Source of the DNA: Pristiophorus japonicus
Taxonomy: Eukaryota
Assembly (NCBI RefSeq): GCF_044704955.1
Contig: NC_091999.1
Location: forward strand, 50,406,001 to 50,470,000
Direction of reading: 5' to 3'
DNA: 64,000 nucleotides
The notes below the pieces were generated by a model. That model ran no database searches and was not told the DNA's origin. It saw nothing but the letters and a program-made list of their open reading frames with translations. The position numbers were made by a program, and so were the translations under genes. Below are positions 1-64,000 of this stretch, piece by piece (within the stretch, counting starts at the first letter, position 1; each line of letters opens with the position of its first letter).

Positions 1-700
1 CTCCAACAGCTCACACTTTTGTCGTTGGTTGTTTTCTACTGACCTCGTATATTCTGGCCTCGTGTTTCGACTTCGCTGCTAGCCACCTGTGACGGTATTT
101 TCTGCATCTTCCCTGGGTCCCGATCTCCTTGTTGGTCCGTGCTGTACCTTTCCTGGTCACAACCTACCTGTTGGACCGTGCTGTACCTTCCCTGGGTCCC
201 GATCACCCTGTTGTTGCGTACCTTACTTTCCTCGAGTACCGATATTGCTGTTGGCCTCAGCCTCCGACCTCACTGCTGGTTTGTGATGAACCTTCCCTGG
301 ATGCCAACTTTATTGCCTGTCTTGGCTTCCCGACCTCGCTTCTGCGCTGTGCCTCACGACCCTGCAGCTGGTCCGTGCTGTTTCTTCCCAGGATCCCGAC
401 CTTACTGCTGGCCTTGGCTTCCCAACCTCGCTTCTGCACTCGGTCTCCGGACCTAGCTGCTGGTCTGTGCTGTACCTTCCCTGGGTTCCGTACTCCTGCC
501 GACCCCTGCTAAACCGTTCATGGGTACTCCGATCCTCGCCGGCCATCGATTCCCACCGGTCCTCCGATTCTCCATTCCCGCCGTCACCCAGCAATTGGTG
601 CCACGTATTTTTACCGGGGTTTCACTCGTTTTCTTGCCAATCGCTGCCCGACTTGGATGGATTGGAGACACCCGGTGTTTGCGCCACACACACCTTGACA
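1..700. repeat. GC-rich repeat block R, copy 1, with internal degenerate ~35-42 bp repeats (GCTGTACCTTCCCTGGGTCCCGA core)
   Basis: The core motif recurs many times. The block is colinear with 7538-8308: both start CCAAC..CACACTTTTGTCGTTGGTTGTTTTCT and end GTGTTTGCGCCACA. Confidence 0.8.
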
Positions 701-3700
701 CCCATGCAGCAGAGCCTCGTCTCCAATCATCTTGCATCCCCTTGCCATTGGACCAAGACTTAGTCTGTCAGGTTCGGTGGTAGCTCGTGTGCAAGGGACA
801 CACCTCAGTAATATAATTCATGCAGGGGTATCTTCTAACCTTTAAAATGAAGTTCAGGACCTGGAAACTTTAGGCCCCTCATGGACAATCCCAACATTAA
901 CAGACCAGAACGTCATACTGCTGCCATTGTCCGGGAACTGAGATGCTTCGACATCGACAACACTGCCCTGAGTGATACAAAGTGGGCAGGACAAGGTCAG
1001 CTCAAGGAACTAGATGGTTGATACACATTCTCAAACGGCACACCAGAAGAATAACACCGTCTCAATGGGGCATACGCACCAACCCTGGAAACTACGGACA
1101 CGGACAAAGAGGAATTCTACTCCAGCCTGGAACAATCCCTGTCCCGACTCCCAATAGGCAACACGCTGATTATTCTTGATGACTTTAACGGCAGAGTTGC
1201 AAAGGACACAGACCTCATGAGAGGGGTGATTGCCAGGGAAGGATTAGGGAAAACTAACTCCAATGGGATCCTCCTCCTGAGGAATTGCTTATAACATGGT
1301 CTTGTCATATCCAACACCTTGATTCGTCAGAATGACTACTACAAGGCCACATCGCAACACCCTCGTTCCAGGCACTGGCATCCGATTGAGGGACCACAAG
1401 GATGTCCGCATCACTCATGACATGACAGGAGCTGCTGACTGCTGCATTGACCACCGCCTAATCCGTTCTATTATCTCCATCAATATAGCCTCAAAACAGC
1501 AGGGGCAACATAAATCCTGCCGTAAAAAATCAACATTGAAGGTCTCAAAGACCCTGCAAAGAAAGTCCTAATCAGCCAACTGCTCACAGCCTACCTAACG
1601 ACTTCCAATCAACCAAAGCCGCAGAGTGTCCATAGTGCCTGTTCTGCCCTAAATCCACTAAAATTAGCATCTGCGAATAAACACTTGGCTACAATACCAG
1701 AAAATTTCAAAACTGGTTCGATGCGAATGACCAAGAGATCCAGGAGCTAATAAACCGCAAACGCAAATCATTTCTGAATTGGAAACAACACCACAACTCG
1801 AGTGAAAGCAAGCAGTTCTAGAGACAACTAAAGGCTGATGTACAACAAAAAACTGGTGACATAAGAACAGATGGTGGGTGGAAAACGCGCAGGAGATCCA
1901 GCAATTAGCTGACAATCATGACGTGCGTGGATTTTTTTTAGCACAATCAAGATCACCTAATGGCCAAGCACACTGTCCGATTCTGCAGAGAACCGAGAAT
2001 GGAGGAGTGCTCTTCATGGACAGAGAGGCAGTCATTAGCCACATGAAGGAGCACTTTGTGGATCTCCTCAATCAAGCCTCTGTCTTTGATTTGAGTGTCC
2101 TTGAACCCATCCCACAACATATAACCCGTCACCACATCGGTAAAATCCTGACCCAGCACGAGAGTGAAAAGGCTATCTGACAACTAAAGAACAACAAGGC
2201 CTCAGGAATCCCCGCCGAAGCACTAACATATGGTGGAGTAATACACTTGGCGCGAATTCATGTCCTCATATCCCTTAACTGGAAGGAGGAGAGCATACCA
2301 GGGCCTCTCAAAGATGCCGTAATCGTGCCCATCTTCAAGAAAGGTGACAAGTCCGATTGCAGTAATTACAGAAATTCGCAGGGAATATTATCGCACAAGT
2401 CATCCTCAATTATCTCCTCCCAATTAATGAAGAGCTCCTCCCACAGTCGAAATGCGGATTCCACAAACTAAGGGGCACAATGGGCATGATATTCACCGTG
2501 TGACAATTCCACGAAAAATGTATAGAGCTACTTCAATCTCTGTACATCGCTTACTTTCCTCTCACAAAGGTCTCCGAATCCGTCAACCATGAGGGATTAT
2601 GGAGTGTCATTGTTGAAAAAAAATATGTAGTGGGAACCTAATTGGTTAATAAGGGGACCTAATTAAGTAAAGCTAAAAATTAAAAGCAAGTTTGTAAGAG
2701 AAAAAAATACGTGCTACGAACATAGGGAAAATGATAGAACTCGAACGCTCAGGAAGATAGATCAACTTATCACAGTATAAACCAGACAGTTTGGAAAAAT
2801 ACATTCCAAGGCTAGGTTACATGGGGTAGTAAGAGATTACGGGAAACGAAAGATGATTGAAGAATATCTCACCTGATTCAAAGCAGTTAGGCAAAGAGGA
2901 GAAGAGCAAAGATTGATGTGACACTTAACTTATCAGATAAAAAGTGCACAAGGACGTAACGAAGCTTGCTTTCAAAGTAATTGCATTAACCAATTAATAT
3001 TTGTAATCGTAGTAGGTAGGCGAAAATTTTGTGATGCTGCAGGAAAACAACAAATGGAAAGCCTCTACATGGAACTTTCTGATTTTGTATGTATTCATAG
3101 ACAAACTTGTGTCGAGTATCTTTTTTAATACTCCATATCAGTCATTCTCAAATTTGGATCTCCTCTGAAATTTGTCACCAACGGATCTACTACAAACACA
3201 ATATAAGTGCAGAAGGAGATTAAGCAAGGCTGTGTCATCACAAGGACGCTCTTCTCAATCTTCCTCGCTGCAATGCTTCACATCATCTTTAAAAATCTCC
3301 CCACTGGTGTGTAGTTAATCTAATGGACAAGCAGGAAATTGTTCAACCTGTGACGCCTCCAGTACAGATCCAAGGTAGGTCCAGCCTCTTTCATTGAATT
3401 ACAGTATTCAGACGTTGCTTGCATTTGTGCACATTCGGAGCCCATACACCAAACCTTCATTGACACTTTCACTGGAGCATACGAGAGTGTGGGCCTTTCA
3501 TTAAGCATCAGTACGACAAACGTTCTCCAGCAACCCGACCCCGCTGCACAGTACTACTTCTCGATTATCAAGATCCATGTCGGGATCTTTGACAATCGGG
3601 ACCACTTCCCATAACTTGGAAGCCTACTTTCAGCAAGGACAGACATCGATGACTAAGTCCATCACATTATTCAATGTGCCAGTGGAGCCTTTGGTCGTCT

Positions 3701-4400
3701 GAGGAAAAGAGTGTGCAAACACCAAGATCTCAATCCCAGCAACAAGCAAATGGAGTAAAGTGCAGTCGTGGTATCCGCCCTCTTCTATGCTTCAGAGACA
3801 TGAACTATGTACAGTAGGCACCTCAAAGCACTGGAGAAGTAGCACCAATGCTTCCTCTGCGAGATCATGCGAACTTATTGGCAGGATAAGCGCACCAACA
3901 TCAGGGGTCTCTCTCAGGCCAAATTCCCTTGTATCATGGCATTTAATATGCTCGATCAGTTCCGATAGACGGGCCACATGGTCCACATGTCCGATACTAG
4001 AGTTCCGAAACAAGCATTCTTCTCTGAGCTATGTCACAGCAGGCGAGGTCGAGGAGGGCAGAGAAAACGCTTCAACGACACCATCGAAGCCTCCTTGATA
4101 AAAATTAGCATCCCCACTGACCCTTGGGAATCCCTGGCCCAAGTGGATCAGAAGAATCCTACAAGGCACCAAGGACTTCAAGTTTCTCCGCCGTGATCAT
4201 GTAGAAGCCAAGTATAAAGAGCAGAAGGAGTGAACGACAAATCAAGCACCCCACCCACCAGTCCCTCCAAAAACCCTCTGCCCCACCTGTGAGAGAGACT
4301 CTAAATCCAGCATTGTTCTCAGCAGTCACCTTAGAACCCATTTTAGTTTGGAAGCAAGTCATCCTCAACTCGGGGGTCTGCCTAAGAGAAGATAATAGGA
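700..4400 (+). mobile_element. RTE-clade non-LTR retrotransposon, near full length but degenerate (stops, frameshifts, internal deletions)
   Basis: From ATG 847 the endonuclease N-terminus reads RPERHTAAIVRELRCFDIDNTALSDTKWAGQGQLKE. RT segments include IVPIFKKGDKSDCSNYR and ELQYSDVA (decayed YADD). A C-terminal CPTCERD..SHLRTH motif and the RTE-type 3' end GGAAGCAAGTCATCCTC..CTGCCTAAGAGAAGA follow. Confidence 0.88.
2611..3140. mobile_element. Solo LTR (530 bp) inserted in the RTE element
   Basis: Starts TGTTG and ends TATCA, flanked by a perfect 5-bp duplication GTCAT (2606-2610 and 3141-3145). Removing it restores the RTE peptide GLWSVILKFG. Confidence 0.85.
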
Positions 4401-4429
4401 AGCACCTAATAACAGAACTACACACCTGT

Positions 4430-4875
4430 TAATTATAAATCAAGCAATACATCAAAATGAATTAAAATACAATTAAAGTAAACATTTTAAACAAATATTA
4501 AACTTTTTGAAAAATAAATGTAAACGTTTTCAAGAAGTTAAGTTAACATAATGACTTTTAAAGGTTTTATTATGTTTAAATGATTAAAATATATTTTAAT
4601 AATAACTGCAATCTTACACTGGTAAAATAAAACACTCTGCCTCCTTTTAACAGGTGCAAGATTTTCATGGGCATTCGCTAGGCAAATAGCCAAAATCTCC
4701 ACCATCAAATGTCCCTTTCCCAGGGATGCGGCCGATCTGTCAAGCAAAATCTTGACAGATTGCAATTTCTGTGTTTTCATGCATGCACATCACTCCCTGA
4801 AAGCTGGAACTTGCGTGGCACTTATGGCCCCATTGGCACCATGTATGCATTAAATGCCACGGAAATTCCTGGCCA
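4430..4875. mobile_element. Non-autonomous palindrome-rich repeat (MITE-like DNA-transposon derivative)
   Basis: Shares the ATCTGTCAAG-N6-CTTGACAGAT hairpin and a GAAATTCCTGGCC-like end with 8921-9500 and 61005-61640. Boundaries are approximate. Confidence 0.5.
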
Positions 4876-6101
4876 TTATATTTATGTAACTCTATATATG
4901 TCTAAACCGTGTGGGAGATATTCCCACTGTTATGATGCTCATTATTTCTGCGAACCAATCACCAACTTGCCGTACTGGACACTGGGCAGGGGAATGGAGA
5001 GGGATTCACAAATGGGACTTGTTCTGGAATATTCTCTTGTCCCTTTGAAACCAAAGCAGGGCAGTACACTGTAGGATATGGGCAAAATGCAAGATCTGAA
5101 ATGGAGGACTTGAAAGAACCTGCAACGACCATCAGTCCATCAGCTTCACAGCAGCTGTCCAACGTTGTAGAGTTTGCTGACTATACAATGTACCACTTGC
5201 TTAAATTGTGGCGTAAATTTTACAAATTCAATGTTAATTTTTTTGATCAGTATGATAATTGATGCAAATTCAAAATAAATGGTGGAGTTTCAGAATAAAT
5301 GTAACTTACGTTGATTGTAATGTATTATATACATGTTGAGAAAAAGCTGATGTGGCGACCTGGAGGGTCTGGAGCTGCCTTAAGGCGCTAATAGGAATAA
5401 GTAGCATTTCTTAATGTGCTGATATGTTGAGAACCTGTGATTATTCCATCACGTGCAAGTCAGAATGACATTTCAATGGATGCTGTAGCTATGTTAATAA
5501 CAAGCTATTGTCATCGTATGCATGACGTTTCGTTTGGCCATTTGTAAGCTGAACATGTTAAAACTGCAGGCTTAGCAGTTTAGAACAAAGGACAGAAATT
5601 TCAACTTGAGATTTCAGATATGGTGGTTTAGAACCACCGAACGTGAGATGTAAATGTCTTGATACTGAAACATTTGAGATAACGGAAAGCATCTTCCAAA
5701 GCCTACGTGCGAGACTCTGATCGCTTTGGAAGAGACATGGGTGTATACATTAACCAGTCACATGGGCAGAGCCAACGGTTGAACAGCTGCTAGTCACAGA
5801 CATATATGGATGTTTTTTATCATTGTAAATTGTCAAGCTTACGCTTCCGCACAATCATTTATAAAACCTGATGCAATTGTTTATCGGAGAGAGCCTTTGC
5901 TAATATTCTCTCCCCTGCATGCTTGTAATAACGTTTCTCACATCATAGCCTGCCCACGACCCAGGGTAGTTTCTTTCCACATCAACAACTGAGGAGTACT
6001 GTGAGGTAGGATGAGGTGGAGCAATTGGAATGATGTAAAACAAAAATCAGAAGCCACTATCAACCAGGACCCAGAGATTGTTTTTCACTCTTGAAGCATG
6101 C

Positions 6102-6365
6102 TGCCAGTGCGTCTGCCGTATAATACCGGAAATTGGGTTTTTGAAGTCCTTTTAATTGGACTCTGGATTTGTGGGACATCAATACACCAGAATTGTAAAT
6201 TAGGCTATATTTTACTGTCTGATACAAGCATTATTTTGCTTTCGATGATTACTAGTCGAAATCACCTAGCATTTTATATAGTGACCAAGAAACAAGTGTA
6301 GTTATCAGTTTAAATGGAGTTGGAAAGCTGAGGGAGAATTAAGATCAGAGATATGCAGAAATAAT
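6102..6365. repeat. Duplicated segment X, copy 1 (paralog at 8310-8575)
   Basis: Colinear match GCCAGTGCGTC..GTCCTTTTAATTGGACTCT..CACCAGAATTGTAAATT..GCAGAAATAA. Confidence 0.85.
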
Positions 6366-7350
6366 TCATCAATGATATAGATACAGGAATTGAGAGTAAT
6401 ATCTCCAAGTTTGCAGATGACACTAAGCTGGGTGGCAGTTTGAGCTGTGAGGAGGATGCTAAGAGGCTGCAGGGTTAATTAGACAGGTTAGTTGAGTGGG
6501 CAACTGCATTAAAGATGCAGTATAATGTGGATAAATGTGCGGTTATCCAATTTGGTGGCTAAAACATGAAGGCAGATTATTATCTGAATGTTGGCAGATT
6601 AGTTAAAGGGGATGTGCAACGAGACCTGGGTGTCATGGTACATCAGTCATTGAAGGTTGAAATGCAGGTGCAGCAAGTGGTGAAGAAGGCAAATGGCATG
6701 TTGGCGTTCCTGGCTAGGGGATTTGAGTATGGGAGCAGGGAGGTCTTGCGACAGCTCGACAGGGCCTTGGTGAGGCCTCACCTGGAATATTGTGTTCACT
6801 TTTGGTCTCCTAATCTGAGGAAGGACATTCTTGCTATTGAGGGAGTGCAGCGAAGGTTCACCAGACTGATGCCCGGGATGGCAGGACTGACATATGAGGA
6901 GAGACTGGATCGAATGGGCGTCTATTTGCTGGAGTCTAGAAGAATGATAGGGGATCTCATAGAAACATATAAAATTCTGACAGGACTGGACAGCTTAGAT
7001 GCAAGCAGAATGTTCACGATGTTGGGGGAGTCCAGAACCAGGGGTCACAGTCTAATGATAAAGTGTAAGCCATTTAGGACCAAGATGAGGAGGAACTTCT
7101 TCACTCAGAGAGTTGTTAACCTGTGGAATTCTTTTCTGCAGAGAGTTGTTGAGGCCAGTTCGTTAGATATATTCAAGCGGGAGTTGATTATGGACCTAAC
7201 GACTAAAGGGATCAAGGGGTATGGAGAGAAGGCAGGAAAGGGGTACTGAGGTGAATGATCAGGCATGATCTTATTGAATGGTGGTGCAGGCTCGAAGGGC
7301 CGAATGGCCTATTCCTGCACCTATTTTCTATGTTTCTATATTTCTATGTT
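6366..7350 (+). mobile_element. CR1 LINE, 5'-truncated 3' fragment
   Basis: ISKFADDTKLGG motif and ORF 6566-7249 (RPHLEYCVHFWSP..VVNLWNS), ending in a (TTTCTATG)n tail. Confidence 0.95.
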
Positions 7351-7537
7351 CCTACTGACCTGCTCCCTCAGGTCCTCTCTAAAATGTTTTCAGAGATCAC
7401 AGTGTCGGTGAGCACCTTAATCTTGGAGCGGTTTGCAGAATTGTGCATAGAATATTAACAATGTGTCTCCCCCACCCCCCGCGCCAGCCCCGCACCAGCA
7501 CCAGCACGCGGCTCTCCTGCGCTTTCCTATTCTCTCT

Positions 7538-8308
7538 CCAACCGCACACACTTTTGTCGTTGGTTGTTTTCTAGTGACAACGTTTATTCTGGCCTCGTGT
7601 TTCGACCTCGGTACTGGCCTCGGATCCGGGCCATGCTGCTAGCCTCCTGTGCCAAACTCCCTGATGGTCTTTTCTGTATCTTCCTTGCGTCCTGACCTCC
7701 TTGTTGGACCGTGCTGTACCTTCCTTGGATCCCGACGACCCTGTTGTTCTGTGCTGCTCTGTACTTCCTCGTGTCCTGACCTCGCTGTGGGTCTCAGCCT
7801 CCCACCTCACTGTTGGTTCGTGCTGTACCTTCCCTGGGTCCCGAGCTTACTGCCGGCCTTGGTTTACCGACCTCGCTGCTGCGCTCTGCCTCCCGGCCCT
7901 GCTGCGGGTCCATGCTGTACCTTCCCTGGGTCCCGAGCTTACTGCTGGCCTTGGCTTCCCGACCTCGCTGCAGCATTCGGACTCCGGATCCTGCTGCTGG
8001 TCTGTGTTCTACCTTCCCTGGATTCTGTCCTTGCTGCTGACCCGTTCTAAACCGTTCCTGGGTCCAGACCTCACTGGTTGTCCGTGCTGACTCTTTCCTG
8101 GGTCCTCGCGACCCGCCGATTACTGCCAGTCCTCCGATCCTCGCCGGCAATCGTTTCCCACCAGTCTTCCAATTCTGTAGTCCCGCTGTCACCCGGCAAC
8201 TGGTGCCGCATTTTCTTTACCGGGATTTTACCGGTTTTCTTGCCAATCGCTGCCCGACTTGGACGGACTGGAGACGCCGGGTGTTTGCGCCACATACATC
8301 TTCACCGA
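7538..8308. repeat. GC-rich repeat block R, copy 2
   Basis: Paralog of 1-700 with more internal units, followed directly by segment X copy 2. Confidence 0.8.
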
Positions 8309-8309
8309 C

Positions 8310-8575
8310 TGCCAGTGCGTCCGCCTGTGTAATGCCAGAAATGGGGTTTTTGAGGTCCTTTTAATTGGACTCTTGATGTGTGGGACATGAATGCACCAGA
8401 ATTGTAAATTTGAATATATTTTACTGCCTGATTAAAGCATTATTGTTGCTTTAGATGATTACAAGTGGAACTCACCTGGCATTTTATATAGGGCGCAAAA
8501 AACAAGTGTAGTGCTCAGTATAAATGGGGTTGGAAAGCTGCGGGAGAATTAGACTAGAAATAATTGCAGAAATAA
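8310..8575. repeat. Duplicated segment X, copy 2
   Basis: Matches 6102-6365. Confidence 0.85.
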
Positions 8576-8920
8576 GTCTTCTCCATTTTAAAGTTATACA
8601 TGCTGCATTCGTTTCATTATATTATGTTTTGGTTTCATGTTATTACCTTTAGGTAAATAACAAGAGTTAGTGTATTTTGGGAAGGAGAGAAGTAGATTTG
8701 TATCGAAAATCGGGCATTGCTTGCTGTCGAGGCGGGGAAGGCTGGAGATGCAAAACTGAGGCACTACAGCGCCACCGCTATCGGGAGAGTGTAATCAAAG
8801 CGTGGCACGTTTGCATAAGCAGTTTCCATTATAAATGTAGAGATAGGAACATAAAATGCGAGAAGTTCGCACAAAGATCGCAAAGATATAAGATTTCTAT
8901 TATATTATAGATAGATATAT

Positions 8921-9500
8921 GGGTCCTGAATTTGAGGTCTGAGGCATACACCCGGAGTACGCCACCGACACGAAAATAAATTGGTGTCTCTGGAGCTTTG
9001 GAGTCTTCAGGTCTTGGGACTCAATGTATATATCTGCATAAAGGCCAATGGATCCCAGGGAAGTAGGCGGTTCGGAAGCATTCCTGGGATCACCTGGCTG
9101 GGCCAGCCCAACCAATTAAATAGAGGGATTCACCATTACCTTATGGGGCTTCCAATTACAAAATAAATTCCCATAAGCTTGTGAGAAATCTCTCAATAAA
9201 ACACAATTCTAATAAAAATAACGAATCCCCTGTTCCAAATGAATGAAAAGTCCCTTTTATTAAGCATTTAAAATGTTTCAGGGGCATTCGGTGGGGCGCA
9301 GTTGGGCCCTGCACAAGGAAGAGTGTTTTCGGGGTGATCGCAGATGATCAATAAAGATGAATCTTGACAGATCGGAACTTCCGGGTTTTACGTGCATGTG
9401 CAGCGCATATGGAAAGTCAGAAGTTGCGGACCCATTCTGAGGACTTACGACGGCGCACGCTGTGCAGACACCATCATCAGCCCGGCTAAATCCGGGCAAT
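8921..9500. mobile_element. MITE-like palindrome-rich repeat
   Basis: Imperfect terminal inverted ends (GGGTCCTGAATTT ... AAATCCGGGCAA) and a degenerate copy of the family hairpin at 9346-9373. Confidence 0.45.
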
Positions 9501-9566
9501 TATGAATATTCATCATTTTATTCCAATCGTAAATGGACAGACAGACATATCGATAGATAGACAGTT

Positions 9567-9719
9567 NNNNNNNNNNNNNNNNNNNNNNNNNNNNNNNNNN
9601 NNNNNNNNNNNNNNNNNNNNNNNNNNNNNNNNNNNNNNNNNNNNNNNNNNNNNNNNNNNNNNNNNNNNNNNNNNNNNNNNNNNNNNNNNNNNNNNNNNNN
9701 NNNNNNNNNNNNNNNNNNN
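9567..9719. other. N gap (others at 14091-14371, 15144-16028, 19220-19515, 24900-25178, 55998-56222)
   Basis: Runs of N, mostly flanked by GATA/CTAT simple repeats. Confidence 0.99.
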
Positions 9720-10140
9720 TATATACAAACATATAGTGAATGTTGTTGATATAAATTATGACAGATAGTGCAATATATAGGTAGACATGCAGACAGACAG
9801 ACAGTCAGATACAGAGAACGGTACAGTGATGCAGAGAGATCGATAATACTTTTCACAAATCATTTTAATATTTTAAGAGACTAATGAGTAGCCTTGAGTA
9901 CAGATGGATAGATTGCCATGGTGAATGAATGTTTGTTTGCTGTTCGTGTTAAGAAAATGGAAAAGGCTCTTTGTCAACATGAGGGTATGGAAATCTCAAC
10001 GTGCAGTGGCATCTGATCTACAGCAATGTGGCATTGGGTACCAGAGTCTGTAATACTATAATTGAGAAAGGGGGACATGACATGAGCTGGAGATCTCCCT
10101 CTGTACTGACGTCTGATCTACAGCAGTTTAGGACTGGTCC
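9720..10140 (-). repeat. Inverted, more diverged copy of the local duplicon tail
   Basis: The reverse complement matches about 14830-15140, 18900-19219 and 24590-24899 (AGATTTCCATACCCTGATG..TAATTTATATCAACAAC). Confidence 0.75.
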
Positions 10141-10722
10141 CGGGACCGTAATAATATAATGCGGAAGGGGTGGAGGGGTGGGGGTGGGGGGGGTTGCCTT
10201 GTGTAGTGAAACCTGATAAAAAGTAGTGAGCGATTTGACTAAAATATGTAGACAAATCATGGTGGTGGGAGGGGGTGGGGCAGAGAATTGAATATCAGTG
10301 AGTACAGACACTTGAACTACTGAAGGTTGGGACGGGGTGTCAGTGTTTGTAATAATATAATGTCAGGAGATGGAAATCTTAATGAATACTGAACTACTAC
10401 GGGGCAGTTCAATTAGTACGAATCTTGCCCCATAGCCATTTACATCTTTATTTTTGAAGAATATATCAAGGTAATTATGAAGGTTACTAATAAAATCTGC
10501 TTCCACCTCCCTCTCAGACAGTGCATACCCTGTCACAATATCGCGCTGCACAAAAATGCCTCCTAATTTGCCATCTCTTTTAATACCGATTAACTTAAAT
10601 CGATATTGTCTGGTTACGATCCTTCCTCCAGTGGAAACTGTTCAGTTTAATTTACTCTATCGATATCTTGTCTAATATTGAAGACCACTATCAAATCTCC
10701 ACGTAATCTTCTCTGATCAAGG

Positions 10723-11170
10723 CGTCAGCGTTTGCTCAGCAGTCGCACCCGCACCTCTGACATCAGAAGGTTGTGGATTCAAGTACCGCTGCAACGATTT
10801 AAGCACATAATGTAGTCTGGCACGCCAGTGCATTGCTGAGGGAGTGCTGCACTGTCGAACGTGCCGTCTTTCTAATGAGATGTTGGTCTGAGGTTTTCCC
10901 TGCTCTCTGATGTGAATACAAAAGAACCCATGGCAGGGGAATTTTCCTGGTGCTCCGGCTAATATTTATCCCTCACCCACCATCATTAAAGTACATTATA
11001 TGCTCATTAATCTCATTGCTGTTTGTCGGGTCTTGCACTGCATCGATTGGCTGCTGCGTGCCCTACAATGAACAGTGGCTTCACTTCAAAAGTACTTCAT
11101 TGATTCTAAAGCGTTTTGAGACGTCCTGAGCTCATCAAGCGCGCTAAATTAATTCGTTATTTATTTCCTT
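10723..11170 (+). mobile_element. DeuSINE (SacSINE1/AmnSINE1-like tRNA-derived SINE)
   Basis: tRNA-like head with B-box (GGATTCAAGTACC), Deu domain GAGGGAGTGCTGCACTGTCG..GTGCCGTCTTTC..ATTTATCCCTCA, and an L2-like tail. Confidence 0.8.
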
Positions 11171-11174
11171 TCCA

Positions 11175-12350
11175 CACGCAAACAAGAAAAAATCTCCTTC
11201 CCTTCACCCTTCCCCCACTCCATCAGGGCCTACCCATTGGTTTGAGTAGAAACCTCTTTCCACACACTGCCAAAAGCCAGGGCTGCTCTTCGCGGTCTCA
11301 CGCTGTTAACTGGTGTCCCATAAGTATCTATCCCTGGCCCCCAGATATTTCTCATCTAAACGGCGCCCGTCGGGGCCGTCATCCAAAAACACAATATCAC
11401 GTTCCACATATATGCTAACGACACCCAGCTCGACCTCACCACTACCTCTCTCCACCCCACCAGTTTCTCTAATTTTTCAGGCTGCTTTTGTGACATACGG
11501 TATTGGATGAGCAGAAATGTTCTCCAACACAATATTGTGAGTACTGAAGCCAGCGTCTTTGCTCTCGCCACAAACTCCGTTCCATAGCCACCCACTCCAT
11601 TCCTTTCGCTAGCATCTGACTGAAGCTGAACCAGTCTATCTGCAATCTTGGTATCGTATTTGACTCCGAGATGAGCTTCCAACCACCTTTGCGCTCCATC
11701 AGCAAGATTGCCTATTTTAACCTCAGTAACCTCGCTATACACCACTCCTACCTCAGCTCATCTGCTGCGGAAACCCTCATCCATGCCTTTCTTATCTCTA
11801 GACTTCACTATTTCAACGCTCAGATGGATGTGCTCCCATCTTACACCCTCTATAAACTTTACCATATCAAAAGCTCGGCTGCCCGTGCCCTAACTCACAC
11901 CGACCCGTTCCTCCATCACTGACCTTCATTTGCTCTCGTTCCAGAAAAATCTCCATTTAAAACTCTCATTGTTTTTTTAATTCATCCCTTTCTCGCTAAG
12001 CTCTGTAACCTTCTCCAACACAACAACCCACCGACATCTGTGCACATCTCTAAATCCCGGCCTTTTGCGCATTCTCTTTGTTAATCACTCAACATTGGTG
12101 GCCGCACATATAGCTGCGTAGTTCCTCAGCAAAATAATTCCTCCTTAAACTTCTCCACCTCTCGACCTCGCTCTCAGTCTTTAAGACGCTGCTTAAGACC
12201 TACATCTTTGACCAAGCTTTTTCTCATCCATCCTAATTTCTTCTTATGAGGCTCGGTGTCAGATTCTGTTTAATAACTCTCCTGTGTAGCACCTTGGGAC
12301 GTTTTTCTTGGTTAATGGCGCTACATTGACATAAGTTCTTGTTGGTGTTG
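11175..12350 (+). mobile_element. L2 LINE 3' fragment, degenerate
   Basis: Peptide SSSAAETLIHAFLISRLHYFNA (L2 RT C-terminal region) and 3' end GGCGCTACATTGACATAAGTT..GTTG. Confidence 0.8.
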
Positions 12351-12719
12351 ACAGACGAGGAACGCATTGCTATAACCTTGAATTAGTAGATTGTGGTGTT
12401 TTTAAAAAATTAAATGGTTCGGCTCTTTAACATATACATTCAGAGTTTATTGACTGCCAATTTTAGAATTACAACATTCACAGATTCAAACAACATTTCG
12501 CAGCAAACAGCAGGTAAAGAAACAGACAATGAGAATTAGTATCTATGTTGAGAACCTGATCGCATTTCTCCTTGATGAAGCAACTAATTAATAAATTGTT
12601 TACTTTGACCAAATGCAAGTGTCCACATATCGAATCTGGGATATGAACCAAAATTTTATAGCGGCACAAACTGAAGCCATTCATTCAGATCGGAATTACT
12701 GATTGCAATTTTGCCCCTT

Positions 12720-13500
12720 GTGTGATCCTGTCCCCTCTCTCTCCAGAGCCGTATATAAATATCAATCTAATCCCACAGCCGCGCTCATTCCTCAAAGTGC
12801 TGTATAAACCGAAACTAATCATACAGCCACTCTCTCTCGGAAGCGCGATACCAATTGCAAACTAACACCAATGCGCCTCTTTCCCCAGATTCATGTAGGA
12901 ATTCTAATCTAATCCCACAGCCTCGCTCATTGCCTATACCACAGTTACAATCCCAAACTAAGTATGCTTTCTTCTATTTCCCTATATTCATCGAACTATT
13001 CCACTGCATACTCTCCACAAAGCTCTGTATTACTGAAAAACAAATTGCTCTTTCCCCTCTTTCCCCATATTTCTGCATCAATTCAAAACGAATCCCACTG
13101 TCCAGCTCACTCCTCATTGCCCTGTACAAATCCCATACTAATCCGACAGCCCTCTCTCTCCCCACAGCCATCAATCTCACCCAAACTGCTCCTGCTGCCC
13201 CACTGTCTCCCCATAACCCTGTATCAATCCCAAACTAATCGCATGGCCCCGCTCTCTCCCCACAGCCCTGCATCAATCCCACACTAATCACACTGCCACA
13301 CCCACGCAACGTAGCCCTTTATCAATGCCACAAAAAACACACTGCCCACCCAAGCACCATAGCCTTTATCCATCCGAAACTAACCTCAGTGTGCCACTCT
13401 CTCCCTATAGTCGTATATGAATCCCAAACTAATGCCACTGCCATGCTCTCTCCTGGCTCTCTTCACGTAGCCTTCTATCAACGCCAAACAATTCCCACTG
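12720..13500. repeat. Degenerate ~47-bp minisatellite
   Basis: Recurring unit CCCTGTATCAATCCCAAACTAATCCCACTGCCCCGCTCTCTCCCCA(T/C)AG. Confidence 0.8.
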
Positions 13501-14399
13501 ATCCATCATGAAGGAAGGACAAAAGCACATGGACCTGCTCCATGCAGTCGCTATTTTCCAATTGAGGAACATGGGTGGAGACTCGGTAAAATCAAGTCCC
13601 CACATCAATTCTAACCATATACCATCCCGAAAGACTTATGCCTTCCTATTGCCTCCCCGCCCTGTCTACACACAGCATGTCTTAAATTTTATCGTCTTCC
13701 ATCAGTGAATTATTTGGTCCCATAACTAGATCTACCGTATGCAAACTGCATGTGAAGCACCACTGCTGGCTTGGAGTCGCCGGAAACGTTACAGTACGTC
13801 ACCAGCAATGAGGTCCAGTAGTCCGAGGTTCGCTCGTGACTTCAGATATTCAGCAGCAGATTGCTCGTGGCGTTGCCCAGGACAAATTGATGCATGCAAT
13901 GTGTTTTCATATACTCAAAATGGCAACACATTTGGGATCGAGACAGTAGAAACGAAGTGGCCTCGTAGTGAGTCTCAGCAACTACAACTACATTTAATAA
14001 TGCACAATTGAATGAAAAATGTTGATGTAGCAATTTGTAATGGGAGATGGTGAGAGAAAAGCATGATCGAGAGATAGATAGATAGACAGANNNNNNNNNN
14101 NNNNNNNNNNNNNNNNNNNNNNNNNNNNNNNNNNNNNNNNNNNNNNNNNNNNNNNNNNNNNNNNNNNNNNNNNNNNNNNNNNNNNNNNNNNNNNNNNNNN
14201 NNNNNNNNNNNNNNNNNNNNNNNNNNNNNNNNNNNNNNNNNNNNNNNNNNNNNNNNNNNNNNNNNNNNNNNNNNNNNNNNNNNNNNNNNNNNNNNNNNNN
14301 NNNNNNNNNNNNNNNNNNNNNNNNNNNNNNNNNNNNNNNNNNNNNNNNNNNNNNNNNNNNNNNNNNNNNNNAGATTGAGAGATAGATCGATAGATAGAT

Positions 14400-14615
14400 C
14401 CCTACCGCAGAGAGTTCTTAATGCCAGTTCATTGGATATATTCAAGAGAGAGTTAGATATAGCCCTTGTGGCTAAAGGGATCAAGGGGTATGGAGAGAAA
14501 GCAGGAAACGGGTTCTGATGTGAATGATTATCCATGATTTTATTGAATTGTGGTGCAGGATGTAAGGGCCGAATGGCCTACTTCTGCACCTATTTTCTGT
14601 GTTTCTATGTTTCTA
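14400..14615 (+). mobile_element. CR1 3' end
   Basis: 3'UTR GGATCAAGGGGTATGGAGAGAA..GGGCCGAATGGCCTAC and TTTCTATG tail. Confidence 0.9.
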
Positions 14616-15143
14616 TCTCCTATTTCCTCCCGCCACCCCAATTGGATGTGATTTCTGGGGTAAAATCCGATAGAGATAGACGGGGTACAGTTGACCTCCA
14701 CCTATTGGGGAACTGGGTAGGCCAATGGTCCTGAGCTATGTTATTACAGTGCGACAAATATTCATATTAGATCCGGTGTCAGTCAACACAGAGATTTTCA
14801 GCAGTGACTTCCTCTCATTACATTTGTATATGACTGGTCCCCACTGCCACGGTGCAGTAGATCAGCTGTCAGTACACAATAAGATTTCCATACCCTGATG
14901 ATAAAGCTCAGCATTTTCTACCTTCTTAATCCGAACTACAAAAAGAGATAGGGTTTTATTCAAAATAATTCAGATATCCGTCCATTCACATTCTTGTTCT
15001 AATCTTTCAGATTGAACTTTTATCAATCAACCAAATTGTTCAATGCATCAATATCTTTCTATCTATCAGTCTGCCCTATAATCTACATAGAGCTCTATTT
15101 GTCTTAATTTCTTAACTTATATCAACAACTCTCTCTATATGTT
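14616..15143 (+). repeat. Local duplicon tail, copy A
   Basis: Colinear with 18420-19219 and 24110-24899, and ends at an N gap like the other copies. Confidence 0.8.
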
Positions 15144-16028
15144 NNNNNNNNNNNNNNNNNNNNNNNNNNNNNNNNNNNNNNNNNNNNNNNNNNNNNNNNN
15201 NNNNNNNNNNNNNNNNNNNNNNNNNNNNNNNNNNNNNNNNNNNNNNNNNNNNNNNNNNNNNNNNNNNNNNNNNNNNNNNNNNNNNNNNNNNNNNNNNNNN
15301 NNNNNNNNNNNNNNNNNNNNNNNNNNNNNNNNNNNNNNNNNNNNNNNNNNNNNNNNNNNNNNNNNNNNNNNNNNNNNNNNNNNNNNNNNNNNNNNNNNNN
15401 NNNNNNNNNNNNNNNNNNNNNNNNNNNNNNNNNNNNNNNNNNNNNNNNNNNNNNNNNNNNNNNNNNNNNNNNNNNNNNNNNNNNNNNNNNNNNNNNNNNN
15501 NNNNNNNNNNNNNNNNNNNNNNNNNNNNNNNNNNNNNNNNNNNNNNNNNNNNNNNNNNNNNNNNNNNNNNNNNNNNNNNNNNNNNNNNNNNNNNNNNNNN
15601 NNNNNNNNNNNNNNNNNNNNNNNNNNNNNNNNNNNNNNNNNNNNNNNNNNNNNNNNNNNNNNNNNNNNNNNNNNNNNNNNNNNNNNNNNNNNNNNNNNNN
15701 NNNNNNNNNNNNNNNNNNNNNNNNNNNNNNNNNNNNNNNNNNNNNNNNNNNNNNNNNNNNNNNNNNNNNNNNNNNNNNNNNNNNNNNNNNNNNNNNNNNN
15801 NNNNNNNNNNNNNNNNNNNNNNNNNNNNNNNNNNNNNNNNNNNNNNNNNNNNNNNNNNNNNNNNNNNNNNNNNNNNNNNNNNNNNNNNNNNNNNNNNNNN
15901 NNNNNNNNNNNNNNNNNNNNNNNNNNNNNNNNNNNNNNNNNNNNNNNNNNNNNNNNNNNNNNNNNNNNNNNNNNNNNNNNNNNNNNNNNNNNNNNNNNNN
16001 NNNNNNNNNNNNNNNNNNNNNNNNNNNN

Positions 16029-17020
16029 GGCCTTCATGGTACACGACACTAAAAACATCCCAATAATAGACAACAAAGTGGAAATGGGGAGGAGGAAACT
16101 TAAAACATTTCACTTAAGAAAAAGTATTGGTTAGCATAATGGGACTACATTTTCACAAGTCGCCTGGAACTGATGGTCCGCATCCTCGGGTCTTAAAAGA
16201 AGTGGCTGCAGAGATATTGGATGCATTGTTTGCATTCTACCAAAATTGCCTGGATTCTGGAGATATCGCAATGGATTGGAAAATCGCAAATATAATGGTG
16301 CTATTTAAAAAATGAAGACGACAAAAAAAAGGACGTTATACACTGGTTAGCCTAGCATTTGTCGTGGGGAAAATGCTCGAATCCTTTCGTAAGGAAGTAG
16401 TAGCATTGCATTTGCAAAAGCATAATACATTCAAGCAGAGTCAGCATGATTTTTTTAAAAGTAAATCATGTTTGACAAATATTCTGGAATTATTTTAGAA
16501 TGTAACTATCACGGTGGATACGAGGGAATGAGTGGATGCTGTGTATTTTGAACTCCAGAAGGCATTCGATCAGGTGCCACATAAAGGTTACTGCACACGA
16601 TACAAACTCAGGGGGTCGGTGATAATATATTGGCATGGACAGAGGATTGGCTAACTAACAGAAAATAGAGAGTCGGGATAAACGGGACATTTTACTTTGG
16701 GAAAACCGTAATTCATGAGATGCTACAGTGATCAGTGCTATGGCCTCAACTATTTACAATGAAGATTAACGATTTGGATGAAGGAACCATGTGTAATGTC
16801 GCCACGTTTGCTGTTTATACAAACATGGGCGGGAAAGCATGTTGTGAGGAGGACACAACGAATATAAAATGGGATATAGACAGGCTAAGTGAGTGGGAAA
16901 AGATTTTGCAGATGGTGCATAATGTGGGAAAGTGAGGTTGTCCACTTTGGCATGAACCATAAAAAAGCAATTTAATATTTTAATAGAGAAGGACTACAAA
17001 ATTCAGCAGTACAGAGGGAC
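16029..17020 (+). mobile_element. Old CR1 RT fragment (part of the duplicon)
   Basis: KSPGTDGPHPRVLKEVAAEI... It appears to start near the same CR1 position as the copies at 17040 and 19615 (the exact start is hidden by the gap). Confidence 0.9.
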
Positions 17021-17039
17021 CTATTTCTCTATCCCTCTG

Positions 17040-19219
17040 TGAACAAACATTTGATTTCGATCTTCACGGTACAAGACACTAAACACATCCCAATAATAGA
17101 CAATAAAGTGACTATAGGGAGGAGGAAACGTAAAACAATCACTTTCACGAAAGAAAAAGTATTGGGTAAAATAATGGAACTAAAGTTGGACAAGTCGCCT
17201 GGAACTCATGATCCGCATCCTCAGGTCTTAAAAGAAGTGGCTGCAGAGATATTGGATGCATTGTTTGCAATTTACCAAAATTCCCTGGATTCTGGAGAGA
17301 TCCCAACGGATAGAAAAATCGCAAATATAACGGTCCTATTTTCAAAAAGTAAGATGACAGAAAGCAGGAAATTAGACACTAGTTAGCCTAACATCTATCG
17401 TTGGGAAAATGCCAGAGTCCTTTAGTAAGGAAGTAGGAGCATTGCATTTGGAAAAGCGTAATTCATTCAAGCAGAGTCAGCATGATTTTTTTGAGAAGTA
17501 AATCATGTTTGGCAAATATACTTGAGTTCTTTGAGGATGTAACTATCAGGGGAGACGAGTGGCTGTGCTGTATTTGGATTTCCAGAAGGCATTCGATCAG
17601 TTGCCACATAAAAGGTTACTGCACAGGAGACAAGCTCAGGGGGTCGGTGGTACTATATTTGCATGGATAGAGGATTGGCTAACTAACAGAAAACAGAGAG
17701 TCGGGATAAACAGGTCATTTTACGGTGGGCAACGGTAACTAATGGGGTGCCACAGTTATCGGTGCTATGGCCTCAACTATTTGCAATCTATATTAATGAC
17801 ATGAATGAATGAATGGAGTGTAATGTGGCCAAGTTTGTTGATTATGCAAAGGTGAGTGGGAAAGCATGTGGTGAGAAGGACACAGAGAATCTGCAAAGGG
17901 ATATAGACAGTGTAAGTGAGTGGGAAAGTATTGGGCAGATTGTGCATTATATGGTAAAGTGTGGCAGGAACAACAAAAAAAAAAATAATATTTTACTAGA
18001 GATGGATTACAAAATGCCGCAGTACAGCGGGACCTGAAGTCTTGTGCATGAAACACAAACGTTAGTATGAATGTAAGGCAAGTAATCAGGAAGGCAAATT
18101 GAATGTTGGCCTTTATTGCAATGGTGATGGAATATAAACGTAGGAAAGTCCTGCTACAACTGTACAGGATATTGGTGTGACCACACCAACAAAACTCCGT
18201 ACAGTTTTGGTCTCCTTATTTAACGAGGGATATACTGGCATTGGATGGAGTTCAGAAAAGATTCACTAGTTTGAATCCTGAGATAAATGTGGTGACTTAT
18301 GAAAAAAGGTGGAGCAGGTTGGATCTATACACATTGAGGATTAGAAGAATGAGATGTGAACACGTTGAAACATATAAGTTACTGAGGGTGTTAGACAAGT
18401 TAGATGCAGAGAGCATGTTTAACTATCTATCTACCTCTCCGTTTTCCTCTGCCACCCCAATTGGATGCGAATTCTGATGTGAACCTCAATAGTATACAAG
18501 CATTGGTAGGATGAGTGTTTGATTCACCCCTGGAACTTGAGGTGAAATGCAAACGCGGACAAGGGGATGAAGGTCTGTTCTATCTAATGGTGGATATGAT
18601 GTGTCAGTAGCTCAGTGACTTTCGTTTGGAGACGGGATCAAATTCATACACAGATAGACGGGATATAGTTGTCCTCCCTCTATTGGGGGACTGGTTAGGG
18701 CAATGTTCCTGGACTTTGTTATTACAGATAAACACGTGTTCATATTAGATCCAGTGTCAGTTGACACAGATATTTTCATCTGTGACTTCCTCACACTACA
18801 TTTGTACATGACGAATCCCCATAACCACAGTGCAGTAAATCATGTGTCAGTACATACTGAGATTTATATCTACTGACTTCCTCCCACAGTATTAGTGTAT
18901 GATTAGATCTCATTGACATTGTGCAGTAGATCAGGTATCAGCAAACAATAAGATTTCCATACCCTGATGATGACACTAAGCATTTTACACATTCTTAATC
19001 AGAACTTCAAACAGAGATAGGGTTTTATTCAAAATAATTCACAATTCATCTGTTCACATTCTTATTCTACTCCTTGGGATTCAACATGACATTTGTCAAT
19101 CTACCAAATTATTTATTGCATCAATACCTTTCGATCTATCAGTCTGTCCAATAATCTACATATTGCACTCTCTGTCCTAATTTATATCAACAACCCTCTC
19201 TATAATGTTGTACATATAT
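17040..19219 (+). repeat. Local duplicon copy B: 5'-truncated old CR1 (17040-18420) plus ~800 bp tail
   Basis: CR1 ORF2 remnants run into AACTATC..CCAATTGGAT..CAATAGTATACAAGCATTGG, the same junction seen at 24110. Confidence 0.88.
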
Positions 19220-19669
19220 NNNNNNNNNNNNNNNNNNNNNNNNNNNNNNNNNNNNNNNNNNNNNNNNNNNNNNNNNNNNNNNNNNNNNNNNNNNNNNNNN
19301 NNNNNNNNNNNNNNNNNNNNNNNNNNNNNNNNNNNNNNNNNNNNNNNNNNNNNNNNNNNNNNNNNNNNNNNNNNNNNNNNNNNNNNNNNNNNNNNNNNNN
19401 NNNNNNNNNNNNNNNNNNNNNNNNNNNNNNNNNNNNNNNNNNNNNNNNNNNNNNNNNNNNNNNNNNNNNNNNNNNNNNNNNNNNNNNNNNNNNNNNNNNN
19501 NNNNNNNNNNNNNNNCTCACACACAATCTCTCGCTCTTTTTCTCCATCTATCCATCTATCTACCTTTATATGTACATATCTACCTATCCATCTATCTATC
19601 TCTCTATCTATATATGAACGAATATTTGTTATCGGTCTTCACGGTACACGATACTAAAAATATCCCAAT

Positions 19670-22600
19670 ATAGAAACATAGAAACATAGAAAATAGGTGC
19701 AGGAGTAGGCCATTCGGCCCTTCTAGCCTGCACCACCATTCAATGAGTTCATGACTGAACATGCAACTTCAGTACTCCATTCCTGCCTTCTCGCCATACC
19801 CCTTGATCCCCCTAGTAGTAAGGACTTCATCAAACTCCTTTTTGAATATATTTAGTGAATTGGCCTCAACAACTTTCTGTGGTAGAGAATTCCACAGGTT
19901 CACCACTCACTGGGTGAGGAAGTTTCTCCTCATTTCGGTCCTAAATTGCTTACCCCTTATCCTCAGACTGTGTCCCCTGATTCTGGACTTCCCAACATTG
20001 GGAACATTCTCTGTGGATCTAACCTTTCTAAACCCATCAAAATTTTAAACGTTTCTATGAAGTCCCCTCTCATTTTTCTGAACTCCAGTGAATACAAGAC
20101 CAGTTGATCCAGTCTTTCTTGATAGGTCAGTCCCGCCATCCCGGGAATCGCCGCACTCCCTCAATAGCAAGAATGTCCTTCCTCAGGTTAGGAGATCAAA
20201 ACTGTACACAATAATCCAGGTGTGGCCTCACCAAGGCCCTGTACAATTGTAGCAACACCTCCCTATCCCTGTACTCAAATCCGCTCGCTATGAAGACCAA
20301 CATGCCTTTTGATTTCTTAACCGCCTGCTGTACCTGCATGACAACCTTCAATGACTGATGTACCATGACACCCAGGTCTCGTTGCACCTCCCATTTTCCT
20401 AATCTGTCACCATTCAGATAATAGTCTGTCTCTCTGTTTTTACCACCAAAGTGGATAACCTCACATTTATCCACATTATACCTCATCTGCATGCATTTGC
20501 CCACTCACATAACATATCAAAGTCGCTCTGCAGCCTCATAGCATCCTCCTCGCAGCTCACACTGCCACCCAACTTAGTGTCATCCGTAAATTTGGAGATA
20601 CTACATTTAATCCCATCGTCTAAATCATTAAGGTACAATGTAAACAGCTGGGGCCCCAGCACAGAACATTGCGGTACCCCACTAGTCAATGCCTGCCATT
20701 CTGAAAAGTACCCATTTACTCCTACACTGTGCCTCCTGTCTCACAACCAGTTCTCAATCCATGTCAGCGCACTACCCCCAATCCCATGTGCTTTAACTTT
20801 GCACATTAACCTCTTGTGTGGGACCTTGTCGAAAGCCTTCTGAAAGTCCAAATATACCACATCAACTGGTTCTCCCTTGTCCACTCCACTGGAAACATCC
20901 TCAAAAAATTCCAGAAGATTTGTCAAGCATGATTTCCCTTTCACAAATCCATGCTGACTTGGACCGATCATGTCACATCTTTCCAAATGCACTGCTATGA
21001 CATCCTTAATAATTGATTCCATCATTTTACCCACTACCGGTGTCAGGCTGACCGGTCTATAATTCCCCGTTGTCTCTCTCCCTGCTTTTTTAAAAAGTGG
21101 GATTACATTGGCTTCTCTCCACTCGATAGGAACTGATCCAGAGTCAATGGAATGTTGGAAAACGACTGTCAATGCATCCGCTATTTCCAAGGCAACCTCC
21201 TTAAGTACGCTGGGATGCAGTGCATCAGGCCCTGGTGATTTATCGGCCTTCAATTCCATCAATTTCCCCAACACAATTTCCCGACTAATAAGAATTAACT
21301 CAGTTCCTCCTCCTTACTAGACCCTCTGACCCCTTTTATATCCGGAAGGTTGTTTGTGTCCTCCTTAGTGAATACCGAACCAAAGTACTTGTTCAACTGG
21401 TCCGCCATTTCTTTGTTCCCCGTTATGATTCCCCTGATTCTGACTGCAGGGGACCAACCTTTGTCTTTACTAACCTTTTTCCCTTACATATCTATAGAAA
21501 CTTTTGCAATCCATCTTAATGTTCTCTGCAAGCTTCTTCTCGTAATCCATTTTCCTTGCCCTCATCAAAACCTTTGTCCTCCTCTGCTAAGTTCTAAATT
21601 TCTCCCAGTCCCCGGGTTCGATCTATTTCTGGCCAATTTGTATGCCACTTCCCTGGCTTCAATACTATCCCTGATTTCCCTTGATAGCCACGGTTGAGCC
21701 ACCTTCCCTTTTTCATTTTTACGCCAGACAGCAATGTACAATTGTTGTAGTTCATCCATGCGGTCTCTAAATGTCTGCCATTGCCCATCCACAGTCAACC
21801 CCTTAAGTCTAATTCGCCAATCTATCTTTGCCAATTCACGCCTCATATCGTCAAAGTTCGCCTTCTTTAAGTTCTGGACCATGGTCTCTGAATTATCTGT
21901 TTCATTCTGCATCCTAATGCAGAATTCCACCATATTATGGTCAATCTTCCCCAAGGGGTCTCGCAAAACGAGATAGCTAATTAATCCTCTCTCATTACAC
22001 AACACCCAGTCTAAGATGGACTCCCCCCTAGTTGGTTCCTCGACATATTGGTCTCGAAAACCATCTCTTATGCACCCCAGGAAATCCTCCTTCACCGTAT
22101 TACTTCAAGTTTGGTTCGCCCAATCTATGTGCATATTAAAGTCACCCATTATAACTGCTGCACCTTTATTGCTTGCACCGCTAATTTCCTGTTTGATGCC
22201 CTCCCCGACACCACTACTACTGTTGTGAGGTCTGTACACAACTCCCACTAACGTTTTTTGCCCTTTGATGTTCTGCAGCTCTACCCATATAGATTCCACA
22301 TCATCCAAGCTAATGTCCTTCCTTACTATTGCATTAATCTCCTCCTTAACCAGCAATGCTACCCCACCTCCATTTCCTTTTATTCTATCCTTCCTGAAAG
22401 TTGAATACCCCTGGATGTTGAGTTCCCAGCTCTGATCATCCTGGAGCCACGACTCTGTAATCCAAATCACATCATATTTGTTAAGAACTATTTGCACAGT
22501 TAATTCATCCAACTTATTACGGATACTCCTTGCATTAAGACACAAAGCCTTCAGGCTTGTTTTTTTAACATCCTTTGTCCTTTTAGAATTTTGCTGTACA

Positions 22601-22800
22601 GTGGCCCTTTTTGTTCTTTGCCTTGGGTTTCTCTGCCCTCCACTTTTCCTCATCTCCTTTCTGTCTTTTGCTTTTGTCTCCTTTTTGTTTCCCTCTGTCT
22701 CCCTGCATTCGTTCCCATCCCCCTGCCATATTAGTTTAACTCCTCCCCAACAGCACTAGCAAACACTCCCACTCGGGCATTGGTTCCGGTCCTGCCCAGG
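19670..22800 (-). mobile_element. Younger CR1 (end of ORF1 plus ORF2 endonuclease/RT, disrupted) nested in duplicon copy C
   Basis: (ATAGAAAC)n tail at 19670; ORFs 22105-22653 (LCLNARSIRNK, GDFN) and 20741-21274 (YLDFQKAFDKVPH). The host CR1 is cut at CCCAATA and resumes at ..GACAATAAAG (22801). Confidence 0.95.
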
Positions 22801-24899
22801 TAGGACAATAAAGTAGCTATAGAGAGGAGGAAACTTCAAACAATCAGTTTCACTAAAGAAAGATTATTGGGTAAAATAATAGGACTAAAGTTGGATAAGG
22901 CGCCTGGAATTGATGGTCTGCTTCCTCGGGTCTTAAAAGAAGTGGCTGCAGAGATATTGAATGGATTGGTTGCAATTTACCAAAATTCCCTGGATTTTGG
23001 AGAGATCCCAACAGATTGGAAAATCGCAAATATAACGGTCATATTTAAAAAAGTAAGACGACAGAAAGCAGGAAATTGTGCACAGGTTCCTTTAGTGAGG
23101 TATAAGAAGCATTACATTTGGAAACGCATGACACATTCAAGCGGAGTCAGCATGCTTTTTTGAAAAGTAAATCATGTTTGGCAAATTTTCTTGAGTTCTT
23201 TGAGGATGTAATTATCAGGGTGATAAGGGGGTACAAGTGTATGTGCTGTATTTGGATGTCCAGAAGGCATTCGATAAGTTGCCACATAAAAGGTTACTGC
23301 AAATGATACAAGCTCAGCGGGTCGGTGGTAATATAATGGCATAGATAGAGATTTGGCTAACTAAAGAAAAGAAAGTGTTGGAATAAACGGGTCATTTTAC
23401 GGTGAGCAAACGGTTACTATTGGGATGCCACAGTTATCGGTGCTATGGCCTCAACTATTAACAATCTATATTAATGAGTTGGTTGAAGGGACCGAATATA
23501 ATTTAGCCAAGTTTGCTGATGACACAAAAATGCGTGGGAAAGCATGTTGTGAGGAGGACACAAATAAGCTGCAAAGGGATATAGACAGGCTAAGTGAGTG
23601 GGAAAACATTTGGCAGATGGTGTATAAATTGCGAAAGTGTGAGCTTATCCACTTTGGCACGAACAATAAAAAAGCAATGTAATATTTTAATGGAGATGGA
23701 TTAGAAAATGGAGTAGGACAGAGGGGCCTGACGTCTTGAGCATGAAATACAAAAGTTAGTATTTATGTACAGCAAGTAATCAGGAAGGCAAATTGAATGT
23801 TGGTCTTTATTGCAAAGAGGATGGAAGTTAAACACAGGGAAATCCTGCTACACTGTAGAGGTTATTGGTTTGACCACACCAACAGTACTGCATACAGTTT
23901 TGGTCTCCTTATTTAAGGATGGATATCCTGGTTTTTGAGGCAGTTCAGAAAAGTTTCACTAGTTTGAATCCTGTGATAAAAGGGGGGACTTATGAAAATA
24001 GGTTGATCAGGTTTGATCTATACACATTGGGGATTAGAAGAATGAGAAGTGATCACATTGAAACATATAAGTTACTGAGGGTGTTCGACAAGGTAGATGC
24101 AGAGAGTATGTTTAACTATCAATCTAGCTGTCCATTTTCCTCCACCCACCCGAATTGGATCCGATTTCTGATGTGAATCTCAATAGTATACAAGCATTGG
24201 TGAGATGAATGTTTTACTCAACCCCAGAACTTGAGGTGAAATGTAAACGCTGACAGGGGTTGAAGGACTGCTCTTTCTAATGGTGGACAGGACGTGTCAG
24301 TAGTTCAGTACCTTTATTTGGATCTGGATTCAAATTCAGACACAGATAGACGGGATACAGCTGTCCTCCCATATTGGTGGACTGGGTAGGCCAATGTTCC
24401 TGAGCTATGTTATTACAGAGTGACAGTGTTCATCTTCGATCTGGTGTCAGTGGATACTGATATTTTCATCTGTGACTTCCTCACACTACATTTATACATG
24501 CCTGCTCCCATAACCACCGTGCAGTAAATCATGTGTCAGTACATACTGAGATTTATATCTCCTGACTTCCTCCCACAATATTTGTGTATGACTAGTTCTC
24601 ACTGCCATTGTGCGGTAGATCATGTTTCAGCACACAATATGATTTCTATACCCTGATGATGACACTAAGCATTTTCCACATTCTTAATCGGAACGGAAAA
24701 CTGAGATGACCTTTTATTCAAAATAATTCGCTATCCTTCTGTTCACATCCTTGATCTACTCCTTGGCATTCAAAAGGAATTTTGTCAATCAACCAAATTG
24801 TTTATTGCATCAATACCTTTCTATCTATCAGTCTGCCCAATAATCTACATATTGCCCTATCTATCTTAATTTATATCAACAACTCCCTCTATATGCTTG
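22801..24899 (+). repeat. Local duplicon copy C: old CR1 fragment plus tail (5' stub at 19615-19669)
   Basis: Colinear with 17095-19219. Confidence 0.88.
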
Positions 24900-25234
24900 N
24901 NNNNNNNNNNNNNNNNNNNNNNNNNNNNNNNNNNNNNNNNNNNNNNNNNNNNNNNNNNNNNNNNNNNNNNNNNNNNNNNNNNNNNNNNNNNNNNNNNNNN
25001 NNNNNNNNNNNNNNNNNNNNNNNNNNNNNNNNNNNNNNNNNNNNNNNNNNNNNNNNNNNNNNNNNNNNNNNNNNNNNNNNNNNNNNNNNNNNNNNNNNNN
25101 NNNNNNNNNNNNNNNNNNNNNNNNNNNNNNNNNNNNNNNNNNNNNNNNNNNNNNNNNNNNNNNNNNNNNNNNNNNNNNCCATCGATCTATCCATCTATGC
25201 ACATATATATCTATCTGTCTATCTATCTGTCTAC

Positions 25235-25780
25235 TGAACATGCTGGACATAATCAGCAGGTCTGACTGTGTCTGTGGAGAGATAGGTAGGTTTAAGATTT
25301 CAGGTCGAAGACCCTTCATCAAAAGTGGAAACAGTTGGATATGTTACATATTATTAAGCAAGTTTCAAGTCAGGGTTAGGTGGTGTGGAGTAAAGAACAA
25401 ATGATAAGCTCTGTGATAGAATGGAAGGCAAGAGTGATATAAAGACAAAAGCGATGATGGTGCTAGGCAAAGGGAGATGGTATGGGACAAGTTAAGAAAC
25501 ACATGTTTGTTCCGCATGAAGTATAAATGGGAACGGCAGAACCATCAACTGCTGCCATTTGGCAGAAAAACATAGAGGCGGAAGTTCTGGTCTGAAATTC
25601 TATTGAATTCGATATTGAGCAAGTAATGCTATAAAATCGAAGATAAGGTGCTATTCCTCGTGCTTGCATTGAGATTCGTTGGAACCGTGTAAGAGACTGA
25701 GGATGGAGACGTCAGTGTGGGAGTGGAGCAGAAAATTAAAGCGAGAAGCGGGTTCATGCTTATGGGCTGAATGGAACTAT
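25235..25780 (-). mobile_element. Penelope-like element 3' fragment with hammerhead core
   Basis: The reverse strand reads TTGATGA-AGGGTCTTCGACCT-GAAA..CTCTCCACAGAC..GACCTGCTGA, the same family as 27490-27625 and 52099-52235. Confidence 0.6.
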
Positions 25781-25789
25781 TCTTCAAAG

Positions 25790-26375
25790 GTGTACAAGTG
25801 TGGTCTCGATATCACACTTAGGACGCTGTGTTCAGTTCTGACCTACATAATCACACTTAATTTACTGAGCATAGTTCTGGCTTCCATATGAGAAGAATGA
25901 TACAGAAGCACTGGAGAAGTGCAAATAAAGATTTCCAAGGAGAATACCAGAACTGAACGATTTTAACTGCCAAGAATAAATTAAACCGGCTGGGGATCTT
26001 TTTTTTCAAGAAAAGGGAAGGCTGAGGGGTGACCGAATAAAGTTTTTTGAAATTATGAAGGGGTTTGAAAGGTTAGTCGGGTAGAAGATATTTCTGCTTG
26101 ACTAGGAGCCTGATACTAGGGCCCATAAATATAAGATATTCAATAGGTAATTCAGGAGGGTCTTCTTTACCCAGAGAGTGGGTAGATTGTGGATCTCGCT
26201 ACCATAGGTAGTAGTAATTGAGGCAAATATCATAGATGCGTTTCAGGGGAATGCAGATAAGTACACGACGGATAAAGGGATCGAAGGTGTTGATAGGTGG
26301 TGAAGAAGTAGGGAGAGAGGAGACTCATGTGCAACATAAAAATCAGCCTATTGGACTGAATCGCCTGTTTCTATG
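25790..26375 (+). mobile_element. Old CR1 3' fragment
   Basis: Degenerate CVQF..P, FFTQRV.R.W and a 3'UTR GGACTGAATCGCCTGTTTCT. Confidence 0.7.
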
Positions 26376-26445
26376 AAAAAACTCTTCACAATTCTTAATT
26401 GTTTGGATTGCAATAAATAATATCAATAAAATAAATTTCTTGCAC

Positions 26446-26726
26446 ATCGTGTGGTACATCATTCAACCGTTATCCTCATGCTGACGTCCGTGAAGAAATC
26501 ACCAGCAACAAATATGCATCAGCTGTGTGTTCAATCCTCGAATTCCGTCCAAAGAGTGAGACCTTGAATTGGCTGATCACTCATGCATCAGGGCTTCGTC
26601 ACCTCTCCCATCTGTGAAGTGAACTGAAACTTCTCGGTGCCCAGTCGGCTGACATTGCCAAGGTTTCTACCTACCAGGTCTCTCATCAAGGGTTCAGACA
26701 AAGCCGAAACTTTGCCAGATCTCACG
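26446..26726 (+). pseudogene. IGHM: IgM heavy chain Cmu2 exon, pseudogenised
   Basis: Reads VVHHSTVILMLTS/fs/EEITSNKYASAVCSILEFRPKSETLNWL../MHQGFVTSPICEVN*NFSVPSRLTLP../VSTYQVSHQGFRQSRNF. This matches shark Cmu2 as recalled (PTVILT..SEEITS..ATVLCSIIDFHP..WL..GFVTSPTC.VNG.FSATSRLTV..YTCQVSHQG..QSRNI). Acceptor is CAG>CAC, donor GT>AT, with a stop and deletions. Confidence 0.9.
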
Positions 26727-27031
26727 ATAATGGAGACCAGCCCGTGGAGTCCCAAATCATTATGAGCGCGGATGTCAATCAGAGCTTTTATTCGAATTAG
26801 TAAACAGCACAGAACTTTTTTCATTGACAAACGTACAGCTTGGACTTCCTTTCGTTGTACGTCCTAATTTAAGTTCCCTCATGGTTCAGAATTCCATAAC
26901 CTCGTCAAAGGTTTCCCTGAGCGGTGATGTCGGATAGTGAGTGAGGTGTCCTTAGTCTGAGGTTTATGCTGAGAAAGCTCTATTTCTAATATACAATCGT
27001 GCTGTTTATGGTTTCTTCCATTATAATATAA

Positions 27032-27450
27032 AAGAAAGAAATGCCATGGCCGAACTCCAGTTGTCCTAAAGTGCTTCACCACCAAGGAAGTTCTTCTTGA
27101 ATTGTGGTCACTGTTTTACTGTAGAAATCGCGTCGGCCAATGTTCAGACAGTAAGGTCCCACGAACAGCAATGTGATAATGACCAGATAATCTTTTTGTT
27201 TAGTGCTGTTTGTTGAGTCGTAAGTATTGTCCAGGACAACTGGGAGAAATGCCCTGCTCATCTTCGAAATAACCCCAAGGGATATTTTCCATCCAATTCA
27301 AAGGGCAGATGGGGCCTTGGTTTCCTATCTCATCCGAAATATGGTACTCCCACAATGCAGCGCTACCTCAGTATTGCACTGGGAGTAGCAGCTTACATTT
27401 TTTGTTCAAGAATGTGGAGTGCGACTTGAACCCACAATCTTCTGATTCGG
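27032..27450 (-). mobile_element. DeuSINE
   Basis: Reverse-strand paralog of 10723-11170. Confidence 0.8.
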
Positions 27451-27489
27451 GATTCCTCATGGTTCAGGATTTAATAACCTCGCAAGATG

Positions 27490-27625
27490 TTCGCCCTGAC
27501 GAAGGGTCATCGACCTCAAACGTTAACTATTTTGTATCTCCACAGATGCTGCCTGACCCGCTGAGATTTCCAGTATTTTCTGTTTTTTTTTCAGATTGCA
27601 GCATCTGCAGTATTTTGCTCTTGCT
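27490..27625 (+). mobile_element. Penelope-like 3' end with degenerate hammerhead core
   Basis: CTGACGA-AGGGTCATCGACCT-CAAA-CGTT-AACT followed by CTCCACAGATGCTGCCTGACC. Confidence 0.6.
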
Positions 27626-27759
27626 TTCCCTCTGCTCTAATTTCAGATAATATGTCTGCTGCCCTTGGTCTCAGGTTTATACTGAGATGGAGCGACAGGC
27701 GGTGTTGGAACCCTTTGCTGGTAACTGTCTCAGGACCCACTGCTAGAAAGGGCGCCTGC

Positions 27760-28221
27760 CCTATTTAGAACATTGTGTTCAATTCCGTGCACCGCGCTGC
27801 AGGATGGATATACCGGCTTTGGAACGGGTGCAATGCAAATTCACCCGAATCATACCGGGGCTAAAATGGTTAAATAATGCGGACAGGTAGCACAGAATAG
27901 GCTTGTATTACTTTGCATTTTGAAGGTAAAGAGGTGATATAAGTTGTTTAACTTGATAAACGGAATTGTTAGGGTAGAGAGAAAATATTTCCTTGGTGCG
28001 GGATTGAGAACAAGGGGCAGAAACCCAAAATTCGAGCGAGCCCATTGAGGAGTGAGGTCAGGAAGGATTCTTTCACACAAATGATAATAGTAATCTGGAA
28101 ATCTCTCCCCCAACAGCTGTTGAGGCGGAGGATCAATTGAAAATGTCAAAACTGAGATTGATACATCTTTGTTAGGCAAGGGGTTACACAAATGAGGCGG
28201 ATAGATGATATTGAGGTATAG
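27760..28221 (+). mobile_element. Old CR1 3' fragment, host of the Gypsy insertion (continues at 32622-32690)
   Basis: LEHCVQF.. and FFTQ..IWKSLPQ. The 3'UTR resumes after the LTR element (..AATTGAATGGAGGAACAGGCTTGA..). Confidence 0.75.
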
Positions 28222-28430
28222 TATTGTGTTCCTAACACAGATGAGACTTCAGAGGAAGGTTAAAGTAACAGTGACCTCAGTCTTTATTAAGACAATCCAG
28301 AGTGAGTAACAGACCTTCGGGGCCAGCTTATATACAGTGCTCTCAAGGGATGCTGGGATCCCTTGGGTCTTCTGGGGATGCGCTCCCTGGTGGCGGAACA
28401 TGGGAGTGCATGCTTTACAGATGCACAGCA
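28222..28430 (-). repeat. 3' LTR of the Gypsy element
   Basis: Direct repeat of 32411-32621, adjacent to the PPT. Confidence 0.93.
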
Positions 28431-31400
28431 TCACTCCCCCTCAAAGTCAAAGTGAAAACTATTTACAAGGTGAGGCGGTCGGGAGCCTTTCTTTCCCTGG
28501 TGCACGGCCTTGATACAAATGTCGGTTCTGGTGTGTTGGCTGCACCCTCGCTGGGCTGGTGTGTTGTTGGCCCTGCAGAGCTGCTGGGTGAGCCTGGCCT
28601 TGCTGGGCTGTTGGGCGTGATGGGTTCGATTTCCTGGTCCGGCGTGGTGTTGTTGATCCTTTTGGTGTGTGTTATGCGCTCGAAAAATGTGGTGTCTGTT
28701 GTGGGTTGTTCAGGGCAGTCTATGAACCACAGCCTCGTGTGGTCCAAGTGCTTCTGCAAATTTGTCCATTGGCTAGTTTGAGTACAAACATCCTACTCCC
28801 TTCTTTAGCTATCACCCTGCCCGCGATCCACTTCGGACCATGTCCATAGTTTAGTACATACACAGGGTCATTCAGATCAATTTCCCCTGACACAGTGGCG
28901 CGACCATCGTTTACATTTTGTTGCTGCCGCCTGCTCTCTACCTGGTCATGCAGGTTGTGGAGAACCAGTGAGAGTCTGGTTTTAAGTGTCCTTTTCATGA
29001 ATAGCTCAGCCGGGGGAACCCCTGTGAGTGAGTGGGGTCACGTGCAGTAGCTGAGCAGCACTCGGGACAGGCGGGTTTCGAGTAAGCCTTCTGTAACTTG
29101 TTTGAGGCTCTGTTTGATTGTTTGTACTGCCCGCTCTGCCTGCTCATTGGAGGATGGTTCAAACGGGGCAGAGGTGACATGTTTGATCCCATTGCGGGTC
29201 ATGAATTCTTTAAATTCGGCACTGGTGAAACATGGCCCGTTGTCACTGACCAGTATGTCAGGCTGGCCGTGGGCGGCAAACATGGCCCTCAGGCTTTCAA
29301 TGATGGCGGTGGCGGTGCTTCCCGACATTATTTCACATTCAATCCATTTTGAAAAATCATCCACCACCACCAGGAACATTATACCGAGAAACGGGCCCGC
29401 ATAGTCGACATGGATCCTCGATCATGGTCTGGAGGGCCAGGACTACAAATTTAGTGGTGCCTCTCTGGGCGTGTTGCTCAACTGAGCACGCATGCTGCAT
29501 TGGCATACACAAGACTTCAAGTCAGAGTCGATACCGGGCCACCACACGTGGGATCTGGCTATCGCTTTCATCATTACTTTACCCGGTGGTGTGCTTTGGA
29601 GATCCGAGATGAACGTCTCCCTGCCCGTTTTGGGTAGCACTAGGCGGTTACTGCACAACAGGCAGTCTGCCTGAATGGACAGCTTGTCCTTTCACCGCTG
29701 GAACGGCTTGATTAGCTTTTGCATTTCAACGGGTTTGCTGGCCCAGCTCGTATGCAGTACACAGTTTTTTACTCGGGACAAAAGGGGTTCTTGGCTGATC
29801 CAAGTCCGAATCTGGTGGTCCGTGATCGGTGATTTATCATTTTCAAAAGCTTCCATGCCCATCAACAAGTCTGCGGGCTGCGCCACCGTCAATAAGTTTG
29901 CAGGCTGCGCCATTTACACCCCCATGGTGGGCAATGGTAGCCAACTGAGAACAACTGCACAGTTATCGGTGCCTGGCCTGTGGCGGATGGTATAGTTATA
30001 CGCTGATAGTGCGAGTGCCCACCTTTGTATGCGGGATGAGACATTAGTATTTATCCCCTTGTTTTCAGTGAACAGGGATATGAGGGGCTTGTGATCGGTT
30101 TCTAGCTCAAATATGAGGCCAAACAGGTACTGACGCATTTTCTTTACCCCGAACACACACGTTAATGCGTTTTTATCAATCATTCTGTAGGCCCTCTCGG
30201 CCTTAGACAAGCTCCTGGAGGCATAGGCGACAGGTTGCAACTTCTCCGCATTGTTAGCTTGTTGTAATACACACTCGACTCTGTACGACGACGCATCACA
30301 TGCTAGCACAAGTCTTTTACATGGGTTATGCAATACAAGCAGCTTGATGGAGCATAAAATATTTCTGGCTTTCTCAAAAGCAATACTTGTTTTTTTCCCC
30401 ATAACCAGTTCTCACCTTTAGGCAATAACACATGTAGGTGCTCTAAGAGGATGCTTAACCCCGGTAGGAAGTAATCAAAATAGTTAAGGAGTCCCAGGTA
30501 CGACCGCAGCTGAAGGACCTCCTCCAAGTTTTGTAGGTGCTCGATGGTGTCCCGACCTGTGACCAATATGTCGTCCTGAAAAACCACCGTGCGGGGTACT
30601 GACTTGAGTAGGCTCTCCGTGTTTCTCTGGAAGATCGCTGCAGCCGACCGAGTTCCAAATGGGTATCTGTAGTAGATGAACAATCCTTTTGCATGTTGAT
30701 GCAGGTGAGGCCATTCGAAGACACCTCCAGCTCTTGCATCATGTAGGCCGAAGTTAGGTCGAGCTTGGCCAACATCTTGCCTCCTGCCAGCGTCGCAAAT
30801 ACGTCATCTGCCTTAGGTAGTGGGTATTTGTCCTGTAGAGAGAAACGATTAATAGTTACTTTATAATCGCCACAAATCCAGACCGTGCCATCACTTTTGA
30901 GTACTGAAACAATCGGGCTGGCCCACTCGCTGAATTCTACTGGGGAGATCATGCCCTCGCGTTGCAGCTGTCCAGCTCGATTTCCACTCTGTCCCTCATC
31001 ATGTGCAGTACCTCTCGCGCCTTGTGGTGAAAGGGTCGTGCCTCTGGGACCAAGTGGCACCTTCGCCCGGAAATGTTTCCAATGCCTGGCTCAAAAAGGA
31101 AGGACAGTTTTGAAGAACCTGTGATAGCGCTCGGAAGTCATCCCAGTTCCGGCGGATTTTGCCCAGTCAGCTCCTTCCAAGCAGTGTGGGTCATCCCCCG
31201 GGACAAACCAGAGTGGCAGTTCATGCACCGTGCCCTCGTAGGTGACGTTGACCATGGCGCTGCCCAGGACAGTGATAAGCTATTTGGTGCAAGTTATCTG
31301 TTTCGTGTGGATGGGGATTAGGGATGGTCTGAGTGCCTTGTTGCACCACAGTCTCTGAAACATCTTTTTACTCAAGGTAGATTGGCTAGCGCCAGTGTCC

Positions 31401-32410
31401 AGTTCAATGGCTACGGGTAAGCAATTCTATTTTATATTTAGCATTATAGGTGGACATTTCATCAAAAATGTGTGAACCCAGTGTATTTCACCATCTGCCT
31501 CCTCTCCCTGAGGCTCGAAATAGCTTTGATCCACCATGGGCCGATCTTCCTCTGCCACGTGGTGGTTAGCACGTTTTGCCGAGCTTGCAGCTCATCTGCA
31601 AGCTCGTTGGAGGAGCTCCATTGTTCCACAGCTCTTGCAACCATACCCTTTGGAGCGGCATGAATAGGCTGAATGGAAGCCTCCACAAAGCCGTCAAGGT
31701 GGAATTGCCTTGCATTAATCCTTTAGCTCTGAGTCATCTGGGTCACCTGAGGCCTTCTGGCAGTTGCAGACTCGTGGGTTCTGCCCTGTACATTTCTGCT
31801 CGAAAACACAGTTCCAGTTAATTTATGAACATTGCTAGCACTTGTGTACTGAGAGATTTGTTTGCTGTTTTCACTGGTGGACATAAACGCCTGTGCTATC
31901 GCAGTGGCCTTAATGAGTGTAGGTGTCTCTACAGTCAAAATTTTCATAGGATGGTCTCGTGTCCAATACCCAGTACAAAAAATCTGAGCATTTGCTCCAG
32001 GTAGCCATTAAACTTACATTGTCCTGCAAGTTACCTTAGCTCAGCGACGCAGCTCGCCAATTCCTGACCTTCAGATCGCTGGCACATGTAGAACCGATAC
32101 CTCGCCATCAACACGCTCTCCCTCAGGTTAAGATGCTCGCAAACCAGTGTACAGTGCTCCTCATATGACATATCTGTGGGTTTCACCAGAGCCAGAAGAA
32201 ACTTCATGAGGCTGTAGGTCGGTGCCCCGCACACCATGAGGAGCACCGCTCTCTTTTTTCCATTGCTTCCTTCTCCATCCAGCTCGTTGGCTACAAAGTA
32301 CTGGTCTAGCCGTGCGACATCCACTTCCCAGTCCTCACCATCCGAGAAATTCTCCAGGATGCCCACAGTTTGGTGCATCTTTGCGTTGGATTCGTATACT
32401 CGTCGCCAGT

Positions 32411-32621
32411 TATTGTGTTCCAAACACAGATGAGACTGCACACAGGGAGGTTAAATTAACAGTGACCTCAGTCTTTATTAAGACACTCCAGAATGATTAA
32501 CAGGCCTTAAAGGCCGGCTTATATACAGTGCTCTCAAGGGATGCTGGGATCCCTTGGGACTTCAGGGAATGCGCTGCGAGGTGTCGGAACATGGGAATGC
32601 ATGCTATACAGATACACAACA
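32411..32621 (-). repeat. 5' LTR of the Gypsy element
   Basis: Direct repeat of 28222-28430, adjacent to the PBS. Confidence 0.93.
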
Positions 32622-33352
32622 TGCAGGTCATCCAAGAACTAATTGAATGGAGGAACAGGCTTGATGGACTGAAATTCATATTTCCTTCTGACACTCTTTA
32701 ACAAGGCATGATAAAGGCTCACTAATGATAGAAATGAAAAAACTACTTCACACCAACATTACAAATGATTCCCAAACACAAAAGACCCCTTGGAATGCCA
32801 TTCTCCCGACTTTTCTCCTTGGATGGGGGCTGCAAGTGCTGCTTGTACATTTTCATCGCCCCAAAAATCACAAGACACCAGGATATTAACTGTATTTCGT
32901 TTCGATTCTAAAATCCTGAGTTGGATTTGTTATTCGTTTTGAGCCAGTGTAAGTTTCGTGTTGAGCTCTTGAACCTGGGGCAGAGTCATTTTTAAAACGG
33001 TGATAACGTTTGGGCACAAGGATCTTTAGTCGGGCGTAATGGAACAAGGGTTTTCGGGAGGAGCGCTATTCAATTCGTAACACTATTGTGCATGAATGTA
33101 TTTAATGTTTTACGCCGGGTATTTGCTTCACAGCACATTACAGGTGGCTCTGGATGTAAACACACAGAAAATTTGAAAGATTCTCCCGGGCACGTTGCCA
33201 ATCTGTTGTCCTTCCAATAACGATTTGTTTAAGCGACAGCGAGTGCTTGATATCTCAAAGGTGATTTATTCTTCTTGGGGGAATGAAGGGTGCATGCTGT
33301 TACCCTGATTGTGAAGATGAAGCTTGGCTTGATTTATATTTCTGCTTCACAG

Positions 33353-33642
33353 AATATATCCAATGCAGAAATCACTCTTCTGCAACCGTAAGTAGAACAG
33401 GTCTTACTTGAGACATTATCCTGTGTCGTGTCTAATGGTCCTTATGGAATCAAAATATCCAGGACTCGAGAAAAGGAAACTTGGAAATCAAAGATTGCCG
33501 TCGAAGTCGGCGAAGCTCCCAACAGTGTGATCAGCAACATAAACATCTCGAAACAAACCTGGCTAAGCGGTGTTGAGTTCTGCTCCGTGATGAGGCACCA
33601 TTATTATAGCGACTATAAGAGATTCCATCCACAAGGAAAAGG
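33353..33642 (+). pseudogene. IGHM: IgM heavy chain Cmu3 exon, pseudogenised
   Basis: After TTCACAG reads [75 protein letters not shown]/fs/IRDSIHKEK. Shark Cmu3 as recalled: [41 protein letters not shown]. Has a stop, a frameshift and a GT>AT donor. Confidence 0.92.
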
Positions 33643-34128
33643 ATGAGCGGAGAAATTGTAGCAACAAGTGAGACGCTCTGACTATTTCCGTGCATGTGCT
33701 AATTGGCTCTATTAAGTGTGTTAATGGATTGCTCTGATAATTGAATTGGTAATTCCACTAAATAATCCGACTGGGACCCGAAATTATGCACTTAAGTGGA
33801 ATCTGGATAAGTCCATGAGGGAAAAAGGGAAATATATTTTATTTGTGTTGGATAAAATTAGCTGGACGAGGCTCGTTTGGAGCATAAACAACGATAATGA
33901 CCAGTTGGGAAGAAAATGCTATGTTATTTTCCATTCCGACTCCTAAAGGACCCAGAGAGAATGATTGCATCCCCCTCTGCTCCGTGCTGCAAAGCCAGAC
34001 AGGCCACAGGGGGGAAAAAGGGAATCCTTTAAAAATCAGCGCAAAGCACATTTCTCTCACATCTAACCACCGGTTCCTTTGTCTCTGGAATTATCCAGTT
34101 TATTGACTTTTAAATAATTGTTCTGCAG

Positions 34129-34520
34129 CTAAAGATCCGCGGGAACCGGCCGTGTCTGTCCTCCTGCCCTCGGCAGAAGAAGTCTCCGTTCAAACTTTCT
34201 TTACCTTCAACTGCTTAATGAGAGGTTTCTCCCCCCAAGAGATCTTCGTCAAATGGACCATCAATGACAAGCCGATAGATTCCGGCAACAACAAGAACAC
34301 CGAGGTGATGGCGGAGAACGGCAGCAGCTCCTTCTTCATCTACAGCCTGCTATCCATTGCAGCCGAGGAGTGGGCCAACGGCGTTTCTTACTCCTGTGTG
34401 ATGAGACATGAAGCGATCCCCTTCAAGATCAACAACAAAACCGTTAATAAGTCCAGTGGTAAACTGACTTTTGTGAACATTTCATTAAAGCTGGTAGATA
34501 CGGTGAATTCTTGTCAATGA
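34129..34520 (+). pseudogene. IGHM: IgM heavy chain Cmu4 exon plus secretory tailpiece (open frame, in a disrupted gene)
   Basis: TTCTGCAG acceptor, then [84 protein letters not shown]|[19 protein letters not shown]. Internal donor G|GTAAA at 34459. The tailpiece keeps the NIS sequon and the penultimate Cys. Confidence 0.96.
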
Positions 34521-34548
34521 GAATCTCTCGATTGCATTTAAATTCTTA

Positions 34549-34554
34549 AATAAA
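34549..34554 (+). terminator. Polyadenylation signal for secreted mu
   Basis: AATAAA starting 29 nt after the tailpiece stop. Confidence 0.7.
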
Positions 34555-34974
34555 ATACTGTAAAGGCCTTTTCTTCCAATTGCGAGTTAAATACATAGCC
34601 ACTCAATTAATATTGTTTTTCTACCCATTTTTCCGAATGCGGGAGGCTGCTAAACTGAAGCAGGCTATTTACAGGAGTCGGGTCCAAGGCTTGTACAGCC
34701 AAAGTTCCCAGCTCAGATAAACCACTGGTTGGAGACAGGGTGAAGCTCTTTCATGACAGGTTTCCTCAATGTAACTTCAGCAAATTTCCTCCCACTGGAG
34801 GAATCTTTAACGTTCCCATTTCCGACAAACAAATGCAGCCATTTAGATATTGGCGTCCCTGTTTCTCATGTTGTCCATCCCTTCAGAATTGAGGCCAGTT
34901 TTATTTTGAAGCTTCGCATCTTCTGGAAACTGAAAAGAGGGCCAGACACGTACATGAACTGCACCTCCCATTAT

Positions 34975-35295
34975 CACACCAGAAAGAGAGGACAGGGAAT
35001 GTTTAACCCACTGTACCTTCAACTCGCCAGCAGAGAGAGGGGAAAGGATAATGGTTAACACCCTGTACCTCACACTCAACCACCAGAGATAGGGGAAGGA
35101 CAATCGTTAACCCAATGTACCTCACACTCAACCACCAGAGAGAGGGGAAAGGACAAGTGTTAATCCAATGTACCTCACAATCAACCACCAGAGGGAGGGG
35201 AATGGACAATTGTTAACCCAATGTACCTCAAACTCAACCACCAGAGAGATGGGAAAGGACAATTGTTAACCCAAAGTACCTCACACGCCCACCAT
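34975..35295. repeat. ~58-bp minisatellite (5-6 units) in the Cmu4-TM intron
   Basis: Unit GGAAAGGACAATTGTTAACCCAATGTACCTCACACTCAACCACCAGAGAGA. Confidence 0.9.
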
Positions 35296-35889
35296 CCGCC
35301 CCCCGTCCCTACCGCAGAGAGGGGAAGTCAACCGATCTCTATTCTGTGAACTCAGTAGCAACCAGTAAAATGATAGATTTCAACTCGCTGTCAGAAAACG
35401 TTAAACTTGCCGAATATGCATCATATTGTATAATAAATTTTGTTCAACATTTTAGCTTTAACTAGTATTTGGCTAAATCTATATCAGTTATTCGTAAACT
35501 AACTGATTGAATTTTAATAGTCAAAATGTAAACTAGTTATTCAATCCTCTGCAGGTTTTTCATGGTTATCTCCAAGATAGGTCCGAGGCCCATCGTTGAA
35601 TTGTTGAAATCCATCAACTGACATCGCATTGCGTCTCACACGGAAACACTTTTACATAGAGCTGGCGAGAATGCCTGTAAACGTGCGTGTGTGTCTTTAT
35701 GTGAACGTGTGTTCGTTGTTGTGTGTAAATTTGCGTGGTTTTGTGTAAGTGCACACTTCCATACAAACACACTCAGACTTACAAATAAACAAACAATCTT
35801 CATACTAACACAGAATAATATAGGTATCCAGAATATAATGCACACTGTTATTGTCACACTCGGTTAGTGGTACTCTCTGAAACTTTGAG

Positions 35890-36340
35890 TAAACATACAC
35901 AGTCTTACACAAAGTACACAAACACACGCATTAACACACAGATTTACACACGCATAACCACACATATCAACACAAACACACATACACAAATCACACACAC
36001 AGATACACACGCAGTTACACTCAAACTCACACAGTTACACATAAAAACACAAACATAGACCTCAACATACAAAAACGCTTACATATCCACATAAGGTACA
36101 TGCACATTGCTACACATAACACGCACACTTATATATGTAAATACACTTATACAAAAACACACAAAGACTTACATATAAACATACACACACTTACATAAAC
36201 ACTCGCACAATTATATATAACACACACAGTTACATATTAACATAAACATTAAAACACAAACACAGGGAAAACGAAAACAAGAGATCATGATCCACACATA
36301 TGCAAACAGTAAAGCGCACAAAACACATCAGGATATAAAC
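35890..36340. repeat. CA-rich low-complexity tract
   Basis: Degenerate (CA)n/(CATA)n. Confidence 0.85.
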
Positions 36341-36923
36341 ATATGTGGAATTCAATGCACTTTTTATATAGGCACAGCATGGAACGATTGCACTGAATAA
36401 AAAATTCCTGAAAACATAATTCTCACTTTCTCAATTCCAACACTGAATCCATGTTCTTGTTGGAAACTGATACAAGTTAATTATGTTCAGAACACAGCCA
36501 TAACAAGTAAATAAACAATATTATAACTCACAACTGATCACTTACCTTGTCTCCTTGACAGTCTCCAAATAAGTAGCTATCTAAACCTATCGTTAAATTA
36601 TCGATATCAATCAGTAAACCTCCCTCGATCTTACATTATACTATTCCCGAATGGTAGAATGTAGAAAATTGATGCAAGATCAATTGAAGGCAACATTCAT
36701 ATTTTCCAACAAGGACTATAAGAGGATCATAAAGGAAGAATGACTGTGGAGGTAGGAACAGAGATAGATGGCCGAGAGTGATTAACATAACACAAGGTAT
36801 ATATTGACAATTAAATTAGAGAACAAAATAATAATTCATGGAAAAGAAAAGAGAATATATGATCACATGATATCTTGGTTACATAAGCGATCTCGATATA
36901 TTTCTATCTCTTCATCCCCGTAG

Positions 36924-37051
36924 ATTCCTCAGACCACATCTCGAGTGAAGACTATGAGGATGAGTGCGACAACATCTGGACAACCGCTTCCACATTCATC
37001 ATCCTGTTCTTCCTGAGAATTTCCTACAGCGCTGCCGTCACTCTGATGAAA
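36924..37051 (+). pseudogene. IGHM: IgM transmembrane exon TM1
   Basis: CCCCGTAG acceptor, then DSSDHISSEDYEDECDNIWTTASTFIILFFLRISYSAAVTLMK (antigen-receptor TM motif). The donor reads GC rather than GT. Confidence 0.93.
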
Positions 37052-37189
37052 GCGAGAAGATTCAATCCATTTACATCGATCTGTTTGAAGCGGTTTGACA
37101 AATCTCTGGATGTTTCATTGATAAAAACCTTGCGATAAATGCCCCATACCACTAGATCTTCACTTCACTCTTTAATACCTCTTTTACAG

Positions 37190-37198
37190 GTCAACTGA
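37190..37198 (+). pseudogene. IGHM: IgM cytoplasmic exon TM2 (coding part)
   Basis: CTTTTACAG|GTC AAC TGA gives V-N-stop, so the tail is KVN instead of KVK. Candidate AATAAA signals lie at 37261, 37644 and 37843. Confidence 0.8.
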
Positions 37199-37929
37199 AC
37201 GGTTGAATTTCGGATGCCGTGGATTTTCCTCTCTGTTTATTAACAACTCTGTGTCCTGAAAATAAATATGTCCATCGTGATTCTCAGAGTAAAATGTTTC
37301 AATTAATAGTTCCGAATCTCTAGCTGAGAATATCATAACCGGGATTTCCATCTTTCTGTTTGAAATGTGTGAGATAATCGTGGCCATAATGTAAATATAT
37401 CTCAGAGTTTCACCGTTTTTTGAATATTTCTTGGGGAAATAAGTCACTTTTCTAGTTCCTAATTCTCAATTATTCCCTTCCTTTTATGTTGATCCCTTAT
37501 TTTCTCTCCCAGATGCCTGTTTCATTTGTACAGATAGCCGGCCAGCTCAGACCACCGGTGTTGTGGTCTCAATGTGCTGTTATATTCACTTTATGCTACA
37601 TTTTTGAAAAACTTCTCTACAAATTGTTCTTTGCGAAATTGTTAATAAATCTGGAATGGCGATTGGACTAAGTTGGAAATGTTGTTGAATTCCTTTCTAG
37701 GAGGCTCATCCGCACCGTTGCATATCCCATTACACTTTGTTTTATTTCCCTGACTGATATTTTTTACAGATCCTGTTTTGGTTTTGTTTCAATCCAAGTC
37801 CCTTCGGTTAAGGAGCCACTGTGCCACCCAGTTTCCCATCAGAATAAAGACACCTTTATCTCTGCATTTGTAAGTCAAGTCCCAGAGTGCAATTGACAGC
37901 ACAGCGACAACGCAGTACCTCTAACATTA

Positions 37930-39260
37930 TGGTCTGTCACAGTCATATGTCAGGTTCTATTAAAGAGCAAGGGGAGAGGAAGAAGAATGGAAGAGCTGTA
38001 GTGGTTGGGGCTTCAATAGTCAGGGAAGCAGACAATCAGTTCTGCGGCCGCAGCTGTGACTCCAGGATGGTATGTTGCCTCACTGCAGCTCGGGTCAAGG
38101 ATGTCACCGAACGGTTGCAGGGCTTTCTGGGTGGAGGAGGATGAACAGCCAGAGGTCCTGATCCGTATCGGGACAAACGTCATGGGTAGTAAGAGGGATG
38201 AGGTTCTGCAGGCAGAATTTAGGGAGCTAGGAGACAGATTAAAAAGCAAGACCTCAAAACTAGTAATCTCCAGATTAATCCAGTTGTCAAGAGCTAGTGA
38301 GTACGGAAATAGGAGAATAGAGCAGGTAGATGTGTGACTGATTGAAATAGTACAAGAGGGAGGGCTTTCGAATCCTGAAGCATTGGAACCGCTTCTGGTG
38401 GAGGTGTGACCTGTACAAGCCAGAACGGGTTTCACCTCAACAGAGCCGGACCAATATCCACGCGGGTTGGTCGGGTGGGGTTGCGGGGGTTGAGAGGGGT
38501 TGATCGTGCTGTTGCGGAGGGTTTAGATTATCTTGGCTTGGGAATAGGAACAGGAGAATAGATTCTCTTTGAAGGGGAATTAATAATGGAGCGCAGGGAA
38601 ATGGCAGAGACGTTGAACAAATATTTTGTACCGGTATTCACGGTAGAAAACCCCAAAAACATCCCAATAGTGGATAATCAAGGGGCTATAGGTAGCGAGG
38701 AACTTAATCCAATCACTATCACTAATGAAGTAGTATTAGGTAAAATAATGGGACTAAAGTTGGACAAGTCTCCTGGACCTGATGCATTATATCTTAGGAT
38801 CTTTAGAGAAGTGGCTGCAGAGATAGTAGATGCATTTGTTGTAATCTACCAAAATTCCCTGGATTCTGGGGTGGTCCCATCAGATTGGAAAACCACAAAT
38901 GTAATGCGACTATTTCAAAAATCAGGCAGCTACAAATTAGGAAACTAGACCAGTTAGCCAAATATCTGTCATTGTGAAAATGCTGGAGTCCATTATTAAG
39001 GAAGCAGTAGCGGGACATTTGGAAAGCAGGATCCAATCAAGAAGAGTCTGCATGTTTTTATGAAAGGGAAATCACGTTTGGAAAATTTGCTGGAGTGGGT
39101 AACGAGCAGGGTGGATAAAGGATAATCATTAGATGTGTTGTATTTGGATTTCCAGAAGGCATTCGATAATGTACCACATAAGTGGTTACTGCACAAATTA
39201 AAAGCTCACCTGGTTGTGTAATATATTACCATTGATTGAAGATTGACTAACTAACAGAGC
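37930..39260 (+). mobile_element. CR1 fragments: ORF1 esterase region, then ORF2 RT region after an internal deletion
   Basis: AVVVGASIVR..FCGRSCDSRMVCCL..ARVKDV, then KSPGPDALYLRIFREVAAEIVD and YLDFQKAFD. Confidence 0.9.
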
Positions 39261-40733
39261 AAACCATACAATAGCCAAGAGATCAGGAGAAATGAAAGGT
39301 GGAAGGAACATAGTTATGATTATACATTCTGGGGAGGGTTTCTTGGCAAGATATGCAGTTACTGTTGAAGAAGCTGGTAATGAGCAAGGGAATTGCAGCT
39401 GCAAAAATCCCCAACCACCTTTAAAGCTGGAGTAGCAGGAAGAGCTGCATCTGAGTTTCCTGTGGGCGGCTGGGCATGTGAGCCGCTCCTACGCCCGGAT
39501 GAAACGTGCTGCAATAAGCACTGAAACACCGCCTACTTTTCAAAAGCATCTGTTTGACGGACATTCCACCATTTGTTTCTGACAAACAGTTGGCCATATA
39601 TGTTTGATGTGCTGTCGGCCGTGTTAGTATGACGTAGCTATGTTTCTGTGACGTCTCATTACATGAACTTATGTTTCTTTACAACCATTTAAATAAAACA
39701 TGACTTAAATTCCCACAAAGGAAACAATTTTACTTTTTCAATAAAAACTAGCAAATAGGCGACAGAAATAAAGATACAGGCAGCCACGATTAAAGTGTTT
39801 GACAGGTTTGAGCCACAATGCCCTTCACACTACCCAGATGCTTTGTCGTTTGGCGAGTAGCACATGTGCGAACAGTCCTCCCATAGAGCACCGCGGCCCG
39901 GGGACCACATTGAGCCTTTTTTGGCCGCTTTGCATTGTGAAAGCTCTGTTATTCACGACTCCTTAAATCATTGAAAGGATGTGAGCTAAAGGAACCAGTG
40001 AATGCCAATTTATTCAAGCCCCCATAAGGCAATCAGAGCTCTCCGTATGAGCTAATAGCACTTGGTCAGATGTATTTCAGGTTAATCAAAGCATGGAAGT
40101 TATATTATTGAGTCAGAGACCGGAAAGTAAGAAGAGCAAATTGTACAAAAATCTTTATTTTCCCCAGAGTCCCCGAAACATACAACTATTTTCTATTTCA
40201 TATCCTCCCTCATTCGGTTGAGTGATTGCAAGACAACTGTTTTCAAGTTTGGAAAGTTACAGCTGTCTTTAGGTGAAATTTAAAGAAAGTAATGGGCCGG
40301 AGCCTTCCACGAGCAGAACAACACGATAAATATCCAGCTTTAAAGGAATACACGGGATGAAATCACCCACAGAGGCAGAATATAGGAACTAGAACCTTTC
40401 CTATTAAGTAAGCGACAAGCTGACCTTGGAGCTCCTGGAGCTGATCTGAACATCCATCCATCAAGTCAAGGGAAAACAGCTGATCAGAAGCAGAAAGGAC
40501 AGTTTAGAAGTCAGTTCATTCGATGGTGGTCGATTCACAGGTCGATTTTCGGACCGATTGAATAATGCAACTTGTTTTCGCGGCCGCTCCTGGAATCATT
40601 TGGCTGACAATTGGATCCGAGGTTAATTTGGTATATTCTCTGTGTGTCTGAGCGCCTGACAGCGCGCTGCACACTGTGGCTGCATCTGCCCGCGATTCCA
40701 ACAGGCAGGAGCTCCGCCGAACAGGCCAATGGC

Positions 40734-40772
40734 AGTTTTTGTACGGTGGTGATGTTGCTTTCCATCTCTGCA
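40734..40772 (-). other. 23-spacer RSS of V1 (degenerate heptamer)
   Basis: TGCAGAG + 23 nt + ACAAAAACT. Confidence 0.8.
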
Positions 40773-41232
40773 TGTCTCAGGGCGCTGTAATACACGCCAG
40801 CGTCAGTAGGGTGCAGCCCGGAGATGTTTAAGCTGATGAATTTATTCGTGGTCTGGAGCTCTGCAGAGAAACGGGTTTGAGCAAAATCTGCATTATTCTC
40901 ACCACCGTTCGAATATTGCCTCAGTGTAAACGTGGGCTGTGTGTCTGGGTGTTACCAGTAGCAGAATAAATAATACAAGCTCCATGCAGTTTCATAATAC
41001 AGCTTAAATCACCATTTCACCCTGTGCCTTAACTCCTGAGGACAGCTGGTGAGTGACAGAGTCTCCTTTACTCAGATCTGGGCAACTTGTTCAAACAGGA
41101 AAAGGTCAGACCGGGCTGTGATTACAATTCAGTTTCAACCCATATTAGAAATGATAGAAAAGATTAAATAGGTTTTCTCCACAATTATCTTTCAGAAATG
41201 TCCCACGCAACCCCGCTGCTGAGTCATCGCAT
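40773..41232 (-). pseudogene. TRDV: TCR V-delta (alpha/delta-type) pseudogene V1, inverted: decayed leader 41189-41232, V exon 40773-41077
   Basis: CCCAG acceptor, then LSKGDSVTHQLSSGVKAQGEMV/fs/..YETAWSLYYLFCYW*HPDTQPTFTLRQYSNGGENNADFAQTRFSAELQTTNKFISLNISGLHPTDAGVYYSALR. The ADFAQTRFSAELQT framework is typical of shark V-delta. It has frameshifts, a stop, YYC>YYS and a GT>AT leader donor. Confidence 0.88.
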
Positions 41233-41654
41233 TGTCGCTGCTGCTTTGTAAAAGGGGTTTGTATATTTAAAGACACACATTCTAATACCCACTCTCAATA
41301 TTCGTGTGTCGTGTCTCAGGATGCTCTCGGTTGTGCTGTGAGACCGTAGGTGGTGAGCTGGCAGCCAGTGTACGGCAACACTCCGAGCTGGGCTACACTC
41401 AGTGTACTTATACGGGAATGGTTTGGTTTTAAACACCAGTGCTGGGAATGAAACCTTTACCTGGTTATTGTGACTGAAATTTGCAGGATTGTTGATGGCT
41501 TTGTTTTATAGGGGGAGGGGCGCTTTTTAGCCATTTCCCGTTCGTCTAATTAATGTTCACGGGAGCAGAATGCGGAGAAATTGTACAAAAGGGCAGGGTG
41601 ATTGGAGGCTGGGTTCAAACGCAGAGGATGAATGTTGGGCGGCTATAAATCGCC

Positions 41655-41925
41655 AGGGTGTGGTGCAGGGCAGATTCACGGCCCCCGAAGTGAGGCGTTG
41701 GACGGCATCAAACCACCAGACTGAGGTGTTGGGCGTGTTCAGAGCGCTAGGGTAGGTGTAACGTGAACCAATAGCCCCAGGGTGAGATGTATGGCGTGTT
41801 TAGACCCCCAGGGTGAGATGTAGGGCGATTTCAGTGCCCTAAGGGTGAGGTGTGGAGCTGGTGCAGAGCACCAGTATGAGGTGTAGGGCGGGTTCAGACC
41901 CCTAAGGCGAGGTGTAGGCCGGGTT
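41655..41925. repeat. Degenerate ~40-bp tandem repeat
   Basis: Recurring GGGTGAGGTGTAGGGCG..TTCAGACCCC. Confidence 0.7.
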
Positions 41926-43009
41926 CTTTTTAATAAAAGATCAACATCAGCATGGCCGGAAAAAATGTCCTTACAACTTTCACTCATATTAGAAATGGAT
42001 ATGGCGCAGAAATCAAATAAATTACAGGCGGATGCGATTTATTGTTCGCCCCGTTAATATCGATCTCTACCATTGGTATAATTAATGGCATCAGAAATCA
42101 GATCTCAGTGTGTGTCATTGATTCACATTTTAATGTTGTGTTTTCGATCTGCCACACTCTTCTCGTCACGTGTTCTGTCCACAGTTTACTAACCAAAGCC
42201 ATCGTTCGATATGACTGATGTCTTTTTTTGATGATTGTGCCCGATGTACCGACCCAACCCATTTGCGGATTTCACACATTAATCTTCAATTCATTCCACA
42301 ATTTGCACAACTTTTGGAATAAAGCAGAATTTAACACAATGCCCGGGATCTGATCCACAAAATGTATATTGTGACCTGACACCATCTACAGCTTTTCAGT
42401 GAATTGTTCAGATCTCGGGGGAAAGTGTGGGATATTCACTGACCTGATGCAGTTCCTCCTTATGGGAAGCTGGGTTAGAGCAGTCCTGAAATAATATGCC
42501 GAGCAGCAGCAAAGGTTTTACTAAAGACAGAGAGAAGGAAGTTCGTAGCATTATGGATAAAGAGTGGAGACAGGGGAAGAGAAGGTACATACAGGCACGG
42601 AAGTAGCATCGAAAGACAAAGGGTGAATTGTGGCACCACAGACATGATTTCTGAAGTTAATTTTATTATAACTACGAGTTGAAATCACAAACTAATATTA
42701 ATCCGCCGTTTTACTCTCGCTGCATAGAGATAAATCACGAAGGAATTATTTTCAAGTGGCAGGCGTTTGTGTTAATACTTTCCTCTTCAACCATCATTTC
42801 ACGAACTGCCTGTTCCACTGTGCCGTGGTGTCTCCATGGTAACATTAAATAATAGTAATAGTCATCATATTCATCGTCACCATCATCTCAAACAAAATAA
42901 CCATCATCGCCACCATTACACATTTAACCAATAATAACATCTGGGTTACAGCAGTGAAGGGGAGAATGGATTTTCACTGAGAAAGAAATACTTATTAAGA
43001 AGTGATATA

Positions 43010-44435
43010 ATAAGAACATAAGAACATAAGAAATGGGTACAGGATTAGGCCATGCAGTCCCTCGAGCCTGCTCCGCCATGCAATAGATCAATGCTGATCT
43101 GATCATGAACTCAACTCCACTTCCCTGCCTGCTCCCCATAACCCATCATCCCCTTTAAAACTTTAAGTAACTATTTATGTCTTAAATTTATTTTATGTCC
43201 CAGTATCCACAGTTCCCTGCGGCAGCGAATTTCACAGATTTTCAACACTCTGAGAGAAGAAATGACTCCTCATCTCTGTTTTAAATGCGCGGCCCCTTAT
43301 TCTAAGATCATGCCCTCTAGTTCTACTCCACCCCATCAGTGGAAACATCTTCTCTGCATCCACGTTGCCAAGCCCCCTCATACTCTTATACGTTTCGATA
43401 TGATCACCGCTCATACTTCTGCATTCCAATGAGTAGAGGCCCAATCTACTCAACGTTTCCTCAGAAGTCACCCACTCATCCCCGGAATCAACTTAGTGAA
43501 GCTTCTCTGAACTGCCTACAAGCAAGTATATCTTTTCGTAAATATGGAAACCAAAACTGCACACAATATGTGGCCTCACCAATATTCTGTACAGCTGTAG
43601 CAAGACATCCCGGCTTTTATACTCCATCCCCTTTGCAATAAAGGCCAAGATTCCATGGGCCCTCCTGATCACTTGGTGTACCTGCATACGATCGTTTTGT
43701 TTTTCATGCACCATCACCTTCTCTTCCCGCTGAACTGTGGCACTTTGCAATCTTTCTCCATTTACATAAGAACTTGCTCGTTGATTTGTTCTGCAAAAGC
43801 GCTTGACCTCCCACTTCCCAGCATTATACTCCATCTGCCAAATTCTTACCCATTCACTTAGCCTGTCTATGTCCTTTCGCAGTTTTTTGTGCCCTCCTCA
43901 CACATTGCTTTTCCTCTCATCTATTTATCATCAGCAAAATTGAATACTTTACTCTCAGCCCCTTCCTCCTAGTTGTTAATATAGATTGTACATATCTGAG
44001 TTCCCAGCACTGATGCATGCGGCGCCGCACTGGTTGCCAACCAGAGAATGAACAATTTTTCCCGACTCTCTGTTTTCTGTTAGTAAGCCAATCCTCTATC
44101 CATGCTAATATATTACCCCAACCCCTTGAACTATTATCTTGTTCTGTAATCTTTTATGTCAAATGGCTTCCGGAAATCCAAATACATCACATCTTCTGTT
44201 CCCCATTTATCAACCCTGTTCGTTAGATCCTCAAAGAATTCCAGCAAATTTGTCAAAAATGATTTTGCTTCATAAATCCATGGTGACTCTGCTTGACCGA
44301 ATTTTGCTTTTCCAAATGTCCTGTTACTGCTTCTTTCATAATGGACTCCAACATTTTCCCAACCACAGATGTTAGGCTAATTGGTCTATAGTTTTCTGCT
44401 TTTTGGCTGACTCCTTTTTTAAACAGGGATTTTAC
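43010..44435 (-). mobile_element. CR1 3' half, degenerate
   Basis: (TAAGAACA)n tail at 43010; NYRPISLTSVVGKMLESI and LGLYSLE motifs. Confidence 0.9.
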
Positions 44436-44687
44436 ATAATGATGAGGAGCAGTGCGAGATGGTTCCACATTACATTCCCTGAGTCTGAAGCTATGCGGTC
44501 CTGGAAACCCTCTGTCGGAACAGAAATAGAGTACCATGCCCCACTGCCCTGCTGATCCAAACAATGCTAAACAGGGATCTGCAGCAGCAATCTCTCCAAT
44601 AAAACAGGGCATGCAAGCAGTTTAAGGGCGCCCATGAACAGACTAACTATTTGTACTACGTCGCCCTTCTGCGCATATGCACATTAA

Positions 44688-44860
44688 TGTGTCTGTGTGT
44701 GTGTATGTGCGTGTGTGTGTGTGTGTGCGTGTGTGTGTGTGTGTGTGTCTGTGTATGTGTGGCTGAGTGCATGTCTATATGTCTATGGATGTCTATGTGT
44801 GTGTGTGAGTACGGCTGTCTGTGCATGTGTGTATGTGTATATGTATGTCTATTTGTCCGT
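44688..44860. repeat. (GT)n microsatellite
   Basis: Seen directly in the sequence. Confidence 0.95.
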
Positions 44861-47800
44861 GTTGCCAATGCACTATGCCATAGTTGTATGATCGGCAGGA
44901 GTGAGCTCTCTGATCACTTTACAAAGATCATGATCTCTATGTACAGTGGTGGCTGTTTAGAGAGGTAAAAATGGGCGGGAAGAAGAAATCCCAGCCAAGC
45001 TGATAAGATCCCCGTCCTATTTGAGTTTTCCACTTCAGGCCTGGTAAAGGCAGTGATGACAGTCTCTTTTTCCTGGAGTTTAGACTGGAACAATTGAAGT
45101 GAAACTCTTCCTGTCTCTGATTATTGTCCTGAACAGAGTTTGTGATATTTTGAACCATTCTATAAGATTCTCCAATTCTCATACAACTTCTCGTTTCCAT
45201 CTACGGGTGCTTCTTCTCTATCTGTTTCTCTGTCTAACCTGCTGTGTGTCTGCTGTTTATTTTCAGGGATGACTAGCGGAGACTCTGTGTCCCAAGGAGT
45301 CGGGTCAGAGTTGGGTGCAGATTCAGCAATAAATTGCAGTTACTCTGTATTGGCTACAAGCTATGGCCTGTTCTGGTATAGAAACATAGAAACATAGAAA
45401 ATAGGTGCAGGAGCAGGCCATTCAGCACTTCTAGCCTGCACCGCCATTCAATGGGTTCATGGCTGAACATGAAACTTCAGTACCCCCTTTCTGCTTTCAC
45501 GCCATACTCCTTGATCCCCCGAGTAGTAAGGACTTCATCTAACTCCCTTTTGAATATATTTAGCGAATAGGCCTCAACTACTTTCTATTGTAGAGAATTC
45601 CACAGGTTCACCACACTCTGGGTGAAGAAGTTTCTCCTCATCTCGGTCCTAAATGGCTTACCCTTATCCTTAGACTGTGACCCCTGGTTCTGGAATTCCC
45701 AAACATTGGGAACATTCTTCCTGCATCCAACCTATCCAAACCCGTCAGAATTTTAAACGTTTCTATGAGGTCCCCTCTCACTCTTCTGAACTCCAGTGAA
45801 TACAAGCCCAGTTGATCAAGTCTTTCTTGATAGGTCAGTCTCACCTTCCCGGGAATCAGTCTGGTGAGTCTTCGCTGCACTCCCTCAATAGCAAGAATGT
45901 CCTTCCTCAAGTTAGGAGACCAAAACTGTACACAATACTCCAGGTGTGGCCTCACCAAGGCCCTGTAAACTGTAGCAACACCTCCCTACCACTGTACTCA
46001 AAGCCCCTCGCTATGAAGGCCAACATGCCATTTGCTTTCTTAACCGCCTGCTGTACCTGCATGCCAACCTTCAATGACTGATGTTCAATGACATCCAGGT
46101 CTCGTTGCACCTTCCCTTTTCTTAATCTGTCACCATTCAGATAATAGTCTGTCTCTCTGTTTTTACCACCAAAGTAGATAACCTCGCATTTATCCACATT
46201 ATACTTCATCTGCCACGCATTTGCGCACTCACCTAACCTATCCAAGTCACTCGGCAGCCTAATAGCATCCTCCTCGCAGCTCACACTGCCACCCAATTTA
46301 GTGTCATCCGCAAATTTGGAGATACTACATTTAATCCCCTCGTCTAAATCATTAATGTACAATGTAAACAGCTGGGGCCCCAGCACAGAACCCTGCGGTA
46401 CCCCACCAGTCACTGCCTGCCATTCCGAAAAGTACCCATTTACTCCTACTCTTTGCTTCCTGTCTGACAACCAGTTCTCAATCCACGTCAGCACACAACC
46501 CCCAATCCCATGTGCTTTAATTTGCACATTAATCTCCTGTGTGGGACCTTGTCGAAAGCCTTCTGAAAGTCCAAATATACCACATCAACTGGTACTCCTT
46601 TGTCCACTTTACTGGAAACATCCTCAAAAAATTCCAGAAGATTTGTCAAGCATGATCTCTCTTTGACAAATCCATGCTGACTTGGACCTATCATGTCAAC
46701 ATTTTCCAAATGCGCTGCTATGACATCCTTAATAATTGATTCCATCATTTTACCCACTACTGAGGTCAGGCTGACCGGTCTATAATTCCCTGCTTTCTCT
46801 CTCCCTCCTTTTATAAAAAGTGGGGTTACATTGGCTACCCTCCACTCGATAGGAACTGATCCAGATTCAATGGAATGTTGGAAAATGACTGTCAATGCAT
46901 CCGCTATTTCCAAGGCCACCTCCTTAAGTACTCTGGGATGCAGTCCATCAGGCCCTGGGGATTTATTGGCCTTCAATCCCATCAATTTCCCCAACACAAT
47001 TTCCCGACTAATAAAGATTTCCCTCAGTTCCTCCTCCTTACTAGACTCTCTGACCCTTTTTTATCCTGAAGGTTGTTTGTGTCCTCCTTTGTGAATACTG
47101 AATCAAAGTACTTGTTCAATTGGTCTGCCATTTCTTTGTTCCCCGTTATGACTTCCCCTGATTCTGACTGCAGGGGACCTACGTTTGTCTTTCCTAAACT
47201 TTTTCTCTTTACATACCTATATAAACTTTTGCAATCCGCCTTAATGTTCCCTGCAAACTTCTTCTCGTACTCCATTTTCCCTGCCCTAATCAAACCCTTT
47301 GTCCTCCTCTGCTGAGGTCTAAATTTATCCCAGTCCCCAGGTTCGTTGCTATTTCTGGCCAATTTGTATGCCATTTCTTTGGCTTTAATACTATCCCTGA
47401 TTTCCCTAGATAGCCACGGTTGAGCCACCTTCCCTTTTTTATTTTTACGCCAGACAGGAATGTATAATTGTTGTAATTCATCCATGCGGTCTCTAAATGT
47501 CTGCCATTGCACATCCACAGTCAACCCCTGAAGTATCATTAGCCAATCTATCTTACCCAATGCACGCCTCATACCTTCAAAGTTACCCTTTTTACGTTCT
47601 GGACCATGGTCTCTGAATTAACTGTTTCATTCTCCATCCTAATGCAGAGTTCCACCATGTTATGGTCACTCTTCCCCAAGGGGCCTCGCACAATGAGATT
47701 GCTAATTAATCCTCTCTCATTACACAACACCCAGTCTAAGATGGCCTCCCCGCTAGTTGGTTCCTCGACATATTGGTCTAGAAAACCATCCCTTATGCGC

Positions 47801-48455
47801 TCCAGGAAATCCTCCTCCACCGTATTGCTTCCAGTTTGGTTAGCCAAATCTATGTGCATATTAAAGTCACCTATTATAACTGCAGCACCTTCATAGCATG
47901 CACTCGTAATTTCCTGTTTGATGCCCTCCCCAACATCACTACTACTGTTTGGAGGTCTGTACACAACTCCCACTAACTTTTATTGCCCTTTAGTGTTCTG
48001 CAGCTCTACCCATATAGATTCCACATCATCTAAGCTAATGTCTTTCCTAACTATTGCATTAATCTCCTCTTTAAACAGCAATGCTACCCCACCTCCTTTT
48101 CCTTTTATTCTATCCTTCCTGAATGTTGAATACCCCTGGATGTTGAGTTCCCAGCCCTGATCATCCTGGAGCCACGTCTCCGTAATCCCAATCAGATCAT
48201 ATTTGTTAACATCTATTTGCACAGTTAATTCATCCAGCTTATTGCGGATACTCCTTGCATTAAGACACAAAGCCTTCAGGCTTGCTTTTTTAACACCCTT
48301 TGTCCTTTTAGAATTTTGCTGTAAAGTTGCCCTTTTTGTTCTTTGCCTTGGGTTTCTCTGCCCTCCACTTTTCCTCATCTCCTTTCTGTCTTTTGCTTTT
48401 GCCTCATTTTTGTCTCCCTCTGTGTACCTGCATAGGTTCCCATCCCCCTGCAATA

Positions 48456-49403
48456 TTAGTTTAACTCCTCCCCAACAGCACTAGCAAACACTCCCCCTTG
48501 GACATTGGTTCCGGTCCTGCCCAGATGCAGACCGTCCGGTTTGTACTGGTCCCACCTCCCCCAGAACCGGTTCCAATGCCCCAGGAATTTGAATCCCTCC
48601 CTGCTGCACCACTGCTCAAGCCATGTATTCATCTGCTCTATCCTGCGATTCCTACTCTGACTAGCACGTGGCACTGGTAGAAATCCCGAGATTACTAATT
48701 TTGAGGTCCTACTTTTTAATTTAGCTCCTAGCTCCTTAAAATCTTCTCGTAGGACCTCATCCCTTTTTTTACCTATGTCGTTGGTACCAATGTGCACAGC
48801 GACAACTGGCTGTTCTCCCTCCCACTTCAGAATGTCCTGCACCCGCTCCGAGACATCCTTGACCCTTGCACCAGGGAGGCAACATACCATCCTGGAGTCT
48901 CGGTTGCGGCCGCAGAAACGCCTATCTATTCCCCTCACCATCGAATCCCCTATCACTATCGCGCTCCCAATCATTTTCCTGCCTTCCTGTGCAGCAGAGC
49001 CAGCTACGGTGTCATGAACTTGTCTGCTGCTGCCCTTCCCTGGTGAGTCATCCCCCCGAACAGTACTCAAAGCAGTGTATCTGTTTTGCAGGGGGATGAC
49101 CACAGGGGACCCCTGCACTATCTTTCTTGCACTGCTCTTCCTGCTGGTCTTCCATTCCCTATCTGGCTGTGGACACTTCTCCTGCGGTAAGACCAACTCA
49201 CTACACGTGATACTCACGTCATTCTCAGCATCGTGGATGCTCCAGAGTGAATCCACCCTCAGCTCCAATTCCACAACGCGGATCGTCAAGAGCTCGAGGC
49301 GGATACACTTCCCACACACGTAGCGCCCAGAGACACCGGAAGTGTCCCCGAGTTCCCACATGGTACAGGAGGAGCATATCACGTGACCGAGCTCTCCTGC
49401 CAT
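48456..49403 (-). CDS. CR1 ORF1 protein (CxxC-CxxC finger, coiled coil, SGNH/GDSL esterase domain), intact 315 aa
   Basis: CSSC..CGKC, LELRVDSL heptads, VIGDSMVRG, HIGTND and DGLHL motifs. Confidence 0.9.
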   Translation of the reverse strand: MAGELGHVICSSCTMWELGDTSGVSGRYVCGKCIRLELLTIRVVELELRVDSLWSIHDAENDVSITCSELVLPQEKCPQPDREWKTSRKSSARKIVQGSPVVIPLQNRYTALSTVRGDDSPGKGSSRQVHDTVAGSAAQEGRKMIGSAIVIGDSMVRGIDRRFCGRNRDSRMVCCLPGARVKDVSERVQDILKWEGEQPVVAVHIGTNDIGKKRDEVLREDFKELGAKLKSRTSKLVISGFLPVPRASQSRNRRIEQMNTWLEQWCSREGFKFLGHWNRFWGRWDQYKPDGLHLGRTGTNVQGGVFASAVGEELN

Positions 49404-49587
49404 GTCTTAACCTTAGATACCCTTAAATTGGTAATAACAATGCTAAAGTTCACTTACTGATATAAAAAAGAAAAGAAAATTTACTCACCAATCACTAGCC
49501 AATCACTTACCCCATTGGCTGTGACTTCACTTTTTGATTCCTTTCTACTTCTATTTTGCTTTCTCTCCCGCTGTAGCTGCAGCGGTA

Positions 49588-49879
49588 CGCTGGCTCTCGC
49601 TCTCCCGCTGGGCCTTTATAGGTCGCTCCCCTCTCAACAACTGCCGCTGGCTCTCGATCTCCCGCTGGGCCTTTATAGGTCGCTCCCCTCTCAACAACTG
49701 CCGCTGGCTCTCGATCTCCCGCTGGGCCTTTTATTGGTCGCTCCCCTCTCACCAACTGCTGTTGGCTCTCGACCTCCCGCTGGGCCTTTTATAGGTCGCT
49801 CCCCTCTCAGCAACTGCCGCTGGCTCTCGATCTCCCGCTGGGCTTTTGATAGGTCGCTCCCCTCTCACCAACTGCCGCT
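49588..49879 (-). repeat. ~58-bp tandem monomers (x5) in the CR1 5'UTR
   Basis: Unit GCTGGCTCTCGATCTCCCGCTGGGCCTTTATAGGTCGCTCCCCTCTCAACAACTGCC. Confidence 0.92.
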
Positions 49880-50041
49880 CTGCAGTATCTCCACCAAGCC
49901 CCCCAGTATCTGATCGGAGCCGATAGTTAAGGCATTTGAACACTTCAGCAGGAATCTCAACCGGACACAAAGAACTTTTCACTTATCCATGAAAGGCATT
50001 AAGATCAGAAACAGTGCCGTGTATTACTATGTGCGATGACC

Positions 50042-50080
50042 CACAGTGAATAAGAATCCCTCGGGCCTCATGCATAAACA
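50042..50080 (+). other. 23-spacer RSS of V2
   Basis: CACAGTG + 23 nt + GCATAAACA. Confidence 0.88.
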
Positions 50081-50985
50081 GGTCACAGGTCAGCAAATGT
50101 GGGCTCTGGAAAAATGCCTGCGATTGAATCCTACAGAGTTTGTTGAGGAAATAAATGTGAAAGTACAACCTGATCCGAGAGGTATTCTTCAGTTAAAGTC
50201 ATTGCTGTCAGTGTTGGGAAACGTGAAATATCTCTAGCATTTTATTGTACCATCAAATTCAGACATTTCCACTCCAGTAATACACAACCCTGCAGATGTC
50301 TCTGATTTCTAACAGGCTCAATCTGTGAAAGTAAAAGTCCTGGGTGATGCAGATCTGACATTTGAGTCTTTCAAAAGTTATCTAATCTCTAAGTCGGCCT
50401 CGGGGGCGGGAAAATTCAGAGCTTCTGGGATGCTAATACCACAAGTAGTGACTGATTGAAATCAGCTCTTTACTGGTATCGTATCCCGGTTTTACTATTA
50501 TCGTGTCCAAGTGGCTTTAAGACTGTAACTATTAATGATGCTGATGAATTGGACGATATTCATTAATACTAGGGCTTGAAATTAATTTGGAATTATTTAC
50601 TTTTTCACCTTAATTATGGTGAGATCTATATATCTATTGATAGAGACATTGAGGTCGACCGAAAGGTATACAAAGCCAGAAACGCAGTCCGATTGACAGA
50701 GACACGGTGCAGGAGTGTGAGACAGATAGAAAGACACACAGGCACTGACTGGGAAGGAAAGAGTTTGGAGGGAGCCATCAGTAATTGGTCCTCAACTGAC
50801 AGTGATTCGTCCACAGCTGGCGTTGGATTTGAGAGATCATCCAATCCAAGCCCTGAGAAACGCACCTCAGTTTTGAAATAAATGATGACTGCCGCTGATT
50901 TGGGTTTGCTCTTTATTATCAGACCAAAAACGGCAACATATTTAAAACATTCAATTATTGTACATCGAAATCTAAACTAGACACC

Positions 50986-51423
50986 ATGTGTTCCCCATGT
51001 TCACTACTGATAATAATTGCCATGCTGCCCGGTGAGTCTATGTTTAAAGGGTCAGTTTGTGCTCCATGGGTTATATTTACTATCAGACTTTTAACACATT
51101 CTGTATTTTGTTCCAGGAAGGAGTGGCGAAGATTCAGTGTCCCAGCATCCGTCTGAAGTAATGATTCAGGAGGGTCAGACCTTAAAACTGAACGGTAATT
51201 ACTCAGCAGCGTACACTGCCCCAATTCTCTTCTGGTATGTCCAGTATCCCGGGGAAGTTCCGAGATATTTACTGAACAGATACGGCAAGGGGAATAGGGA
51301 TCATTCTCCTGATTTCCCAGGACGGTTTTCTGCTGCTTTGGACCAAGACTAGTAAACAGTTCCTTTAAATATATCCGGGGCTCTTGTCTCTGAATCTGCC
51401 GTGCATCACTCTGCGCTGACCCC
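50986..51423 (+). pseudogene. TRAV: TCR V-alpha pseudogene V3: leader 50986-51031, V exon 51117-51423
   Basis: Intact leader MCSPCSLLIIIAMLP G|GTGAG and TTCCAG acceptor. Reads RSGEDSVSQHPSEVMIQEGQTLKLNGNYSAAYTAPILFWYVQYPGEVPRYLL..GRFSAALDQD**TVPLNISGALVSESAVHHSALT, with both Cys lost and two stops. Confidence 0.93.
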
Positions 51424-51462
51424 CACACTGCTACACGGGCGCAGTCAGTCCGTACAAAACAA
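51424..51462 (+). other. 23-spacer RSS of V3
   Basis: CACACTG + 23 nt + ACAAAACAA. Confidence 0.88.
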
Positions 51463-51622
51463 GCAATGGAATTTAATTACCTCTCACTGAATCAGCTCTG
51501 AGACCCGGCATTGGGATGTTACAATAGAAATCAAACAATAAAACGAAACGCTCGATAATATATAGCTGGGTAGATAACTAACTAGATAGACCGGCAGATA
51601 GCTAAATACACAGTCTCACTCA

Positions 51623-51659
<37 letters not shown>

Positions 51660-52098
51660 TCTATCTCTTCACCCAATGATCCCTTCCTCCTTTCTTTGAA
51701 ATTATCATCAGATGCAGACAAAAGTGTTAATTCATGCTGCGGCGTCTGCAACGTGTTTCACTGCTCAGTAACGGCGTTGTAATGATTAGTTTCGCAGCTG
51801 AATGATGAAATAATTGGACACTAGCGCTGTTCCAACCATCACCCGAATTCCAGACTGCAATTACTCCAACAGGTTATCAAGATCGCGAAGTGCATAAAAA
51901 AGTTAACTCTGATTATTATTTTAAATGAAACCGCGGAAGTAGAACCTGAGGACGCAAGTTCAAACTATGAAAGGTCAGCTTAGGACTGATGCTGAAAATT
52001 CTTCAGACGCAATATGATTTACCTAGTTTCTGTTTTATTCTTTCTTCCCCTCCCCCTTTCAGTGCTCCATAAGAATCTTTTCATTCGGAACAATCGCC

Positions 52099-52235
52099 AG
52101 TTCTGATGAAGGTTCATCTACCTGAAAGGTCAACTCTGTTTCTCTCTCCACAGATGCTGCCTGGCCCTCTGAGATTTCCAGCATTTTATTTTTTATGTCA
52201 GATTCTATCATCCGCAGTATTTTGCTTTTGTATTA
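52099..52235 (+). mobile_element. Penelope-like 3' end with a minimal type I hammerhead motif (52099-52135)
   Basis: AGTT-CTGATGA-AGGT(tcatct)ACCT-GAAA-G-GTC-AACT, followed by CTCTCCACAGATGCTGCC. Confidence 0.65.
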
Positions 52236-54109
52236 TGATTTACCTCTTGGTGTTCGCGCCATCGCATTCTGCTCAAACCTGCCAGTGACTCTCCATTTTA
52301 TTGAGGTTAAAGGAGTTATTTTAATTTACCACATCATTGTGTTCAAATCCTTCATGGCTCGCTTCCCGTCTACATCCCCCTTTTATCGGCTATGCTTAGT
52401 GGTAATGGTCAGCAAACAGCTCCTTTAATGGGAAGCTCCCGCACAGCTGTCAGAACAACATTAATTGTTTCCTTCACTGCTCTCGCTTTACAAATTGACC
52501 CTGTTAAAGAGGTAACATAGACAGATTTTTGAGCGATAAGGGAATAAATGGTCATGGGGAGAGCGCAGGGAAGTGGAGCTGAGTCCATGATCCGATCAGC
52601 CATGATCTTGTTGAATGACGCAACAGGCTCAAGGAGCCAGGTGGCCTAATCCTGCTTCTATTTCTTGTGTTCTTATAACATTTGCCACCTAGCTACATAC
52701 GGAGATATTAGAGCAGATATTTAGGGGTGGAATTCCAGAGTTTAGGGCCGAGGCAGGTGAAGACACGGCGGCTAATTTTGGAGCGATTAAATTGGGATTG
52801 CACAAGTGGCCAGAATTGAAGGAGCAGACAGGTCGTGGAGGGTTGTCGGTTTCAACAGTCTGAAATTAATGCAACTGCATCTTAAACCTTTCCTTTCGTT
52901 ATTAATTATAGGGATATTGATTTCACTGGCATGTCAGCATTTATTGCCCATCCCTTGGTTTCCCCTTGAGAAATTGCTGGTGAGCCATCTGCTTTTCGAA
53001 CCACTGCAGTTCTGCTCCTTTCAAGCGTTTGATACAACTGGGGGGCATGCAGGGCCATTTCAAAGAGCTAAATCACGTTGAGTATGGGACTGGAATCACT
53101 TTTGGGGTAAGGACGGCTGATTTCTTTCCCTGACGGGACATTAGTGTACCCGTTGGGGTTTTTGCCAATGCCGATCACTTTATGGTCACTTTTTCTGATA
53201 CCAGCCTCTCATTTATTTTTTAAAAATCGGAATTTAAATTCCCAAACTACGCAGGTACCATTTTAATTCGTGCAATAAACTGCTTCGCCCAGGCCTCTGG
53301 ATTACAAATGGAGTAACATAACGAAAATACCGCTGCAACATTTTTAAGGCGTAATGTTCTCTGCCTCAAACACTATTTGTGGCAAAATGTCCCATGCTCC
53401 AACAACTCCCACGCTCGCGTCCATGCATATATTTTTCTGAGCTTCTGTCACTCTCTTGTTAATATGTTGCATTTTATGATCTTTCTTTACCGATTCCCAC
53501 AAGCAGAGGAATCAGTCTTTTCATCTTCTCTCCAGTAAAGCTACTTTACAACAAAAACTCGATTAGATCGCATAAACTTATTAGCTTCAATCGAAATCTC
53601 AAGTCTCCAATCATAAATGCAGTTACAATTGCTAGGTTCGTCTTTGTCCATATCAGTAGTTAAAGCTTCCAACTTTAATATGATTTCTATAAAGGCCATC
53701 TTGCTCTACAGATATCAATCTTACAGTGGAACAACCAGCCCAGCAGTAAGAGTACTAGACCAGTAACTCGCAGTTCGTAAGTTCGAAGCTCCCCAAGCCG
53801 TGAAACTGATGTAAAATACAGCTGAAAATATGTGAGTTGCCAAAAGGAAAGTAGGATGAAAGCTGACGGATGGTTGTTAAAAACCACAATTGGTTGAATA
53901 ATATCTTTCATTGTAGGGAATCTGTTCCTCACTTAACCTGCTTCTCTGCTAATACACTCAAGGCGCCAGGGGATTGGCTAGTAAAACCTCGCTGTAGTCA
54001 TTCACCTCCCAGGAACAAAGAACATTTTGAGCCCTAAAAATTTAGTTGTCCGAGTACAGCAATCACTAAAAGCTAGCGGACTGGACAGCTACACAGGCTC
54101 TCGTATGGA

Positions 54110-54177
54110 TTGTTCAGCCACCAAAGAACTCACTTCCGGAGTGGAAGCAAGTCTTTCTCGATTCCAAGGGACTGCCT

Positions 54178-54205
<28 letters not shown>
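54110..54205 (+). mobile_element. RTE-type 3' end with (GAT)n tail
   Basis: GGAAGCAAGTC..GGGACTGCCTATGATGATG parallels the RTE 3' end at 4350-4400. Confidence 0.65.
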
Positions 54206-54208
<3 letters not shown>

Positions 54209-54384
54209 CATTTAACACAGAATTTGACAGATTTTTGATCGATGAGGAAATAAAAGGGTCAGGGGGAGCAGGCAGGGAACTGAGTCCATGATCAAATCAA
54301 CCATGATCTTATATATTGTGGAGTAGGCTTGTGGGGCCAGGTGGCCTCCTCCTGTTGCTATTTCTTATGTTCTTGTGTAAATCC

Positions 54385-55345
54385 GTGCTTCGAGTCCGAA
54401 GCTCCCCTGTTTACCCTGGCACCGAGAAGAGCAGATACAGGACATTGAAAAACTAACTCCTACAAGACGATGGAAACCTACTTCTGCCGATAGCATCTCC
54501 GGCCAAACCCGGAAAAGATTGTCACCTCGGCATTCCACCTTCACACCCATCAAGCATACCAAGCTTTGAAAGGCTCCTTATGTGGAATAGCGGTAAACGA
54601 TGCCAAAATAAAAACCCTCCTATTTAGGATTCACGCTGGATCACACGCTGTCATATAGACAACATCTCCAGTGCCTTGGCAAGAAACTGAAGAGTAGAAT
54701 GAACATGATCGAGAAACTCGCCGGAACCACATGAGGATCAGACCCTCAAGCCCTCCCCCTCCCCCCGTACTACAGCACTCGCACTGGTTTACTCTGCAGT
54801 GGAGTTCCGCTTTCCGGCTTGGATATCAATTTCGGTTGTTAAATCCGTTGATGTCCAGCTGAATTCTACTATGAGAATAATCACCGGTACGCTTTTATCG
54901 ACACCAACACCTTGGCTCCCCGTGCTTACAAACATTGCACTACCACACACACGTCGCAAATAATTATTCTCCAGAAAATACATGCTGATACAAAAATATG
55001 CTGATCCAGGCAGAATTGAACAATCTGCTACCAACCCGTCTTAAATGTGGAAGGCCATTTTGGGGCACTACCAAAGCCCCTCAACGATCTCCCCTCAGCC
55101 TTAACGACCGATGGCCAAATGCCTGGTAGAACTGAAATGGATTCCTTATAGTAAACCCCACAGTACATCCTGTAGAATCTGAACTTCATCACAAAGAGTG
55201 CGGGACCATGTAACTGCCTCAGAACTGGTCATGATAGATGCAGCCTCCATCAATATAGGAGAAATATTAATGCAACCCCATCAGGCCACATTGGAGCTAC
55301 AAAGCAGACTCAGGAGCACATTATTGAGTACTTGGATACTGACAT
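54385..55345 (+). mobile_element. Vingi/Ingi-like LINE 3' fragment, degenerate
   Basis: LGFTLDHTLSYRQHL..KLKSRMNMIEKLAGT, ALALVYSAVEF..VDVQLNSTMRIITGTL.STPTPWLPVLTNI. Confidence 0.7.
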
Positions 55346-55384
55346 TTGTAATTTGATACTACCTAACGAATTAGAGGAGGCATA

Positions 55385-58273
55385 CGGAGAGAGAGAGAAG
55401 CAATGGGAAATCAGATAGAGAAACACTGCGACATTCAGAATTAGAGGGAAAACGATAGGTATTTAGATAGAGAGACACTGAGAGTCAGACAGGGAGAAAA
55501 ACAGGAGTGATCAGATAGAGAGACACGGAGACAGTCAGACAGGGAGAAGATCAGGCGTAGTCAGATAGTAAGACATTGAGGTAATCTGACAATGAGACAG
55601 AAACAGTGGGTGATCATACAGAGAGAAACTGAAACAGTCAGGCACAGACAGTAACAGGGTGTAATCATAGAGCGAGAGACATTGACATAGTCAGACACAC
55701 AGAGAACAGGGACTAATCAGAGAGGGCAACAATGTGACAATCAGACAGAGATAGAGAGAGAGAGGAGTAATCAGATAGAGACACGCTGAGGCAGTTAGAT
55801 TCAGAGAGCCAGTCGCAAATATTAATCAGATAGGGAGACACTGAAATAGCCAGACAGAGAGTGAGAAGCAGGGAGTAATGAGATAGAGATATACTGCGAC
55901 AGTCATACAGAGATAGAAACAAGGGGCAATCATATAGAATCTCACTGAGACACAGTCGGACAGAGAGCGAGAGAGACGCAGGATGTATTCAGGTAGANNN
56001 NNNNNNNNNNNNNNNNNNNNNNNNNNNNNNNNNNNNNNNNNNNNNNNNNNNNNNNNNNNNNNNNNNNNNNNNNNNNNNNNNNNNNNNNNNNNNNNNNNNN
56101 NNNNNNNNNNNNNNNNNNNNNNNNNNNNNNNNNNNNNNNNNNNNNNNNNNNNNNNNNNNNNNNNNNNNNNNNNNNNNNNNNNNNNNNNNNNNNNNNNNNN
56201 NNNNNNNNNNNNNNNNNNNNNNTATACACTGGGAATGGCAGACATAGAAAGAGACTCTGAGATACAGACAGAGAGAGAAAAACGGGTTAATCAGATGGAT
56301 TGTAACTGAGACAGTCAAACAGCGTGAAGCACGGAGTAATCAGTTAGAGAGACTCTGACACTGTGAGCCCGAATGATAAACAGGGATAATCAAATAGAGA
56401 AATACTGAGACAGACAGACACAGAGAGACACAGTAGTAAATTAGATAGGTTTACAGCCAATCATAGAAATATAGAAAATAGTTGCAAGATTAGACCATTC
56501 GGCCCTTCGAGCCTGCACCGCCATTCAATACGATTATGACTGATCATTCCCTCAGTACCCTTTTCCTGCTTTCTATCCATACCCCTTGATCCCCTTAACC
56601 GGAAGGGCCATATCGAACTCCCTGTTGAATATATCCAATGAACTGGCATCAACAACTCTCTGCGGCAGGGAATTCCATCGTTTAATAACTCTCTGAGTGA
56701 AGAAGTTTTTCCTAAATGGCTTACCCGTTATCCTAAGACTACGTCCCCTGGTTCCGGTCTTCCCCAACATTGGGAACATTCTTCCTGCATCTTAGCTGTA
56801 CAGTACCGTCAAAATCTTATACGTTTCTATGAGATCCCCTCCCATCCTCCTAAAGTCCAGTGAATAAAGGCCCAGTTGATCTTGTCTCTTCTCGTATGAC
56901 ATTAATGACAGAAGGAGGCGTTAATTGAATAGAGAAACACCGAGACAGTCAGACACAGATAGAGAGAAACAGGGGTTAATCAGATAGTGAGACAGTGAGT
57001 CAGGCCGAGAGGGAGAAGCAGGTAATATTCAGATAGAGAGATATTTTGACAGAGAGAGAGAGAAAAATGGTCAATCAGAAAGATAGGTACTGTGGTAACA
57101 GACACAGAGAGAGAGAAGGAGGGAGTATTCAGAAAGAAACGCTGAGACTGTCAGACACAGAGAGAAAAACAGATGAATCAAATGGAGTGAAACTGCGACA
57201 GACAGAGATAAAATCAGGGAGTGATCAGATTGTGAGACTCTGAGACAAAAAGACCGGAAGACAAACAGTGTTAATCATACATAGATATACTGAGACAGAC
57301 AGGTAGACAGACGAGCAGCGGTAAATTAGATAGTGACACTGAGAGAATCAGATACTACGAGACAGAACCAGGGGTTAATCGAATAGAGATATTGAGATAA
57401 TCAGACAGAGAGAGGGAGAACAGGGGAAATCAGACAAATACATTTCGCTACAGTCAGGAGGATAGAGAAACAGGAGGTAATCAGATAGAGGCAGTGAGAC
57501 AGTCAGACAGAGAGGGTGAAGCAGGTAATATTCAGATAGAAAGATATTTTGACAGACAGACAGAAAGAGAAACAGGGGATAATGAGAAAGTGAGGTACTG
57601 AGGTAACAGACACACAGAAAGAGAAGGATGGAGTATTTAGATAGGGACACTGATAGTGTCAGACACAAAGAGAAAAACAGATTAATCAAATGGAATGAAA
57701 CGGCACAGTCAGGGAGATAAAATCAGGCACTGATCAGATATGGAGACTCTGAGACAGAAAGACCGAAAGACAAACAACGTTAATCATATAGAGAGATACT
57801 GAGACCGAATTACAGAGAGAGAAACAGGGGTAAATTAGATAGAGTGAGACTCAGACAATCAGATACTACGAGACAGAAGCAGACGTTAATCGAATAGAGA
57901 TACATTGAGACAATCAGGCAGAGAGATAGAGAGAACAGGGGTAATCAGATGAAGAAATTTCGATACAGTCAGGAAGATAGAGAAACAGGGGTAATCAGAT
58001 GGAGACAGTGAGACAGTCAGACAGAAAGGGAGAAGCAGGTATTATTCAGATAGAGATACATTTTGACAGACAGACAGAGAGAGAAATAGGGGTAATCAGA
58101 CAGAAAGAAAGACAGAGGCTGTCAGACAGAGAGATAACAGGAATTCGTCAGGTAGGAAGACAATGAGGCAACAGACAGTGAAAGAGAAATACGGGTAATC
58201 TGATCGATATACACTGATGTAGTCTGAAACAGAGAGATCACAGATGTTAATCAGAAATTGAGACAGACAGACA

Positions 58274-58331
<58 letters not shown>

Positions 58332-58831
58332 GAGAGAGAGTGAGTGAGAGAGAGAGAAGCATGGGGTAAACAGATGGATAGACATTGAAACACATAGACG
58401 GGGAAAGAGAGAGGGGTTAATCAGATAAATAAATACTGGGACAGTCAGAAAGAGAGCAACGTAGGGTAAGCAGATAGAGAGACACTGAGATAATCAGACA
58501 GAGGGAGTGAAACAGGAGGTAATCAGATCGACAGACACTGAGACAGTCAGAGAGAGCGAATGAGATAAGGGGTAATCAGACAGAGAGACAGTGAGAAAGT
58601 CAGGAGTGAAAAAAACAGGGCGTGATCAGATAGATAGACAACGATAATTCAGAAATAGGGAGAAAACAGGGTTTAAACTGATAGAGAGACATTGAGAAAA
58701 TCAGGCACAGGGTAAAGCAGGGCTTATGAGATACTGAGCGAGATAGAGAGATAGAGAGACCGCTATGGAGAGAGACAGAGATAGAAAGAGGTATATAGAT
58801 AGAGAGATACAGGTATAGATTTAGAGAGAGG

Positions 58832-58921
<90 letters not shown>

Positions 58922-59130
58922 GGGGATAGATAAAGCATAAGACAGACACAGGGATAAAGAGATACAGAGTGATTCAGAGAAACAGAGAGAAAGAGAAAGG
59001 GAGAGCGAGAGTTGAAGGGAGAGATAGAGAGAAAGTCAGACTGTCAGAGATACAGATATGTATAGACATATATATATATATAGAGAGATACAAATTATAC
59101 AGAGGTAAAGAAATCGAGAGAGATAAAGTG
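55385..59130. repeat. Purine-rich degenerate ~46-bp satellite grading into (GA)n
   Basis: Unit GGGTAATCAGATAGAGAGACACTGAGACAGTCAGACAGAGAGAGAAACA repeated dozens of times. Confidence 0.9.
56462..56900 (-). mobile_element. CR1 3' fragment inserted in the satellite
   Basis: CATAGAAA tail and MFPMLGK..NFFTQRV..WNSLPQ. Confidence 0.9.
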
Positions 59131-60019
59131 AGACTGTAAGGGGATAAAATACCATCACTAAAGTGGGAGTGGACAGACGGACAGATGGTCACTAAAGTGG
59201 CTACTGAAGGTAGTGAATTGATCTAACACATGGTCTAGATTGTAGGCCTTATCAGTATTAGGAGGTTCTGAGGAATCAGGAGTTCCTCTGTCTTACGGTA
59301 GGGATTATAATATATATTAAATTGACCGGTTGTATGAAAAACTCACTTATGTATGTACAGCACGCTTATACTCTCGCTTTTTATGGGTTTTCAGTCGCGG
59401 AAACAGCAAATTGTGCTTCACAATAAAGACTGAGGGAAACATACATTCAGTACAGAATAACACATCCATCAAAGTCAGTGGAGAATTAACAGTTTGAAAC
59501 AAGATTGGACAGCCTCTCAATCTCATGAGATTCTTAAGGGAACTCGAACATTTTCACTAGAATTCTCTTGGGAACAGGATAAGAAAGTATGTATTTGGGA
59601 ACAAGATAGCAAATCCTGGGAAGCAATTTCAATTCACACTTCATGAGGAATTGAGGCAAATTTGACACCACAGAATAACACATTCCAGAAGAGTGACATG
59701 TGATGCAAGATGGAGAGGTGGGGAAGCACTACTCAGAGCCAGTCTGACAAGGGTCGACACATCAATGTAAGTTCGTTGATAGCAGTATGCCAATCGATAT
59801 TTTTTTTAAGACGGGCGCACACCTCTAAAATTGTAGAAGTGTGTTTGCAAAACCTCTGTTCTGGGAAGGTCCATCCATGAAAACTTCCCCTGCATGCTTG
59901 AATACAAACCAGTTGAAACGAAGTTTCGTCTGAGTGATTCTGTGGTCGCTATACGGGCGGGTAGGTGTCGATTCCTTACATCAGGGAGTCCACCTTGAGT
60001 AAGAGAAGTTTTCCTTCTA

Positions 60020-60256
60020 CAGCAACAGAGACAATGATACAAAGAGGTTGAGAGATACAGCGATTGAGCAAGCGGTACAGGGAGCGAGAAAAAGAGATAA
60101 AGAAAGAGAGAGCGAGAAAGATACATAGATAGATAGACTGATACAGAGATACAGAGAGAGATAGAGAGATGGAAAGAGAGAGATAGAGAGAGAAAGAGAA
60201 AGGTACATAGATAGAGAGACTGATACAGAGATAATGAGAGACAGAGAGCAATGTAA

Positions 60257-60289
<33 letters not shown>

Positions 60290-60290
60290 T
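60020..60290. repeat. GA-rich low-complexity tract
   Basis: Seen directly in the sequence. Confidence 0.85.
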
Positions 60291-60497
60291 TCATGATTGT
60301 GCTTCTTGATAAAGATCTTCACTCCAAACTCAGTATCATGATTTCAATCCTGTCTTCTGACGCTGATTCGTCCTGTTTTTTTGAATGGACAATGAAAGGT
60401 TGACAATGTTATAAAACCCATCAGCACCTGTCAGTATGTGCTAGAAGCTTTGTTTTCCACTTATGGTTTGCAGAGATCTGTTCCCGAGGTGCCATTC

Positions 60498-60991
60498 AGG
60501 TATTTGTTTCCAGTTGCTCTCCTGTTTACACTGAGGGTAGGCTTTGCGCAATGCATTGAGCTGTGTGTATGTGTTACTGGCATTTATGAAATTGCAAGTG
60601 TGGGTCCAGCCTCCATTGCTTGAGTGTTGTTTATTCTGATAACATGATGCCTTTTACTTGCTTATGTTCCTTATCAAGTCCAGTGAGGAAATAGTGTCCG
60701 TGTTTCAGGACCCACCGAGTAACACCTTGGGTGACGGGCAAAGTTTCACTTTGAAGTGTAATTATGCGACATCACCTCCTCACCCTTCATTTTTTCTCAT
60801 GCATTCAGCAGCCAGAGGCAAATCCGCAATAAATACTGCAAAGCTCGATCTGGAAATAATGTAACTGCCTTTGGGAAGTGTCTGCTGTAGTTACATTAGA
60901 CAATGCCATAGGAACGGTTCCTTTAAACATTCAATATTGCCAGGTGTCTGACAGCGTCATTTATTACTGTTCACTTGCTCTGTGCACAATG
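60498..60991 (+). pseudogene. TRAV: TCR V-alpha/delta pseudogene V4: probable leader 60498-60536, V exon ~60677-60984, heptamer 60985-60991
   Basis: SSEEIVSVFQDPPSNTLGDGQSFTLKCNYATSPPHPS/fs/..IQQPEANPQ*IL../VTLDNAIGTVPLNIQYCQVSDSVIYYCSLAL, then CACAATG with no nonamer. The leader-like (R)YLFPVALLFTL|GTAGG lacks an ATG. Confidence 0.85.
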
Positions 60992-61004
60992 TGCATGGTT
61001 GAAA

Positions 61005-61640
61005 GCCGGCTTTTCCCATCTGTCAAGCTCCAACTTGACAGATCCTCCACATCTCAGCAGCCAGCACATTCGCATGGGCAAGATTGCAAATGTCCTGAAA
61101 ACTTGAAGCTGATAAAAGCAGGTGCAAAGCCTTCTTTTATAGGCATAAGAGTTTTAAATCATGAAACTCATAGAAAAATAAAATTTAAAATACATTTTTT
61201 GTTAAAAGCCCTGCCCACTGAGGTAAGTTTATTTTAAACCGGAAATAAAAAAAACTTTTTTTTAAATTGGAAAGATTTTTTTATTGGACAAAAATAGCTT
61301 TAATTTAAATAAATATAAAATATGTGGTGTATTTTTTCTTTTTTTTCTTTTTGTTTTGATGTTTGGCGGGTGTGTTTCTCAATCAAAATAACCGGAAATC
61401 CAACTTATAGAGTTCCCGTTATTTTAAATGAGAAAATATTGTACCTTGATTGGCTGCCCAGGGCCATGTGATTCCAGCTCAAGCTTATGGACGTTGAGAC
61501 GTGCACGCCTCTGCTGCACAGCGTGGAGGCCTTAGGCCTGAATTGATGGTAGTCGCAGCAATTGCAGGTAGTTGTGCAACTTTTAAAATTTTTTAGTCGA
61601 TCGCCTTCGGGAAGACCTCGACTGGGATTTCTAGGCCATT
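61005..61640. mobile_element. MITE-like palindrome-rich repeat
   Basis: ATCTGTCAAG-CTCCAA-CTTGACAGAT at 61018-61043, AT-rich core, and an ATTTCTAGGCC end. Confidence 0.5.
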
Positions 61641-61643
61641 GTT

Positions 61644-63233
61644 AAACATAGAAACATAGAAACATAGAAAATAGGTGCAGGAGTAGGCCATTCGGCCCTC
61701 CAACCTGCACCGCCATTCAATGAGTTCATGGCTGAATATTCAACTTCAGGACCCCATTCCTGCTTTCTCGCCATACCCCTTGATCCCCCTCGTAGTAAGG
61801 ACCTCATATTACTCCTTTTTGAATATATTTAGTGAATTGGCCTCAACAACTTTCTGTGGTAGAGAATTCCAAAGGTTCACCACTCTCTGGGTGAAGAAGT
61901 TCCTCTGCATCTCGGTCCTAAATGGCTTACCCCTTATCCTTAGACTGTGACCTTTGGTTCTGGACTTCCCCAACATTGGGAACATTCTTCCTGCATCTAA
62001 CCTGTCTAACCCCGTCAGAATTTTAAATGTTTCCATGAGGTCCCCTCTCATTCTTCTGAACTCCAGTGAATACAAGCCCAGTTGATCCAGTCTTTCTTGA
62101 TAGGACAGTCCCGCCATCCCGGGAATCAGTCTGGTGAACCTTCGCTGCACTCCCTCAATAGCAAGAATGTCCTTCCTCAGGTTAGGAGACCAAAACTGTA
62201 CACAATACTCCAGGTGTGGCCTCACCAATGCCCTGTACAACTGTAGCAACACCTCCCTGCCCCTGTAATCAAATCCCCTTGCTATGAAGGCCAAGATGCC
62301 ATTTGCTTTCTTAACCGCCTGCTGCACCTGCATGCCAACCTTCAATGACTGATGTACCATGACACCCTGGTCTCTTTGCACCTGCCCTTTTCCTAATCTG
62401 TCACCATTCAGATAATAGTCTGTCTCTCTGTTTTTACCACCAAAGTGGATAACCTCACATTTATCCACATTATACTTCATCTGCCATGCATTTGCCCACT
62501 CACCTAACCTATCCAAGTCGCTCTGCAGCCTCACAGCATCCTCCTCGCAGCTCACACTGCCACCCAACTTAGTGATATCCGCAAATTTGGAGATACTACA
62601 TTTAATCCCCTCATCTAAATCATTAATGTACAGTGTAAACAGCTGGGGCCCCAGCAAAGAACCTTGCGGTACCCCACTAGTCACTGCCTGCCATTCTGAA
62701 AAGTACCCATTTACTCCTACTCTTTGCTTCCTGTCTGACAACCAGTTCTCAATCCATGTCAGTACATTACCCCCAATCCCATGTGCTCTAACTTTGCACA
62801 TCAATCTCTTGTGTGGGACCTTGTCGAACGCCTTCTGAAAGTCCAAATATACCACATCAACTGGTTTTCCCTTATCCACTCTACTGGAAACATCCTCAAA
62901 AAATTTCAGAAGATTTGTCAAGCATGATTTCCCTTTCACAAATCCATGCTGACTTGGACCTATCATGTCACCTCTTTCCAAATGCACTGCTATGATATCC
63001 TTAATAATTGATTCCATCATTTTACCCACTTCCGATATCAGGCTGACCGGTCTATAATTCCCTGTTTTCTCTCTCCCTCCTTTTTTAAAAAGTGGGGTTA
63101 CATTGGCTACCCTCCACTCCATAGGAACTGATCCAGAGTAAATGGAATGTTGGTAAATGACTGTCAACGCATCCACTATTTCCAAGGCCACCTCCTTAAG
63201 TACTCTGGGATGCAGTCCATCAGGCCCTGGGGA
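61644..63233 (-). mobile_element. Young 5'-truncated CR1 with an uninterrupted RT and C-terminal frame
   Basis: ORF 61809-63287 is CR1 from SPGPDG onward. The catalytic FADD reads FADI. ATAGAAAC tail. Confidence 0.96.
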
Positions 63234-63575
63234 ATGTAAAGATTGCAGTTGCGACTGTGTTTGCTGACAGACATTTCGATGTATCACATGGTCGAGACCG
63301 TGGCTGTGACTGTATCAAAACCTAATGTGCAGCGTCAGGAAAACATTGTGCCAATTTGGAACAGTAATAGGAGGGCAGACCTTCCAATGATGAAGTTTCT
63401 TCTTGAGAACTTAACTTTGGTATTTTTTGCCCAGGAGCGCACACTTTAATAGGTTTAAAGTCCATGTTAAGAAAATACACAAAGGAATTTATTACACATT
63501 TGTTCGTGTTCCTTTGTGAACTTTACTGACCTGACGATTTGCCAGATCATTTTGCATTATCCTTTGATTTCCACA

Positions 63576-64000
63576 GGGTTAAAATGGAGAAGGAAGTGGC
63601 CTCGTGTCAGACCGAGAGATTAAATCTTGAGTAGAGTGGGCCTATATTCTCTGGAGTTTAGAGGAATTAGGTGATCCCATTGAAACGGGGACAATTTTAA
63701 CAGGGCTTGGCAGCGTCGATGATAAGAGGATGATTACCCGCGCTGGAAATTCTAGGACTAGGGGTGATAGACCCAGCATAACTGGTCGGCCATTTAGGAC
63801 GGAGATGAGGAGGGATTACTTACTCAGAGGATGGTGAATATTTGAAATTTTTATCTTCCCGGGGGCTGCGGAGGCTCAGTCGTTGTATATTCGAGGCAGA
63901 GCTCAATAGACTTTTGGGCTCAAAACGAATATGGGAATGGGAAGTGGAGATGATGTACTAGTTCAGCCATGACCTTATTGACCAGCAAATGAGGCTGGAA
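63576..64000 (+). mobile_element. Old CR1 3' fragment
   Basis: GLYSLEFRG..RPFRTEMRRDY.TQRMVN and a decayed 3'UTR. Confidence 0.75.

Follow-up and report, generated by a model that had tools for sequence, protein, structure and literature searches.

A relic IgM constant region and neighbouring TCR alpha/delta-type V pseudogenes as a probable dead unit of a shark antigen-receptor complex

A 64-kb stretch of shark DNA (the window) carries the remains of an IgM constant region and, 3.5-24 kb 3′ of it, four broken V segments of TCR type. With a probability of roughly 0.85, the ensemble is a relic without function, one unit of the large antigen-receptor complex of elasmobranchs. The anatomy of the unit, its lesions and the family assignments of its parts are direct observations, and no element in it is able to rearrange into, or encode, a working chain; judged from these lesions, it is presumably not expressed. 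To the extent that the assembly allows a check, IgM and V elements do lie side by side, but the juxtaposition is ordinary, being of a known kind. In minicluster order the unit consists of a probable Cmu2 pseudo-exon, an old LTR retrotransposon, a Cmu3 pseudo-exon, Cmu4 with its secretory tail, TM1 and TM2; its first V segment is inverted, tail-to-tail with IgM, and its second was broken by a LINE.

The 5′-most piece, a probable Cmu2 pseudo-exon (26446-26800, forward strand), has a B-C strand motif, ASAVCSILEFRPKSETLNWL, followed by stops and a frameshift. It is the third-best C1-set-like stretch in the window, with an E value of about 0.1, and its PDB matches, at E 0.04-1, are for the most part Ig constant domains. 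A Pfam search gave no match for the region at about 26446-26800, and the similarities, together with the motif, point only weakly to a Cmu2 relic. In the intron that would have separated it from Cmu3 lies a degenerate, Ty3/gypsy-like LTR retrotransposon on the reverse strand (28222-32623), with recognizable integrase core (E 1e-16) and RT RNase H (E 5e-30) domains. Its two LTRs, at about 28222-28433 and 32411-32623, are about 88% identical, and given their divergence of about 12%, the insertion is old. The Cmu3 pseudo-exon (33353-33641, forward), delimited by tblastn and reading of the DNA, matches residues 6-88 of the shark IgM fragment P0001 with 44.6% identity (tblastn E 4e-18), the range for shark Cmu3 sequences being 45-50%. 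It is disabled by an in-frame TAA at 33389-33391, a 3-codon deletion, substitution of Arg for a conserved Trp and displacement of the second Cys, and its donor GT is disrupted, reading ggatgag.

The 3′ half has fared differently in appearance. Cmu4 with its secretory tailpiece (34129-34520, forward; identified by Pfam, alignment and DNA reading) matches the Pfam C1-set at E 1.9e-17 and aligns over residues 13-136 to human IgM Cmu4 with its tail; identity to shark IgM fragments is 66-78%. Its frame is open over 130 codons, its AG acceptor is intact, as is the internal GGTAAA donor for TM splicing (34458-34463), and the tailpiece retains an N-glycosylation site and the penultimate Cys ahead of a stop at 34518-34520 and an AATAAA at 34549-34554. 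TM1 (36924-37051, forward; sequence match and DNA reading), which includes NIWTTASTFIILFFLRISYSAAVTLMK, matches the transmembrane segment of human membrane IgM at E 1.3e-6, has an Arg within the membrane span and has GC in the GT position of its donor (37052-37053). What is taken as TM2 is a micro-exon (37190-37198, forward) of Val-Asn-stop following a ttttacag acceptor, with an AATAAA at 37261-37266; too short for statistics, it is assigned from position and signals.

The open Cmu4 frame, the intact acceptor and internal TM donor, the N-glycosylation site, the penultimate Cys and the AATAAA might be taken to mean that Cmu4 with its tail, TM1 and TM2 is still in use, for instance in transcripts that are sterile or truncated or together with exons far upstream, with selection holding the frame. 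This is extremely improbable. Cmu4 exceeds the divergence found among functional shark IgM sequences by as much as Cmu3 does, each by about 10-20 identity points, so decay has been uniform and the open frame needs no selection. By a rough estimate, 1-1.5 stops would be expected at the divergence of Cmu4, and the chance of having none would be about one in four; the frame is probably open just for want of a stop so far. The Arg in the membrane span of TM1, the GC at its donor and the broken donor of Cmu3 likewise tell against use. As to identity, a C-terminal C1-set domain followed by a mu secretory tailpiece is present, as expected for IGHM, and so are the two membrane exons for the conserved BCR transmembrane segment, the splice donor for them lying within the last CH exon and TM2 being placed by position; the complete ordered series of four CH exons from Cmu1 to Cmu4 is not (Cmu1 was not found and Cmu2 is marginal), nor are open frames and intact splice sites, in view of the lesions in Cmu2, Cmu3 and the TM1 donor. 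The original prediction, which listed five IgM exons in correct order and orientation, is borne out by sequence for Cmu3, Cmu4 with its tail and TM1, with weak evidence for Cmu2 and positional evidence for TM2.

A combined tblastn and HMM search of the window revealed four V segments and none beyond them. V1 (40734-41069, of which 40775-41069 is the V part; Pfam V-set E 1.5e-6) is on the reverse strand, tail-to-tail with IgM and with its RSS end towards TM2. It is broken by a TAA at the Gln of FR2, by one or more frameshifts and by a Cys104 to Ser change; the RSS heptamer is degenerate, and the nonamer, ACAAAAACT, at 40742-40734, has 8 of 9 positions. Unitigs from other runs bear out the V1 sequence, except for one extra base after 41008. 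V2, on the forward strand, is in two parts, a 5′ part running from FR1 through CDR1 to WYR (45263-45385), recognized by a TCR-delta cDNA match, and a 3′ part from the end of FR2 to FR3 with the RSS (49896-50080, V part to 50036). Between them is a 4.5 kb LINE on the reverse strand (45386-49895; Pfam RVT_1, Exo_endo_phos and GDSL-like), with an esterase-type ORF1, endonuclease, RT and 5′ tandem repeats, whose insertion truncated the 5′ part and whose junctions can be read in the DNA. The 3′ part has two stops, a frameshift and a Cys104 to Tyr change, along with a 23-RSS, CACAGTG (50042-50048)-23-GCATAAACA, with heptamer 7/7, nonamer 6/9 and a spacer of exactly 23 bp.

V3 (50987-51462, forward; Pfam V-set) retains a leader exon (50987-51032), an intron and a V exon (51118-51423), and is disabled by Cys23 to Gly, a TAG-TAA double stop and Cys104 to Ser. 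Its 23-RSS at 51424-51462, CACACTG-23-ACAAAACAA, also has a spacer of exactly 23 bp (heptamer 6/7, nonamer 6/9). V4 (60679-60991, forward), both halves of which match V profiles at E of about 1e-5, has a frameshift and stop near 60860 and has lost Trp41; its heptamer, CACAATG (6/7), is at 60985-60991, with no recognizable nonamer. The combination of an open frame with Cys23, Trp41 and Cys104 is absent from all four segments, and only half of them (V2 and V3) keep a recognizable 23-RSS. An array of four TCR-type V genes with 23-RSS remnants, starting about 3.6 kb past TM2, had been envisaged. The number is right and the nearest is 3.5 kb away, but V1 is on the opposite strand; RSS remnants are as described for V2 and V3, but V1 has just the nonamer and V4 just the heptamer. 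What stands of the array is the neighbourhood itself: all four members are pseudogenes, V2 is split by the LINE and V4 is beyond an N gap.

With regard to family, V1 and V3 are of TCR alpha/delta type on the basis of sequence similarity, and closest to V regions expressed with a TCR-delta constant region. V1 is 54-55% identical (E 1e-17) to the V regions of P0164, a TCR-delta cDNA, and P0166; V3 is 51% identical to the TCR-delta cDNA P0033 (E 4e-23) and 54% identical to P0021 across 118 residues, and its top PDB matches, down to E 1e-11, are TCR alpha V. P0166, a whale-shark model that is similarly close to V1 and V3, combines a C1-set C domain with a transmembrane segment of TCR alpha/delta type. 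The constant region of the rearranged nurse-shark cDNAs matched by V1 and V3 opens with the same residues as that of the NAR-TCR cDNAs P0157, P0159 and P0160, and their naming as TCR-delta follows from NAR-TCR being a form of TCR-delta. That description of NAR-TCR reportedly goes back to Criscitiello and colleagues in 2006, and the naming of nurse-shark TCR-delta V families, including the supporting V of NAR-TCR, is said to come from their work of 2006 and 2010.

V2 is probably of the same alpha/delta type, though less securely so than V1 and V3: its 5′ part is 43% identical to the TCR-delta cDNA P0161 (E 2e-7), and its weak PDB matches are almost all TCR alpha V. V4 may be of that type too, on weak similarity, its best matches being to TRAV-like V regions (45-58% over 29-35 residues), with E 6e-3 against the labelled cDNAs and weak PDB matches that are mostly TCR alpha. 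Among the solved structures recovered with the V segments as a group, V domains of TCR alpha and delta predominate. These assignments are from pairwise and profile comparison against a set that lacked labelled shark IGHV, IGLV, TRBV and TRGV sequences. With the nurse-shark TCR-delta V families V1 and V3 share the TRAV/TRDV framework motifs GDSVTQ, LFWYRQ, RFSA-L and DSAVYYCA, V3 having a 23-RSS as well and V1 the nonamer of one, and both have 50-55% identity to V regions found in cDNAs with the TCR-delta constant region. Unlike their nurse-shark counterparts, the window copies have stops or frameshifts and have lost Cys23 or Cys104, and, being broken, can make no contribution to the repertoire.

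Since the relation between IgM and V elements depends on the assembly, its continuity is pertinent. Between TM2 and V1 the sequence is supported in pieces, and a high-copy LINE fragment at 38.58-39.05 kb is bridged by no contig. That the IgM remnant and the V segments were brought together artefactually, by misjoining via the LINE fragment (38.0-39.3 kb) or at an N gap, is very improbable, even though 37779-38105 and 38577-39049 are unbridged by any unitig, with word depth there rising at least thousand-fold, and an N gap separates V3 from V4. The unique stretches on the two sides of the repeat are both at single-copy depth, about 60-67, and there are no loose ends or joints outside the repeat. 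About 1% of sites differ between the unitig data set and the window, so the former does not simply duplicate the assembly. The N run between V3 and V4 (55998-56222; an assembly gap or mask) is inside an AG-rich minisatellite tract at 55.4-60.3 kb and is touched by no exon or reading frame; because of it, the place of V4 in the array rests on the scaffold.

The original prediction went further and proposed that a whole IgM minicluster had landed in, or co-evolved with, the TCR alpha/delta translocon, and that its C exons then decayed, which could have left its VH to TCR-delta. Such a route would resemble the origin of TAILV or VH-delta segments. The adjacency of IgM C exons to TCR alpha/delta-type V segments would suit this, as would the established linkage of IgH with TCR alpha/delta and the use of VH by shark TCR-delta (PMC12227049). 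However, VH, D, JH and Cmu1 were not found in the 26 kb upstream of Cmu2, nor was any V-like or J-like element, the five N runs there excepted. What the same 26 kb contain is pieces of LINEs, a tandem duplication of 5.7 kb and microsatellites; for the N runs at 9.6, 14.1, 19.2 and 24.9 kb the flanking DNA, when translated, is of low complexity and resembles microsatellites, and for the run at 15.1-16.0 kb it does not. Across the whole 64 kb, too, no VH, D, J or Cmu1, no further V or C element and no TCR D, J or C segment was found, and all of the V segments are dead, one of them inverted. The proposal finds no support in the window and is very improbable as an account of it. TAILV and VH-delta are V segments of Ig-like type that TCR-delta employs (Deiss et al. 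2019, as cited in PMC12227049), and the window has in common with them the general theme of Ig and TCR-delta segments in one locus. Its V segments, unlike these, are TCR-type rather than VH-like, and no VH was found, so the mixing is in the opposite direction, with TCR-type V in IgH territory.

A relic unit within a larger complex accommodates the same observations. A shark IgM minicluster has the layout V-D-D-J-Cmu1-4-TM1-TM2, and non-functional clusters are known in horn and nurse sharks. The window is like such a minicluster in the way its exons from Cmu2 to TM2 are ordered and oriented, in its secretory tailpiece and internal TM donor, and in having a pair of TM exons that is served by a separate poly(A) signal; it is unlike one in being without V, D, J and Cmu1, in having Cmu2 and Cmu3 disabled and in the retrotransposon in the Cmu2-Cmu3 intron. 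The elasmobranch AgRC links IgM, IgW and IgNAR miniclusters to TCR alpha/delta (Flajnik et al., Sci Adv 2025; PMC12227049), and shares its linkage group with PSMB5 and the constant genes of TCR alpha/delta; V exons of TCR alpha/delta type lie between the IgH clusters of sharks and rays. That such linkage was already known, as the original prediction acknowledged, is correct. The layout of the window, in which V exons of TCR alpha/delta type follow an IgM minicluster at a distance of a few kb on one chromosome, fits that published complex (PMC12227049) and not a single insertion event. It departs from the published account in that all its elements are pseudogenes, which are not discussed there, and in that its host is outside the four species analysed (white shark, catshark and epaulette shark, plus stingray). 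The unit may well be one of many copies produced by block duplication of IgM clusters together with neighbouring V segments, in which case it would not have arisen through one insertion of IgM into the translocon of TCR alpha/delta.

The window provides one more case of TCR-type V segments among IgM clusters, this time in another shark lineage, and illustrates that such units can be dead throughout. A count that takes IgM/TCR-V juxtapositions in shark genomes for functional mixed loci, or for traces of a particular transfer event, overstates the case unless the integrity of each element is checked. If many copies on the chromosome share the lesions, dating of the block duplications behind the shark IgH cluster field would become possible.

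The orientation of V1 has parallels elsewhere. Human TRDV3 (TCR-delta) and TRBV30 (TCR-beta) are also inverted and 3′ of a constant gene, with the RSS end facing the C exons; here, by contrast, the constant gene is IgM rather than a TCR gene and both partners are dead, the likeness being one of arrangement. A long shot is that an IgM cluster, an inverted delta-type V some 3.5 kb behind TM2 and forward V segments together form a conserved duplication unit, its tail-to-tail C/V organization perhaps being homologous to the inverted V after the TCR-delta or TCR-beta constant gene. If so, IgM miniclusters would descend from a TCR-delta-like unit whose 3′ inverted V was retained.

The IgM remnant beside TCR-type V segments is, with corrections, a real observation; the object itself is a dead relic, in an arrangement of an already published kind, and pseudogenes are not mentioned in the account of the elasmobranch antigen-receptor complex by Flajnik et al. 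(Sci Adv 2025, PMC12227049). With the IgM exons queried singly, and stop-to-stop translation used together with direct reading of the DNA, Cmu4 and its secretory tail (34129-34520, + strand) form an open frame behind a ttctgcag acceptor, with an internal donor, GGTAAA, at 34458-34463, a mu-type tail that ends in a stop, and AATAAA about 30 nt beyond that stop. This exon has a C1-set match (E 1.9e-17, Pfam), shares 66-78% identity with fragments of shark IgM, one of them of Chiloscyllium punctatum, and can be aligned with human IgM Cmu4 over residues 13-136, tailpiece included. Cmu3 (33353-33641, + strand) matches shark Cmu3 at E 4e-18 with an identity of just 45-50%, and is damaged: an in-frame TAA at 33389-33391 occupies a site that is Pro in relatives, three codons are deleted ahead of the first Cys, Arg stands in place of the invariant Trp, the second Cys has shifted and the donor reads ggatgag as against ggtgag. 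TM1 (36924-37051, + strand), which codes for NIWTTASTFIILFFLRISYSAAVTLMK, resembles human membrane IgM in its transmembrane segment (E 1.3e-6), though with an Arg within the membrane span and GC where the donor GT is expected.

Five IgM exons in correct order had been proposed, and matches bear out Cmu3, Cmu4 with its tail, and TM1. TM2 (37190-37198, + strand), which is Val-Asn-stop after a ttttacag acceptor with AATAAA at 37261, is placed by position only. Cmu2 (about 26446-26800, + strand) is putative and marginal, and is the weak point of the IgM part: its piece ASAVCSILEFRPKSETLNWL resembles the B-C strands of a C1-set domain, ranks third in the window by a small local C1-set profile (E about 0.1), and finds mostly Ig constant domains among PDB structures (E 0.04-1), with no match in Pfam and with stops and a frameshift on its 3′ side. 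Between the putative Cmu2 and Cmu3 an LTR retrotransposon, now degenerate, lies on the - strand; it matches integrase and RNase H, and its LTRs (about 28222-28433 and 32411-32623) share about 88% identity, which points to an old insertion. A minisatellite and AG/GAGA-type microsatellite tract at 35000-36400, a likely place for assembly breaks, flanks the 3′ end of the IgM remnant.

That the open frame of Cmu4 reflects selection was considered and rejected. Identity among functional shark sequences is 57-74% for Cmu3 and 69-95% for Cmu4; compared with these, the copies in the window reach 47-50% and 60-78%, respectively, so that each exon is some 10-20 points more diverged, an indication of uniform decay. 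At such divergence roughly 1-1.5 stops per 130 codons would be expected by our own estimate, and the chance of an open Cmu4 frame in the absence of selection would, on the same footing, be about 1 in 4. With extra divergence equal to that of Cmu3, the open frame is explicable by chance.

The original prediction had an IgM cluster inserting in, or co-evolving with, the TCR alpha/delta locus, its C exons decaying and its VH being left for the use of TCR-delta. That route is unsupported here, Cmu1, VH and JH not having been found anywhere in the window by tblastn with 156 proteins, by V-domain and C1-set profiles, or by scans for WGxGT, FGxGT and YYCAR motifs. The 26 kb 5′ of the remnant is made up of LINE fragments, a tandem duplication of 5.7 kb and N runs flanked by microsatellite, and the remnant is accordingly read as truncated at its 5′ end. 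Concealment of Cmu1 in the N run at 24900-25178 is judged unlikely, this run being 279 letters long with both flanks translating as low-complexity, microsatellite-like sequence. The duplication (period about 5.7 kb, 16064-24806) is 81-88% identical between 17.1-19.2 kb and 22.8-24.9 kb, and each copy terminates in a microsatellite holding an N run. Four upstream N runs (9567-9719, 14091-14371, 19220-19515 and 24900-25178), spaced about 4.5-5.7 kb apart, share the same low-complexity, microsatellite-like flanking motif, which suggests that they mark one repeat core recurring from copy to copy. Six N runs are present in the window, and the sole one within the IgM-V region is at 55998-56222.

On the other side of the remnant, four V segments and no further ones were detected in the window by tblastn and a V profile. 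The claim of four TCR-type V genes with 23-RSS remnants about 3.6 kb past TM2 holds as to their number and, nearly, their distance, the closest being 3.5 kb away; amendment is needed as V1 is inverted and retains just the nonamer of its RSS, V2 is split by a LINE, and V4 has kept the heptamer alone. V1 (40775-41069, - strand) has its RSS end towards TM2, the 3.5 kb being measured between the two, and translates as GDSVTHQLSSGVKAQGEMV…LSC…YW-stop-HPDTQPTFTLRQYSNGGENNADFAQTRFSAELQTTNKFISLNISGLHPTDAGVYYSALR, with TAA in place of the FR2 Gln codon, with frameshifts and with Ser for Cys104; the nonamer ACAAAAACT is the surviving RSS part. In unitigs of two of the sequencing runs (X1 and X3) one extra G follows 41008 at full depth, restoring 'GEMVTLSC' and cancelling one frameshift, while the TAA, the second frameshift and the change of Cys104 to Ser persist; the lack of this G in the window is due either to an indel in the assembly or to a 1-bp deletion in one allele. 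The sole reading with some novelty would make the inverted delta-type V that follows IgM a conserved module and a homologue of the inverted V that follows the TCR-delta and TCR-beta constant genes, and we regard it as very improbable.

The 5′ part of V2 (45263-45385, + strand; …GDSVSQ…INCSYS…LFWYR) is interrupted at 45385 by a 4.5 kb LINE on the - strand, with Pfam matches for RT, endonuclease and a GDSL-type ORF1. Its 3′ part, from about 49896 on the + strand (QAPQYLI…FSRNLNRTQRTFHLSMKGIKIRNSAVYYYVR), contains two stops and one frameshift, has Tyr in place of Cys104, and is followed at 50042 by a 23-RSS with a perfect heptamer, CACAGTG-23-GCATAAACA. In V3 (+ strand), by direct reading of the DNA, an intron separates the leader exon (50987-51032) from the V exon (51118-51423). 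Here Cys23 has become Gly and Cys104 Ser, and there is a double stop, TAG-TAA; the RSS is CACACTG-23-ACAAAACAA. V4 (60679-60979, + strand) is broken near 60860 by a frameshift and a stop, has lost Trp41, and retains the heptamer CACAATG with no nonamer in the DNA at its RSS end. The LINE family that split V2 is of very high copy number by word depth; its best-preserved copy in the window (61812-63314, - strand) has a 501-codon open RT frame (RVT_1, E 3e-30), and fragments lie at 6.5, 17, 20-22.7 and 38-39.3 kb.

Contiguity from TM2 to V1 was assessed with the DNA runs of one study. About 1% of sites in their unitigs disagree with the window, so that these cannot simply have been copied from the assembly. 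Even cover by the unitigs, at a depth (about 60-67) that fits a single copy, extends over 36500-37778, 38106-38576 and 39050-41100, with no loose ends or joints outside repeats in 36500-41100; in these runs no unitig crosses the repeat at 37.78-38.10 kb or the LINE fragment of high copy number at 38.58-39.05 kb. Such piecewise cover neither proves nor contradicts the join. The N gap at 55998-56222, which no exon crosses, lies inside an AG-rich minisatellite field (55.4-60.3 kb), and membership of V4 in the array depends on the scaffold join there. Minisatellite and AG/GAGA-type microsatellite fill the V3-V4 interval (55400-60300), a likely site of assembly breaks.

As to receptor family, the V3 piece as a HMMER query against 1.84 billion representative proteins gave 459 matches, the names of the best being mostly uninformative; its nearest intact relatives are 50-57% identical by pairwise BLASTP, and a word-sharing homologue search with the same piece returned no candidates. 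Ten matches of 249-299 residues were rejected as V-J-C chains, all being gene models of two fused V exons by Pfam, and a MAFFT alignment of eight V fragments was discarded as a profile source when C-terminal pieces fell on the N-terminal half. More informative was P0033, a rearranged nurse-shark TCR-delta cDNA among the nearest relatives of V3, and the kin that a follow-up search gave. Three of these (P0157, P0159 and P0160) have, in order, a NAR-type V, a supporting V, a J and a constant region beginning QKSIVKPKLSAFYPPKSSSKDAVQAAVCLAS, which we take to be the architecture of NAR-TCR, a TCR-delta form that Criscitiello and colleagues reportedly described as such in 2006. The same constant-region start is common to P0033, P0158 and P0161-P0165, and the whale-shark model P0166 extends through a C1-set domain to a transmembrane segment of TCR alpha/delta type.

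Against these labelled chains V1 is best matched by P0164 and P0166 (54-55% identity, E 1e-17), V3 by P0033 (51%, E 4e-23) and the 5′ part of V2 by P0161 (43%, E 2e-7); V4 has weak labelled matches only (E 6e-3), its best unlabelled ones being TRAV-like. Among PDB structures, the pieces of V3, V2 and V4 match mostly V domains of TCR alpha, and the intact relatives match V domains of TCR alpha and TCR delta as well as VH. An FR2-FR3 piece of V1 weakly matches camelid VHH domains, which is attributable to the common WYRQ and RF…DTAVYYC pattern, the match to TCR-delta cDNA being much stronger. On sequence similarity V1 and V3 can be classed firmly, V2 probably and V4 tentatively as TCR alpha/delta type, relative to a comparison set that holds no labelled shark IGHV, IGLV, TRBV or TRGV. 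A Chiloscyllium punctatum gene model (P0009, GCC19782.1) unites a V3-type V and a V1-type V ('KADFAQTRFS') in one orientation, so the two V families lie side by side in another shark too.
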